Assembly: GCA_036785375.1 (NCBI GenBank)
Contig: JAWMAR010000081.1
Location: 3,658,001 to 3,722,000, forward strand
Reading direction: 5' to 3'
Length of the DNA: 64,000 nucleotides
Origin: Leucoraja ocellata
Taxonomy: Eukaryota
Every line of letters starts with the position of its first letter. Within the stretch, counting starts at the first letter, position 1. Below the pieces are notes generated by a model. The model was not told the origin of the DNA, made no database searches, and saw only the letters and a list, made by a program, of their open reading frames with translations. Positions 1-64,000 of the stretch are shown here, piece by piece. Position numbers and translations under genes: made by a program.

Positions 1-369
1 ATGTCTGTGGAATGTGCTAAGAGGACAAAAAAACCCTATTTAATGCAATGTAATTCTGTTGCTCAGAGAAGTGGATGGAGGACAGTCAAGTGTCTGTATT
101 GGTCACTTGACTGGAGTTCTCCCTCCCTTCCATCGGCCGATAATAAGTAAAGTTTTGAACTGGTCTACCAAACAGTTTGTGTGGTGTCTGTTTATTAAGA
201 AGCGAACCTGTTTTGTTGTTAAGAAAAGTAGCTTTTTCAACGTGTGCTGAGTTACAGTGAAATGCTTTTGTTGCGTGCTATCCAGCCAGCAGAAAGACAA
301 TACATGATTACAATCGAGCTATTTACAGTGTACAGATACATGATGGTTCCTGCACATGTGGCTCTTCTA

Positions 370-1200
370 TGTTCCGTCGTTCTGCTCTTGCTCCCTCTCT
401 CCCCAGACGATACTAGGACAGTATTCCCCTGGTCTTCATCTTTCACCCCACCAGCCTCCCTATCCAACACATCGTTCGACATTTCTGTCACCAACATAAT
501 CCCAACACTAATCGCAACTTTCCATCCCCACTGCTTTCTGCCTTCTGTAACTCATTGGTCCACTTATTCCTTCCCATCCAAACCACCCTGTCCCCAGGTA
601 CTTTCCCCTGCAACACCTGTCTTTACACCTCCTCCCTTGACTCCAGCCAAGAACCCCAACAGTCCTTCGAGGTGAGACAGAGGTTCACATGCACCTCCTC
701 TAACTTCAGCCAGTGTTCCTGTTGTGGGCTCCTGTGCATTGGCAGGACAAAGCGTAGTTTTGGCGATTGTTTCACTGAACACCTATGTTTGGTCCACCAA
801 GATCTACTGGGTCTCTTGGTTGCTAACCTTAATAACCCCCCCTTCCCATTCCCACACTAACCTTGTTTAAGAAGGAACTGCAGATGCTGGAGAATCGAAG
901 GTACACAAAAAAGCTGGAGAAACTCAGTGGGTGCAGCAGCATCTATGGAGCGAAGGAAATAGGCAACGTTTCGGGCCGAAACCCTTCCTCAGACTGATCG
1001 GGGGCGGGGACAAAAACTTTGTCCCCGCCCCCGATCACTAACCCACCCACACTAACCTTTCTGTACTGGGCCTCCTCCATTGCCAGACTCGAGCCACATG
1101 CAAATTGGAGGAACAGCACCTTGTATTTCGTTTGGATTGCTTACGGTGGTATGAACGTTGGGTTCTCTCATTTTGGGTAACTTCTAGAAACATTCTTTTT
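370..1200 (+). mobile_element. Degraded Penelope-like element, GIY-YIG endonuclease region
   Basis: PQQSFEVRQRFTCTSSN...CCGLLCIGRTKRSFGDCFTEHL followed by KLEEQHLVFRL. Interrupted by a short insertion at 865-1045. Confidence 0.8.
865..1045 (-). mobile_element. Penelope terminal-repeat (pLTR) fragment with hammerhead-like core, inserted with a 14-bp TSD
   Basis: Flanked by cccacactaacctt at 851-864 and 1046-1059. On -: CTGAGGA-A-GGGTT-TC-GGCCC-GAAA-CGTT. Confidence 0.7.
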
Positions 1201-2489
1201 CCTTCTTTCCCTCCACCCCCCCCCACCTGCTTTCCCCCACCCCCCCCCCCCCCCCCCCCCTTCTTCCACAGTTCGTAGTGATGTATCCATCTTGGTACCA
1301 CACTGTCCCTAGACAACTTCACAACTATTAATGTTAATTAAAAAATAGAAAATTACAGCACTAGGCAGATCGGGTAGCACGAGTAGGAAGAGGAATGTTG
1401 ACTATTCGAGTCCGGGATGATGAACAGGTGACGGAGGGCAGGCCAAGGGAGAACAAACCCAAGTGTAGAGGCGAGTGGGGGATGAGTTGATGGAACCAGG
1501 TGTGGGAGGTCTACTTTCCTATTTCTCCCTTCATCCCCCCCCCCCCCCCCCCTTTCCACCCCCTCCCCCCTCATTTGCCCAAGATTGCAAATGCTTTCTC
1601 TTCCATTAAGCCCAAGGTTTTGACTCCAAACTTAAATGTCAAACATATAGTTTAAACTATATCTGATACCACTTATCTTCTGGCTTCCGTCTCCAAGTCC
1701 CTCCACCTGACCATATCTGCCCACCATTCCTCTCACCTCGCCTATCTGGAGATGCAAGATACATCAGAAGTCAAGTAGATTTTAAATAGAGGGGGGCAGA
1801 GAACATAAGGAATGTCCTTCTGTGATAGGGTGCAGCCCAGAGTTTAATTTTAGTTTCATTATTATTATTGCCACGTGTGCCAAGGTAGAGTGGAAAGCTG
1901 TGTTGTTGCGTGCTATCCAGTCAGGGAAAAGACCATAAATGTTTACAATCAAGCTGTCCACAGTGTGCAGATACGGGATAAATGGAAACGTGTTTAATGC
2001 AGACTAAAGAACATTAAAGCCTGATTAAAGGTAGTTTGAAGATCTCCAACGCAGTAGATTGATGATCAAGACCATCCAATTAATGACTACTTTGATAAAC
2101 CAAAGTGTAAAAAAAAAAGTGAAACTAATTGTGAGTACTATTTTGGGGTGAGGAGAAAATAGTTACCTGAAATTGTTAAATTAAATATTATGTTCTGATG
2201 GCAGTAAAGTGACACAAGAAAAAGGAGCAGGAATAGGCTGCCTGTTTCCTATAGTGAATCATGTAGTGCCATTTGATGTGTTTGTTGATGCTGATTCTCC
2301 TCGGGTATTGACTCCTCTTCTGTTCCACTTTCACATAGACCTTTAATTCCTCAGATTTGTCTATCCCCCTCCTTAGATGACTTGAAAGGTAGGATGCTGC
2401 TCCTGGAGCTCCATTGGTTATCATTGGAGCAAGAGTGAAGGTCAAAGATATAGCTCGGAATGGTGTTGAGTGGAGAATGAAACTATTAA

Positions 2490-2700
2490 TAGACACAAAA
2501 CGCTGGAGTAACTCAGCGGGACAGGCAGATCCCTGGAGAGAAGGAATGGAGAACTGAAGAAAGGTCAGTCTGAAGGAAGGACTCGACCCAAAACATCACC
2601 CATTCCTTCTCTCCAGAGATGCTGCCCTATACCTCTGAGTTACTCAAGCATTTGTGTCTTTCTTTGGTTTAAACCAGCATCTGCAGTTCCTTCCTACACA
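2490..2700. mobile_element. Fold-back Penelope pLTR fragment
   Basis: agacacaaaa-gctggagtaactcag...ctggagagaaggaatgg followed by its reverse complement, with a degenerate ribozyme core between the arms. Confidence 0.7.
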
Positions 2701-3284
2701 TGAAAACTATGCATAGTTTTTCTCATTTTGCTATAGTTTAGACATCTTTGGTACTATTTGTGCCAAAGACCATGGCTTTTAAGGCAAATCATGAACATAC
2801 CATCATAAAAATAAGCTGCACGGTATTCGATGGAACAATTGTCTCTTGAATACTTTAGCTGCTGAGCCATGAGATTTTATCCCTTTTAAACTCATGATCT
2901 GTGCATGCATGTGCAATTACTTCTGTAACTTGCAAAAGATAATGTAGAAACAAGGCACCGCAGATGCTGGTTTACACAAAAGGAAATTGATGTCGAAAAT
3001 TGCGAAAATTATTTAAAAAAAACAGATTGTAATATGTTTAACCCAAGAGCTTGTGCACTGGGAAAACACGATGGGAAAATAGGCCAACAAAGTGGAACTT
3101 AAGGATGTTAGGGGAGGCAATAAATAGATTTATCAGGTGTAAATTCACTATGTAACAGGAGGCAGGAGATTAAAATATGATTTTTCTTTTGGAATAGATC
3201 TAGTAAACAAAAAGCACTTTATATTTTGCCTGTTACAGTGCTATTGTCCCTGTAAAGAAGATAAATGTCTGCGAGATAATTATC

Positions 3285-4410
3285 TCAACTCCACTTCTTC
3301 CCACCCTGCTTCCTGCAGAGACTATCCCCATCTCCCAATTCCTCTGTCTACACCGCATCTGCGCCAAAGATAATGTGTTCCATACCACGACATCCGAGAT
3401 ATCCTCATTCTTTAGGGAACCGGGTTCCCCTCCCATCATAGATGAGACCCTCACTCATGTCTCCACGGTACCCTGCAGCTCCGCCTTTGCTCCCCCTCCC
3501 CCTAGTGGCAACAGAGAAAGAGTCCCCCAAGTCCTTAACTTTTACCACATCAGCTATCGCATGCAACACATAATCCTCCAACATTTTCACCACCTCCAAT
3601 GGAATCCCGACATTAGTCACATCTTTCCATCTCCACCCCCCTCCGCCCTCTGCAGAGACCATTCTCTCGGCAACTCCCTGGTTAACTCATCCCTTCCCCT
3701 GCAACCGCAGGAGATGCAACACCTGTCGCTATACCTCCTTCCTCGACTGTGTCCAGGGACCCCAACAGTCCTTTCAGGTTAGGCAGAGGTTCACTTGCAC
3801 CTCCTCCAACCTCAACTACTGTATCCGTTGTTCAAGGTGTGGACTCTTTACATCGGCTAGACAAAACGCAGACTGAGCGATCGTTTCGCAGAACACCTTC
3901 GTTCAGACCGCCTGGACCTACCTGATTTCCCAGTTGCAAAACACTTTAGTTCTTCTTCTCATTCCCACACTGACCTTTCTGTCCTAGGTCTCCTCCATTG
4001 TTAGAGTGAGGCTAAATGCAAATTGGAGGAACAGCACCTCATATTTCGCTTGAGCAGCTTACAGCCCATGAATATTGGTATGAATATTGATTTCTCTAAC
4101 TTCAAATAACCACGGCATTCCCTCTCTCCATCTACCCCACCCCCCCCCCCCCCCCCCCACCTAAGTTGCACCAGCTTCCCGTTTTCTAACACAGCTAACA
4201 ATGGCCCGTTTCCTTTATCATTGTTAGTTTTTTCATTTATTGTTTATCTCTCTACATCGTCTATATCTCTCTCTCTCCCCCTGACTAGTTTGAAGAAGGG
4301 TATCGTCCCGAAACATCACCCATTCCTTCTCTCCTGAGATGCTGCCTGTTACACCAGCTTTTTGTGTCTATCTTCGGTTTAAACCAGCATCTGCAATTCC
4401 ATCGTACATA
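3285..4410 (+). mobile_element. Penelope-like element 3' part (RT C-terminus, GIY-YIG, pLTR), degraded
   Basis: IPISQFLCLHRICA, ERVPQVLNFYHIS, QVRQRFTCTSSNLNYCIRCSRCGL and KLEEQHLIFRL, with frameshifts. Ends in the pLTR sequence. Confidence 0.85.
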
Positions 4411-4455
4411 AATGGGTACAAGCATTGTCTATCTTTTTTTTTGTTAAATCTACAG

Positions 4456-4609
4456 CAGAAAGGGTGTTGCTTTTATGGATGGTGCATGAGTGTCATGTTT
4501 CTGCATCACTCATGTTGCAAACCTTATTTCCTAGTGGTGTTTACGGTAGAAATTTCGCCTTGCTTCTGCCGTTTGCTGGAGTGAAGAAGACAGAGGATGT
4601 TGAAGCAAC
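4456..4609 (+). other. Candidate upstream ST3GAL6 exon, possibly ending in a short coding start (ATG 4597, MLKQ + 1 nt)
   Basis: T-rich tract plus TACAG acceptor at 4455 and donor AAC|GTAAGT at 4610. No homology support, and upstream ATGs are present. Confidence 0.25.
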
Positions 4610-5446
4610 GTAAGTCGTCTAAGTAGCCCACATCTTTTTTTTAAATGATTAAAATCATTGAATACGCATGTCTTCGGAGAAGTAATATTCTAGATTTTCC
4701 AATCGGAGCATGCAACAACATTGTAGAATGAATGCTAATTGCATGGAAGTGTGTAAAGGAAAAGGACTGATTCTTGATCGACCATTCAAGAGCAATGGAC
4801 TTGCTATTGACTGGGAATTGATTCAAAAATAATACACCAAAATGCGATAATCTGGCACATTGGGACTTTGGTTCCATCAGCAAAGTTTCCACATATTGAA
4901 TGCAATTTCTATTCATTTCATAGAAACATAGAAAATAGGTCCCAGCGGAGGCCATTTGGCCGTTTGAGCCAGCACCACCATTCATTGTGATCATGGCTGA
5001 TTCATTGTGATCATTTCCTGACGCATTTTAATTTAACATAATTTCCCCTGAGTGAGATACTGAACTATCAGGATTTCCAAATAGTTCTAATTATTAATTA
5101 TACTGTAGCCTGAGTAATGGAGTGATTGAAAATAAACCATCCTTTAAGCTTTACCTTAAAAAAAACCAGAAGTTATAAAACCCTTTGCTTATTTCCAAAT
5201 ATTAGATTAAGAAAAGGATGATTTTTGAGCTAAAGATTGAGAGCTTTGTATCTAAGATGGGGAATCTCTATCTTCAGGTTTATATAAGAGGTGTAGCTTT
5301 AACAGCAACCAGAAGTCATAATTTCTTAATCAGTAATAACCTCTGGCCTATAAGGGTAAAAAGCAAAGAAATGGTTGGATTGACAAAATATATCAGAAAT
5401 AAGGAACTAAGCAGAATGTAGTAGGATTGAAAACAAATAATGAAAA

Positions 5447-6440
5447 TTAGTTTAGTTTTGAGATACAGCGTAGAAACGGGCCCTTCGGCCCACCAAATCC
5501 ATGCCGACCAGTGATCTCCGCACACTAACACTATCCCACACGCACTAGGGAGAATTTACAATTATAACAAGCCAATTAACCTACAAACCTGTACGTCTTT
5601 GTAATGTGAGATGAATCAAGATCACGGGGAGAATGTACAAACTCTGTAGAGGCAATGGTTCAATGGTCCTTTATTGTCACGTGTACCATTTAAGGTACAG
5701 TCAAATTTGATTTGCCTTACAGTCATACTAGAAAAAAGCACCAAGATGCACAATTACATAAAAGTTAACATAAACATCCACTAATGCGGCTCCCTCACAT
5801 TCCTCACTGTGATGGAAGGCAATAAAGTCTTATCTTATTTCCTTCTTATTCTCCCACGGATGGGGCAGTTGAACCATCTGCAGTTGGGGCAATCGAAGCT
5901 CCCACAGCCGGCGATCGAAACTCCCGAGATCGGGGAGATCGAAGCTCCTGCAGTTGGAGCTCCCGAAGTCTGTCCCTAACCAAGGGACCACAAGCTCCAC
6001 AGTTAAGTCCGCAGGCTCCCGCCATTGGAGCTCCCAAGGTCGATCCCTGACAAAGGGACCGCCAGCTCCACAATGTTGAGTCCGCAGGCTCCAGCGGTTG
6101 GAGCTCCCAAAGTCGATCGCCAGCAAGAGGCCATCAGCTCCTCGTTGTTAGGCCGCAGCGCGGACGGAGATATGATACGGAAAAAAATCGTATCTCCATC
6201 GAGCATTTTTAAAAGTTTCCCCCAACCCCACCCCCCACATAATACAAAGCTAAAGATGTACGAAAACATACATTTAACAACATACTAAAAACAACAAAGA
6301 AAGAAAAGGACAAGACAGACTGTTGGCGAAGCTGCCATTGTATGGCGCCACCTGGTGGACAAGCACCCGTAGTCAGGATCGAACTCTGGTCCCTGGTGCT
6401 GCGAGGTAGCAACTCTACTGCTGCATCACCGTGCCGTCCC
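5447..6440 (-). mobile_element. HE1/V-SINE copy split by a nested insertion (about 5655-6360)
   Basis: The (ctaaa)n tail and CR1-like 3' end lie at 5447-5650. The tRNA-like head (gggacggcacggtgatgcagcagtagagttgct..., gttcgatcc B box) lies at 6361-6440. Confidence 0.8.
5655..6360 (-). mobile_element. GC-rich non-autonomous retroposon (gagctcc-rich family)
   Basis: 3' end on - is gtgacaataaa plus a short repeat tail. Internal ggagctcc subrepeats. Related copies at about 10460-11180, 30700-31451 and 63530-64000. Confidence 0.7.
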
Positions 6441-6894
6441 TTGGGCCACACTTTTTATTTTAAAGCCATGTTTTGTATATAATTTACCAATGGGACCTGG
6501 CCTGCTTAAACCTGTGGTTTCAGAAGAGAGAATCTGCAAAAAATGTGATTTGTACGGCATTTTGAAGCGCCTTCTTTCGGGAGCTGCCACTTGATGCGAT
6601 CTGTGCAAGGAAGTGAAGACTATCTGTTACCATTGGCCAAGGTTAACTATGGACTGGATAATGAATGGGGTATCGCGTTGTACTTGCTATACCTAGCAGC
6701 AGGAATTGATACTTAGCAACCAAACATTGGAAACCCTGTTGTGTGGGACATTGATATTGGATTCTTCCCTTACCCCATAAACATAGCAGCAATCTAGAGC
6801 TTTCCTGGTGTACATTGTGCTTTGAAGAAATTGTCATATAGTTGTAGCTTGCTAACATCCATGAAAAGTACCAAAAATCTGTACTTGAGTTTTT

Positions 6895-7140
6895 GGTTTT
6901 AGAGACCCAGTGTGCCTCCCCGATGCACTAGTTCGATTCTACGCACTGGAGACAATTTACAGAAGTCAATTAACTTAAATACCTGCACATATACGGAATG
7001 CAGGAGGGAACCAGGGCACTCAGAGAAAACCCTTGAGGTGAGAGGGAGAAAGTACAATCTCTGTGCAGGCAGCACCCGAATCAAACCCAGGCCTCTGGCG
7101 CAAAGGCAGCAATTCTACCGCTGTGCCAGTGTCACCCCTG
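6895..7140 (-). mobile_element. HE1/V-SINE, diverged
   Basis: Similar to the other SINE copies in the window (V-domain and tRNA-like head). Confidence 0.65.
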
Positions 7141-8167
7141 TATTTCTGTCGCTTGGCTTTTATGATTAATTCTCTAAATATAGGTACTAGGCCTATCTGT
7201 TATTCACTTTCTTTTCTCATTCACACTCATACACAGCTGGAACTACAACTCCAATCTTGTTTCCATATAATTTCCTTTAATTTTCTTCGCTTTCTATCTT
7301 TTCCAAACTTGGCTTGTTCTTTAAATGTCATTCTTTGTTTCTACTAACTGGATTTTTTTATTTCCCTTGCCCATCTGCTTTCATTCAACTAGAGATTATG
7401 CTGACCTTAATTTTATGATACTAAATCTTCATCTTATGAAAATGAGCTTTTGCTGTTTCTTCTTTTAAAAACCTGTTTTGTAATTGAAATCCTTATACAC
7501 ACCAAGCTATTCATTAAAATATATTTTCAATATTGCTTCGCAGTGAAATTACACTTGGAAACGAAAATCTTGATTTTTATCTTTGCCATTGTGAAGGTTC
7601 TCGGCATTGTGTATAGGAATTGCCATAAACTTTGTCCAATTTAATACCAATAGCAGAATTTAATATCATCTTTTGTAAATATCTGCATATCCTTTCATAG
7701 CAACAGAATTTTAATTCCAGGTGACGGTGCACGAATGGCAAGATATTTTCAAGCCATGAGTTGTGTGAATTGGAAGGGAATGTGTAGATAATGGCGGTCC
7801 TGTTTACTCTTAATCTGTGTTTTCTATTCTTGAGGCTACTTCATATAATAGGAAATGTTTGATCCTTTGCATTCATGCTTATTTGTGTACCAATAAATTA
7901 CAGTCAGTGTGGTCTTCCAGCAGTTACTGCTAACCCATAAGGGGGAAAAAAGTGCCTTGATTTAACGTGTTGTTGAACGTGAGGGGAATGTCATTCCCAT
8001 CAACAGTCCTTTCCTTGAAAGGCATCACATGGAATGGGGGAGGGGGAGGAGGAAGGAGAGGGTGGAGTAGAAGCATTACATAAAGTATCTGAAGTTTTTG
8101 ACATGGGGCAAACTCAATCTCATTTTCTAAGCTAAATGAATGCTTCTGACGTTTAAACTATTATAGA

Positions 8168-8328
8168 CAAAAATGCTGGAGAAACTCAGCGGGCGAGGCA
8201 GCAATAGATCAAAGGTATAAGTGAAGTTTCGGGTCGCGACCTTTCTTCAGAAGAACTCATCCTCTGAGTTTCTCCAGCATTTTTGTCTACCTTTGATTTT
8301 TCCAGCATCTGTAGTTCTTTCTTAATCA
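8168..8328. mobile_element. Fold-back pLTR insertion with hammerhead-like core and 16-bp TSD
   Basis: Direct repeat tttaaactattataga at 8152-8167 and 8329-8344. Core on - at 8250-8223: CTGAAGA-A-AGGTC-GC-GACCC-GAAA-CTTC. Confidence 0.75.
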
Positions 8329-8433
8329 TTTAAACTATTATAGATTTATTTTAGTTTTAAAATGTACGTTTTTTTAAAATAAACCAAAGTTTAATTATAT
8401 CTAGTCTGCACTACTCTCCTTCATTGAAACAAT

Positions 8434-9722
8434 GTGCCTGGAAGGTCATGTTTGACTAATCTTCTTGAATTTTTTGAAGAGGTTACTCGGGAAATTGATG
8501 AGGGTAAAGCAGTGGATGTTGTATATATGGACTTCAGTAAGGCCTTTGACAAGGTTCCTCATGGAAGGTTGGTTAAGAAGGTTCAATGGTTGGGTATTAA
8601 TGGTGGAGTAGCAAGATGGATTCAACAGTGGCTGAATGGGAGATGCCAGAGAGTAATGGTGGATGGTTGTTTGTCAGGTTGGAGGCCAGTGACTAGTGGG
8701 GTGCCACAGGGATCTGTGTTGGGTCCACTGTTGTTTGTCATGTACATCAATGATCTGGATGATGGTGTGGTAAATTGGATTAGTAAGTATGCAGATGATA
8801 CTAAGATAGGAGAGGTTGTGGATAATGAAGTAGATTTTCAAAGTCTACAGAGAGATTTATGCCAGTTGGAAGAGTGGACTGAAAGATGGCAGATGGAGTT
8901 TAATGTTGATAAGTGTGAGGTGCTACATCTTGGCAGGACAAATCAAAATAGGACGTACATGGTAAATGGTAGGGAATTGAAGAATGCGGGTGAACAGAGG
9001 GATCTGGGAATAACTGTGCACAGTTCCCTGAAAGTGGAATCTCATGTAGATAGGGTGGTAAAGAAAGCTTTTGGTGTGCTGGCCTTTATAAATCAGAGCA
9101 TTGAGTATTGAAGTTGGGATGTAATGTTAAAATTGTACAAGGCATTGGTGAGGCCAATTCTGGAGTTTGGGGTACAATTTTGGTCGCCTAATTATAGGAA
9201 GGATGTCAACAAAATAGAGAGAGTACAGAGGAGATTTACTAGAATGGTGCCTGGGTTTCAGCAACTAAGTTACAGAGAAAGGTTGAACAAGTTGGGTCTT
9301 TATTCTTTGGAGCGCAGAAGGTTAAGGGGGGACTTGATAGAGTTCTTTAAAATTATGAAAGGGATAGACAGAGTTGACGTGGATAAGCTTTTCCCACTGA
9401 GAGGAGGGAAGATGCAAACAAGGGGACATGACTTGAGAATTAAGGGACAGAAGTTTAGGGGTAACATGAAGGGGAACTTCTTTACTCAGAGAGTGGTGGC
9501 TATGTGGAATGAGCTTCCAGTGAAGGTGGTGGAGGCAGGTTCGTTTTTATCATTTAAAAATAAATTGGATAGTTATATGGACGAGAAAGGAATGGAGGGT
9601 TATGGTCTGAGCGCAGGTATATGGGACTAGGGGAGAATACGTGTTCGGCACGGACTAGAAGGGTCGAGATGGCCTGTTTCCGTGCTGTAATTGTTATATG
9701 GTTATATATATATATATATATA
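8434..9722 (+). mobile_element. 5'-truncated young CR1 LINE (RT domain to 3' end)
   Basis: SCLTNLLEFF, YMDFSKAFDKVPH, GVPQGSVLGP, KYADD. One in-frame TGA at 9109-9111. gttatatg/(TA)n tail. Confidence 0.95.
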
Positions 9723-10235
9723 AAATAGGTGCAGGACTAGGCCATTCGGCCCTATGGGCCAGCACTGCCATTTAATATGATCATGGCTGATCATCCAAAA
9801 TCAGTACCCCGTTCCTGCTTTTTCCCCATATCCCTTGATTCCGTTAGCCCTAAGAGCTGATCTGCTGATCTAAGAAATTGCTGATCTGCGTGATTCCTCG
9901 CTGGACTCTATATATTTGTGTTAAATACAAAAGCAATCGGCTGCAACTGATAATTACGAATACATTTTGGCAGTTATGTGGGTAAATAAGAACTGCTGAG
10001 GCATTGGGATTGGAATATAATCACTTATAATTTTCCAGGAGATTAGTAGATTTGCATGTGTTTTTACATTTTGCTTTCTAAGTAAAGTATGATTTTCTTA
10101 TTGCCCCGAAAGCTGCTGTTCTTCTATCGTTGCATTGTTTGTGTTTTATTTTGTTCTTGCTGAGCCTAAATGATGGTATAAATGGAAAACTAACAAGGTT
10201 TAGTTGTTTGATTTTATTTTATTTTTTTGTTTCAG

Positions 10236-10348
10236 TAAATCTGAAAGCAAGAACCCATTCTTGTGTTCTTCAGACATCGGACACAAAAGTTGGCCAGCAA
10301 GTGCGTTCGCCAAGCCAGAAACCCTGCCGTTTGGGACATTGAGCACAG
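10236..10348 (+). CDS. ST3GAL6: ST3GAL6 coding exon (stem region)
   Basis: ttttgtttcag acceptor and CAG|gtaata donor. Translates KSESKNPFLCSSDIGHKSWPASAFAKPETLPFGTLST, matching the PFLC...LP(Y/F)G stem of ST3Gal VI. Phase fits the next exon. Confidence 0.85.
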
Positions 10349-10459
10349 GTAATATTGAGAGACATGGATCACTGTTATAGTTCTGTCATTTGTTTTGAGA
10401 GGGAAAAACAAGATTAGTACAGGCCACAGATTGTCAACTTTGACAATTATACAATTATT

Positions 10460-11180
10460 TATTGTCATTTGATCCTCAAATGAAGTTCAAACGAAATTTT
10501 GTTTCTGCAGTCATACAACAAGAAAAGAACCAAGACACACAACCAACACAATTTACACAAACATCTGTTACAGTGAATCTCTTCCTCACTTTGATGGAAG
10601 ACAAAGTCTTGTCTCTCCCCTGTGTTCCATTCTTCTCCCGATGTTAAAGCCCCCAGCGGGCGATGGCAAGTCCCGCGGCCGTTAAGCCGCACCGGGCGAT
10701 GTAAGGCCCCGATCCAGGTCATCTTCATCTCGGGCAGGAGAAGTCGCTGTTGCGGGAGCTCCAAAAAGCGGTCTCCCACCAGGGACCCGCGAGCTCCCGA
10801 TGTCACCGTCCACCGGACCTGCGGCTGGAGCCTCCGAGCTCCGTAGTCGGGTCACAGCCGCGCGTCACCACAGCTCTCCACGCTCCGAAGCCGGCCAGCC
10901 CCACGATAGTAAGTCCGCAGGCTCCGTGACTTGAGCCCCCAGGTCGTTCCGGTTGGAGGCCGCTCCACGGTGCTAGGCCTCAACGACCACGGAGACCCGA
11001 CAGGGAAAAGGTCAGGTCACCCGTACAGGGAAGAGATTAAAAGTCTCCCCCCCCCCCCCCCCGCCCTCCACATATACACAGCTAAAAACAATATAAAAAC
11101 CACAACAAACTACATTCAATGGGACAAATAATAAAAGACGGACTGCAGTGGCTGCTGCGACGTCGATCGCGCCGCCCACA
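10460..11180 (-). mobile_element. GC-rich non-autonomous retroposon
   Basis: tttattgtca 3' end, CpG-rich gagctcc core, poly-C and A-rich segment as in the 5655-6360 element. Confidence 0.65.
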
Positions 11181-11620
11181 CAATTAGAAAAGCTATAAAT
11201 ATTTGAAAATTGGAGACACAAAGAACTGCAGATGCTAAAATATTGCATAGAAAAAACACAGGTGGAACAAAACATAGCCAAACATAATTGTGGTATATTG
11301 TTACAAAGATAGCATGATGTTTAGAACAAAAAAAAATGAAATCATAGAACACTAAAACTGTGTATAGGTTGGAGCTAAACTTTATCATTGGTGCTCAAGT
11401 TAACATTGTTGTGGCTGTGGAGAAATATAGCACTAATGTTCATCAGATTACTTTGGTTTACTAAATAGATATACTTCTATCTCCATTTTATATTCAGCTG
11501 CATTTAATTTCATTGTTGCTGGCCTTGCTTGAGGATGCCTTGGGTGACCTAAGGCAGCACACTGAAGGCTGAATGCTTCTTCCACTTTTTGACGTCATTT
11601 TTCCTTTATTTGTTTTCTAG

Positions 11621-11684
11621 AAAGATATTTCAAAACAATTCTTGAAAATTTGGAGACCTGTGATCTTCCACATCAGTTGAAGAA
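11621..11684 (+). CDS. ST3GAL6: ST3GAL6 coding exon (64 nt)
   Basis: tgttttctag acceptor and GAA|gtgggt donor. Encodes (E)RYFKTILENLETCDLPHQLK(N), in phase with both neighbours. Confidence 0.85.
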
Positions 11685-12889
11685 GTGGGTGAACTTGCAC
11701 TGTGTAACTTTTATTTTGATGACATTGTTTCCAATTTAACTTCAGATTATATATAGATAAAAATTGTAATCATATCAAATAATAATGTGGTTCAATGGTG
11801 CTTTTATTGTCAAATGTGTGAAGTGCAAATGCACTGTGAAATTATTTACTTACATACAGCCCCAGTAGAATTTTGCCATACCCAAGCACATCCCGGATTA
11901 GCAAATAATACAGAAATAGTCTACTCATCCTGTATGCAAGAGGTGCCTTGTTTTGGCACCAATTTCGGAGTCCAGTCCACGCTCTAGGTATTATGAGTGA
12001 TGCCAATTCCTGCCAAGCCCCAGACTGCTGCAGGCCTCCAACTGTCTCCTTCCTTGGACATTTGGATCGACCATTGAACCCACAAGCCTCTCCTCCCCCA
12101 TCTACCTTTGTTCCCTGGATGCGCCTCCCGCAACTGAACTCGAGGGCGCAGTAGACCGGACCTTGGTTCCCTCTGCTCTCCCAATTGGCCTTGCTCCTCA
12201 CCAGTCTCTCATCTTCGGGGTATGAGCACGGGTCAGTTCAGCAGATTCCCCCTTCCAGGCTGCAGTGTGCTGGATTCTCCGAGCAGGGGCTGGCTCAACA
12301 AGGCCCCCTGTAGGCCATGGTCTGCCGGGTCTTGTGTTTGGCTATGGGGGACCAGCAGTCAACAGAATGTTGCCATTCTGATGTGGAAAAGGATAGAGGT
12401 CCCTTCATGGGAGTTAGGGGTGTGTAGTTGGGGGAATGGAAGAATAGGAAGAGGTGGTGGCAGAGTAGGAATGAGCAAGCACTAGAACATTAAAAAGTAA
12501 AAGCCATGGTCATTCTGCTCCCTGCACTTGTTTTACTATTACTGTTCAATAAATTGATTGTTGATTTTTTAGCTTGATACCAACTTGATCATTGTTCGTG
12601 AATGCCCTCGGTAACTGAGCCTCCACAGCCCTTTTGGACAGAAATGTTTTAATATTTCATATGCTGTGTGAGAAAAAATTCTATTCATCTTAATCACGAA
12701 TGGCTAATGTTTTATTTTATTTACCATGTCCCTTGGTTTTAAATATCCCAACCAGATGTATTATGAACTCTGCATCTACCATGGAATTTTTTTATGGAAT
12801 TCAATGAAATCTGCTCTCTTCTGAATTTTGGAGAGTGCACTCATAATCCCCCTCCCTCCCCATGTAACCTACCAGCACTGGAATCAATC

Positions 12890-13085
12890 TGAAAGAAAGT
12901 GCTGGAGTAACTCTGCGGGTCAGGCAGCATTCCTGGAGAACATGGATAGGTGATGTTTCAGATCTAGTCCTTATTCAGACTGCTGAGTTAATCATTCTGT
13001 GTTTTTCTTTTTTGTACAGCTGAGTTACTCCGGCACTTTGTCTTTTTTGTAAGCCTACAACTGCAGTTCCTTGTTTCTACACCAG
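12890..13085. mobile_element. Degraded fold-back pLTR fragment immediately 5' of an ST3GAL6 exon
   Basis: gctggagtaactc...gggtcaggcagcat followed by the inverted ctgagttactcc...ctgcagttccttg. Confidence 0.65.
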
Positions 13086-13123
13086 AAATGTAGTTTTTAA
13101 TGCCGCTTTCCTTTCTTTAATAG

Positions 13124-13219
13124 CTTATCTTGTCTGCGTTGTATTGTCATTGGCAATGGGGCAGTACTTCGAAATAGGAACTTGGGGAAAAAAATCAACT
13201 CCTACGATATTGTCATCAG
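13124..13219 (+). CDS. ST3GAL6: ST3GAL6 coding exon, sialylmotif L first half
   Basis: LSCLRCIVIGNGAVLRNRNLGKKINSYDIVIR, with canonical AG/GT boundaries. Confidence 0.95.
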
Positions 13220-13911
13220 GTACTTTTGTTTGGTTAAACATTGCCATATGTAACAAGTTGCTTAGTTTAATTGACGCCACTGGATTTTGTTCTCAAGCTT
13301 AATAATCAGATTTCTCATTTAAAAGTACAGCTATTTAAAAGTACACTATGCTAGATGTTATTGTTTTCTAATAGTATAAATACAATTCCCAATGCTCCAA
13401 AAATAACTTATTCTTTTCAAGGTGCATATCCCAATTTTACTAATTGCACGTATTCCTGTTATCCTTGGGAACATTGCTGACTTTCAACATTTTAATTGTT
13501 ATCCTTTTTGTACAAAATACATTGCTTTTTTAGTTTAAGAGGTTCTAGTTAATTTTGGGTTCCTGTAAATCATAATGCTGAGATCAACAATCTTTGGAAG
13601 GGTCTACAATTGTACAAACTGCAATTGTGTTGTGCATTGATAATGCTTTTTGAGTTTTCTGTATGAGTGCCTCTTGCTGTACCATGCAAAATTTAATGGA
13701 ACAGCATCTTAAAAGGCATTTGCAAGGTGATAGCACCTTGTTTTTATGTCCAAGAATGGCTTGGTGCTCTCAGTGAGATGAAGAATTAAGAGGAGACCGA
13801 AGGCATGGATAAAGAAAGGGGACTCTGGGAAGTTTAATAACCAGGAGCAGGAAATTAAACAAATTGATTTTGTTTTGGGCAGTTCTAGTGGAAGAAATTA
13901 ATGAACTGTTA

Positions 13912-14407
13912 AGCCCCTGTTCCACTTTCACAACCTAATTGGCGACCTCTGCGTAACTTCGTAACTCTTCCTCATGCTCGTGAGTGGTCTCCGCGTACTC
14001 GTGGCCTCAAGTAGCTTGCTGCGTTTTGTCCAGCCTGAAAAAAAATGTCCACGAGCTTAAAAAAATGGTTGGCATGGAAAGAATTGATACTTTTTACTCG
14101 TAGGTAGGTCGTAGTAGGTCGTGATGGTAGTCGTGGGTCGGTAACTGGCCCGAGAAAAAAAATGCAAACATGACATTTTATCATGTGATTTTTTTTTTTC
14201 CACTCGTAGCTAGTCGTAGTTGGTCTTGGGTGTGCAGGACTGGGGTCGCGAGGGTCGTAGGAGGGCGCAGACATAGTCGTAGGAGGTTGTAGACATAGTC
14301 GTAGGAGCTCTTTTATTTTAGCGAGTCAACACGACCTTGACATTTCTTTCAACTCATCTAGGGTCTTCTAAACTCGTGGATTAGGTCGTCCAAGTGGGAC
14401 AGGCCCT
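13912..14407. mobile_element. PIF/Harbinger-type MITE
   Basis: Imperfect TIRs AGCCCCTGTTCCACTT / AAGTGGGACAGGCCCT, TTA duplicated on both sides, internal gtcgtag repeats. Confidence 0.75.
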
Positions 14408-15515
14408 TTAGGAGGTGATTCAGACTCTGAAAAGCATGATAATTCTGAATTATTTGCTGTTTCTCAGAGGAGGTTTAGTTTATTGTCACGTGTACCGAGG
14501 TACAATGAAAAGGTTTTGTTGTGTGCTATCGGAATTAATCATTAGTGATGGAGACACATTTGAATTTTAGTATATTGCAAGAATTGAAATGAAGGTGAGT
14601 ATTGTCCTTAAGTAGAGATAGCAATTTTGGTATATAAACACATGTGAGGGTTGTGGACAATATCAAGGTTGTAGCCACACTGGTTTGAGAAGTTTGTATA
14701 ATTGAGCAAAGGACATGAGGTAGATATATCCCATAATGCAATCATTCTACTGATGCATAATAATTCTGTATATGAGAAATGAACATATGAACATGAACTC
14801 ATGAACATATCTGAAAATGCAGTAGCTATGTTAAATTATATCGTCATGTTTGATGTGCTTAGAAGCCATTGGATGTACAACAATGGTGATGTTTTGCATC
14901 ATACAATTTGTGATGCTGCATATACAGTGTACACTCTGGATACTGGACACTAAATCAGAGAGAAAAGTCCCATTCGCTTGCAAGAATTAATATTTATTGA
15001 GTAAAATCATTGTCAGATAAGTCTTGAAGATTAAGGGGAACAATGTAGCCATTCTTAACCTAAGGATTGTGTATAATGCAGATGTAATTCATTTTTAATT
15101 GAGGGCGCTGAATAGAGGTTGCTGGAATGAGCTAATTATGAACGTTGTTTTGTAACTTATCTGTGAGGTGGTTTGCAGTGGTCATTAGTAATTGACATGT
15201 AGCCAATCAAAATGGTAACCTGAAAACTAATAGACAAGATGTACAGCATGATATGTTTACTTGTAGGAAATGAGATCTGAACTAAGTTTTGGAATATAAG
15301 GTGCACTTTGAAGATATGCTCCGCTTATTGGTCATGCTGACTTTTTAAAATTAAATGCTGTGCATCAGCCATATTATTAAATCTCATTGAAGAAATCTTC
15401 AGTTTATTTGCTGGTCATTAGAATGTACAAGGGGACTTCAGGATGGGAGAGATGATTTTGAACCATTGCTACTGTTATTAATTTGCCTCATTGCTCCTTT
15501 TCTGATTCATTTAAG

Positions 15516-15702
15516 ATTAAACAATGGCCCTGTGATTGGATACGAAAATGATGTTGGGAATAAAACAACATTTCGATTGTGTTACCCAGAATCTGTTTTT
15601 ATCGATCGTAGCTCGCGTGATGACAATACTACAATGGTTTTTGTTCCCTTTAAGACTGTGGATTTGCGATGGTTAAAAGAAGTGCTCTTAAAGACGAGAG
15701 TG
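15516..15702 (+). CDS. ST3GAL6: ST3GAL6 coding exon, sialylmotif L second half
   Basis: LNNGPVIGYENDVGNKTTFRLCYPES...PFKTVDLRWLKEVLLKTRV, donor GTG|gtgagt. Confidence 0.95.
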
Positions 15703-17264
15703 GTGAGTTTGCTAAAATTGTCCATTTAAAAGAATAATATTTCATCTCTGATCCAACTGGTTTCCATCATAGGGCTCCCTTACTTATTTGCATGAACATA
15801 GCCATGGGTCGTAAATACTGTGACACACAAAAATCAGATTTTTCTTGCGTTAATATGATGCCCTTTTTTTACTTCTAGCCTCGTTGCCACGTGAACTGTT
15901 TTTTTTCCTTCTTGTAACCCCCCCACCCAGAGTTCTTGATCCCTGTGGTGATGTTGTGAATGGTCCTTAATTACTTTCCCCATTCCTTTTAAGTTCTGCT
16001 AAAATCGTCCTGCCACCTCATTCCAACATTCGAATCGGAAGAATCGCAGACAACATTTTAGAAGAGTCTAGATAAGCGCTTAAATCATCCAGGCTGGAAG
16101 ATGGGATTACTGTGAATGGATGTCTACTGTTTGATGTGGATATTGTGGCTGAATGGCCTGTTTTCATGCTCTTCAATACAAACTTCCACCTCTACAACCT
16201 CTTCTCCATCGGACCCTTAAATATTCTGTTGATTTGAAGAGCTGTGATCATTTCTCATGGGATTAACCTATTTCTACCTATCCCGATGGTGCAGTGACCC
16301 TAATTATAGCACCTTCATGTTGTTTTCTATTTGTTGCACAGTGTTAACAACATTTTCTCCATCTCTCTATATTAATTCAATCTTCCAGCCATCAACAGAG
16401 TTGGCTGCACCATCCTTCAGCAATGCTTTCCAGCTCAATAGCATTGCTTTCCCATTCTGTACTCCTTGACTCCCTTGTAGTTTACATGTCTGTCAGACTG
16501 TGCTTTGGATGTATACAATGACTCCACCTCCACAGTTTTCTGGGGTAAAGAACTCCAAAGATTGTGAATCTCAAACTATAAATTCCTTCTCACCTCCATC
16601 TGAAATTGGTAGCACTTTACTTTGAAACCATGCTGCTTTATCTTAGATACTGCAGAGGAATAACATCCTTTTCTGCATCCATCTTGTCAGTCCCCTTCAG
16701 AATCTGCAGCAGAAAAGTGCAGGTCATGCAGCATATGTGGATGCTGAGGGGTCCCAACCCAAACATCACCTGTCCATTCCCTCCACAGATGCTACCTGAC
16801 CCACTGAGTTCCTCCAGCACTTTCCGTTAAAGCGCCTAATGACTTGCTGTAACTGCATGCTAACTTTATATTTTGAGTCCCGTAGATGCCTTTAGCATCA
16901 TAATTTGTAGTCTTGCGTTCTCTGCCTTCAACAATGAATATCCTCAAATGTTTTCCATTGTTTAGCATCTGCCAACTTCTTGCTCACTATGCTAACCCAT
17001 CTTTCCATCGTTACCAGATTTGCCTATGATAAACTCTTTCCGTTCACTCAACTCATTAATATAGATGGGGTCAAGGCAAGAGCGAGCGTTCACCTCGCGG
17101 CCCTGTTTCCACCACTCCTTCCACCACCACGCACAAGAAGCGACAAGACAGACGCCATTGTGCAGATGCCGAGAAGTGTGGTCATCTCTGGCTGAACAAC
17201 TTCTAATCTTGTGTGTGGACTCGATAAGAAGAAGATTAATATAGATGATAAATATTGGAGGGTC

Positions 17265-17905
17265 TAGCATTCATCTCTGGTAGCCCATCCATTACTGATT
17301 GTCATTCTCAATCTTGTAAACATTCACAAGTCCAACCTCCGCAGTTTTGGGGACAGAGCCTTCTCCAGGGCAGCTCCCAGGCTCTGGAACTCCCTCCCCC
17401 AACTGATCCGCAATTCCGTGTCCCTCACCATCTTCCAGTCCCGCCTCAAGACCCATCTCTTCACCTCTGCCTATCCTTAGCCCCACGTCCCCCTCCCTTT
17501 TCATATGTGCATTAATTGCCTCGTATTGTGGCGGCTCCCAAGGGTCGTGCCATCATACCGTCGAACCCCTCGGCACGGGAGTGGTTCAGTCTGGAGGCGG
17601 CCCTTAGCCAGAGGATTTAAAGGCAGGGGTTTGGGTGCCATCTTTCTCTTGTTTGGTCTTCCCTACAACCGGGAGGAACATAATAAAAGGTGCCTCTCAA
17701 AACACTGGACTTCGTGCTTCCTTTTGAGACCCACGCACTACAATATTGTGTTTTGTATTGAATTCTGTCTTTACTTTGTGTACTAGTCATGTCTCTACTA
17801 TTTATTTCATTCCCCTTGCATGTTTTTCCTCTACCTGCTAAATTTTTGTAAGGTGTCCTTGAGACTCTTGAAAGGCGCCCATAAATAAAATTTATTATTA
17901 TTATT
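17265..17905 (+). mobile_element. L2-type LINE 3' end containing a nested solo LTR
   Basis: FGDRAFSRAAPRLWNSLP...FQSRLKTHLF, then an ataaataaaa-(tta)n tail. Confidence 0.8.
17527..17742 (+). mobile_element. Solo LTR (216 bp)
   Basis: TGTGG...CTACA termini, TATA-like tttaaa, AATAAA at 17682, near-perfect 4-bp TSD (gtat/atat). Removing it restores the L2 tail. Confidence 0.7.
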
Positions 17906-17964
17906 CTGATAACCAAGTTATGCCTACTATTTACTGTTCATTACCCATTCTCCCATTCACCCTA

Positions 17965-18755
17965 TGCGTTTAGTTTAGAGATACAGTGCGGAAACGGGCC
18001 CTTCGGCCCACTGAGTCCGCACCGACCAATGATCCTGACATATTAACACTGTCCTACACACTCTAGGGACAAGCCAATTAACCTACAAACCTCTACGTCT
18101 TTGGAGTGTGGGAGGAAACCAAAGATCTCGGAGTCACGGAGAGAACGTACAAACTCTGTACAGACAGCCCCCTCAACATCTGGCTAGGTTCCTGCATGCC
18201 TCTGCCCTAATATAATTCAAAACTCTTCTGGCAAATTGAATCCCAGTCCTTTGATCATTCTTTGAAGGTCTGAAGAAGGGTCCCGACCCAAAACGCCACC
18301 TGTCCATTTTCTCTAGAGATGCTGCCTGACCCGCTGAGTTACCCCAGCATTTTCTAACAATTGACGGACTACTCACTGGGAATAGATACCAATCCACAAT
18401 TTTGTTGCTACTGAAATACTCAACAAATCATATAAAAAATGCGGACTGTACGCAGCACTGAGTAACTTAACATCTATCTTTTTTTTGTATTTGCTTGTTC
18501 AAAATGTGGTTTGTTTAGTTTAGAGGTATAGCCCTTCAGCCCATTGAGTCTGCGCCAACCAATGATCACCCGTGCACTAGTTCTATTCTACACACTGGGT
18601 TCAATTAACCTACCAACATGTACGTCTTTGGAATGTGGGAGGAAACTGGAACACCTGGAGGAAACCCATACAATCACGGGGAGAATGTACAAACTCCGTA
18701 CAAACAGCGCCCATAGTCTGGCACTATAAGGCAGCAACTCTACCGCTGTGCCACC
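17965..18755 (-). mobile_element. Two HE1/V-SINE copies flanking a + strand pLTR fragment (18265-18355)
   Basis: tttagtttagag tails at about 17968 and 18513, V-domain sequence, and ctgaagaagggtcccgacccaaaac. Confidence 0.75.
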
Positions 18756-18907
18756 TGTTAGATGGAGAATAACTGAATCTGACCCTTGCATAGATGTTGC
18801 AGAATTCACTGATAACAAAAAAGTTGACCTTGTCACTGATTAAGGTGAATGAATTGAATGCTGTAATGTAAATTTAACATTAGTATACTTTGTGATTTTG
18901 ATTACAG

Positions 18908-19045
18908 TCCTTGCGAGGCTTCTGGAAGAAACCACCGTTGGAACTTATTTACAAGAAAGCTCAAGTTAGGGTTCTAAACCCTTCTGTTGTTCAGAAAGCA
19001 GCTTTTGAGTTGCTGCATCTTCCGAAAGTTGTTGCATGGCCAAAG
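18908..19045 (+). CDS. ST3GAL6: ST3GAL6 coding exon
   Basis: SLRGFWKKPPLELIYKKAQVRVLNPSVVQKAAFELLHLPKVVAWPK. The GFWKKP-x-L-x-LIYK pattern is typical of ST3Gal VI. Phase 0 to 0. Confidence 0.93.
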
Positions 19046-19761
19046 GTAGATATGCTCTGTTTTCCTTCCAACTCCTCTTTGTTCTGCATGAAATTCTAGA
19101 GGAGAGTGAGATTGGAATGTCTGTAGCAATTATTAAAGTTGGACATTCTGAGCACTGTCGAATGTTGGAAACTAAAATGACTTCAAAAGGTCCTTGCGTA
19201 AAGTAGAATTTTTTTTTGATTTAATGATTGAATACAAAGGTGGGTGAATATAATATTAATTATACCATTACAGCTATTTCTCTGGCACAGTCTCTGGTAA
19301 CAGGAATGCCAAATGAAATGGCTTCCCTTCCTCAAAATAATATCCACTCTCCCAATGTTAAATCTTTTTTGTTTGTGCATGAACCTCAACTTTGAGCATG
19401 TTGCTTACTTAATGAAACTTGTAAGAACCCCAAAAGTAAAACATAATTTGTTTGTTGGTAAGCTCTGTCAATTTTAAAGTTGGCTCTGTAGGGAGCAACT
19501 TTGTTGTTCAGCCCATGATAATCCATAGCAGAATTGGATCAAAAATCCATTTCACTCCTTTGTTGACATTTGAAGTGCCTAGAAATTCATTCCCAGGTGG
19601 CAGTGTTAAATGTATTGTGTGGCTGTGCTTTCTGCTCTGCTTCTGAAGTTTGGTTTCATCTTGCTCGAGCTAATATTTTATCCGGCAAACGTCATTCTAT
19701 GGTAAGGCTCATGTTTTCTATTAATTCTACTATAATACATTAGATTTATTGTTTCTGGCAG

Positions 19762-19914
19762 CCTCCTCAATATCCAACAACTGGGATCATTGCAATATCG
19801 ATGGCACTTACCATGTGTGATGAAGTTCATGTAGCTGGCTTCAAGTATGATGCTAAGAATCGTAATGGCACTTTACATTATTACGGCAATGAAACCATGG
19901 CAACCATGGAAAAG
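19762..19914 (+). CDS. ST3GAL6: ST3GAL6 coding exon, sialylmotif S and motif III
   Basis: PPQYPTTGIIAISMALTMCDEVHVAGFKYDAKNRNGTLHYYGNETMATMEK, donor AAG|gtaggt. Confidence 0.95.
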
Positions 19915-20916
19915 GTAGGTCCCTGAATAGAACAAGTTTTGTTGTAGATTTTGGAAACTGCTAATAATAAGATTGATGCACAGGATATTTTAGTAGTGGA
20001 AACAATGGGGGAATAGAATATTTTCTACCTTTTGCAACTGCTACAGAGATCTCGGAGGTTAGCAAATGTGATATACAGTAAATTATTTGCATTGGAACTA
20101 AGACATGGCTGTAGTCTGGGATTGCTGTGTCCATGTAAGCACTCTTTATAAAATTACATAAAGTAATTATACAGAAAAGTCTAGCTTGTAAATTACATAA
20201 ATATGCAGAACAATCTTGCAATATTTGCTTTTTATTTTCCTTGACAAAATTTATATGTTTAAAGAAATCTCATAAAACATGGAATAGTAACAACACAGGA
20301 ACACCATGTGTTAATCTAAACGTTTCCCAACTGTCTGCGCAAGGTCCATATCCCTCAATTTCCCTCCTTCAATGTCATATCTTTCAGAATCAAACAATTT
20401 CTCTGTTTACATTGAAATGCCATGAAGAGTGGGTCACAAGCGGCTGAGGCTTTTTCTACCACTAACTACTAAACACATCAATGCGATGGAGATCAATGAA
20501 TTTGTTTTTGTTCAGACAGAGATAGGGAGATACAGCATGGAAACAGGGCCTTCGGTCCACCTAGTCCACATGCACTTGCATTTTTTTAAGCTAATGCTGG
20601 GGTGAAATGGAAAAATGAATTGGAAATACAAGTCCACTTGCGTTTCATTATGTACAAAGGGCATATTACATCAAAGATGGGGGCTGATAGCAATCCTTTT
20701 ATACATTTTTTTAAGATGAGATGCTCTACCAAAATGAAAGCCTTCTACCTGGAAAAAAAAAGCAAAGTTGAGCATGGGTAATTTTGAGTCCAATCAAGCA
20801 GTTGTACCATTTTTAGTTTATGTATTATAGATGAAAATGTTATGAAATATCATACAATCAAATATGTTGGACTATCATGTTTTAACATGATATTAATTGC
20901 ACTGTTGATTTTGCAG

Positions 20917-21006
20917 ACGCAGTATCATAACATTACTGCTGAACAAATGCTTCTGAACAAGTTGAAATTATCAAATAGAATTTTTGATTTGACTGGATCT
21001 TATTGA
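20917..21006 (+). CDS. ST3GAL6: ST3GAL6 last coding exon, sialylmotif VS
   Basis: ttttgcag acceptor. TQYHNITAEQMLLNKLKLSNRIFDLTGSY* contains the catalytic H-x4-E. Confidence 0.93.
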   Translation, partial: TQYHNITAEQMLLNKLKLSNRIFDLTGSY

Positions 21007-21526
21007 AAGGAGCGTCGACATTGAGATCGTTACAACACTGTTATGATATCAATATTAAAGGGAACCACAGCCACTCCTTTTGTCTGGGCTTCCTTCACCT
21101 GTATGGGAACACAAAGCACTCATGTTTGGATCACTGAAAAAAATCTGGCACAGGTGACTGAAACAATTCCTTGTGGAAAAGTGGGAGCTGCAAGTACTCT
21201 TGAGGTATTGAGGTTCACTATCATGGACTATGTAACAATAGATGTCAGAAGGTTTATTCGTTGACAAAAATTGTCGTGGTTGAAGGAGGGTTTTTGCTTT
21301 TGGAAATCTCATTTTAAAAAGATTTAATTAACCAGCACATTGCCTTTGTTTTTGTAAATGATGGAATATATGTATTTTGTTTGTGATTGCTGATTATGTG
21401 AAGTTGTAATTTTGATTTGAATATTATCTGCTCAGGACTGAGGCACGGTTAATTTATTTTGTGATTCCAAGCAAAATTCTCGAGCAAAGTTATTTTGTAA
21501 TCACTCTTATAGTTAAGTTAAATTGT

Positions 21527-21589
21527 AATAAACGTTTTAATAGATTTATAATTCGGATAAAATGGTGAATGTTTCAAATAATTAATAAA
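21527..21589 (+). terminator. Candidate ST3GAL6 polyadenylation signals
   Basis: AATAAA at 21527-21532 and 21584-21589, about 0.5 kb after the stop codon in an AT-rich 3' UTR. Confidence 0.5.
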
Positions 21590-22074
21590 TGTTTGAATTT
21601 TCCTGGAAGAAAATTATCTATTAGCAATTTACATAACACTTTGCAAAGCTAGCGAACATGTGAAGTTCATTCATGTTTCTCTTTACTGTTGCAAGCTGCT
21701 TTTGAGATGTATATATTTTTTGTTCTCTTTGTTATTGGCATTGTTCTGTAAATTGTTTTCCAAATTTGCTCTAATTCCATTCTGAATTTTGTAGACTCAC
21801 CTGCTAAGTAATTGCAACATTTCTGCCTTAAATTTGAAAATGTTAGTACAATTATTTGTCGTTTCATTTTGTATAAAAATAAGTTTCAATGAAGATTTGG
21901 AGTTGTCGCAATCCTTTTATCAATTACTAAGGACATGTACATCCAGTTAACTGCTCTGCATCGTACTGTCAATTATATATTTAAAAAACTGGAGTTCCAA
22001 AATAGACATTCAATTCTGAGTTTTGTCAAAGGAGAATATAATTAAGTGGATAGAAGAAAACGGTCAATGACATG

Positions 22075-22710
22075 TTCAAAACTCTGGATCTGCACCTTCT
22101 GATGTATAGTTCCTGCAGGGGGGGGGGAGTGTAGTTCCCATAGTGCGTTCGGCCGAATGCACTACTCTCTGCAGAGCCTTCTTATCCTGAGCAGAGCAGT
22201 TCCCAAACCAGATTGTGATGATGCCGTACAAGATGCTTTCTACAGCCCTCGAGTAGAAGTACTGAAGGATCCTCAGAGAAACTCTGAATTTCCTGAGGTG
22301 GTAAAGGCACGGCATTTCCTTACTCACCAGTATGTACCTGTACGTCTTTGGAATGTGGGAGGAAGTCGAAAACCTACGCGGTCACCGGAAGAACATGCAA
22401 ACGCAGTACAGATAGCACCCGTAGTCGGGATCGATCCCGTGTCTCTGGTGCTGAAAGTGCTGTAAGGAACAACTCTACCACTGCGCCACTGTGCCGCCAT
22501 GTTGGAAAGTAATTGTTCATGAACCAGGTGGTGTAGGTCTGGCAGTCAGAAGAGAGCATGGACTGAATGGTGGGGATTCTAAATGGTAGATGCTGCTGCC
22601 TTGAGCCAGGACCTCTGTCCACTCCTCTGCAGCCTTTTGCGTTCTAGTGCTTTAGAACTGCTCAACCAGGCCTTGATGCAACCAGTCAGGATACTTTCTA
22701 CAGTCCATCA
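22075..22710 (-). mobile_element. Rex/Babar LINE fragments with an intervening SINE head
   Basis: LYHLRKFRVSLRIL...AVESILYGIITIWFGNCSAQDKKALQRVV, the same family as 49396-50398. Confidence 0.75.
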
Positions 22711-22744
22711 ATTAAATGTAATTGGAATTATTGTGACAATTATT

Positions 22745-23590
22745 TGTGGCTCAGCGGTAAAGTTGCTGTCTTACAGTGCCACAGACCTGGGTTCGAGCCT
22801 GAGTACGGGTGCTGTCCGTATGGAGTTTGTACATTCTCCCCGTGCCATGTGTAGGTTTTCTCCGGGTGCTCCGGTTTCCTCTCACACTCCAAAGATGCGC
22901 AGCTTTATGACTAATTGGCTTCGGTAAAATTGTAAGTTGTCCCTAGTGTCTGTACGATAGAATTAGTGTGTGGGGATCACTGGTCGGTATGGAGTTGATG
23001 GTCCGAAGGGCCTGTTTAAGCGCTGTATCTCGAAACTAAAGTAGGGGAATATGCCAGTCAAGCCTTACACATCACGGTCCTTTAAAATCACCACAGTTAA
23101 ACAGCACATTTGGAAGAAATAACCTTTTTAAACGCTCAAGGTTATACTTTGGTGCTGAATTCTTTTTTGCAGTAGAATCTCTGCACTGAGCCTCAAATCC
23201 ATAAACATGTGCCTCTGGTGCTACCATTTTGCCCGATAGTTGGGATTTGCTGTAATGTATTCATACTTTTCTATAGAGTGGTGCAGCGGTAGAGTTGCTG
23301 CCTTACAGCGCTTGCAACACCAGAGTCCCGGGCTCGATCCCGACTACGGGTGCTGTCATTATGGAGTTTGTACGTTCTCCCCATGACCACGTGGGTTTTC
23401 TCTGAGATCTTCAGTTTCTTCCCACACTCCAAAGACGTACTGGTATGTAGGTTAATTGGCTTGGAGTATGTGTAAAAGAATTGTCCCTAGTACGTGCAGG
23501 ATAGTGTTCATGTGTGAGGATCGCCAGTCAACGTGGACTCGGCGGGCCAAAGGGCCTGTTTCCGCTTTGTATCTCTAAACTAAAATAAAC
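22745..23590 (+). mobile_element. Two HE1/V-SINE copies (about 22745-23040 and 23278-23590)
   Basis: tRNA-like head, ggagtttgtac-ttctcccc V-domain and gaagggcctgttt...gtatct..aaactaaa tail. Confidence 0.85.
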
Positions 23591-26500
23591 CTTTGTGTTC
23601 TCACAACTTCCAAGGTCACCACCTCTTTTAGAATATTACTGTACAATCCAGCTCATGTTATCCTGTGTTTTTTATCTGATACTTAATGGCATAGCAGGAC
23701 ATTTTATCAGGTAGGATCATTGCCAGCTCCTATGTGAGCAATCCCTTTGGTCCTCTCAATTTCTAACAGTGGTTTGTGTACAATCTTACCTTTAAAGATA
23801 TTCAAAATCATTATTTTTCTGGTTATCTGTTTATTCAGTATACATTATTCTTGTTATTTTCATTACCTAACAATACCTTAATTAATGCTATTGCTAAATA
23901 TACATAGGTTGTTCTGAGGAAAATAATGCTGAAAATTGTTCTCAAGGCTGGCATTATGCTACAAGTAAATTGGAATGAAACCATCTTGTTACCCTGTGAA
24001 AGTGAGGTTAGTGAAATTGTTTCAATGACTATAAAATCATTTGTATATATTGAATGCAAAAGTGGGCTTATGAATGCTGAGTGCATTTTTCCAATCTTCC
24101 GCTTTATACAATATCAAAATGGTTTTGGAAAGCAAAAGAGAATAAGAACTTTGAAAGAGAAGTTGCATCGGACACGGTGATCAAAACAAGTAAAGGGGCA
24201 AGTTAAAAGCTCAACTTGGAAGTGTGATGGGTGATCTTGATCAGAAAAGTTAACTGAAGGTAAGTTAGATGTTGGAAAGCCATGGACTCATCCAGGTCGA
24301 GTTCAAAAGTCAGAAGTCCTTATTTTTGTGGAAGCATTCATTTTGTAGGCAGTTCCACAGTGAAATAACATTGGGCGGTCCATTAAGGAAGTCAGTAGCA
24401 ATTGTGGGTGAAGGGACATTTGGAAGGTTTGTGCATTGCCTCAGATTCATCCATCATTATTGATCATGTTTCGCGTGCAGAAATCAAGGAATTACCTGAT
24501 TTAAAATATCCAGCCTCAAAACAATAGGATTTCTTCAATTTCTATACTTCCAATTTATTTGAGAGGGTATGCTAGTTTGTGCCACACCATGGAAAGGTTT
24601 GAATGCTAGTGCACTGTCTTCAGGAGCAGTTTTCAAATCACCCCTAACTCAATTCAGGATTCTAATCAAGGCCTATGTGTAAAAATATTTACACTATTCA
24701 GATGTCTTCCCTGCCACCAACAGATCCTTTTTTAAGTTGCATTTGAAATAACATTACTTGAAATAAGATTCTTCTCAAGTGAAGCTGAAAATAATTAATT
24801 TTATTTAACACAATAATTCCTAATTTGGTACAAAATCATTTTGATAATGCAGAACAAGCATTTTTTATGGGGATAAAGGAGTTTGTTCCACTATATTCAA
24901 TGGTGATGCAATTGATCCAAAATGAAACCTAATTTGAGAATGACATTCACTATAATGAACCATCTAAACATTTTTAAAACTAATTGTTCAATTTACAGCC
25001 AACATTGAACTCTACATCTTTTTCCCCCCAATTCTTTCAGATATGGCCCCTCGATGCAATAGGCTTGGTTTTGGATTAGGTTATGGAGAGAGGTGACTCG
25101 TTTCTCTTCACTCTCCAGTAACACCTTGCCCCTGAGGGCCTTGAGTTTGGAACACCGGTGGATGAGAATGTGACACAATATGTTATTGCACTGTCATTGC
25201 ATATACCTGGATTGATCTATTGATAAAAGAAGTAGTAATAAGATTGAAAAATTCACTGCAGCTGATTCTACAAAATCGTGGAGACACAAGAAATTGCAAA
25301 TGTTGGAATCTTGAGCAAAACATAAAGTGCCTGACCTACTTTCACATCTTTAGATTGTTTTTGTTTTGTTTCCTATTTTGATGTAGCTTTGCAGTTCATA
25401 TTTAAATTTGAACAAGCAGAAGTAAAGCATACTATTTTTTGATGAGCCTGACGTTTTATTCATGGCCAATTGATATTAAACTATAGTTACTTAACAATCA
25501 TTATAGGTTCAGGAAGCCTTGAAGAAAAATTATTTTTTAATTTTGTTAATGTGATGACATTTTTAAACCTTATAAAATGATCACATAACGTTTTTTTCCT
25601 TTTATTTCAAGTTATCTTTAAAATTAAAATGGTCTCCAGCCAGTTTTGAATATCCAGTGTTGGAGGTTGTTTTGTACATTGTTGGAATTAAGCCCATCAC
25701 ATGATGCACGTGATTATCTAGTTTTATTTAGAAACTTTACTGGTGGAGTACCACCAGGTCCTTTCCCAGTGGAGGAAAAGTGAACTAGGCTAAAAGGGAC
25801 AAAAAAAACTATGCTAGTTACAAGGCTATGGAGAGCATGAAAAAGCATATTGATTGATTTGGGATTGCTACAGCAACAAGTTAACACAAATACAATATGC
25901 AAAAGTGCATTCCCAGGTTCTAGAAAGAAATGTGCACTTCCCACTACATGAAAGAATATCAGCATTATACCTCATTTAAAGAAAGTTTAACACTATTAGA
26001 TTCTTCATTTTCCTGCTCCTCAGAAAAGATAATTCATAAATGTTTTATATTAATTAAGGTTCATTTTATTTTCAACAGCACCCCAGTCATTCTGGTTCCA
26101 AATGCTTTGCTGAAGTGTTGGATCACCAAACCTTATAATCCAGTACCTGGAAGACTCTCAATAAATCCCCACCCTCCCCAAGGTGAAGTAGACCATAGAT
26201 TTGTTCATAATTGATCATATTTTATTGATTAGAAATCTTTTGATCCCTTTTTCCCTCTCTCACAGACAGACAGGGCTACATTGTTCAAGCATGTTTTCTT
26301 AAGCAATTGTTTTTTTTGTGAATTTGCTCTTATAAAGAGGCATGATTTGTTTCTGGGACATTGAACATTTTCCATGTTGCACCCAGTAACACTATCAAGT
26401 ACACTTGGTTTAGTTATAATATATAACAAATGCTAAGCACACTCCTTACATTAATCTGAAAACTTATTTCGATTTTCGATTTTGGCCAAATGGATTATGT

Positions 26501-26921
26501 AGCATTCAGAGCTTACTACGTGCATTCTATCTGTTTCTTTACAATTTTGACATTGATTGGAAGATTAGTTTCAATTGTACAAAGTAACTCTCCTTTGGAA
26601 TATAGTCCATTAAGACCCGCGCGGATGTTCTTGGAATCTTACACGCAAGACTTATGAACTTAAGGAACAAGGAAACTTATCTGGAGATGACCGCTGGCTC
26701 TCAAAGTACTATTGTGTCTTCAGGCCCTTAATGTGCAATTATAACGTGTAAAGCAGATGCAGTCTACTCTTTCTTTGGATATAACTAACAGTAGCCTTCC
26801 AGTAAAGAAAGACAGTTAATCATTCAGCAAATTTCAGGCGAGGCCTTTTGTGGTAAAAGTGTAACTTCCATTGAATAAGAAAAGTTGTATTTTAAAAGCT
26901 TTACACGTGTACATTTTGTTT

Positions 26922-28855
26922 TTACATTGGATACAGTAAAAATCCAGCGAAAGAGGAATGCACATATGGGCCGGAATAAAGTCCTGCTGCTTGTTCAGAT
27001 GGGAGTTGGATCCAGACTCTGTCTCCATGCATTAGTTCGAGAACTGAGCTTCCAGAAGCCTGATCGAGAATCCCTTTCTTGTATTCGTCGTAAGTATACA
27101 TTTGTGGCTCATTATTTTTATATAATGCCACCCATACGTTAGCACCTTTACAATGAATGTGATATGAAAAGTAATAAATTCCTGGTATTTCACACGTAAA
27201 AACACCAGTTTGTGGATTGTAACTTTGTCTGCCGTTGTACAGGATTTTATCAAACTTGACAGGAGATCCCACTGGTGGAAAAGGTATTGTAAGTTTGGCT
27301 GTGAACGCAGGCATCTCCAGCTTAAGTCCCATGGGTTTCCCTTTTTTACTCGGTTGACCAATGTATCCTTGTGGTGTCATTACACCGTCGATTCCTGGAC
27401 CCATCTCTGGAAGTTGAAACTGTTGAATTTCTGGTTGAACTGATGGTGGGCCTGGAGGGCCAGGTGGTCCGGGAATGCCAGGTGGCCCTGTTATTCCATA
27501 ATGACCTTCTGGGCCAGGTTTTCCTGTTGGTCCTACAAGTCCTGGAACTCCGGGTTTTCCTATTCCAGGTAACCCAGGAGGTCCTGGTATTCCTCTATCT
27601 CCTTTTGGTCCCGATGGACCTGGAGGACCTATTGGACCTCCTGGACCAGCAATCCCAGGTATTCCAGCAGGACCTTGGTTACCTTTCTCCCCATGAAACC
27701 CAGGTTCTCCTTTTAATCCTGGTGCTCCTAGCAATCCAGGTAAACCAGTTGGACCAACATGTCCTTGCCCTCCTTTTGGTCCAATTGGTCCAGGCATACC
27801 CCTTTGCCCTGGTTGTCCATCTTCACCAGGATATCCTGATGCACCTGGCATTCCCTGGAGACCAATTTCCCCTTTCAGGCCTTGAGGACCTTGAGGGCCA
27901 GGTGGCCCATGTTCTCCCTTCAGTCCTGGGAAACCCAAACCACCTTGTGGTCCAATTTGTCCTGGAAGTCCAGGTAATCCCATTTCACCTGGTTGACCAG
28001 GAATTCCAGGGGCACCAACAGGTCCAGGTTCCCCTTTTGGTCCCTGTGTTCCTGGAGGTCCACTGTGACCACGTTCACCCTTTAGCCCAGGAAACCCTGG
28101 TTTTGTTACCCCTGGCATCCCCGGAGGCCCTGGTATGCCCGGGAGCCCTTTATCACCTTTACCCCCAGGGAATCCATGTTGACCAGGAATTCCATCTAAA
28201 CCTGGCTTCCCCACACCTGGCTTTCCAGGTGGTCCTTGAATGCCCTGTTGTCCTGGAAAACCTTGAGGTCCTGGCTCACCTGGGAATCCTGTTTTTCCGG
28301 GTCCTCCTGGAGCCCCTGGGAGACCATTTAAACCCGACTTTGAAATACCGGGCAGTCCTGCGGGACCTGGCTGCCCAGGTACCCCTGGTGGGCCCTTCAA
28401 TCCTGGTAAACCAGGCACACCAATTCCTTGTTGCCCCTTGGATCCTATTGGTCCTGGCATTCCTGGCATTCCTCTCTGTCCAGGTTCTCCTCGTGTTCCT
28501 TGTTTTCCCGGTAATCCTGATCTACCTGGCTTTCCTAATCCAGGAAGACCTGAAGGACCTCGTGCCCCTTGTGGTCCTGGTGGTCCCATGGACCCATGAT
28601 CTCCCTTTGGTCCCATGTCACCCTTGTGGCCTGGCAACCCCATTCTTCCTGGTTTACCTGCTATTCCTGGCATCCCAGGCTTCCCAACACTTGGAAGACC
28701 TGGTTGGCCTGGATGACCTGGTGTTCCTGCTGGTCCTTGAATCCCCCGACCTGGTATTCCTGGAGGCCCAGGTGGCCCCATTGGCCCTCTTGCGCCAGGC
28801 TCTCCGTCTGGACCTTTCTCACCTTTCATTGCACTCGGATATGTTGGTATCAGTT
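26922..28855 (-). CDS. COL8A1: Collagen alpha-1(VIII) chain, last exon (triple helix plus C1q/NC1 domain)
   Basis: Long Gly-X-Y run with 8 interruptions, then a C1q domain (AFTAKL...[13 protein letters not shown]...YTYDEYKKG...DQASGS...[12 protein letters not shown]). The LLYPM ending is COL8A1-type. Acceptor ttcttctgtag, phase 1. Confidence 0.95.
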
Positions 28856-30699
28856 CTACAGAAGAAAAATTATTAATGTAGATAATCAAAATGTACATCA
28901 TTTAAATGTAATTGACTTCAACCATGTTGTTCATAGATTTGAATTTAAATATTGACTTTCTTGCTCGCGTTTATGTTCAGGCAAGACATTGTAAAATGAC
29001 AATCGGAAATCATTAATTTAAATTGCATTATTTAAAATTAAAAAACAGCAATTTGCATTGGTAGCGTATAACTACAATAAGAGGATTGACTTTGAAATGG
29101 TGTTGGAAAACCATGTGGGGTAGCAACCATTCTGTCCTGGTCCCTTGACGGCAAAACATGGTAGAGGCAAACAATTGAATAGAAATGGCAATGTGTGAAA
29201 TAGTGGAAAGAAGAGACAGACAGAGAGGCAGACAGAGAGGCAGGCACAGAGACAGAGACCTGCACATATAATGTATGTCATTACAGTGTGGTCTATCGCA
29301 TTGGAAATGTAGTGTGGAATAAATGTTGTAATGTAACCACACACCTGTTTTACACTTTATTTTCTATAAATTTCAATCTGCTTCACAGTTTAGTGCTGAA
29401 GTACATTTTTAATATAGTCCAGTGTAACAGATTGTGAAGAGAAACCATGTTCTTGTGCATAATACAGGCTGACTTTTCCTGTGCTTTTATCTTTCAAATC
29501 ACTCTTTTTCAACTGTGATGGATTAACTTTTGATGGATTATGATGTCATATTCTTCTGAACTCAGAATTCAAATGATTTAATTTTGTAGTACAGATATAA
29601 AGATTTAAATACCCCTCTGCACTGCTCAGTGAACTGTTTGGAAACTTCCCAGAGTCCTGTCAACCAATGCTACTTCGATATTACTTGATGACATCATATC
29701 TGTCACTTGTGAGACATCGGTTCAAATAAGCTACCTCGTTTATTCATTACCTACAAATGCAGGTTGTTGATTATGTGAATTATTAGGCTGTTCTGGGAAT
29801 ACGAAAGGGGGCCTAAATAACTATCTGTTGTAAAAGATTAACAAGATACTGTACAACAGCTCATCGTTAAGCAGTTCAAATCCTACACTCACTAGGTGCC
29901 CTTTCTTGGTAGTTGAATGATGACCAGGATCCTGTCTGCTTCTTCTGGCTGAGGTTAAATTTAATGCCTTTTAATCTTATCCCTGCTGAGACTAGCCAAT
30001 TTGTTGCAGAATGGAACTTTCATAACTCGTATCTTGCTGTGGAATTTTTATTTTTTATTTTTGGTCTTTTACCCTTTTAGCCTTTCTATTGTTCTCAAGA
30101 ATTTGCTTCTTGACGAGCTTTCAAAATAAGTGGTTGTTCCCAGCTTTAATTATTTGCTGAAGGTATTTTGCAGCCAACAATGCATAGCACAAACACTTGT
30201 TCCATTGAATGTGGTTTTGGCTAACTGCTGGTCACAACTTATCAATTTTCAGTTCTAAAGACTTTGCAACCCTTGCTTAATCTTTAATCTTTAATTAACT
30301 GTTAGCATTAGCTGGAAGGCAAATACTATGAATGATACTAGACCCAGAATGACTAATTTGATAGCAAGCAATATAGGTGTTACAAATCTGTTGCCCTAAG
30401 AATTATTTCCTAACATACAAACTACAATCTCAAATCATACATTCCCAGACATTGCTATTACTGATGATTTTCAAGTTTCACCTTGTATTCATGGTCTGCT
30501 ATTGTGCAATATTAAAATGGTTGAAAGTAGGAAAACTATTATTTCGTAAATCTTTTTTTTTTTTTTCCTTTAAATATTATGGAGACAGAAAAGATTTAGT
30601 CATCCATTGATGGAATTTTTGCATCCTGGGTCAATGGGTCTAGAAAGTCACTCAACGGTTAGTTTGCTTATTGCAATTGAAAATGCACCTCAAAAAATT

Positions 30700-31451
30700 A
30701 ATAGTCATAATTTATTAGCCAAGTATGTTCTGCAACATACAAGGAATTTAATTTGCCATAGTCATGCTAATCAAAAGCAACAGAACATAAAAAATATATT
30801 ATAACATAACCATCCACCACAGTGACTCCTCCACATTCCTCACTCTGATGGAAGCCGAAAAAAGTTAAATCTCTTTCCTTCTTTGTCCTCCAGCGGTCGG
30901 GGGCCTCGAACCTTCCGTTGACAGGATGATCTTACACACGTAGCTGGCGACGTGCCTCCTTCTTGGGGCAATCAAGCTCCTGCATCGGGGGGGGGGAATC
31001 TCAGCTCCCCCACGCCGGGCGATCTACCTCGGGTCGGGGCTTGTCGAACATCATGCAGTTTTTGACTTCCCGACGTCGGTCTCTCCCGAGAATGTGAGCC
31101 CTTGATGTTATAATCCGCAGGCTACAGTTAGAGCATCGATCCCAGGCAAGGGATCGGCTCCAATGGTAAGTTCACGCCCTGCGGTGGGGCTCAAAGTAAG
31201 TCCCTAGCAAGGCCGCCAGCTCCACAATGTTAGGCCGCAGAGCGACTGGAGATACAACCCGTAAAACAATCGCATCTCCGACAAGGTAAAAGATTGAAAA
31301 AAAGTTTCCCCAATCCCCCCTGCCCACCTCCCACATAAAACAATCCGGAGAACATTAACACAAACTTTTTAAACACACTAATAATAACAAAAAAAAAGAC
31401 AAAGGACAGACGGACTGTAGGCGAGGCTGCCATCGAAGCGCCACCCGGTGG
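30700..31451 (-). mobile_element. GC-rich non-autonomous retroposon in the COL8A1 intron
   Basis: Shares ccaccacagtga-tcctccacattcctcact, ggccgccagctccacaatgttaggccgcag and the 5' ggtggcgc terminus with 5655-6360. Confidence 0.7.
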
Positions 31452-31569
31452 TTCAAAATATATTAGCAATTGTTTCTGGACCATTTCAAATTATTGACTT
31501 CACCTCTTATTTATTTAGTGATGGTGTGAATTTTGATGATCCAGTATGAATGCTGAATCATTTCAACTG

Positions 31570-31780
31570 CAGATAGACTCATATAGCATGGAAACAGGCC
31601 CTTTGCTCAACTTGCCCGCAGTGACCAACATGTCCCATCTACAATAGTTCCACCTGCCAGTATTAGGCCATATCCCTCTAAACCTATCAAATCCATGTAC
31701 CAGTCTAATTGTTTCTTAAACATTGTGATAGTATCTGCCTCAACTACCTCCTCTAGCAGTTTGTTCCATGCACCATTCCT
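31570..31780 (-). mobile_element. CR1 3' end fragment
   Basis: GAWNKLLEEVVEADTITMFKKQLD plus the CR1 3' UTR. Confidence 0.8.
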
Positions 31781-32129
31781 CAGGCCACCTGCCCAACCGA
31801 TCAAAATCATGCTGCAAATTTTGACAAAGAAGGGCAGGATCATTATAAATTATACTAGCACATTACAACCTCAATGTAGGCTACATTTACTTTTATGAAG
31901 ATGGTGATCTATTCAAACATTTAAAAGACACAATGATGACTACATCAAAGATGTATTTAACATTCTTTGGAGCACTTGTTCATTAGGCGCGAATATATCT
32001 TTGACTCATGAATTAAAAACCAAAGTGCTTCCATGCTTTTAATTGATGAGCTACTACAGATATTATTGATATTTCCACGAGCAACTTCATGGTTTTAATC
32101 ACATTCAAAATCACTGCTGCATATTTACC

Positions 32130-32985
32130 TCCAGTGGGTCCCTATCACAAGGGAGGCCTGGTCCCCCAACGCAACCCGTTTCCCCAACGCAATATTCCAC
32201 CACTCACCCATAGCCCCCAACTGTGCAGGTGCGGCTCAATTCCCCTCATCCCCAGCACTCTCTTCCCTTCCTCTTCACCCTCCCTCTTTCCCCTCTCCCC
32301 CTCCCCAATCCCTCCCCCTCCTTCTCCCTTCCCTGCCCTACGTCACTCCATCCCTCCATAACCCCTCTCCCCTCCCTACCTCCCTCCTATCCCTCCATCC
32401 CCCACTCCCTTCCTCTCCCTCCATTCCCCACCCTCTCCCACTCTCCCTCCCACTTCCTCCCCAGTCTCCCGCCTCGCCTCCCCCACTTTCCCCTCCCTCT
32501 CCCTCAATCCCCCCACTCTCCCTCCTCATCTCCCGAGGGTGCCGCTCCTCTCCCTTCGTGCGTGGCCCGTTGGCGCCCTCATAGTCAGGCCTCGGGATCC
32601 CTGGCAGGAAGGCCGCTACGGTAGGGAGGCGGACCGCGCCGGTAGCAAGGTGGGCGCAGGCAGGAAGGCGGGCCATGGCCTGTGTCTGACAGCGGAGGCG
32701 GCCAATCAGTGCAGCGATGGTGCAGGAAGGGGTGTTGCCGTCCCGGCCGTGACTGACAGGAAAGGAGACCAATCCTCAAATGCATGGTTTTTAAGATTTT
32801 TAAACCCTAATAACTTTTAATATATACCACCGATCGGAACAAAATTTGATGCGTTTGCAGCACAGGACAACGTTGAGTAAGGTGGCAAAAAAGAAATTGT
32901 GGCACTATCGCGTACTGTTTGTGCGCGAATGTGAAAACAATGCAAACCGGAAGATAACAAGATGAGAGTTTTAGTTATGTATAGA
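32130..32985 (-). mobile_element. Probable non-autonomous Helitron-like element, 3' end missing
   Basis: On -, begins A|TCTATACATAACTAAAAC (5'-TC after A). CpG-rich interior and a 280-nt pyrimidine tract. No terminal CTAG seen. Confidence 0.45.
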
Positions 32986-33609
32986 TGGATTTAATTTTAT
33001 TTTTACTAGCGTGCTCAAGGAAAAGGGTAACAATAAAATGGAGAAAAAGGATTAGTAAAGGTTAAGAATGTTTAAAAATTACTAACATTTAAGTAACATT
33101 ATATAAATTTAACAGTAAGATAACTGATTTAAGTACCACACAAACTATCCCCATGAAATCAAGGTCCAAAAGGAGATATAGCAGGAGATGCGAGATCTGC
33201 TTTTCACAACATAATCTTGAGGAATCTCAGCCACACTGACCTCTTGTGCTGAAGTTCACATGCCCAGCAGGACTGCAAACAGAAGTAGGCTTCTGAATCT
33301 GTCAGCTGCCACTGATTTCCCCATTTAAAAGGACTTACGCAGATGTTCAAGACTTTGTGGTTTTAACTGTTGAACACTGGTAGTACTAATTAATACCATC
33401 AGCAAGATCCCATCTGTTAAAATGTAACCCAGCCAAGAATGATTTCCATTAATTTAGGTCTAAACATTATGTCTACAATATAGCTCTATAGTTATGGATA
33501 AAGAAAGGGCTGGTCCACAAGTTAAAGTTCTGAATCAGGGCAAGCCCAACTTTGATGGTATTTGCAAAGGTTTATTAAATCAGGTTGTTTGGGAGCAAAG
33601 AGACTTCCA

Positions 33610-33705
33610 GAAAGAAGGGTCTCGACCCGAAACGTCACCCATTCCTTCACTCCATAGATGCTGCCTCGCCCACTAAGTTTCTCCCGCATTTTTGTCTACC
33701 TCCAG
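33610..33705 (+). mobile_element. pLTR fragment with partial hammerhead core
   Basis: aagaagggtctcgacccgaaacgtcacc: stem II and GAAA-CGUC are intact, CUGA is missing. Confidence 0.7.
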
Positions 33706-34789
33706 AAATTGAGATGTTTTTAAGAGTGTGATGGTGAGAGTTCAAAGTTTGCATGTTCTTGTTAAAGTGATGGGTAAGGAAGGTGGGAAAAAAGAAGTCT
33801 GGATGTTGAGAAATTAAGTTCCTTGTCAGGTAAAATGAGGTGGGATAGACTAGGTATATGCAACTGGGATCAAATGCGTATCTGGGGGAGTTTAGGAGAC
33901 TGGGGAGCATACATAAGAAGAACATTAGTAAGGTAAAAATGGGGGAAGAAATAACTTTGGCAGATAAGGTTAAGAAGAATTCAAAGATTTTATAATTACA
34001 TTGAGGCTTACTAGAAAGAGAAAAAATAGGGCCCAAGTAATTAATGTGATGAGCCATAAGAGATGAGCAAGGTCTTCAATTAATATTTCTCCTGTTTTCA
34101 CTGTAGAGAAAGACTTGAAGACTGGGGAACTTGGGACAGTTAATGCAGATAGAAATTAATAACATCACAAAGTGCGATAATAAAATTTAGCTTTGTATTA
34201 CATCAAAGGTTAAAATTTAACTATAGAAAATACAAAAGGAATGTAAAATAGATTATCATTAATGAGAAATAAAGCAAACTATTTACAGAAATGGAAGAAT
34301 AAAAGTCAAAGAATAGAACTAGAAGAATGTATTTGTGAAAGTATGACTCACTGTAATTAATTATTTTAGAAGAGTTTTTATAAATGTGTGGCCTGCAGAA
34401 AAGGGACGTGTCCAATATAATCAGCTTAAAATTGGCCTCTTCCACATCGGAAAATATGAAATACATATATTGTGACAGTTTTGCAGAATACTTTCATACA
34501 GTCTCTAAGGGTAACCCTGAACTTTCGGTATGCCAACCACATTATTTCTGCATCCTACTGGCCTGTCTTTAACTCTTCCACTGAAGCCTGAAGCAAACAC
34601 AAGAAACAGCATCTCATTTTGTCAGGGCACGTTGCAGCTCTTTGATTTCAATATTGAATTCTACAATTTCAAATAATGTATTTTCTGTCTGTGTAAAAAC
34701 TGGCCAGCTTCAGTTTTATCTCTCCACAGATACTGGCAGTTCTGAGTTTTTCCAGGATTCTATTTTTTCCATATTTCCACCAACTGTAT

Positions 34790-34995
34790 GTGTTCTGTTC
34801 TCACCCTGTGACCTAAGTGAGTTTTCTCTGAGATCTTCGGTTTCCTCCCACACTCCTAAGACGTGCACGTTTGTAGGTTAACTGGCTTGGTAAAAATTGT
34901 CCCCAGTGGGTGTAAGATGGTGGTAATATGCGGGGATCTCTGTTCGGCGTGGGCCGAAGGGCCTGTTTCCATGCTGTATCTCTAAACTAAACCTG
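34790..34995 (+). mobile_element. HE1/V-SINE 3' part
   Basis: V-domain plus gggccgaagggcctgtttccatgctgtatctctaaactaaac tail. Confidence 0.8.
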
Positions 34996-35215
34996 AAATG
35001 TTGACTCTTCCTCCCTCCACAGATGCTGCCTGATGAGCTGAGTACTTCTAACACGGTCTGTTACTAGTTTTATTAACAACTGCATTTTTGCTGTTAACAT
35101 TACCTTCTGTCTTTACAGTAAATCAGTGACTGAATCCGGAGTTTCTTACTGCCTGTCACACACAAAAGAAAAAATCATAATATAACTTTAATCCTCAATT
35201 TATTACAGATCTTAC

Positions 35216-35522
35216 CTTTTGGTTCCTTTTGAGGCATCACATTTTTCCCAAATACATGCATTTGTGGAATGTCTTTCCCATAGTGAGAGCTATATGGATG
35301 GTCCTTTCCATAAACTGGAAAGTGTGGCACCTCCTTGCCCCTGTGTTGCATATGAGGTCCTTCTTTGCCAACTCGTACCATGTGTGGGACTTGGAGCTGC
35401 ATTTGTGGCATCTGCTGTGGACCCTGCTTCATCGGATAGTAACCACCTCCATGAACGGTTCCAGCAACGAACAAATGGACAGTCATTGTCAGAAACTGGA
35501 TGGAGAGGAAAGGCACAGCCAT
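35216..35522 (-). CDS. COL8A1: COL8A1 first coding exon (signal peptide plus NC2)
   Basis: Acceptor tttcag 3 nt before the ATG. MAVPFLSIQFLTMTVHLFVAGTVHGGGYYPMKQ... with GK(E/D)xP repeats. Donor AAG|gtaaga is phase 1 and joins the last exon in frame, giving 746 aa. Confidence 0.93.
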
Positions 35523-35661
35523 GATCTGAAACAAAGCATATCAGAAAAAGCGTTTTACTTTTTTTTTTAAACGGTTGTTGTATCTCTTCATCTTTGTCAT
35601 GGTGGATACGGATATGACGGAAACTCAAAATTACATAGTGAGAACTTATCTCCCCTATCTC

Positions 35662-38156
35662 TGTCACATCTTCGCCTCAGATGTGGAATAATAATAATAC
35701 TGACACAATATTTGCAGGTTACATTCCTTGGTCTCCATGTTTATTATCTCACCCAGCCATCGCCTCCTGCCTTGGCTTACACAGTGCACATGCGATTTGA
35801 CCTCCAAATCAGCTGATACAAAGGTCAAGATATTTGCATATCATCAACATGACTCATCGTCATGACATCCCTCCTTTACCAGAATTAAACTTTAAATTAA
35901 TATGTGTTCTTTCTAATTCTTACAAAACATATTTGTGTTTTCATTTGTGCTCCAATAAATCACGAAACAGATGCATTACAACCACAAAACAATGCAACTT
36001 GTAACCTTAATAAACTCCTTGCTCATAATAAACAGTATCATAATAAACAGTATCATAATCTATAACACAAATCGTATTGATTGGGAATTCTCTTTTCACG
36101 GTTTGGCCTACCAGCTGGCACAGAAGCATCAGAGTCTGTTGAATCTGCCAAAGTGTTGTCACCCAGACACCTTCTCTGCTCACCATTTGCGTTGCAGCGT
36201 GCTGCCTCTGGAACTCTGGTCACCACCTCGGAAATGTTGTCTAGCCCCTCTGAATCAGCAGCTCTTGGTGGATTTTGGGCCACCTCCTTTTGTGCGTCCC
36301 TGGACATGGAATTATTGACGCTTGATACATTTCTCTTGTAGATAACAACTTCTGGAGACATGACAGTCACCAAGCTGCTGCTCCTCGATACAACATTGTA
36401 TGGCTGGCGATGGTAAGGAGAGTCTATCTTACCGCCATCATCTCGCCTCACAAGCATATCATCACCAGGCATTATTTCAGAGTGCCTGGCTCCTCGTTTC
36501 AAGTCAGCACAACATTTTGCCGCACCTTTCTTTACGGCATCACAATCTCTCATCTCCTGGTCTTCCATCATCTCTCGCACTTCTGGTATTTTAGTACGAA
36601 TTTTCCTTCCAAACAAGGCTTCTGCTGGACTTTTCCCTGTCGTTTAGTGAGCGATCGCCCGATATACAGCTACGTATGCGAACTGTGCCTCCTTCCAGTT
36701 TTTCCCTTCGGCATGGGGAATTGGTATCCTCTTCTCTATGGACTGGTTTTGTCTCTCTACTTCTCCGTTAGCTTGTGGCCATTTCGGAGTCACCTTGTGA
36801 TGATGGATGCCTGTGATTCTCATGTTATTCAGCAAACGTCTCAAACAAACTGTGGCCCATTGTCGGAGTACAATGTAACAGGCAACCTGTGTCTGGCGAA
36901 GATCTCTGCTAATGCCTATACAGTCTTTTCTGCTGTAGTTAACTTCATCATTGCATACTCGTAGTACCTACTATAGTAGCCTACCATTACCATAATTGAT
37001 TCACCTGTTGGGAGTGGTCCAAGAAAGTCAACAGCTACATCAACCCATGGTCCTGTTGGCAACTTTGTACTTCTAATTGGTTCTGGTGGGTTGCTCCTGC
37101 TTGTGATTTGGCATCCGTGACAGGTCTTGACAAATTTTCCGGCATCTTTCTCACAACCTGGCTACCACACTATGCTCCACAAATTCTGTTTAGTACTGAC
37201 AATGCCTAAATGTCCTTCATGAGCCAATGACACGATTCTTGGGCGTAGTGCCTGCGGGATCACCAATCTGCTATCTCTCAGCACACACTGACCAATTACA
37301 TCTTTTATGGGAACATATGTTTTGTAAGGGCATTGATCCCATTGCCCACTGTGAATATGCTCTCTGATATCTTTGAGTTCAGGATCATGTTCTGATTCCG
37401 TTTCAACTTCCTTCGTTGTCATGGCTCCTGGCATTGACTGAATTGCGACGAATCGCAAAAAGTTCACTGCTTCCCTTTCTAGCGTAGATGTTGCTCCCAG
37501 CTGTTCATCCTTCAACAGTCTCGACAGCGGATCCGCGATGTTTGCTTTCCCAGCAATGTGGACTACTTTGTACTTGTACTGTTGTAGTCTCAGCACCCAG
37601 TGTTCTATTCTGGCACATGGCTTAGACCTTGTCAAATAGATCACTTCCAGTGGCTTGTGATCTGTAACAAGTTCAAATTCAATGCCGTACAAGTACGCAT
37701 GGAACCTTTCACAGGGCCACACTAGTCCCAGTGCTTCATTCTCTGTTTGAGAATACCTTCTCTCCACGCTGGTTAACGAACACCTGGCATATGCTATGAT
37801 TCTGGACTCATCTACATGTGTTTTTACCAACAGTGCTCCCAAGCCGACCGGACTAGCATCTGCTATGACTTTTGTTGGTGCAACTGGATCATAATATCCA
37901 AGGGTTTCTGCACTCATTAGACTCTGTTTCAGTAATTTGGATGCCTGTCTCTTCACTACCAAACTGAATCGGTACGTCTTTCCTGGTCAATTTTCTCAGC
38001 GGATCTGCCAGTGTAGCAAAATTTGCAATAAAATATCTCACCCAGCCATGGCCTCCTGCCTTGGCTTCCAAAGTGCACATGCTCTCTGACCTCCAAGTCA
38101 GCCGATACAAAGGTCAAGATATTTGCATATCATCATCATGACTCATCGACATGACA
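35662..38156 (-). mobile_element. Internally deleted Ty3/Gypsy LTR retrotransposon (RNase H and integrase remnants)
   Basis: TGTCA...TGACA termini and 5-bp TSD ATCTC (35657-35661, 38157-38161). 3' LTR 35662-35867 preceded by PPT AAAGGAGGGA. 5' LTR remnant 38034-38156. ADASPVGLGA, ERRYSQTE, TDHKPL, AHEGHLG...CHGC, VDFLGP and PQANGEVER, with stops and frameshifts. Confidence 0.92.
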
Positions 38157-38194
38157 ATCTCCAGTCCATCTTTTTCCCCTAACAGAAAACACTG

Positions 38195-38640
38195 CTCCAT
38201 CACAGGAACAGCTCCCTCCTCTATTGAAAACACCTACATGATGCATTGCATCAAGAAGGTGGTATCTATCATCAGAGACCCCTACCATTTGGGCCATGCC
38301 CTCTACTCACTGCTACCATTAGGCAGGAGGTACTGAAGTCACATACCACCAGGGTCAGGAACAGATACTTTCCTACAACTATCAGGTCTTGAACTAACCT
38401 GCACAAAACTAAACTTGCCCCAACGACACAACGCTACAGACCACCACTTGCACTACACAAGACTTTATCTGATTGCGTTTTGCACAAATACCCTTTTCTC
38501 ACAATTTTCTTTCCTTTGGAGGATATTAATTTATGTATAATTAGTTTTTGTGTGTTGTCTGAGTCCGTGTGTCTGTGATGTTGTTGTATTATGCCAGTTC
38601 CTCACCGGACTTGTGCATATGACAATAAACTAGACTTTAC
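38195..38640 (+). mobile_element. Old Rex/Babar LINE 3' end
   Basis: IIRDPYHLGHALYSLLPLGRRY plus a tgacaataaactagact tail. Confidence 0.7.
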
Positions 38641-41339
38641 TGTCATATGCATAGGTCATGAACTGACCTACCAAAAATAAATTAAATTGCATAATTTGGG
38701 ACAGAATCGTTCAAAAGTATGGAGGTTATGCTTCAGTTACTTGGGTTTTCGGTAAGACCACATCTCAAGTATGGCATTAGAGACCATAGATTCTGTAAAT
38801 AGGATGTTTCCATTAAAAGTAATGTTTTACTGTACTGATAAATGATTGATAATGTTAGGCCAGTGTCACTCAGAATATTCTGCAACATAGACCCAGAGAT
38901 GTTGCCTTATACTGAGGACAGTTGGCCAATTGTGGCCACACCCAAATTGCCAGTGTTACTGATGCACAATCACTGCCATGTAACCATGTTAAAGGGGAGC
39001 GCATTGTTGAAGTTTTCCTGTAATTTATCATCTAAATTTTCATTCTAAACTTTCATCTAGAATGCATTTCCTTGGCATCAGCCTAAGACTTGAGCAGACA
39101 GCAACTTCTGATTCATGCCTCATGGTTTTCCTCTAGTCAAAATTGATTTTCTCTTGGCGATTCCAATTCCCCTACTTATTATTACTCACGCCCAATCTAC
39201 CGCTGTAATACTTTTCCGATGTGCTTGTATCCAAAAGATATTCAACACAAACTAAACTGCCCACAAATTGTCTAGCCAGCACCCTCCTCTTTTCTTTAAA
39301 ACAAGCGTGTCTGCAACTGGATCAAGCTATTGTTAACAACTTGGTGTAATTCAACCACAAAGTGAAAAGACAAGCAAACTATGCAAATCATTTGGCTGAG
39401 GAATTTCCAAATAATCAATCACGTTAAACTGGCAAGCGGGTACACTGCTGCTCAGAGCCTGAAGTTCTCGTTTTTGTTCTGAGAGGGGGCTCCACGATAA
39501 TTTTCGTAATGGTTTTAAATTTCATGTTAACCATGTTTTAGGATTATACCACAAAGATTATTTTTGAACAGAAACGCTTATTAGATATTGTTACACAAAC
39601 AGGCTACTTCCTAATGGCGCTCTGGAGCCATTGACATGTCATTCTCTCTTTGAAGAACTGTTTTGTCCCTTGCCTATAACAATAATCTCTTGATACCTCA
39701 ATGGTTGGGGTCTTGTGGAAATACCACAAATATTGCCCTATGACTATATGGCATAATGCATCATTACAACAATATCTATTACTTGAATCAAAATCCTTCT
39801 CTCTCAACTATTTAAATAGTGAAAACCTAAGGTTAGTTTCAACCCGCTGTTACAGAAGATACTGCAAATATTTATTATATAACATTGTACTTTAGCTATT
39901 AAGTCAGATCATCCAAGCTTACTCTATATGTGAAGGACATGAATTGTATTCAGTGTCATGTTGTACTACATCCGTGCATCTACAGTGCAATGGCGAAACA
40001 TGGTTGACGAGATGAAGAGCTGAGATAGAACTCGCCAGCAAGATACAGGAAAATCCCAAGGTAAATTAAGGGAGAAAGTAGGTTCTCGTAATGATCAGCG
40101 TGATCATCTACGTGAGGAGCCACAGAAGATGGGTGAGATTTTAAATGAATATTTCTCATCCGTTTCTATTTGGGGAAGATTATAGAAGCTAAGAGATTTA
40201 GGGAAAAAAGTTGTGATGAATTGGACCGCATACACATTACCAAAGAAGAGGTGTTGGGTTTCTTAAAACACATTGAGGATAAATCCCCAGGTTCTGAAAT
40301 CCCAACCTGCCCAATTAGACCAGATCTTAGCATATCTGCAAACTTGCATGATTTCCAACCATTTCACTAGTTTCTGACAATCTTTATGAAATACTAAATA
40401 TGAAGTAGAACAGTGTATGCTCTGTAAAGCATTCAATTTTCCTGTTAAGCCCTTTTTCCCCATTTCAGTTCACTTTTTGGCTAACCTTCACAAAGTTGCC
40501 ACCACTGTATTGATGTCCGTGCCGAATTTTAAACTGCTAGTCAGACTGAATTAATGATGGACAAAATGGGGATTTGAATGGTAACACCTTCCCTTTCAGT
40601 GCAATTTCTTCTCCCTTGAACAGTTCTTCCATTTACAAGTCTACACAGAAGAACTCTGTAAAAATCGAAGCAAGCAGAATAGAAAATGCAGGTCTATCTT
40701 AATCTTAATTAGAAACTGTTCTTGGAGATGGAATCTGCAGTGATGAAGGTCAGATTGCGAATCACAGCTGCTGTTTGCCAAGAAAAAGCTGTTTCCCAAT
40801 TCCACTGCTTTGATTCACACAGGAAGATTTCATTAAACATAGTCAAAGCAATCCAGAAAAAGATTTTTGTCAATGATCCCTTTGTGAGTGTTGTACTCTT
40901 TTTTTTTAATCATTTTCTCCCTTTCCACACCAAATTGAAGAATTCAAGGTCATCGGGTTAGAACAAATTGATTGAGGAACAATGATGCAAGAGTTACGTT
41001 TCTTGGAGGAATTCATATATTGTTAATAGAATAAAAATATAATGATCAGTAACATTGGAATGGGACTGAACTAACAGTAGTCAATAGTATCTGAACCAGC
41101 AAACTGCCCTCTACAGCTAATCTATGGCATATGTTTATGGAAAAAGCAACAGAGAAATAATGTAATTGGAATGAAGAATAGTTATTAGGAACCAGGTCCA
41201 ATTCTAAAATGGGTAGTCCGTGTAAGAAGCTAAAAAATCTGACACATGTACGGAGATCCTTAAGACTACCTTCAGCAGAGATGGGACTATCAATCTGCTC
41301 TTGGCAGTGGAATTATTATTGAAATGCCATAGAGGTACA

Positions 41340-41525
41340 AACAAGGAACTGAAGATGCTGATTTACACAAAAAGACACAAAGTGCTGGAGTAACTCAGCA
41401 GGGCAGATGGCATCCCTGGAGAACATGCATCGGTGACGTTTTGGATCGATCTGCCCTAAAACATCACCTATCCATGTTCTCCAGTAATGCTGCCTGACCC
41501 GCTGCGTTATTCTACCACGTTATGT
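41340..41525. mobile_element. Fold-back pLTR fragment, ribozyme core deleted
   Basis: acaaggaactg-agatgctg...gtgacgttt then the inverted aaacatcacctatccatgttctccag... Confidence 0.7.
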
Positions 41526-42215
41526 TTCAGCGGTATATTTTTGACTTGTCAGCTGAATTTTTCACACCTTGGGATACCTGTTGGATATAAGGAAACAAGA
41601 GCTGCATCAATGAGGTCTTTATATCGCTGCTTGGGGGCTTGAAGGAACAGGAGTAATTCCTAAACGGTCCACAAGCAACCCCATATACTCTACAAACAAT
41701 CTGTCCACATCCCCCCCCCCCCCCCCCCACCCCCAATACCCACCCCCTCGTGAATCTCTCCAACCATCACTTAGGAAAAATATCCCAACCTTTTCTCATG
41801 TAGTTTGTGCTAATTAGAGGACACATTCCACAACATCATGCACCGATTTACAGTGATTTCAATTTCATAGAGCTACTGTTATCGTCATAGAGCTGTCATT
41901 ATTGCTTGAGCTTTGGAAAACATGACATCTCGGTCAAGCAACTTAAAATTTCCAGATTTCACTGGTCTCAATACAAAATCCAGGCCTATAAACTTATTCT
42001 AGGTATCTGATGAGGAATTTATAGTCATTCAACATTTTCCATGTGCTTTTGTCACATGAAATTTTCCTTTGCATCAATTGCTTATTTTTAAACGAACATG
42101 GTATGAGGTGCTCATGGCTGCATTACAAATAGTTGACAGGGTACATTTCAGTTTGCATTTATGGGGTGAATTGCAAAAAACATTACTTGTCCCTCCACTA
42201 CAAAGAAACTACAAA

Positions 42216-44865
42216 GACCCCCAAATAGTAGCCCGGATATAGGGAGTGTTGCAGCAGGAGTTAAAACTGGCATGCAACAAAGGTAATGCCACTGTAGTGA
42301 TGGGGGATTTCAATATGCAGTTAGACTGGGGAAATCAGGTTGGTTCAGGACCCCAAGAAGGAGCGTTTGTAGAGTGCCTCCGAGATGGATTCTTGGAGCA
42401 GCTTGTAATGGAGCTGACCAGAGAAAAGGCAATTCTGGATTTAGTGTTGTCCAATGAACCAGATTTGATAAGAGAACTCGAGGTAAAGGAACCGCTTGGA
42501 GGTAGTGATCATAATATGATTAGTTTTAACCTGCAATTTGAGAAAGAGAAGGTTAAATCGGAAGTGTCAGTGATGCAGTTGAACAAAGGGGACTATGAAG
42601 GCATGAGAGAGGAGCTGGCCAAGGTAGACTGGAAAGGGATACTAGCAGGAATGACGGTGGAACAGCAATGGCAGGAATTTCTGGGCATAATCCGGAAGAC
42701 GCAGGATCATTTCATTCCAAAAAGGAAGAAAGATTCTAAGGGAAGTAGGAGCAACCGTGGCTGACAAGAGAAGTTAGGGATTGAATAAAACCAAAAGAAA
42801 AGATGTATAACACAGCAAAGAGTAGCCGGAAGCCAGAGGATTGTGAAACTTTCATAGGACAACAGAAGGAAACAAAATGGGCAATACGGGCTGAAAAGAT
42901 AAAGTACGAGGGGAAGCTGGCCAGGAATGTAAAGACGGACAGTAAAACCTTCTTTAGATATGTTAAGGGAAAAAGAGTAGCAAAGTCAAATGTGGGTCCC
43001 TTGAAGGCAGACACGGGTAAAATTATTATGGGGAACAAGGAAATGGCAGAAGAGTTGAACAGGTAATTTGGATCTGTCTTCACTAAGGAAGACACAAACA
43101 ATCTCCCAGAAGTACGGGAGGACAGAGGATCTAAGGGGGTCGAGGAACTGAAAGAAATTTTCATTAGGCGAGAAATAGTATTGGGTAGGCTAATGGGACT
43201 GAAGGATGATAAATCCCCTGGGCCTGATGGTCTGCATCCCAGGGTCCTCAGGGAGGTGGCTCTAGAAATAGTGGACGCATTGGTGATCATTTTCCAATGT
43301 TCAATAGATTCAGGATCAGTTCCTGTGGATTGGAGGATAGCTAATGTTATCCCATTTTTCAAGAAAGGAGCGAGAGAGAAAACGGGGAATTACAGACCAG
43401 TTAGCCTGACTTCGGTGGTGGGAAAGATGCTGGAGTCAATTATTAAAGAGGTAATAATGGGGCATTTGGATAGCAGTAAAAGGATTATTGCAAGTCAAAA
43501 TGGATTTATGAAAGGAAAATCATGCTTGACTAATCTTCTGGAATTTTTTGAGGATGTGACAAGTAAAACGGATGAAGGGGTGCCAGTGGATGTAGTGTAT
43601 CTAGACTTTCAGAAAGCCTTTGATCATGTCCCGCACGGGAGACTGGTAACTAAAATTAGAGCACATGGTATTGGGGGTAGGGTGTTGACGTAGATAGAAA
43701 ATTGGTTGGCAAACATGAAGCAAAGAGTAGGAGTGAACGGGTCCTTTTCAGAATGGCAGGCAGTGGCGAGTGGAGTGCCGCAAGGGCCGCAACTGTTTAC
43801 CATATATATTACTGATTTGGAAGAGGGAATTAGGAGCAACACTGGCAAGTTTGCGGATGACACAAAACTGGATGTGCAGAGGACGTTAGGAGGTTGCAGG
43901 GTGACCTGGACAGGTTGAGTGAGTGGGCAGATGCGTGGCAGATGCAGTATAATATAGATAAATGTGAGGTTATCCACTTTGGTGTCAAAAACAAGGGGAA
44001 AGATTATTATCTCAATGGGGTTAGGTTAGGTAAGGGGGAGGTACAGCGAGACCTGGGTGTCCTTGTACACCGGTCACTAAAAGTTGTCATGCAGGTACAG
44101 CAGGCAGTGAAGAAAGCTAATGGAATGTTGGCCTTCATAACAAGAGGATTTCAGTATAGGAGTAGAGAGGTTCTTCTGCAGTTGTATAGGGCTGTGGTAA
44201 GACCACATCTTCAAGATTCAAGAGAGTTTATTGTCATGTGTCCATGATAGGACAATGCTTGCTTTGCTTCAGCACAACGGAACATAGTAGGCATTGACTA
44301 CAAAACAGATCAGTGTGTCCATATACCTTTATAAAAACATCTGGAGTATTGCGCACAGTTTTGGTCTCCCAATTTGAGGGACAGCCTTGTGATTGAGGCA
44401 GTGCAGCGTAGTTTCACGAGATTGATCCCTGGGATGGCGGGACTGTCATATGAGGACAGATTGAAAAGACTAGGCTTATATTCACTGGAGTTTAGAAGAG
44501 GGGGGATCTTATAGAAACATATAAAATTATAAAGGGACTGGATAAGCTAGATGCAGGAAAAGAATAAAAAGAAACAGTCTTAGAATAAAGTGGAGGTCAT
44601 TTAAGGCTGAGGTGAGAAAACGTTTTCACCCAGAGAGTTGTGAATTTGTGGAATTCCCTGCCACAGAGGGCAGTGGAGGCCAAATCACTGGATGGATTTA
44701 AGAGAGAGTTAGATAGAGCTCTAGGGGCTAGTGGAATCAAGGGATATGGGGAGAAGGCAGGCACGGGTTATTGATTGGGGACGATCAGCCATGATCGCAA
44801 TGAATGGCGGTGCTGGCTCGAAGGGCCGAATGGCCTCCTCCTGCACCTTTTTTCTATGTTTCTAT
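42216..44865 (+). mobile_element. CR1 LINE ORF2 remnant (AP endonuclease end, RT, 3' UTR)
   Basis: VVMGDFN, LDLVL, LGGSDH, KSPGPDG, NYRPVSLTS, YLDFQKAFD and KFADD, with several stops and frameshifts. tttctatg tail. Confidence 0.95.
44211..44336 (-). mobile_element. Short retroposon 3' end nested in CR1
   Basis: On - ends gacaataaactctcttgaatcttga. Flanked by duplicated acatct, and the CR1 frame (RPHL|EYCAQFWSP) resumes afterwards. Confidence 0.7.
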
Positions 44866-45339
44866 TTTTGTAAACATGGTTAGGTCATCCATCATGTACC
44901 CTAGTCCACAGTCTGCACCCTCTTATAATTTTGTATACCTCAGTCTCTCTTGCTCCTATGAAAGCAAGCCTGGTCTATGCAATCTCTCCTCATAACCAAA
45001 TCATTCCTGCCCAGGCAGCAGCTAATGCGTCCCCATTACACCAGTGTAATCCCATCATTTCTAGTGATCAAAAATGCATAAAATATTCTTCTAGTGGCCT
45101 AACTAATGTTTTATAAAGTTGTAACAAATCCTCCCCAAACTAATATTGTATTCCAGCTAATAAAGGCAAACATTCTTTACGCATTCTTCAACACTCTTTT
45201 TATATGTTCTGCCACCTTCAAGGATTCCTAGACTTGTACACCACGGTTCCTCAATGCTACCTTGAGCCATGCTTTTCATGCCGTACCCTTACTTGGTTCA
45301 GTCAGTATTAACCCCAGTCTTACTGAGACATTACATAGC

Positions 45340-46070
45340 AACATTTCAGCTTTTATAGCAGGATGTAGATCAGATGGAAAGTTGGGCAGACCATTGACAG
45401 ATTGAATTTAATCCTCACAAGTATGAGATCTTGTAGTTTGGGAAGTTAATAGGGGTGGGTTACATACAATAAGTGGTAGGGAACCAAGGAAGTTAATGAA
45501 CAGAGGAATCTTGAGATTGAAATCATAGTTCCGTGTAAGTGTCAACAATGAACAATATTGTGGGGAGAAAGGAATGTGGCATGCTTACCTTCATGTGGCA
45601 TAAAATACAAAGGTTAGGGCGTTGTAACGTTACAAAGATTAGACTACACTTAAAGTATGTGCAGTTCTGGTCACTACACAATAGAAAGGACGTAGTCGTG
45701 CTGCAGAGAGTACAGAAGAGATTCAACACAATGTTGCCTGGATTGGAGGAGTTTAGTTATAAGGAGACATTGGATAGACTGGGCATGTTTTGCCCGGAGC
45801 AAGCAAGTCAACGGGATAACCTGATAGAGGTATATATAAGAGACATAGTCAAAATCTTTTTCCCTTGGTACGGCTATCAAAAACAAGAGAGCATAAGTTT
45901 AAAGTGCGAGAAAGGGGTTTTGAAGATAATTTGTGGGAAAAGCTATTACCCACAGAGAGTGGTTGATATCTGGAACAATGATTATGCTCAAGAGACATTT
46001 AGGCAGATACTTAAATAGGCAAAGCATACAGGGGTACAGGCCTAGTAAGAAGAAATTGAATTAATGCAGA
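45340..46070 (+). mobile_element. Old CR1 RT 3' fragment
   Basis: RLHLKYVQFWS...RKDVVVLQRVQKRF...LPGL, PQRVVDIWN. Confidence 0.8.
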
Positions 46071-46624
46071 AGAGGGGAAAAAATATGGAATTATTGTAGA
46101 CGGGCAATTATTAGAGCCATGGGGTTGTACAGCATAGTAACAAGCTCTTTGGCCTGCCACGTCTATGTCAACGAGTTTGTTTCTATACTCTCTGGCTCTA
46201 ATAATTGCTCAAGTGAAATAGTTAACACTTGACAAATAAATATTTAGCCTTCATACAATCTGTAATCATATCTATTGAAGCATCCACAATTGTAAGTAAC
46301 ATTCAGATTGATCATTTTTCATCAATTACCACGCTGAAACATTAACTGTGTTTCTCTCTCCACAGATACTGCCCAATCCTGTGGAGTAGTTACAACATTT
46401 TCTAGTTATATTTCAGATTTCCAACATCTACAGTTTGTTGCTATTTAGCTGCAGACAAGCAGATGCTGCTTTAAGTTCTTTGTATTACAAAATTGAGAAT
46501 GAAATACAGTTAAAGCCAACAAATCTCGTGTTATCAATTTAGAGGAAGCTGTTCATGGGGGAAGTAAATTGGCTCTATCCATTTTAACTATTTGAAACAT
46601 GTTTTTCAAATGCTATTCTTATGA

Positions 46625-47265
46625 TCATAGATAGTCATGGAGTGATACAGTGTGGAATTAGCCCTTCAGCCCAACTTGCCCACACTGGCCAACATGTCCC
46701 AGCTACACTAGTCCCACCTGCCTGTGTTTGGTCCATATCCCTCCAAACCTGTCCTATCCATGTACCTGTCTAACTGTTTCTTACCTCCTCTGGCAACTTG
46801 TTCCATACACCCTCCACCGAAAAGTTACCCCTCAGATTCCTATTAAATCTTTTCCCCTACATCTTAAACCTATGTCCTCTGGTCCTTGATTCACCTACAC
46901 TGGGCAAGAGATGCTGTGCATCTACCAAATCAACAGTATTCCTCTCATGATTTTATACACCTCTATAAGATCACCCCTCATCGTCCTGTGCTCCAGGGAA
47001 TAGAGTCCCAGCGTACTCAACCTCTCCCTATAATTCAGACCCTTTAGTCCTGGCAACATCCTTGTAAATCTTCTCTGTACCCTTTCCAGCTTGACAACAT
47101 CTGTCCTACAACATGGTGCCCAGAACTGAACATAATACTCAAAATGTGGCCTCACTAACGTCTTATACAACTGCAACATGACCTCCCAACTTCTATACTC
47201 AATACTCTGACTGATGTCAATACTATGACTGATGAAGGCCAATGTACCAAAAGCTTTTTTGACTA
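46625..47265 (-). mobile_element. CR1 3' fragment
   Basis: VKKAFGTLAFIS...IEYRSWEVMLQLYKTLVRPH...RGDLIEVYKIMRG. Confidence 0.9.
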
Positions 47266-48081
47266 AGATACTTCTTATTATCCATGGGATCTGGTTTTCC
47301 AGCCACCAAATGCATCTCTCTTTGGATGGAAACAACCATTATCCTGCAAAATCTATCCAGCACAACCCAATTCCAGTTCAATTTGCCCAAATATGAAGCT
47401 TTTGAGTAAGCTATTACATTTTCCGGATATTTCCTGTGTTCTAGACAGTAAAGAATTTTTCCTATCTGGAATTTCTGCTAATTTTACTTTCTAAGAAATA
47501 GAAATTCAAGTAGTGCTGGTATGTTTTTTTAAACCTGTTCACTTCTATTCATTAGGGGTACAAATTATGAAATGGAGAAGGCCAACCTCAGTCTTGAGCC
47601 TTTTTCTAGTTCACGTAAAAATGGCAGTGCAAAGAAAAATAAATCGTTATCAGAAGCTGGCTGCTGCTAATCTCACATTTTGGATCCCTTTCCCAAACAG
47701 GGACTGGAGAACTTAGCTTTACTTTTTAAGGTTGTTCCCTAATGAAACGTTTTGTTAACCAGTTCCTGTGCTGAAAAGACTATGGCTGCTGGGTGAGTCA
47801 GGCCTTGAGCTCAGTTGAGAAAGCAGCAATGTTGGCACCCTGGATAAATTGTCCACCTGGGCTCTTAAACATTTGCTGGTCATTTGATCAAAGCCATGAA
47901 AGAAACACCAGCCTAGATCATGAACATAAAATAAATTGGGAGTTAAAGTCTGCTCGCAAGATGTTACCATTTTTTTAAAAGGGAAAAATAGATCTCAAAC
48001 CATGATGTCATTACTTCACTGTTCCCTTCCACCATTTGATACTTTCTAGCTTTTCAACAGGACATTTCAGCATTGAGCATG

Positions 48082-48490
48082 TTGAGAAGATTGAGAGGGG
48101 ATCTTATAGAAACTTACAAAATTCTTAAGGGGTTGGACAGGCTAGATGCAGGAAGATTGTTCCCGATGTTGGGGAAGTCCAGGACAAGGGGTCACAGCTT
48201 AAGGATAAAGGGGAAATCCTTTAAAACCGAGATGAGAAGAACTTTTTTCACGCAGAGAGTGGTGAATCTCTGGAACTCTCTGCCACAGAGGGTAGTTGAG
48301 GCCACTTCATTGGCTATATTTAAGAGGGAGTTAGATGTGGCCCTTGTGGCTAAGGGGATCAGGGGGTATGGCGAGAAGGCAGGTACGGGATACTGAGTTG
48401 GATGATCAGCCATGATCATATTGAATGGCGGTGCAGGCTCGAAATGCCGAATGGCCTACTCCTGCACCTAATTTCTATGTTTCTATGTTA
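48082..48490 (+). mobile_element. Young CR1 3' end
   Basis: RRLRGDLIETYKILKG...FFTQRVVNLWNSLP...GTGY*, (tttctatg)2 tail. Nearly identical to 62365-62790. Confidence 0.92.
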
Positions 48491-48519
48491 TCTTGCTACC
48501 CACTCAAACACCAGAAGTG

Positions 48520-48895
48520 ACAAGGAACTGCAGATGCTGGAAAATCGAAGGGAGACAGAAATGCTGGAGAAACTCAGAGGGTGAGGCAGCATCTATGGAA
48601 CAAAGGAAATAGGCATGATCTTCTATCTCACCTAGAAGGACTTTCAGGGTCCCTGGATGGAAGCAAGGGAGGAGGTATAGGGAAAGGTGATACGTCTCTT
48701 GCGGTTGCAGAGGAAAGTACCTGGGGAGGAGGTGATTTGTGTGGGAAGGGATGGGTGAACTAAGGGGTTGTGAAGGAAGTGGGCTGCAGAAGGCTGGAGA
48801 TGGGAAGATGTGTGGTGGCAGGATCACATTGGAGGTAGATGTCGGAAGATGATGTGTTGGATACAGAGGCCGGTGGGATGCAAGATGACCAGGCC
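48520..48895 (-). mobile_element. Penelope-like fragments (coding remnant plus pLTR)
   Basis: Similar on - to 500-700 and 3550-3790, and to the pLTR sequence. Confidence 0.7.
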
Positions 48896-49272
48896 ACCAC
48901 CTATAGGTAGGCTCATTGCCTCTTCCGCATCATCAGACCTCTGTGAAAACCACATGAGCAGGCTGGAAATAGATTGGTACTGGAGTTAAAATGTTTTGCA
49001 TTTTCATATCTCATAATAGCCAAATTCTCAGCCAAAGGTGAAAGTTTGACCACGGTCTCCATTTTCAAATGGAATACCTCCTTGACACCTTTAGACTTTA
49101 GGCACACAGCGAGGAAACAAGCCCTTCAGCCCACACCAGTACTATCCTACACATTAGGGATATTTTACAATTTACAGATGCCAATTAACCTACGTGACGT
49201 TTTGGTGCAGGAGAAAACCAGAGCACCCAGAGAAAACCCACGGGGTTACAGGGAGAACAGTATTTTTCTTAC

Positions 49273-49374
49273 CTGGCAAGAGTTGCACCCAACAGGGCTG
49301 TTATAACCACAAGTCGTGTGAAGAGTGAAAGCAGTGGATCACATTTAAAGGATTGCCAGCAGTTCAGAACCAAC
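49273..49374 (-). other. Candidate non-coding 5' UTR exon of COL8A1
   Basis: A 102-nt unique island between two repeats, bounded on - by tttattctgtag|G and CAG|gtaaga. Confidence 0.4.
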
Positions 49375-49395
49375 CTACAGAATAAATGGATATCA

Positions 49396-50398
49396 TAGCA
49401 TGGCAAACAGTTCAAAGTCCCTCACCCTGAGCACAGGATCGCCCCAGGGTTGCGTCCTCAGCCCCCTATTGTACTCCCTGTACACACATGACTGTGTGGC
49501 TAGGTTCAGCTCCAATTCAATAATTAAGTTTGCTGATGACACTGTGGTGGTAGGCCTGATCTCAGACAATGATGAGAGGGCTTACCGGGCGGAGGTGGCT
49601 GATCTAGCACTCTGGTGCCAGGAGAACAGCCTCCTCTTGAACATCAAAAAAACAAAGGAGCTGATCATGGACTTTAGGAGGGCACATCATCCGAGGACGT
49701 ACACTCCATTGAGTATAAATGGGGATCCTGTGGATAGGGTGAACTGTTTTAAATATCTGGGAGTCCACATCTCTAAGGATATGACATGGTCATCACACGC
49801 CTCAGCACTGGTGAGTAAGGCAAGGCAGCGCCTTTACCACCTCAGGCAATTGAGGAAATTCAGAGTGTCTCCGAGGATCCTCCAGTGCATCTACGCAGCG
49901 GCGGTGGAAAGCATCTTGTCCGGGAACATTACCATCTGGTTCGGGAATTGCTCTGCCAAGGACAAGAAGGCTCTGCAGAGAGTAGTGCGTTCAGCCGAAC
50001 GCACTATGGGAACTTCACTCACCCCCCTGCAGGAACTATACAACAGGAGGTGCAACTCCAGAGCAAACAAAATCATGAGAGACCTCTTCCACCCCTGCAA
50101 CGGACTGTTCCAGCCGCTACGGTCAGGCAAACGCCTCCGTTGCCATGCAGTGAGAACGGAGAGGTTGAGAAGGAGTTTCTTCCCAGAGGCAATTCGGACT
50201 GTAAACGCCTTTCTCACCAGGGACTAACTGTACAGAACGTTTTTCCTTCTATTATTTATTATGTAAAATAATATGTGTGTTATGATTGTGTTTATAATTT
50301 GTTTGGTTGTTTTGTTGTTCCGCGAGCATTGCCACTTTCATTTCACTGCACATCTCGTATGTGTATGTGACAAATAAACTTGACTTGACTTGACTTGA
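49396..50398 (+). mobile_element. 5'-truncated young Rex/Babar LINE with an open RT C-terminal frame
   Basis: LSTGSPQGCVLSPLLY...IIKFADDT...FKYLG..., 275 aa uninterrupted. aataa(acttg)n tail. Confidence 0.9.
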
Positions 50399-51139
50399 AA
50401 ATAATAGGTAGAACTTCTATTCCCCAAAAGAAAATATAAATGTATATATGTTTACACTAGAGGGCGCCATAGTTTCAAGAAACATTCAGCACCAAAAGCT
50501 GCAATGGGATGTACTCCAGAAGAGAGAAGGTATGGATATCAAAATTCATAGAGTCTAATGTAATCAAACTCCGGCATCAAGCCAATTTGTAAAATAAGAT
50601 TTGCGATAATTTTAATGAAGGAGGTTAAATCGATGAGATTTCTTCATCAATTTATATGTTAGAAACTAATAAGTTGACTGTCCACTGATTTGATTTAAAC
50701 TTTCATTATAACCCTTTCTGGTATGACAAAGACTGTTGAATTTCCACATATTAATTTATTTTTGTTAGTTTTTCTTCTGCGCAAAACATTTTAGATTGGT
50801 ACCAGTTCAACACTGCAGTGTCTAAAAATTTTGTCCTAAACTATTTTGGTTAAAATTTGAAGTATAGATGAAGTACGGTATGTACTGCTATAAATACTGC
50901 AAACAATTTTTATATACATCAATCTGTGGGAGCAATTCTCGAATACATGGATCTTTGCAAGCCTTTGTAATACATGGAAGCCTTGCATTTGGGATCCTAG
51001 GTTTTGTAAACAGAGTTAGAGCACAAGAACAAAGTTAAAATTAACTTTCATAACAGACTTGTTAAACTGCAGTGGGGTCTTCTGCCCAATAATAGGTGCC
51101 ACACTTTAAATGTGAAGATTTAAAGAAAGTGCAGAAGGA

Positions 51140-51450
51140 GTTTAGTTTAGTTTAGTTTAGAGATACTGTGCGGAAACAGGCCTTCCGGCCCACCGAGTCA
51201 GTGTCGACCAGCGATCGCCTGTACACTAACACTATCCTGTACATCAGGGACAACTTGCAATTTTTACCGAAGCCAATTAACCTACAAACCTGTATGTCCT
51301 TGGGATGTGGGAGGAAACCGGAGCACCCGAGGAAAACTCACGCGGTCACAGGGAGAACGTAAATACCGTACAGACAGCGCCAGCAGTCAAAATCAAACTT
51401 GCGTCTCTAGTGCTGTAAGACAACTCTGCCGCTGCACCACCATGCCGCCC
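51140..51450 (-). mobile_element. Full-length HE1/V-SINE inserted in an old CR1
   Basis: (tttag)n tail, V-domain and head gggcggcatggtggtgcagcgg. Confidence 0.85.
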
Positions 51451-52040
51451 CATTTACTAAAATGATTTCAAGGATGAGGGACTTTAGTTATGTGGATAGA
51501 TTGGAGAAGATGGGGATATTCTCCTTGGGGCAGAGGAGGTTGCAAGAGGATTTGACTATTGAGAATCATAAAAGGTAAAGACTGACAAGACAAAGAGCAA
51601 CATTTCCTACTAGCAGGTTCAAGAGATGGTGCACTTGGGAAAGAGTGTGCTGAATATGAAGAAACATTTTTTGTGCAGTCAGGAGCTAGGTTTGAACTGC
51701 ACTGCCAGAGAGAGCAGTAGAGGCAGATTCAAATATACCATTCGTAATAGAGCTGGCTATATATATGAAAACTATTCATTTGCAGAACTATTGAGGGATC
51801 AGGGAGTGGGCCTAATTGATCTGCTCTTGTACAGAGCCAGTGGATCAAATAACCTGCTTCTCTGTTGTAACAATTCGGTGATTCATTTGTCTTTCCAGTT
51901 ATACATGCATGCATAAAAATCAACTGTGATTTACGGTATAAAACATTAAGAATCAGCTAAAAAAATTCACCAGCTGTCATGTTAAATAATATTATTCTCC
52001 TAAAAGTAACACCTTCAAGAATCAGTGCAATCATCATTAC

Positions 52041-52330
52041 CTTAACGCACGAAAGTACATCCAGAATAAATATTTCCAGCATAAATTCCATACTAAAGAG
52101 GCAAGCCAGCACCGTCTGCTTCTGAACAAGCATAATATGCAGCTTCCTCTGTGGACAGATCGGTATGTAAGATCTGTTGAGTTTTATACCTTTTTGCAGT
52201 GGTTTTAGTCCTTGTATTTTAAAACTCTTTTTTTGATCCAAGGTATTTAAAGGCCAAACTAAACAAACAGCCATGTGGTAACAGGGAGACACGGATGGCA
52301 GCTTTGTTTTTATAGGCCCGTCCCCTGCAT
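52041..52330 (-). promoter_or_regulatory. Candidate COL8A1 promoter and first exon
   Basis: On -: GGGGACGGGCC then TATAAAAA (52314-52307), a second TATAAAA (about 52188-52182), and donor AAG|gtaatg at 52040, all in non-repeat sequence. Confidence 0.35.
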
Positions 52331-52437
52331 GGTTTATGTGTGTTTGTTCGAGTACAGAGGCTGAGATTTTGAACTCAAAATAAGCTCAGTGGAAGGAATC
52401 CAGACCACCTACCCAACCACAACTCTTGTCTAATGCT

Positions 52438-52648
52438 GTAGGAAGGAACAGCAGATGCTGGTTTAAACCGAAGAGAGACACAAAAAAGCTGGAGTAACTC
52501 AGCGGGTCAGGCAGCATCTCTGGAGAGAAGGAATGGGTGACGTTCAATGGGTTGAGATCCTTCTTCAGATTGAAGAAAGGTCTCGACCCATTCCTTCTCT
52601 CCAGAGATGCTGCCTGACCTGCTGAGTTACTCCAGCTTTTTGTGTCTA
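52438..52648. mobile_element. Fold-back pLTR insertion with 14-bp TSD
   Basis: tcttgtctaatgct at 52424-52437 and 52649-52662. Inverted arms of about 60 bp around two damaged ribozyme cores. Confidence 0.8.
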
Positions 52649-52999
52649 TCTTGTCTAATGCTACTTTACTAGGACTAAGCATTGCCAAACTTTCAAAATT
52701 AACCAGCTGAATGTCTTAAGATTGTGATGTTGTTTTATTTAAGTTGATCACTATCAGAAATGAATTACTAAACAAGTATTTGTGATGGGTGTCAGTTTAG
52801 GTTAGAAGACAGGCTACTGGTCATGAAAATCAATGTTTGGGGAAGATTACAAATGAGAATTGTTACAAGAAACTGAGCTTCCCATGCACAAATGTTTTTT
52901 TACACTTCGACATTGTCCTACAAGTCTGTGGACTGTTTGGAAGCATCTTTACTTTTTTCTTTGCCTTTATGGATATATCAAATCCATAGGGTCTAAAGG

Positions 53000-53285
53000 G
53001 TTTTAGATTTTTAGATTTTAGATTTTTAGTTTAGAGGTACAACGCGGAAACAGGCCTTTCGACCCACTTCACCGACCAGCGATCCCCGCACATTAACACT
53101 ATCCTACACGCACTGGGGACAATTTACACCTCCATCAAGCCAATTAACCTACAAACCTGTACGCCTTTGGAGTGTGAAAGAACTGAAGATCTCAGAGAAA
53201 ACCCACGCTGTCACGGGGAGAACGTACAAATTCCGTACAGACAGCACCCGTAGTCGGGATCGAACCCGGGTCTCCAGCGCTGCCT
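53000..53285 (-). mobile_element. HE1/V-SINE
   Basis: (ttttaga)n tail, V-domain and gggttcgatccc B box. Confidence 0.85.
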
Positions 53286-54324
53286 ATCCTGCCTATAAGA
53301 TCCAGTGTTGAAGAGTCCATTGGAAGCCCATAGAGTCTACAGAAGATACCAACCTCCACTTCTCAAGATGCCACGAAATTGCTTTGAATTACATTATTCT
53401 TGTTCATAGAGTGCGTAAACTGCATAGTATATTGAAGAAGCTCATCAGCCTAGGCTGATTTAAAGAGCGATTACCCTCTTCATAATGTCGATAAGACACA
53501 TTAGCCTGCCCATCGATGTCTGGAAGATTCATTCTTTATTCTGTCCACTGCGTTTCTGGTCCCCCCCAGACGTTACCTTGATCTACTGACCTCATGACAT
53601 GTTACCAGTTAATCAAGATGGTGAGTCATATATGTAATACTGCAGAGAGACTTTTTCTATTCATTCGCTTCTTAGGATCTGGAATCAGTGGCTCAGCCTG
53701 AACCAGAAAGACACAAAAATGGAGGTATGTTAAGCCAGAACTAATTGCCCAACCCTAAATTGTCTTTGAACCGAGTAGCCTGTTAGACTAGTGAAGAGTT
53801 AAACTCATTGTTGGAGGTAGACTTGCGTCACAGAGCTGACTGGTTGGCAAAGGATGGCAAATTTCCAGCGGGGATCAGTAAAACATGAGGTTTTCTGGGA
53901 AATCCAGAGGTTTTATAGTCATCGTTACCAATGACTAGTTTTTTTTAAATTTGAATGTAAATTCCACAACCGCGAGGTATAATTTGAACTCGGTGCTACT
54001 CTCCAGTTACTTAACCACTGTACCACCAGCAACCACAGACCAGTGCATATCGTCTTACAGCAGGAATCACAACCCATTCTGCCTGCTAACCAACCAGTCT
54101 CTCTGCCAATGAAAGGAACAGCAGCCCTCAGTATTTTCAGACTGGGCTCCTTCCAGGCTGCATCAAGTGACTCCTGTTTAGTCAACCTACAATCCAGACC
54201 CGCATCAAACAAGTCACTGATACTCTCCTTGATTATCAGAAGGAATAGGAACTGTACGCATGATGTACCAAAAACATGTGTGTTAGCTGAACCTGAAGCC
54301 TAAAACCATCACATGACATACAGT

Positions 54325-54610
54325 GTAAGAAAGAACTGCAGATGCCAGTTTAAATCAAAGGTAGACACAACATGCTGGAGTAACTCAGCGGGTGAGGCAG
54401 CACCTCTGGAAAGACGGAATGGCCAACGTTTCGGGTTGAGACCTTCTTCAGACTGATCCTTCAAAGATGTACAGATTTGTAGTTTAATCGGCTTTATTTA
54501 AATTGTCCTTGGTGTAGGATAATGTTAGTATACGGGGTGATCACTGATCGGCACGGACTCAATGGCCGAAGGGCCTGTTTCGGCGCTATATCTCTAAAGT
54601 CTAAAGTAAA
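54325..54610. mobile_element. pLTR fragment (-) with hammerhead-like core, fused to a SINE 3' end (+)
   Basis: Core on - at 54451-54425: CTGAAGA-AGGTCTCAACCC-GAAA-CGTT. SINE tail ctctaaagtctaaag. Confidence 0.7.
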
Positions 54611-56874
54611 GTGCAAACTTTTAAATGCGACGTGGCATATACGTAAAGTAGCAAGCGGAGGAATAGGTTAGCTGCAATTGCTACATTGGAGCCATTCAAA
54701 ATCAATAATTCATGTCAATATTCAATGTAATCAAACAGACTAAATAGTCACAAATAACACTGCAAAAGAATGCAACAAATATTCCAAGTGCAGCCTCACC
54801 AACGTCTTGTACAGCTGTACCATAATGTCCCAATTTCTGTACTTTATTTTCTGACTGATGAAGGCCAACATACCAAAGCCATTTAATGATCTGCCATTTA
54901 TTGAGATTATGACGGTTCTATGAACCAACTAAATATTTTGGTCTATTCTCCACAATTCTTTTGTAACTTATGTAAGGAAAAATCTATCAATCACCACTTT
55001 AAGATTAACAATAGACTAAGCATCAGTAGCTGTTTGCAAAGGAGTGTTCCCAACTTAAATAGCTTGTCACGTGTAAAAGTTATTCATAACTACCTTTGCA
55101 AAAGGACTGGTTCTGATTTTTTGACACTCCTTCTGATCCTACATTGCCCCAATCAGCAAACAAGTTTATATGTGTGTACACTACGGGTTGCTCCCGACAT
55201 CTAGTAAACTTTGACCAAATCACTTTGAAATTCCATGAATCGAAACCTTAGATTATGTAATATTTTCTCGTAATATTAAACTTTGACTTCACTGATGAGA
55301 AATTGAACCCATGTGAAGCAGTTTTACTTTAAACATGATGATGTGGAGTGTATAAATCATGTTTTGAAATCTTGCACACATTTCCTGTTGAAGTCATACC
55401 CATCAGGAAATTGGACCAGGCACGTCATTTTGCAATTTACCCCAGTGCAAGTTTATTTTCCCTGTTACATTTTATGAATATGATTACATCATCAATGTGC
55501 ATGGGTCATTTTAATCAATTATGACAGAAACTGGATCTACAATGTCATGTGTTATGACTAAGGTTCGAGGGATCTATAAATTAGTCAGTTGAACTCAAAG
55601 TTTTAGATTACGAGAAATTGATCTGTGGACCCAGTGACCACCATCTACTCCAGCCGTTTCTGCCTGACCCGCTGAGTTACTCCAGCATTCATTGTCTATC
55701 TTCATGAGTTATGACTGTTGGAAATAACTCATCAATGGATGCATCATGCAAAACTACACACAAATTAAAATGTGCACCCTCAAGGATAGCATTTTAAATA
55801 TATATATGTATGCACTGTCATTTTCATTAAGCAATTAAAAAAAATCATTGCCTGTAGCCATTTGTAAGGATAGAGGGATCCGTGAATTAGTGAGTTTATT
55901 CAATTGATCTCTTGATCTGTGGACCCAGCGACCACAATAATTGCTAAATCCTTGATGCTTTCCTTAACCACAGGGGACCATTGCACCCGATCTATATTGT
56001 TGGAAAAGCACTCTGCTGGAAGATGCGCATTTTTATCCCTTCTCCCTCCCACCTGGTCTCTCCACAAAGTCTGCAATACACCCTTTAACATTCTCCATCA
56101 CATCCATGGATATCATGGAGACATCTCTTTAAAAGTGCTGACCACTTTCACCTGGTGAATGAGTGAATGATGCAACAGCTACATGTTTTGGAGCAGTTGC
56201 TGACTGAAATATACGTCAGCTGTTACTTCTCTTAAATACCTGGGAGGGGGGTGGGGGGTGGGGGGTGCGAATCATGGTAAATTCTTAAAATCTCCAAATG
56301 GTGCTGGGTTTTTTTAAATTGTGCCATCAGTGTTATTTGCAAACCATGTAGTAAACCAACAATATTAAAGTCCAATTTCTAGATACAGACATCATCTTAG
56401 TACGTCCACACTACACCTCCGCTAAAGGCCAATAAAACCAATCAAATGTATGTGGTGTCCTGATACCTCTCAGTACTTCAGGTGTAGTTGAGCCAAGGGT
56501 TTGCATACCTGGTGTAGGCAAAGTCATTCTCCTTTGTACTCTGGTAAAGGAGCCTTTCTTAGTTATTTTCGATACCCGTCAGTGGTATTAAGTAATGAAC
56601 ACTATTGACTCTTTAACTGACATGTTCATGATCACAACCGTTGCTGGACCCTGCATTAATGAAGTACACCTCGCTTTGGATGCAAATACATTTCTGAGTC
56701 AAGTGTTTCAAAGAACTAAAACTAAAAAGAATTTGGTCTGATCTTCACAAAAGTGAAAACCTTTTCTGTGCCATTCAAAGGATAACCTCAAATTTACTTT
56801 TAGTTTATAGTTTGGTGCAGATTTCACATTTGAGTGCTTGCATTTGTGGAATGTTGTTTGGCTTTTGACTGAAC

Positions 56875-57575
56875 CATAGAAACATAGAAAAATAGGTGCA
56901 GGAGTAGGTGATTCGGCCCTTCGAGCCAGCTGATCATCCAAAATTAGTACCCCGTTCCAGCTTTTCCCCCATATCCCTTGATTCCCTTAGCCCCAAGAGC
57001 TAAATCTAACTCTCTCTTGACTAATCGCACCTACCAGCGCCCACATCCCTCTAAGCCATTCATATCCAGGAAAGGAGGTGTTACAAGCCGAACTCAACAA
57101 TGAATCACGGAAAAACATAGCAGAGTCATATAGTGATACTGTGTGGAAACAGGCCCTTCGGCCAACTTGTTCACACCGGCCAACAGTGTCCCAGCTGCAC
57201 TAGTCCCACTTGTCTGCGCTTGGTCCATACCCCTCCAACCCTGTCCTATCCATGTACCTGTCTGTTTCTTAAACGATAGGATAGTCCCAGCCTCAACTAC
57301 GTCCTCTGGCAGCTTGTTCCATGCACCCACCACCCTTTGTGTGAAAAAGTTACCCCTCGGATTCCTATTAAATCTTTTCCCCTTCACCTTGAATCTATGT
57401 CCTCTGGTTCTTGATTCCCCTACTCTGGGAAAGAGACTCTGTGCATCAACCCGATCTATTCCTCTCATGATTTTGTACACTTCTATACGATCACCCCTCA
57501 CCCTCCTGCGCTCTATGGAATAGAAACCCACCCTACTCAACCTCTTCCTATAGCTCCCTATAGCTCACACCCTCT
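56875..57575 (-). mobile_element. Two CR1 3' fragments
   Basis: ERRRVRGDRIEVYKIMRG...FFTQRVVGAWNKLP, catagaaa tail. Confidence 0.88.
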
Positions 57576-57793
57576 TGAGATGGAGTTCAGTTGGGCATTC
57601 ATATCTGTGCCAGCACTTTGAAAGCGTAAATCAATTTGTCCCACATTTTACACCCAGCCTGGTAAGTTTTTCCTTATATTAATGAATTTCCTTTTGAAGT
57701 TATTATTTTGTCCAAATCACTGTGAGAAAAGAAATGGAGGCAAGAATATCTTGTCCAATCTCCTGTGCAAGCAGACACTCTTAATATCGTCTT

Positions 57794-57978
57794 TTAAGAA
57801 GGAACTGCAGATGCTGGAAAATCAAAGGTACACAAAAATGCTGGAGAAACTCAGCGGGTGCAGCAGCATCTATGGAGCGAAGGAAATAGGCAACGTTTCG
57901 GCACCCGAAACATTGCTTATTTACTTCGCTCCATAGATGCTGCTGCACCCGCTAAGTTTCTCCAGCATTTTTGTGTAC
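57794..57978. mobile_element. Fold-back pLTR insertion with 14-bp TSD
   Basis: cttaatatcgtctt at 57780-57793 and 57979-57992. Near-perfect inverted arms of about 75 bp with a tiny loop. Confidence 0.82.
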
Positions 57979-58490
57979 CTTAATATCGTCTTCTTTGACT
58001 GATCTTATGGTCACTCCACCTAACTATAACTTTGCTTTAATACCATTTAATCCCCGTGATTCAACTTGGAATTAGAATAAACAGCTCATGAAAGAGTACC
58101 ATAATTACGGTGTTTGCTTTTTGCAACTGAGGCTTGGCTTTAAATCTGGTTAATTTTGCAGGTAATTAATGGTGTTTATTCCATTTTAGGAGGTCAGTTG
58201 CATATCATAAAAGGACATGATGGATAATTTGCAAAATCCTAGCTTGGCCAATTGCAAAATTCACATTGTTGGGTGTTCTTCCAAGGTATAATCCAATTCT
58301 AAATTGGATTTAGAATTTTCCTACCAGAAACTAATCTGTTCAGAATCTAAAATAATTAAAAAAGTGAAAGTACTTTTTGGAGACTTCAAAAAACACTAAA
58401 TCATTTGATAATGACAAGAATTAAGAAAGGAAAAAAAATGTATGCAAGAACATAACGGTAAAAAAATTGCACATCATTCTATTTTCATTG

Positions 58491-58583
58491 TCTGAAGAAG
58501 GGTCTAGACCTGTAACGTCACCCATTCCTTCTCTTCAGAGATGCTGCCTGTCCTGCTGAGTTACTCCAGCTTTTTGTGTCTAT
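58491..58583 (+). mobile_element. pLTR fragment with 15-bp TSD
   Basis: attctattttcattg at 58476-58490 and 58584-58598. Begins at tctgaagaagggtctagacc. Confidence 0.8.
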
Positions 58584-59194
58584 ATTCTATTTTCATTGAT
58601 GTAACAAGACAATGGTGACTGGTATGGTGATCAAGATGAAGATGGTTATGAAAACGAAGTGACCTACTTTGGATAAAATGCTATATAATGACAGAATTTG
58701 TACTACCTAATAACGTATCAGATTGCAGTGGAATACTAAGGATTGCTATTGAAGCATTTGAAGTGTAAGCCAATCTTTCCAGTTACTGAAGGATGAAGAA
58801 TAAAAACAGATCCAACTAGTACAAATCCAAAAGAGAAGTGGGAAAATTAGTGAAAGAAAACCCTACGGCAACAATCTTTATTGCAGAGGCAACTCAGAAT
58901 GGAGGTGGGGTTGGGTTAGTGGTAAATTCCGATACTGAACCCATTGTTGATAGAAAAGTTACCAATGATAACTGCAAGGCAAAGTAGCAAAACTAGACCT
59001 TGATGATGATGGGGTGAAATGTACCAAGTTTATTAGGAAGAATAACAATAATAATAAGCAGTTACAAAAGGTGAAACCAAAGGAGCAATAACATGCTGGC
59101 ACCCTTAGATAGGTGGATGATGCAAGCTGAGAGGTAGGACTGAGGATCAGAAGGAAACTCACAGAAAATATTTGAAAACATATGGTTTTAAAAT

Positions 59195-59370
59195 GCTTAG
59201 AGTCATAAAGTCATACAGTGTGGAAACAGGCCCTTCAGCCCAACTTGCCCACAACGGCCAACATGTCCCAACTACACTAGTTCCACCTGCTGGTATTTGG
59301 TCCATATCCTCCCAAACCTGTCCTATCCATGTACCCGTCTAATTGTTTCTTAAACATTGCGATAGTCAAC
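59195..59370 (-). mobile_element. CR1 3' UTR fragment
   Basis: Same sequence as 46625-46780. Confidence 0.75.
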
Positions 59371-60379
59371 AACTGCTTGTGTTGCAGAATGGTGAGTGGG
59401 CAGAAACCAGAGAGAATAGATTACATGAAGATAAACGCAGGTGAAATAATTTTTGGATGAGGTAGAGCTGAGACGTTCAGCAGATTTAGAGCATGTAATG
59501 ATTTCAGTGATGTCAGAATCAGTTATGAGCAGAGGTGGAGTTAAATAACATCTGGATGTGAATGTAATAATGATACGACACGATAAAACTTTATTCATCC
59601 TCGCTGCCCGGCTTCTCCGCAGTCCTCTGGGAGGCCTGTGGGGCGAGTCGGGCCTACCGGGGTGCATTCCGATCGGCGCCACGGTTATTCGATGGGTGGA
59701 TCGGGTCAGCACAGCTCCATGGGACATTCCTGCTGCGCGCACGGCTCCCCAGGACAATTGATCAGGATGCTGACGCTGTATGGTGAGGTTGTGTTCAGGG
59801 TTAACCAGCATGCTGATATTGCAGACTGTTATGTTTTACCTGAATAATCTGACGGCTGTAGTGAATTGCCATGTAGAGCAAACGGAGGAATTTCTGTTAT
59901 CTGAAAAGGAAAAATATATCACCATTGTTTCCCTGGAGGAAACACTGACTCTGTTATACCCCGACGTTATCCACTTGAGGTAATCCTGAGTAGTTGTTAG
60001 TTATAAGAGGTTACTGTACAACGGAACAAACTGTTGAAATCTTCATATAAAGATAAATTTGATCCAAGGATCCAGGTTCACTGTACTCAATCATTCACAA
60101 TCACTTGCCTTGTAAAACTTTCTTGTCCAAAAACAATACATAAAAAGGCATGCCGTGTTCTCAAATGGACTTGGACATTGAATAAAGCAACAATGCACTA
60201 ACAGATAGCTGTGCAAGTAAGAACACTCACTCTCATCAAAAGCACATATTTTATTGGTCTATTGCATTCATTTGCTGGAAGAGTACATTTGTTGAACTGG
60301 AGATTTTACTAAGTGGACATTTCACAAATTCTAATTCTGCAAAATCTTGATCCAGGCACACCATTTCTACCTAAATCAG

Positions 60380-60890
60380 CTTTCAGCATGCAAAAGGTAT
60401 ACTTTTAAGGTGAGGAGAAGGAGATTTAGAGGGGAGTTGTGGAAGACTTTTTTCCACCCAGAGGGTGGTTGAAATCTGGAATGTACCACCTGAGGTGGTG
60501 GATATAGATGCACTCACAACATTTGAGATGCATCTGTATGGGCACATGAATCATCAAGTATAGTAAGCTACTGACTGTGCTGGCAAATGGAATAAGTGTA
60601 GATAGGTACATGATGGCATAGACAATGGTGAGCTGAAGGGTGAATTATGTGCTTTACAGCTCTAATCTCAAGTTTTCTTGCACCACAGGGGGAGTCACGG
60701 TGCTGCTGATGTTAGATGGATATTTTTAAGGCAGAGATAGACAAATTCTTGATTAGAATGGGTGTCAAGGGTTTTTGGGGAGAAGGCAGGAAAATGGGAT
60801 TAGGATGCAGAGATCAGCCACGATTGAATGGCAGAGTAGGCTAGATGGGACAAATAGTCTAATTCTACTCCTATACCTTGTGAACTTGTA
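60380..60890 (+). mobile_element. Old CR1 3' fragments
   Basis: Degenerate FKVRG...FFxQRVV..WN pattern and CR1 3' UTRs. Confidence 0.65.
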
Positions 60891-62364
60891 TAAAGCCTTC
60901 CTATGAATGCAGCAGGGATAACACTAAAAAAGTGTAAAATAATGACATGGAGATGCATTTTAATGTTAAGAAATTCCCCTTTGTTATATAACAAATGAAC
61001 ATTTAAAAACAGGCAGAGGGAATTTGTTGCCACTACCTATGATTAATGTTCAAAGAAGGGCATGTATCTTAAATGAATTGGGTCACATTTATTACTCCTC
61101 TTTAGCTGTCTTGGAATAGCTCCGAGTATTTGTTTTACTTTTTGAAACACATAGTGAACTTCTTAGAATTTTGCTATAAATTAATATTTTATCATTGTTC
61201 CATCACAGCCCACAGACTACAAAAGTTTAAATGTTTATGGTACAATTCATGTAATGGTATTTGAACTCCTAAATCTGATTTGCTACTGTACCCAAACTGG
61301 GGCCACTATGATATTGATTTTCTTTGTCACAATCTTGTAGGATGCTCAATGAATGCATATTTTCAATCAATATTGGTGTTAAAGGGTTCATAATCCAACA
61401 AAACTGGATCTTGTTGAAATTAATTTCATTGAAAACAATGTATATCAATAAATTGGGTTTAAAAAGTGAAGGAATCACCCCTATAGTGAGATATAGGGAC
61501 TAATTTTGATCGACTCTACTGCAATCAAAGTGTGTTCGATATATCTCATTACGAGGTGGTGGTGTATAAAAAATCACATAGAATGTAAATACAAAATACA
61601 GCTTGACTGGACCGAACCGGTCTATACTTATCACTCTCTTCCATTTAATCATATCAGCACAAACGTCACGTGGTTAGCTATGATATCCTTAAATGCATTT
61701 GCACCTCAACTATTCCTTATGGCGGTGATTAATTCTAAAGAATTAACCTACGGTTAAAAAAACATGTTAGTTTGCAACATTAAATATTTTCAAACAGTTA
61801 GGACAGTGCAGCCTTCCAATTATAACAAACTGTACCTTTGCAGAATCCTGCTATACTGATGTATTGTTCCAACTAAATCAACAATTGCAGTCTCACCCTC
61901 CAATAAGCAATGATACCAAAGTGAAGCTCCAGTCCAGTCCAAATAAAACAGAAACACAAAAGGCATCATTTACGACTTCAGTTGTGTAAATACTGAATTC
62001 TGTTGTTACATCCCAAAAGGCAAAGACACAAAGACTGCAGATGCTAGAATGTTGAGCAAGAAAACTGCTGGAGGGACACAGCAGGTCAGGCAGCATATGT
62101 GGAGGGAAATGGACTGGACCCTTCTTCAATCAGACTTCTGAAACTTGACTGTTAAGATCCATTGATCGTACATCATCTTTATAATAAATAATAATAAATC
62201 CGCATTACTGAAAGAGTGTGCATAAATAATTTTTGACTAGTGTACAATTTGTCTGAAGATAACATCACTTTGGACTAAGCCCCAAAGTTAAGTTGAGCAA
62301 ATTTTACAAAGATGTTTAATGTCTTCGGACACAACTCATGAAATATTTGCATGCTGTCATTTAC

Positions 62365-62790
62365 ATAGATACATAGAAAATAGGTGCAGGAGTAGGCCAT
62401 TCGGCCCTTCGAGCCTGCACCACCATTCAATATGATCATGGCTGATCATCCAACTCAGTATCCCGTGCAGGCAAATGTGCGGTTTAATTTGGCATCATGG
62501 CTGGCTTCTTGTGGTCTGAAGGGCCAGTTACTGTGCTGTACTGCCATACCCCCTGATCCCTTTAGCCACAAGGGCCACATCTAACTCCCTCTTAAATATA
62601 GCCAATGAACTAGCCTCAACTACCCTCTGTGGCAGAGAGTTCCAGAGATTCACCACTCTCTGTGTGAAAAATGTTTTTCTCATCTCGGTCTTAAAGGATT
62701 TCCCCCTTATCCTTAAGCTGTGACCCCTTGTCCTGGACTTCCCCAACATCAGGAACGATCTTCCGGCATCTAGCCTGTCCAACCCCTTAA
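62365..62790 (-). mobile_element. Young CR1 3' end containing a templated 79-nt insertion
   Basis: DRLDAGRSF...FFTQRVVNLWNSLP...KGIRGYG, same subfamily as 48082-48490. Confidence 0.9.
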
Positions 62791-63074
62791 GAGGTTTGCT
62801 GCAGTTTCAAGGCTTATACAGTATTGTTAAAGGAAAACCAATATAGCAACCACGCATGCTGTAATATTTTAGTATAGATTTTCACAGTTTATTCTCACAG
62901 TTCGTGGATACAAGATTACAGCAAACGTTCTTGACTGCAATTTTTATAAAAAGGTTTCAAATCTGTATTACTAAATTAGAGGGCAAATAGATGTATATTA
63001 ATTACTGATGTAAAAAGTGGAGTGGTAAACACATTTACACAGCTTTATCCCTCTTTAATTATATGGGAACAACT

Positions 63075-63260
63075 AAAGGGGTTGTCCCACTTGGGCGACC
63101 TAATCCGCTAGTACTGGCGAGTTTGCCCTCGACTCATACTTGCAGCATGGTCGACACGAGGTCCTAGGAGGTCTTTGTAACTCTCCTTCATGCTCGAGAG
63201 TAGTCACCGTGTACTCGACGCTTCAGCTAGGTCGCGGCGTATTTTTCAACAAGTTTCAAA
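63075..63260. mobile_element. One end of the Harbinger-type MITE family
   Basis: taa-aggggttgtcccacttgggcgacctaatcc matches the TIR region of 13912-14407. Confidence 0.65.
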
Positions 63261-63529
63261 TGACCTGTGAGCAGGTTTCCAAAGACTAAAGTCTAAAGTC
63301 TACAGTAAACGGTGGTCAACATAGAACAGTACAGCACAGTAACTGGCCCTTCAGACCACAACAAGCCAGCCATGATGCCAAATTAAACCGCATATTTGCC
63401 TGCACAAGATCTATATCACCCATTTTCTGCCATTTATCTATTTAAAAGCCTCTTAAACATTGTTATTATATCTGCTTCCACTACTTGCCCTGCCAGCATA
63501 TTCCAGGCAACTACAACTTCATGTGAGAA

Positions 63530-64000
63530 ATGTGGGGGGTGGGGGGTGAGTTGGGGGAAACTTTTTCTAATCTTTTACCACGACGGAGATGCAATTTCTT
63601 TCCGCATCGTATCTCCGTCCGCACTGCAGCCTAACATCGAGGAGTTGGCAGCCTTTGCTGGAGACCGATTTCAAGAGCTCCTCCGCGGGTGCCTACAAAC
63701 TTTAACATCGCGGAGCTCGCGATCCCTTTGCCAGGGATCGACCTCTGAGCTCTCCGGTCAGAGGACGACTTCAGGAACTCTACGCCGCAGGAGCATCGAT
63801 CGCTCGAACGTGGGAGCTTCGACTGCCGGCTGCAGGAGCTTCAATCACCCCGACTGCGGATGGTTCGACCGCGGGAGAATATAAAAGGAAGGGGATTGGA
63901 CTTTATTGCCTTCCATCACAGCGAGGAACGTGGGGAATCCGCTGTGGTGGATGTTTATGTTAACTTTCATGTAGTATTGTGTCTTGTTGCTTCTTTTTTT
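63530..64000 (+). mobile_element. GC-rich non-autonomous retroposon running off the window end
   Basis: Reverse complement of much of 5700-6240 (gacggagat...atcgtatctccgtcc, ccttccatcacag). Confidence 0.75.

Follow-up and report, generated by a model that had tools for sequence, protein, structure and literature searches.

Short terminal-repeat insertions as probable products of a Penelope-like element's own reverse transcription

The short repeats analyzed here are probably short products, run-off or twin-primed, of their parent Penelope-like element's (PLE's) own target-primed reverse transcription, and not a separate mobile family. The sharp ends of these stubs likely record the copying mode of the parent element. 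The short copies derive from the 133-nt terminal repeat (pLTR, or module) of a putatively Neptune-type PLE, and their insertion ends are not set by hammerhead cleavage.

Copies of the repeat in the window

A profile search with the repeat through the window, the whole 64,000-nt stretch of DNA under analysis, returned 19 insertion units comprising 25 arms, while the same profile gave no match in a reversed 1-Mb control. The dozen or more copies of one short repeat described in the initial annotation are thus real. Its five flanking direct repeats are likewise all exact (14, 16, 14, 14 and 15 bp), and the repeat does terminate a Penelope ORF remnant, with a module at 4288-4408 after the frameshifted remnant at ~3273-4106. 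What had been overlooked is that six of the 19 units are head-to-head pairs, each combining a long arm with a short one; three of the five TSD-flanked copies (8152, 52424 and 57780) are such pairs. The units, together with the hammerhead motif inside the first of them, are, in window coordinates:

851..1059, minus: young single-arm insertion; full module 995-864, long 3′ end; 14-bp TSD (851-864, 1046-1059)
963..994, minus: sole intact minimal hammerhead motif of the window, from a descriptor scan; CUGAGGA, 4-bp stem II, GAAA-CG-UU, 2-bp helix I
2484..2699: head-to-head pair; short arm minus 2551-2484, long arm plus 2567-2699; clean TSD not found
2949..2986, minus: weak tail fragment (E 0.0095)
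3273..4408, plus: putatively Neptune-type PLE, 5′-truncated and frameshifted; RT thumb, Cys linker, GIY-YIG to ~4106; pyrimidine-rich UTR; module 4288-4408
8152..8344: head-to-head pair; short arm minus, long arm plus; 16-bp TSD (8152-8167, 8329-8344)
12892..13074: older head-to-head pair; short arm and long arm; TSD not found
16742..16827, plus: old single arm; short 3′ end
18268..18355, plus: single arm from module position 2; short 3′ end
33612..33705, plus: single arm; module positions 7-101
34990..35054, plus: old fragment; module positions 19-84
41341..41526: older head-to-head pair; long arm minus, short arm plus
46334..46441, plus: old single arm; module positions 22-128
48520..48614, minus: single arm; module positions 32-128
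52424..52662: head-to-head pair; long arm minus, short arm plus; 14-bp TSD (52424-52437, 52649-52662)
54323..54454, minus: single full module; positions 1-133
55656..55704, plus: fragment; module positions 52-100
57780..57992: young head-to-head pair with its joint in the stem II region; long arm minus, short arm plus; 14-bp TSD (57780-57793, 57979-57992)
58476..58598, plus: true solo module, position 2-3 to short 3′ end; 15-bp TSD (58476-58490, 58584-58598)
62034..62129, minus: old single arm; module positions 4-121

The copy at 851, nested in an older PLE endonuclease remnant, includes ~20 nt of upstream UTR that pairs with an inverted copy of itself to form a snap-back hairpin (996-1037). 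As for the proposal that the module had been inserted on its own, like a retrozyme or SINE, insertion as short units stands, with TSDs far above decoy rates, but the likeness is unsupported.

TSDs of 13-16 bp flank 33 of 47 young insertions, and eight long copies have TSDs of ~11-16 bp by eye. The target motif is weak and symmetric, at 3.65 bits compared with a control mean of 1.79 and maximum of 2.23. Apparent TSDs at L047, L111, L123 and L134 are tandem-array overlaps and were discarded as evidence. No empty site was found among the joints listed in contigs of four read runs (15 listed; 169 more). For 14 of the 16 window sites, a look-alike stretch on C116 has a length within 4 bp of that in the window; of the remaining two, 33600 is longer and 48510 is mis-mapped.

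Module sequence accounts for ~4.6% of 1 Mb sampled (~500 arms per Mb), and the stubs are therefore a sizeable part of the genome. Older module copies also contain a derived 66-nt tandem repeat, with 23,048 junctions and no catalytic core.

The parent element

Intact parent copies are present in the same genome as a 3946-bp unit, 98-100% identical and arranged in tandem or partial tandem; the search for them gave 150 scored matches, many with open frames of >1000 aa. The single ORF has 1233 codons, with a module both directly before and directly after it. Pfam places RVT_1 (E 1.9e-6) and, C-terminally, a GIY-YIG domain (E 0.013) in the protein, both below curated cut-offs, and a Cx4CxxC motif was read directly immediately before the GIY-YIG domain. 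No PDB relative of the ORF was found. The parent is an EN+ PLE, combining an RT plus GIY-YIG ORF, the Cys motif and pLTR architecture. The clade name Neptune is a provisional assignment from the Cx2-5CxxC motif between RT and EN (PMC8557442). The family also shows pLTRs from partial tandems, inverted 5′ copies and an optional one-sided tail. The UTR of the parent looks intron-like; spliced, UTR-less ORF-module junctions were found in 0 of 207 arms. In D. virilis, an intron ends at helix I (PMC4209133).

Known Neptune-clade EN+ PLEs (PMC8557442; PMC3846280) are similar in their RT with C-terminal GIY-YIG, Cx4CxxC linker, partial tandems, TSDs, inverted pLTR copy and one-sided tail (~35 nt here, 30-40 bp there). 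In contrast, insertions here are mostly module-only with a sharp 5′ stop at the hammerhead edge, and their density is very high, at 427 units per Mb sampled. TSDs are ~14 bp, compared with 8-10 bp in rotifer PLE cases in the available text of the source.

Insertion ends and the hammerhead motif

The youngest-variant set holds 77 arms, and 42 of them, non-palindromic, provided the 5′ termination rates. In 26 of the 77, the 5′ end falls within 8 nt (module -2 to +6) at the hammerhead 5′ edge. Termination among the 42 occurs at 0.056/nt over this interval (14 ends) and at 0.0008-0.0022/nt in four other bins, which for single arms is a ~25-60-fold excess over background (Poisson P about 1e-15). 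Decay debris, left by random 5′ truncation of full-length elements, would agree with most copies being old (family median divergence 5-22%) with broken cores, and with the 20 young arms that end inside the module; it is very hard to reconcile with such an excess in one 8-nt window and with TSDs directly flanking the stubs, and we consider it highly improbable. The initial annotation had set its proposal against ends distributed like random truncations, and the 5′ ends of short copies are indeed non-random.

The 3′ ends are similarly confined. Those of the 77 young arms fall at 96-102 (46 arms), at 128-140 (30) and at 112 (1), and 356 single arms comprise 155 short, 144 long and 57 other 3′ ends. 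Intact copies end at 97-109 or 133; long and full-length copies share both 3′ ends (~97, ~133) and the ~14-bp TSD with short copies. The 5′ stop is different: 0 of 11 upstream-pLTR passages of intact copies stop at +1/+2, compared with 26 of 57 young arms reaching that point. Thus, RNA starting at +2 is apparently not the usual full-length template. A cap-G signature is too weak to use: of 14 non-A cases, 8 have G ahead of position 2.

A sharp 5′ end at +1/+2 unlike that of full-length copies, together with the 46 of 77 young arms that are module-only, could also reflect a SINE-like family, in which an internal promoter drives transcription of solo modules and the PLE protein re-inserts them in trans. 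Precedents are the internal promoter of D. virilis Penelope (PMC2377424) and non-autonomous PLE derivatives in Chlamydomonas (PMC8557442). However, short and UTR-linked arms were inseparable in a low-power lineage test on the 1 Mb sampled (P=0.11 and 0.27), and divergence is alike for the two within each family. Three older families, represented by 122, 77 (after excluding arrays) and 36 arms, gave no near-identical pairs from different loci, and older subfamilies lack young short-only clusters. The youngest stubs carry a 34-nt diagnostic sequence of the intact element. Moreover, the minimal in vitro template from Anolis reaches past the start sites (PMC11167929), and solo modules lack that part. 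The separateness implied by the SINE comparison is therefore quite unlikely.

Retrozymes, the other proposed likeness, have a hammerhead. Family consensuses hold the core (CUGAnGA, GAAA, UH and palindromic 15.2-16.2), with UH altered in the smallest, oldest family, and a strict descriptor gave 50 matches in 1 Mb, where 244 arms span the motif, compared with none in the reversed control. In the window, where many copies had been credited with the core, a loose CTGAnGA..GAAA search matches only three module copies (992, 8250 and 54451) and the strict descriptor fits just 1 of 25 arms (992, minus). For this motif, at 963..994, hammerhead numbering predicts cleavage after 965. Stem II, originally given as GGGTC/GACCC, is better read as a 4-bp GGGU/RCCC helix capped by a YYCG loop. 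Across 23 copies, pairing is 94.5% in stem II and 82.6% in the 2-bp helix I, with no two-sided changes and not above shuffles. Rfam at E<=10 gave no hammerhead family among nine matches in the window or three on a young intact pLTR, nor any Pol III-derived head (tRNA, 7SL, 5S) in either. Rfam miRNA-family matches reflect the palindrome at 57849-57958 and were set aside. Isolated module RNA is predicted to adopt another fold, with a stem II pairing probability of <=0.02.

The motif resembles the minimal type I hammerheads of metazoan PLEs (PMC4209133) in its CUGAnGA, extra nucleotide before G10.1-C11.1, GAAA, palindromic C15.2-G16.2 and UH, and in occurring mostly singly with some opposite-strand pairs. 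It differs in a helix II of 4 bp and a helix I of only 2 bp (also 2 bp in D. virilis), with no compensatory changes seen. In four raw-read runs, possibly of a different species, the module is covered to a depth of thousands and the ORF to tens, 83-96% run on into unlike sequence, and both strands are alike in the oligo-dT runs; this pattern fits module copies embedded in other sequence. No RNA 5′-end or cleavage-end pile-up was found in these four runs, which say nothing on small or circular RNA.

For non-LTR retrozymes, tandem hammerhead units would be cut to monomers, circularized and re-inserted. Like the stubs, such elements (PMC7229834; 10.64898/2026.07.22.740005) have a pLTR origin, a type I hammerhead and long TSDs, and the genome does contain a 130-nt trimer (L123) and 88 exact-pattern head-to-tail junctions of the whole module. 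But these 88 are a genome-wide count, against ~500 arms per Mb; no window unit (0/19) is a head-to-tail tandem with a complete hammerhead, and the catalytic core is missing from the sole abundant tandem derivative. The copies, monomeric or paired head to head, have fixed rather than permuted ends, the stem II prediction is unfavorable, and the motif is minimal rather than canonical. Only 2 of 77 young 5′ ends lie near the predicted cleavage site (positions 29-35), and cleavage-defined ends were rejected. Because tandem whole-module junctions are rare and the ends ignore the cleavage site, we conclude that the stubs are not retrozymes, an origin we regard as barely credible.

Paired arms and the copying mode

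The two 3′ ends are coupled in head-to-head pairs. All 14 young pairs with both arms matched consist of a long and a short arm, as do 47 of 53 classifiable random pairs (P 2.7e-9; 18/71 unclassifiable). An inverted copy with 3.2 kb per arm (L173) follows the same pattern, its arms stopping at 807 and 809. Some arms meet at the quasi-palindrome of stem II (L229, L231) and others at TCAG-T-CTGA (L238, L240); in L207 and L228, filler follows a stop at exactly +2. Many junctions are asymmetric.

For inverted ends and one-sided tails of PLEs, the literature has proposed self-priming or endonuclease resolution. Fold-back, with the inverted arm arising from self-priming of one cDNA and endonuclease trimming leaving the one-sided tail, has been put forward for PLE palindromes (PMC3846280; PMC8557442). 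It would account for the real snap-back hairpin at 996-1037 and for the nearly identical stops of the L173 arms. It also predicts concordant arms, and arms within a pair do mostly share variants (71/74 diagnostic sites in the youngest family). Against it, asymmetric junctions are common, and 3 of 19 young pairs compared (L227, L243, L248) have arms of different variants or subfamilies, which later conversion or nesting could explain. Furthermore, single arms end at both 3′ sites, and hence both sites serve as ends without a partner arm. Fold-back is thus an unlikely source of the pairs.

If the stubs are instead products of the parent's own target-primed reverse transcription, the parent protein, likely a dimer, would nick both target strands ~14 nt apart, and reverse transcription would initiate within the pLTR RNA, using either of two internal sites (~97, ~133). 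The template RNA would begin at ~+1/+2, likely by transcription start at the initiator-like TCAGT or as a processed end. The cDNA from this template would run off after about 100 or 135 nt to leave a solo module. Where both nicked ends prime, one per site, two cDNAs would form a head-to-head pair, joining through self-complementary hammerhead sequence or filler. A Poseidon PLE offers a biochemical parallel: it nicks and extends both strands in vitro, starting at two tail-defining internal sites, is predicted to be dimeric and can dispense with hammerhead cleavage (PMC11167929).

This element, Poseidon_Ac (PAc) of Anolis, is similar to the present one in having, downstream of the hammerhead, two internal start sites that set the tail, in using both strands and in inserting without need for cleavage. 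PAc belongs to another clade, and its first ATG lies at stem II, compared with after the tail here. The genomic record here couples the two sites one per end, a coupling that the available PAc text does not report.

A more speculative picture, which we hold only tentatively, goes further. A two-headed complex would prime each end of the 14-nt stagger at its own fixed RNA site, fed by a dedicated short RNA from the hammerhead 5′ edge; the pLTR alone would have been stamped in some million times, as an order of magnitude; and the 66-nt repeat spawned by the module would home into existing copies without TSDs.

As a ribozyme or retrozyme discovery, these repeats are ordinary. The genome offers near-identical intact parents, suited to in vitro work, together with thousands of young stubs. 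From the ends of these stubs one would predict a stagger of ~14 nt, a coupled pair of start sites with each tied to one end, and RNA whose 5′ end lies at the hammerhead edge.

Module copies and their parent element

A profile HMM of the repeat found 25 module copies (arms) in the 64-kb window, grouped into 19 insertion units of which 6 are head-to-head pairs. The five direct repeats reported in the initial annotation are all exact target-site duplications (TSDs), of 14, 16, 14, 14 and 15 bp, and the repeat does terminate an ORF remnant (window 3273-4408), as had been proposed. Hammerhead cores had been ascribed to many copies; a loose core pattern is present in 3 copies, a strict descriptor matched only 1 of the 25 arms, and an Rfam search returned no match to a hammerhead model. 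Most cores in window copies are decayed. An older Penelope-like element (PLE) remnant occupies window 330-1190, with the young copy at 851 in its endonuclease region, and a LINE-like reverse transcriptase fragment, putatively CR1-type, spans window 8420-9000 and beyond. A second copy of the window region, a haplotig or duplication 98-100% identical to it, lies in the same genome (G000 C116:6634001-6714000); site 33600 is ~310 bp longer there.

When an N-terminal reverse transcriptase (RT) peptide was searched against the genome, 150 matches were scored, and many of these contain open frames longer than 1000 aa. Twelve fetched loci revealed a 3946-bp unit whose copies share 98-100% identity. 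Its stop-to-stop ORF of 1233 codons encodes RT, a Cx4CxxC linker and GIY-YIG. The parent is putatively of Neptune type, labelled by its linker motif (PMC8557442) and not by a tree.

Intact 3946-bp putative Neptune-type PLE copies
L163-L174, e.g. G000 C8:5602001-5622000: in tandem arrays

These copies carry a long proline-rich N-terminal region and are likely active or recently active. The 133-nt module adjoins the ORF start, and a second module lies 3' of a 117-nt pyrimidine-rich UTR. Because it flanks the ORF on both sides, the module is the pLTR. The UTR (L165:6044-6159 and equivalents) is intron-like, with a GT-like donor near its start and a CAG end before the hammerhead; among 207 arms, no spliced genomic junction lacking it was found. 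D. virilis Penelope has an internal promoter and an intron (PMC2377424).

Ends and pairing of the insertions

Module positions are numbered from the A of AGTCTGA, with cleavage predicted after position 31. The youngest variant has 7,020 exact matches to a 34-nt diagnostic pattern; 70 loci, most of the first 100 places listed (C1 and part of C2), yielded 79 arms. Two were dropped, one as a duplicate and one as a unit internal to a tandem, which left 77 arms in 63 insertions, including 21 inverted pairs. Their 3' ends fall at 96-102 (46 arms, short) or 128-140 (30, long), with one at 112. Their 5' ends lie inside the module at 7-62 (20 arms), at -2 to +6 (26, with a mode of 10 arms at +2) or further upstream (25), and 6 are censored. 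For 42 non-palindromic young arms, the termination rate was 0.056/nt in the peak versus 0.0008-0.0022 elsewhere (P ~1e-15). All 14 young pairs with both arms matched combined a long and a short arm. TSDs of 13-16 bp flank 33 of 47 young insertions, long copies being similar, and a weak symmetric target motif (3.65 bits at 52 sites; 40 controls, mean 1.79, maximum 2.23) was detected. Inside other repeats, young insertions of independent origin also recur at an identical sequence site (L204/L205 and L209; L220 and L243; L218 and L237), which suggests target preference. The proposal that the module is not only decay debris is supported: the feature is real and non-random.

A sample of 100 stretches of 10 kb from large contigs (C1-C101) contained 498 arms in 427 units, or 45.7 kb of module sequence, and its reversed-sequence control gave 0 profile matches. 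Extrapolated to the genome, these counts imply about one million loci or more, an estimate from large contigs of an assembly that apparently has duplicated stretches. Five sequence families have median divergences of 5-22%; UTR-linked members occur in all five (72 arms in total, detection being weaker in old families). Pairs were head-to-head in 71 cases versus 11 tail-to-tail. Of the head-to-head pairs, 18 could not be classified; the other 53 comprise 47 long+short, 4 short+short and 2 long+long, a long+short excess with P 2.7e-9. A TSD score of >=10 was found for 24 of 71 pairs and 23 of 137 solo arms, against 0.3% and 1.3% of the respective decoys, although some of the apparent duplications were tandem overlaps.

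Retrozyme-like spread and PLE insertion

Retrozymes are tandem hammerhead-unit arrays expressed as circles (PMC7229834; 10.64898/2026.07.22.740005). Whole-module tandem junctions number at least 88 genome-wide by exact-pattern search, and the nearest to such an array in the 1-Mb sample consists of three whole 130-nt modules joined head to tail at L123:8968-9355. The retrozyme- or SINE-like spread initially proposed is not supported: only 2 of 77 young 5' ends lie close to the predicted cleavage site (29-35), and short and UTR-linked arms did not separate in a low-power comparison (n=54, P=0.11; n=70, P=0.27). Among older families in the 1-Mb sample, no cluster of young copies consisted of short arms alone. 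The module is not a new ribozyme element.

Lunse and colleagues have reportedly described dimer cleavage of PLE hammerheads. Helix I of the module hammerhead has 2 bp, no two-sided covariation was found in the motif, and stem II is predicted to pair with a probability of <=0.02 in isolated RNA. The hammerhead agrees with the minimal type known from PLEs (PMC4209133); that study describes mostly single motifs and opposite-strand pairs, ascribed to truncated PLEs.

Earlier studies describe inverted pLTRs that have a TSD and carry a tail on one side only (PMC3846280, PMC8557442 and PMC8969392). The skate module ends, with their two start sites, fit the PLE reaction in PMC11167929: the protein, predicted to be dimeric, nicks and extends both target strands, two internal RNA start sites define the tail, and hammerhead cleavage is not required. 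Here, cDNA would run off at an RNA 5' end located at the hammerhead's edge; both target ends would be primed, probably by a dimeric PLE protein, and the cDNAs would join at the self-complementary hammerhead sequence or via filler. Twin priming is a term from L1 work. Arms of different variants in 3 of 19 young pairs favour two templates. Counting against this reading, stops at +1/+2 occurred in 0 of 11 upstream-pLTR passages of intact copies versus 26 of 57 young arms, arms within pairs are mostly concordant (71/74 and 66/80 diagnostic sites), and window 996-1037 holds a true fold-back. On the best reading, the module copies are stub insertions that stem from an active PLE, itself an element of known kind.

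A 66-nt tandem derivative

A 66-nt head-to-tail repeat is built from module positions 24-90 and lacks both CUGAnGA and stem II. It has 23,048 exact junction matches genome-wide and none in the 64-kb window; the junction was also seen in RNA reads.

Young 66-nt tandem repeat
C1:18.05-20.63 Mb; L111, L134, L253-L262, L279-L298: locally clustered, the first 100 listed junctions all on the plus strand of the C1 interval

Among 24 loci examined, 17 arrays start within a diverged host module beginning at position <=9, and only 1 locus has end repeats of >=10 bp. The hosts are older module copies of several families, and the arrays lie within them without a TSD. From these sequences, the repeat looks like homology-driven spread into existing module copies, and recurring composite pieces suggest copy-to-copy conversion or homing.

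We found no published description of the module family in cartilaginous fish, nor a publication on coupling of two start sites, in a search of the literature, largely open papers. The stub insertions are useful as a record of the PLE insertion mechanism, and the 66-nt repeat may be the more unusual phenomenon.
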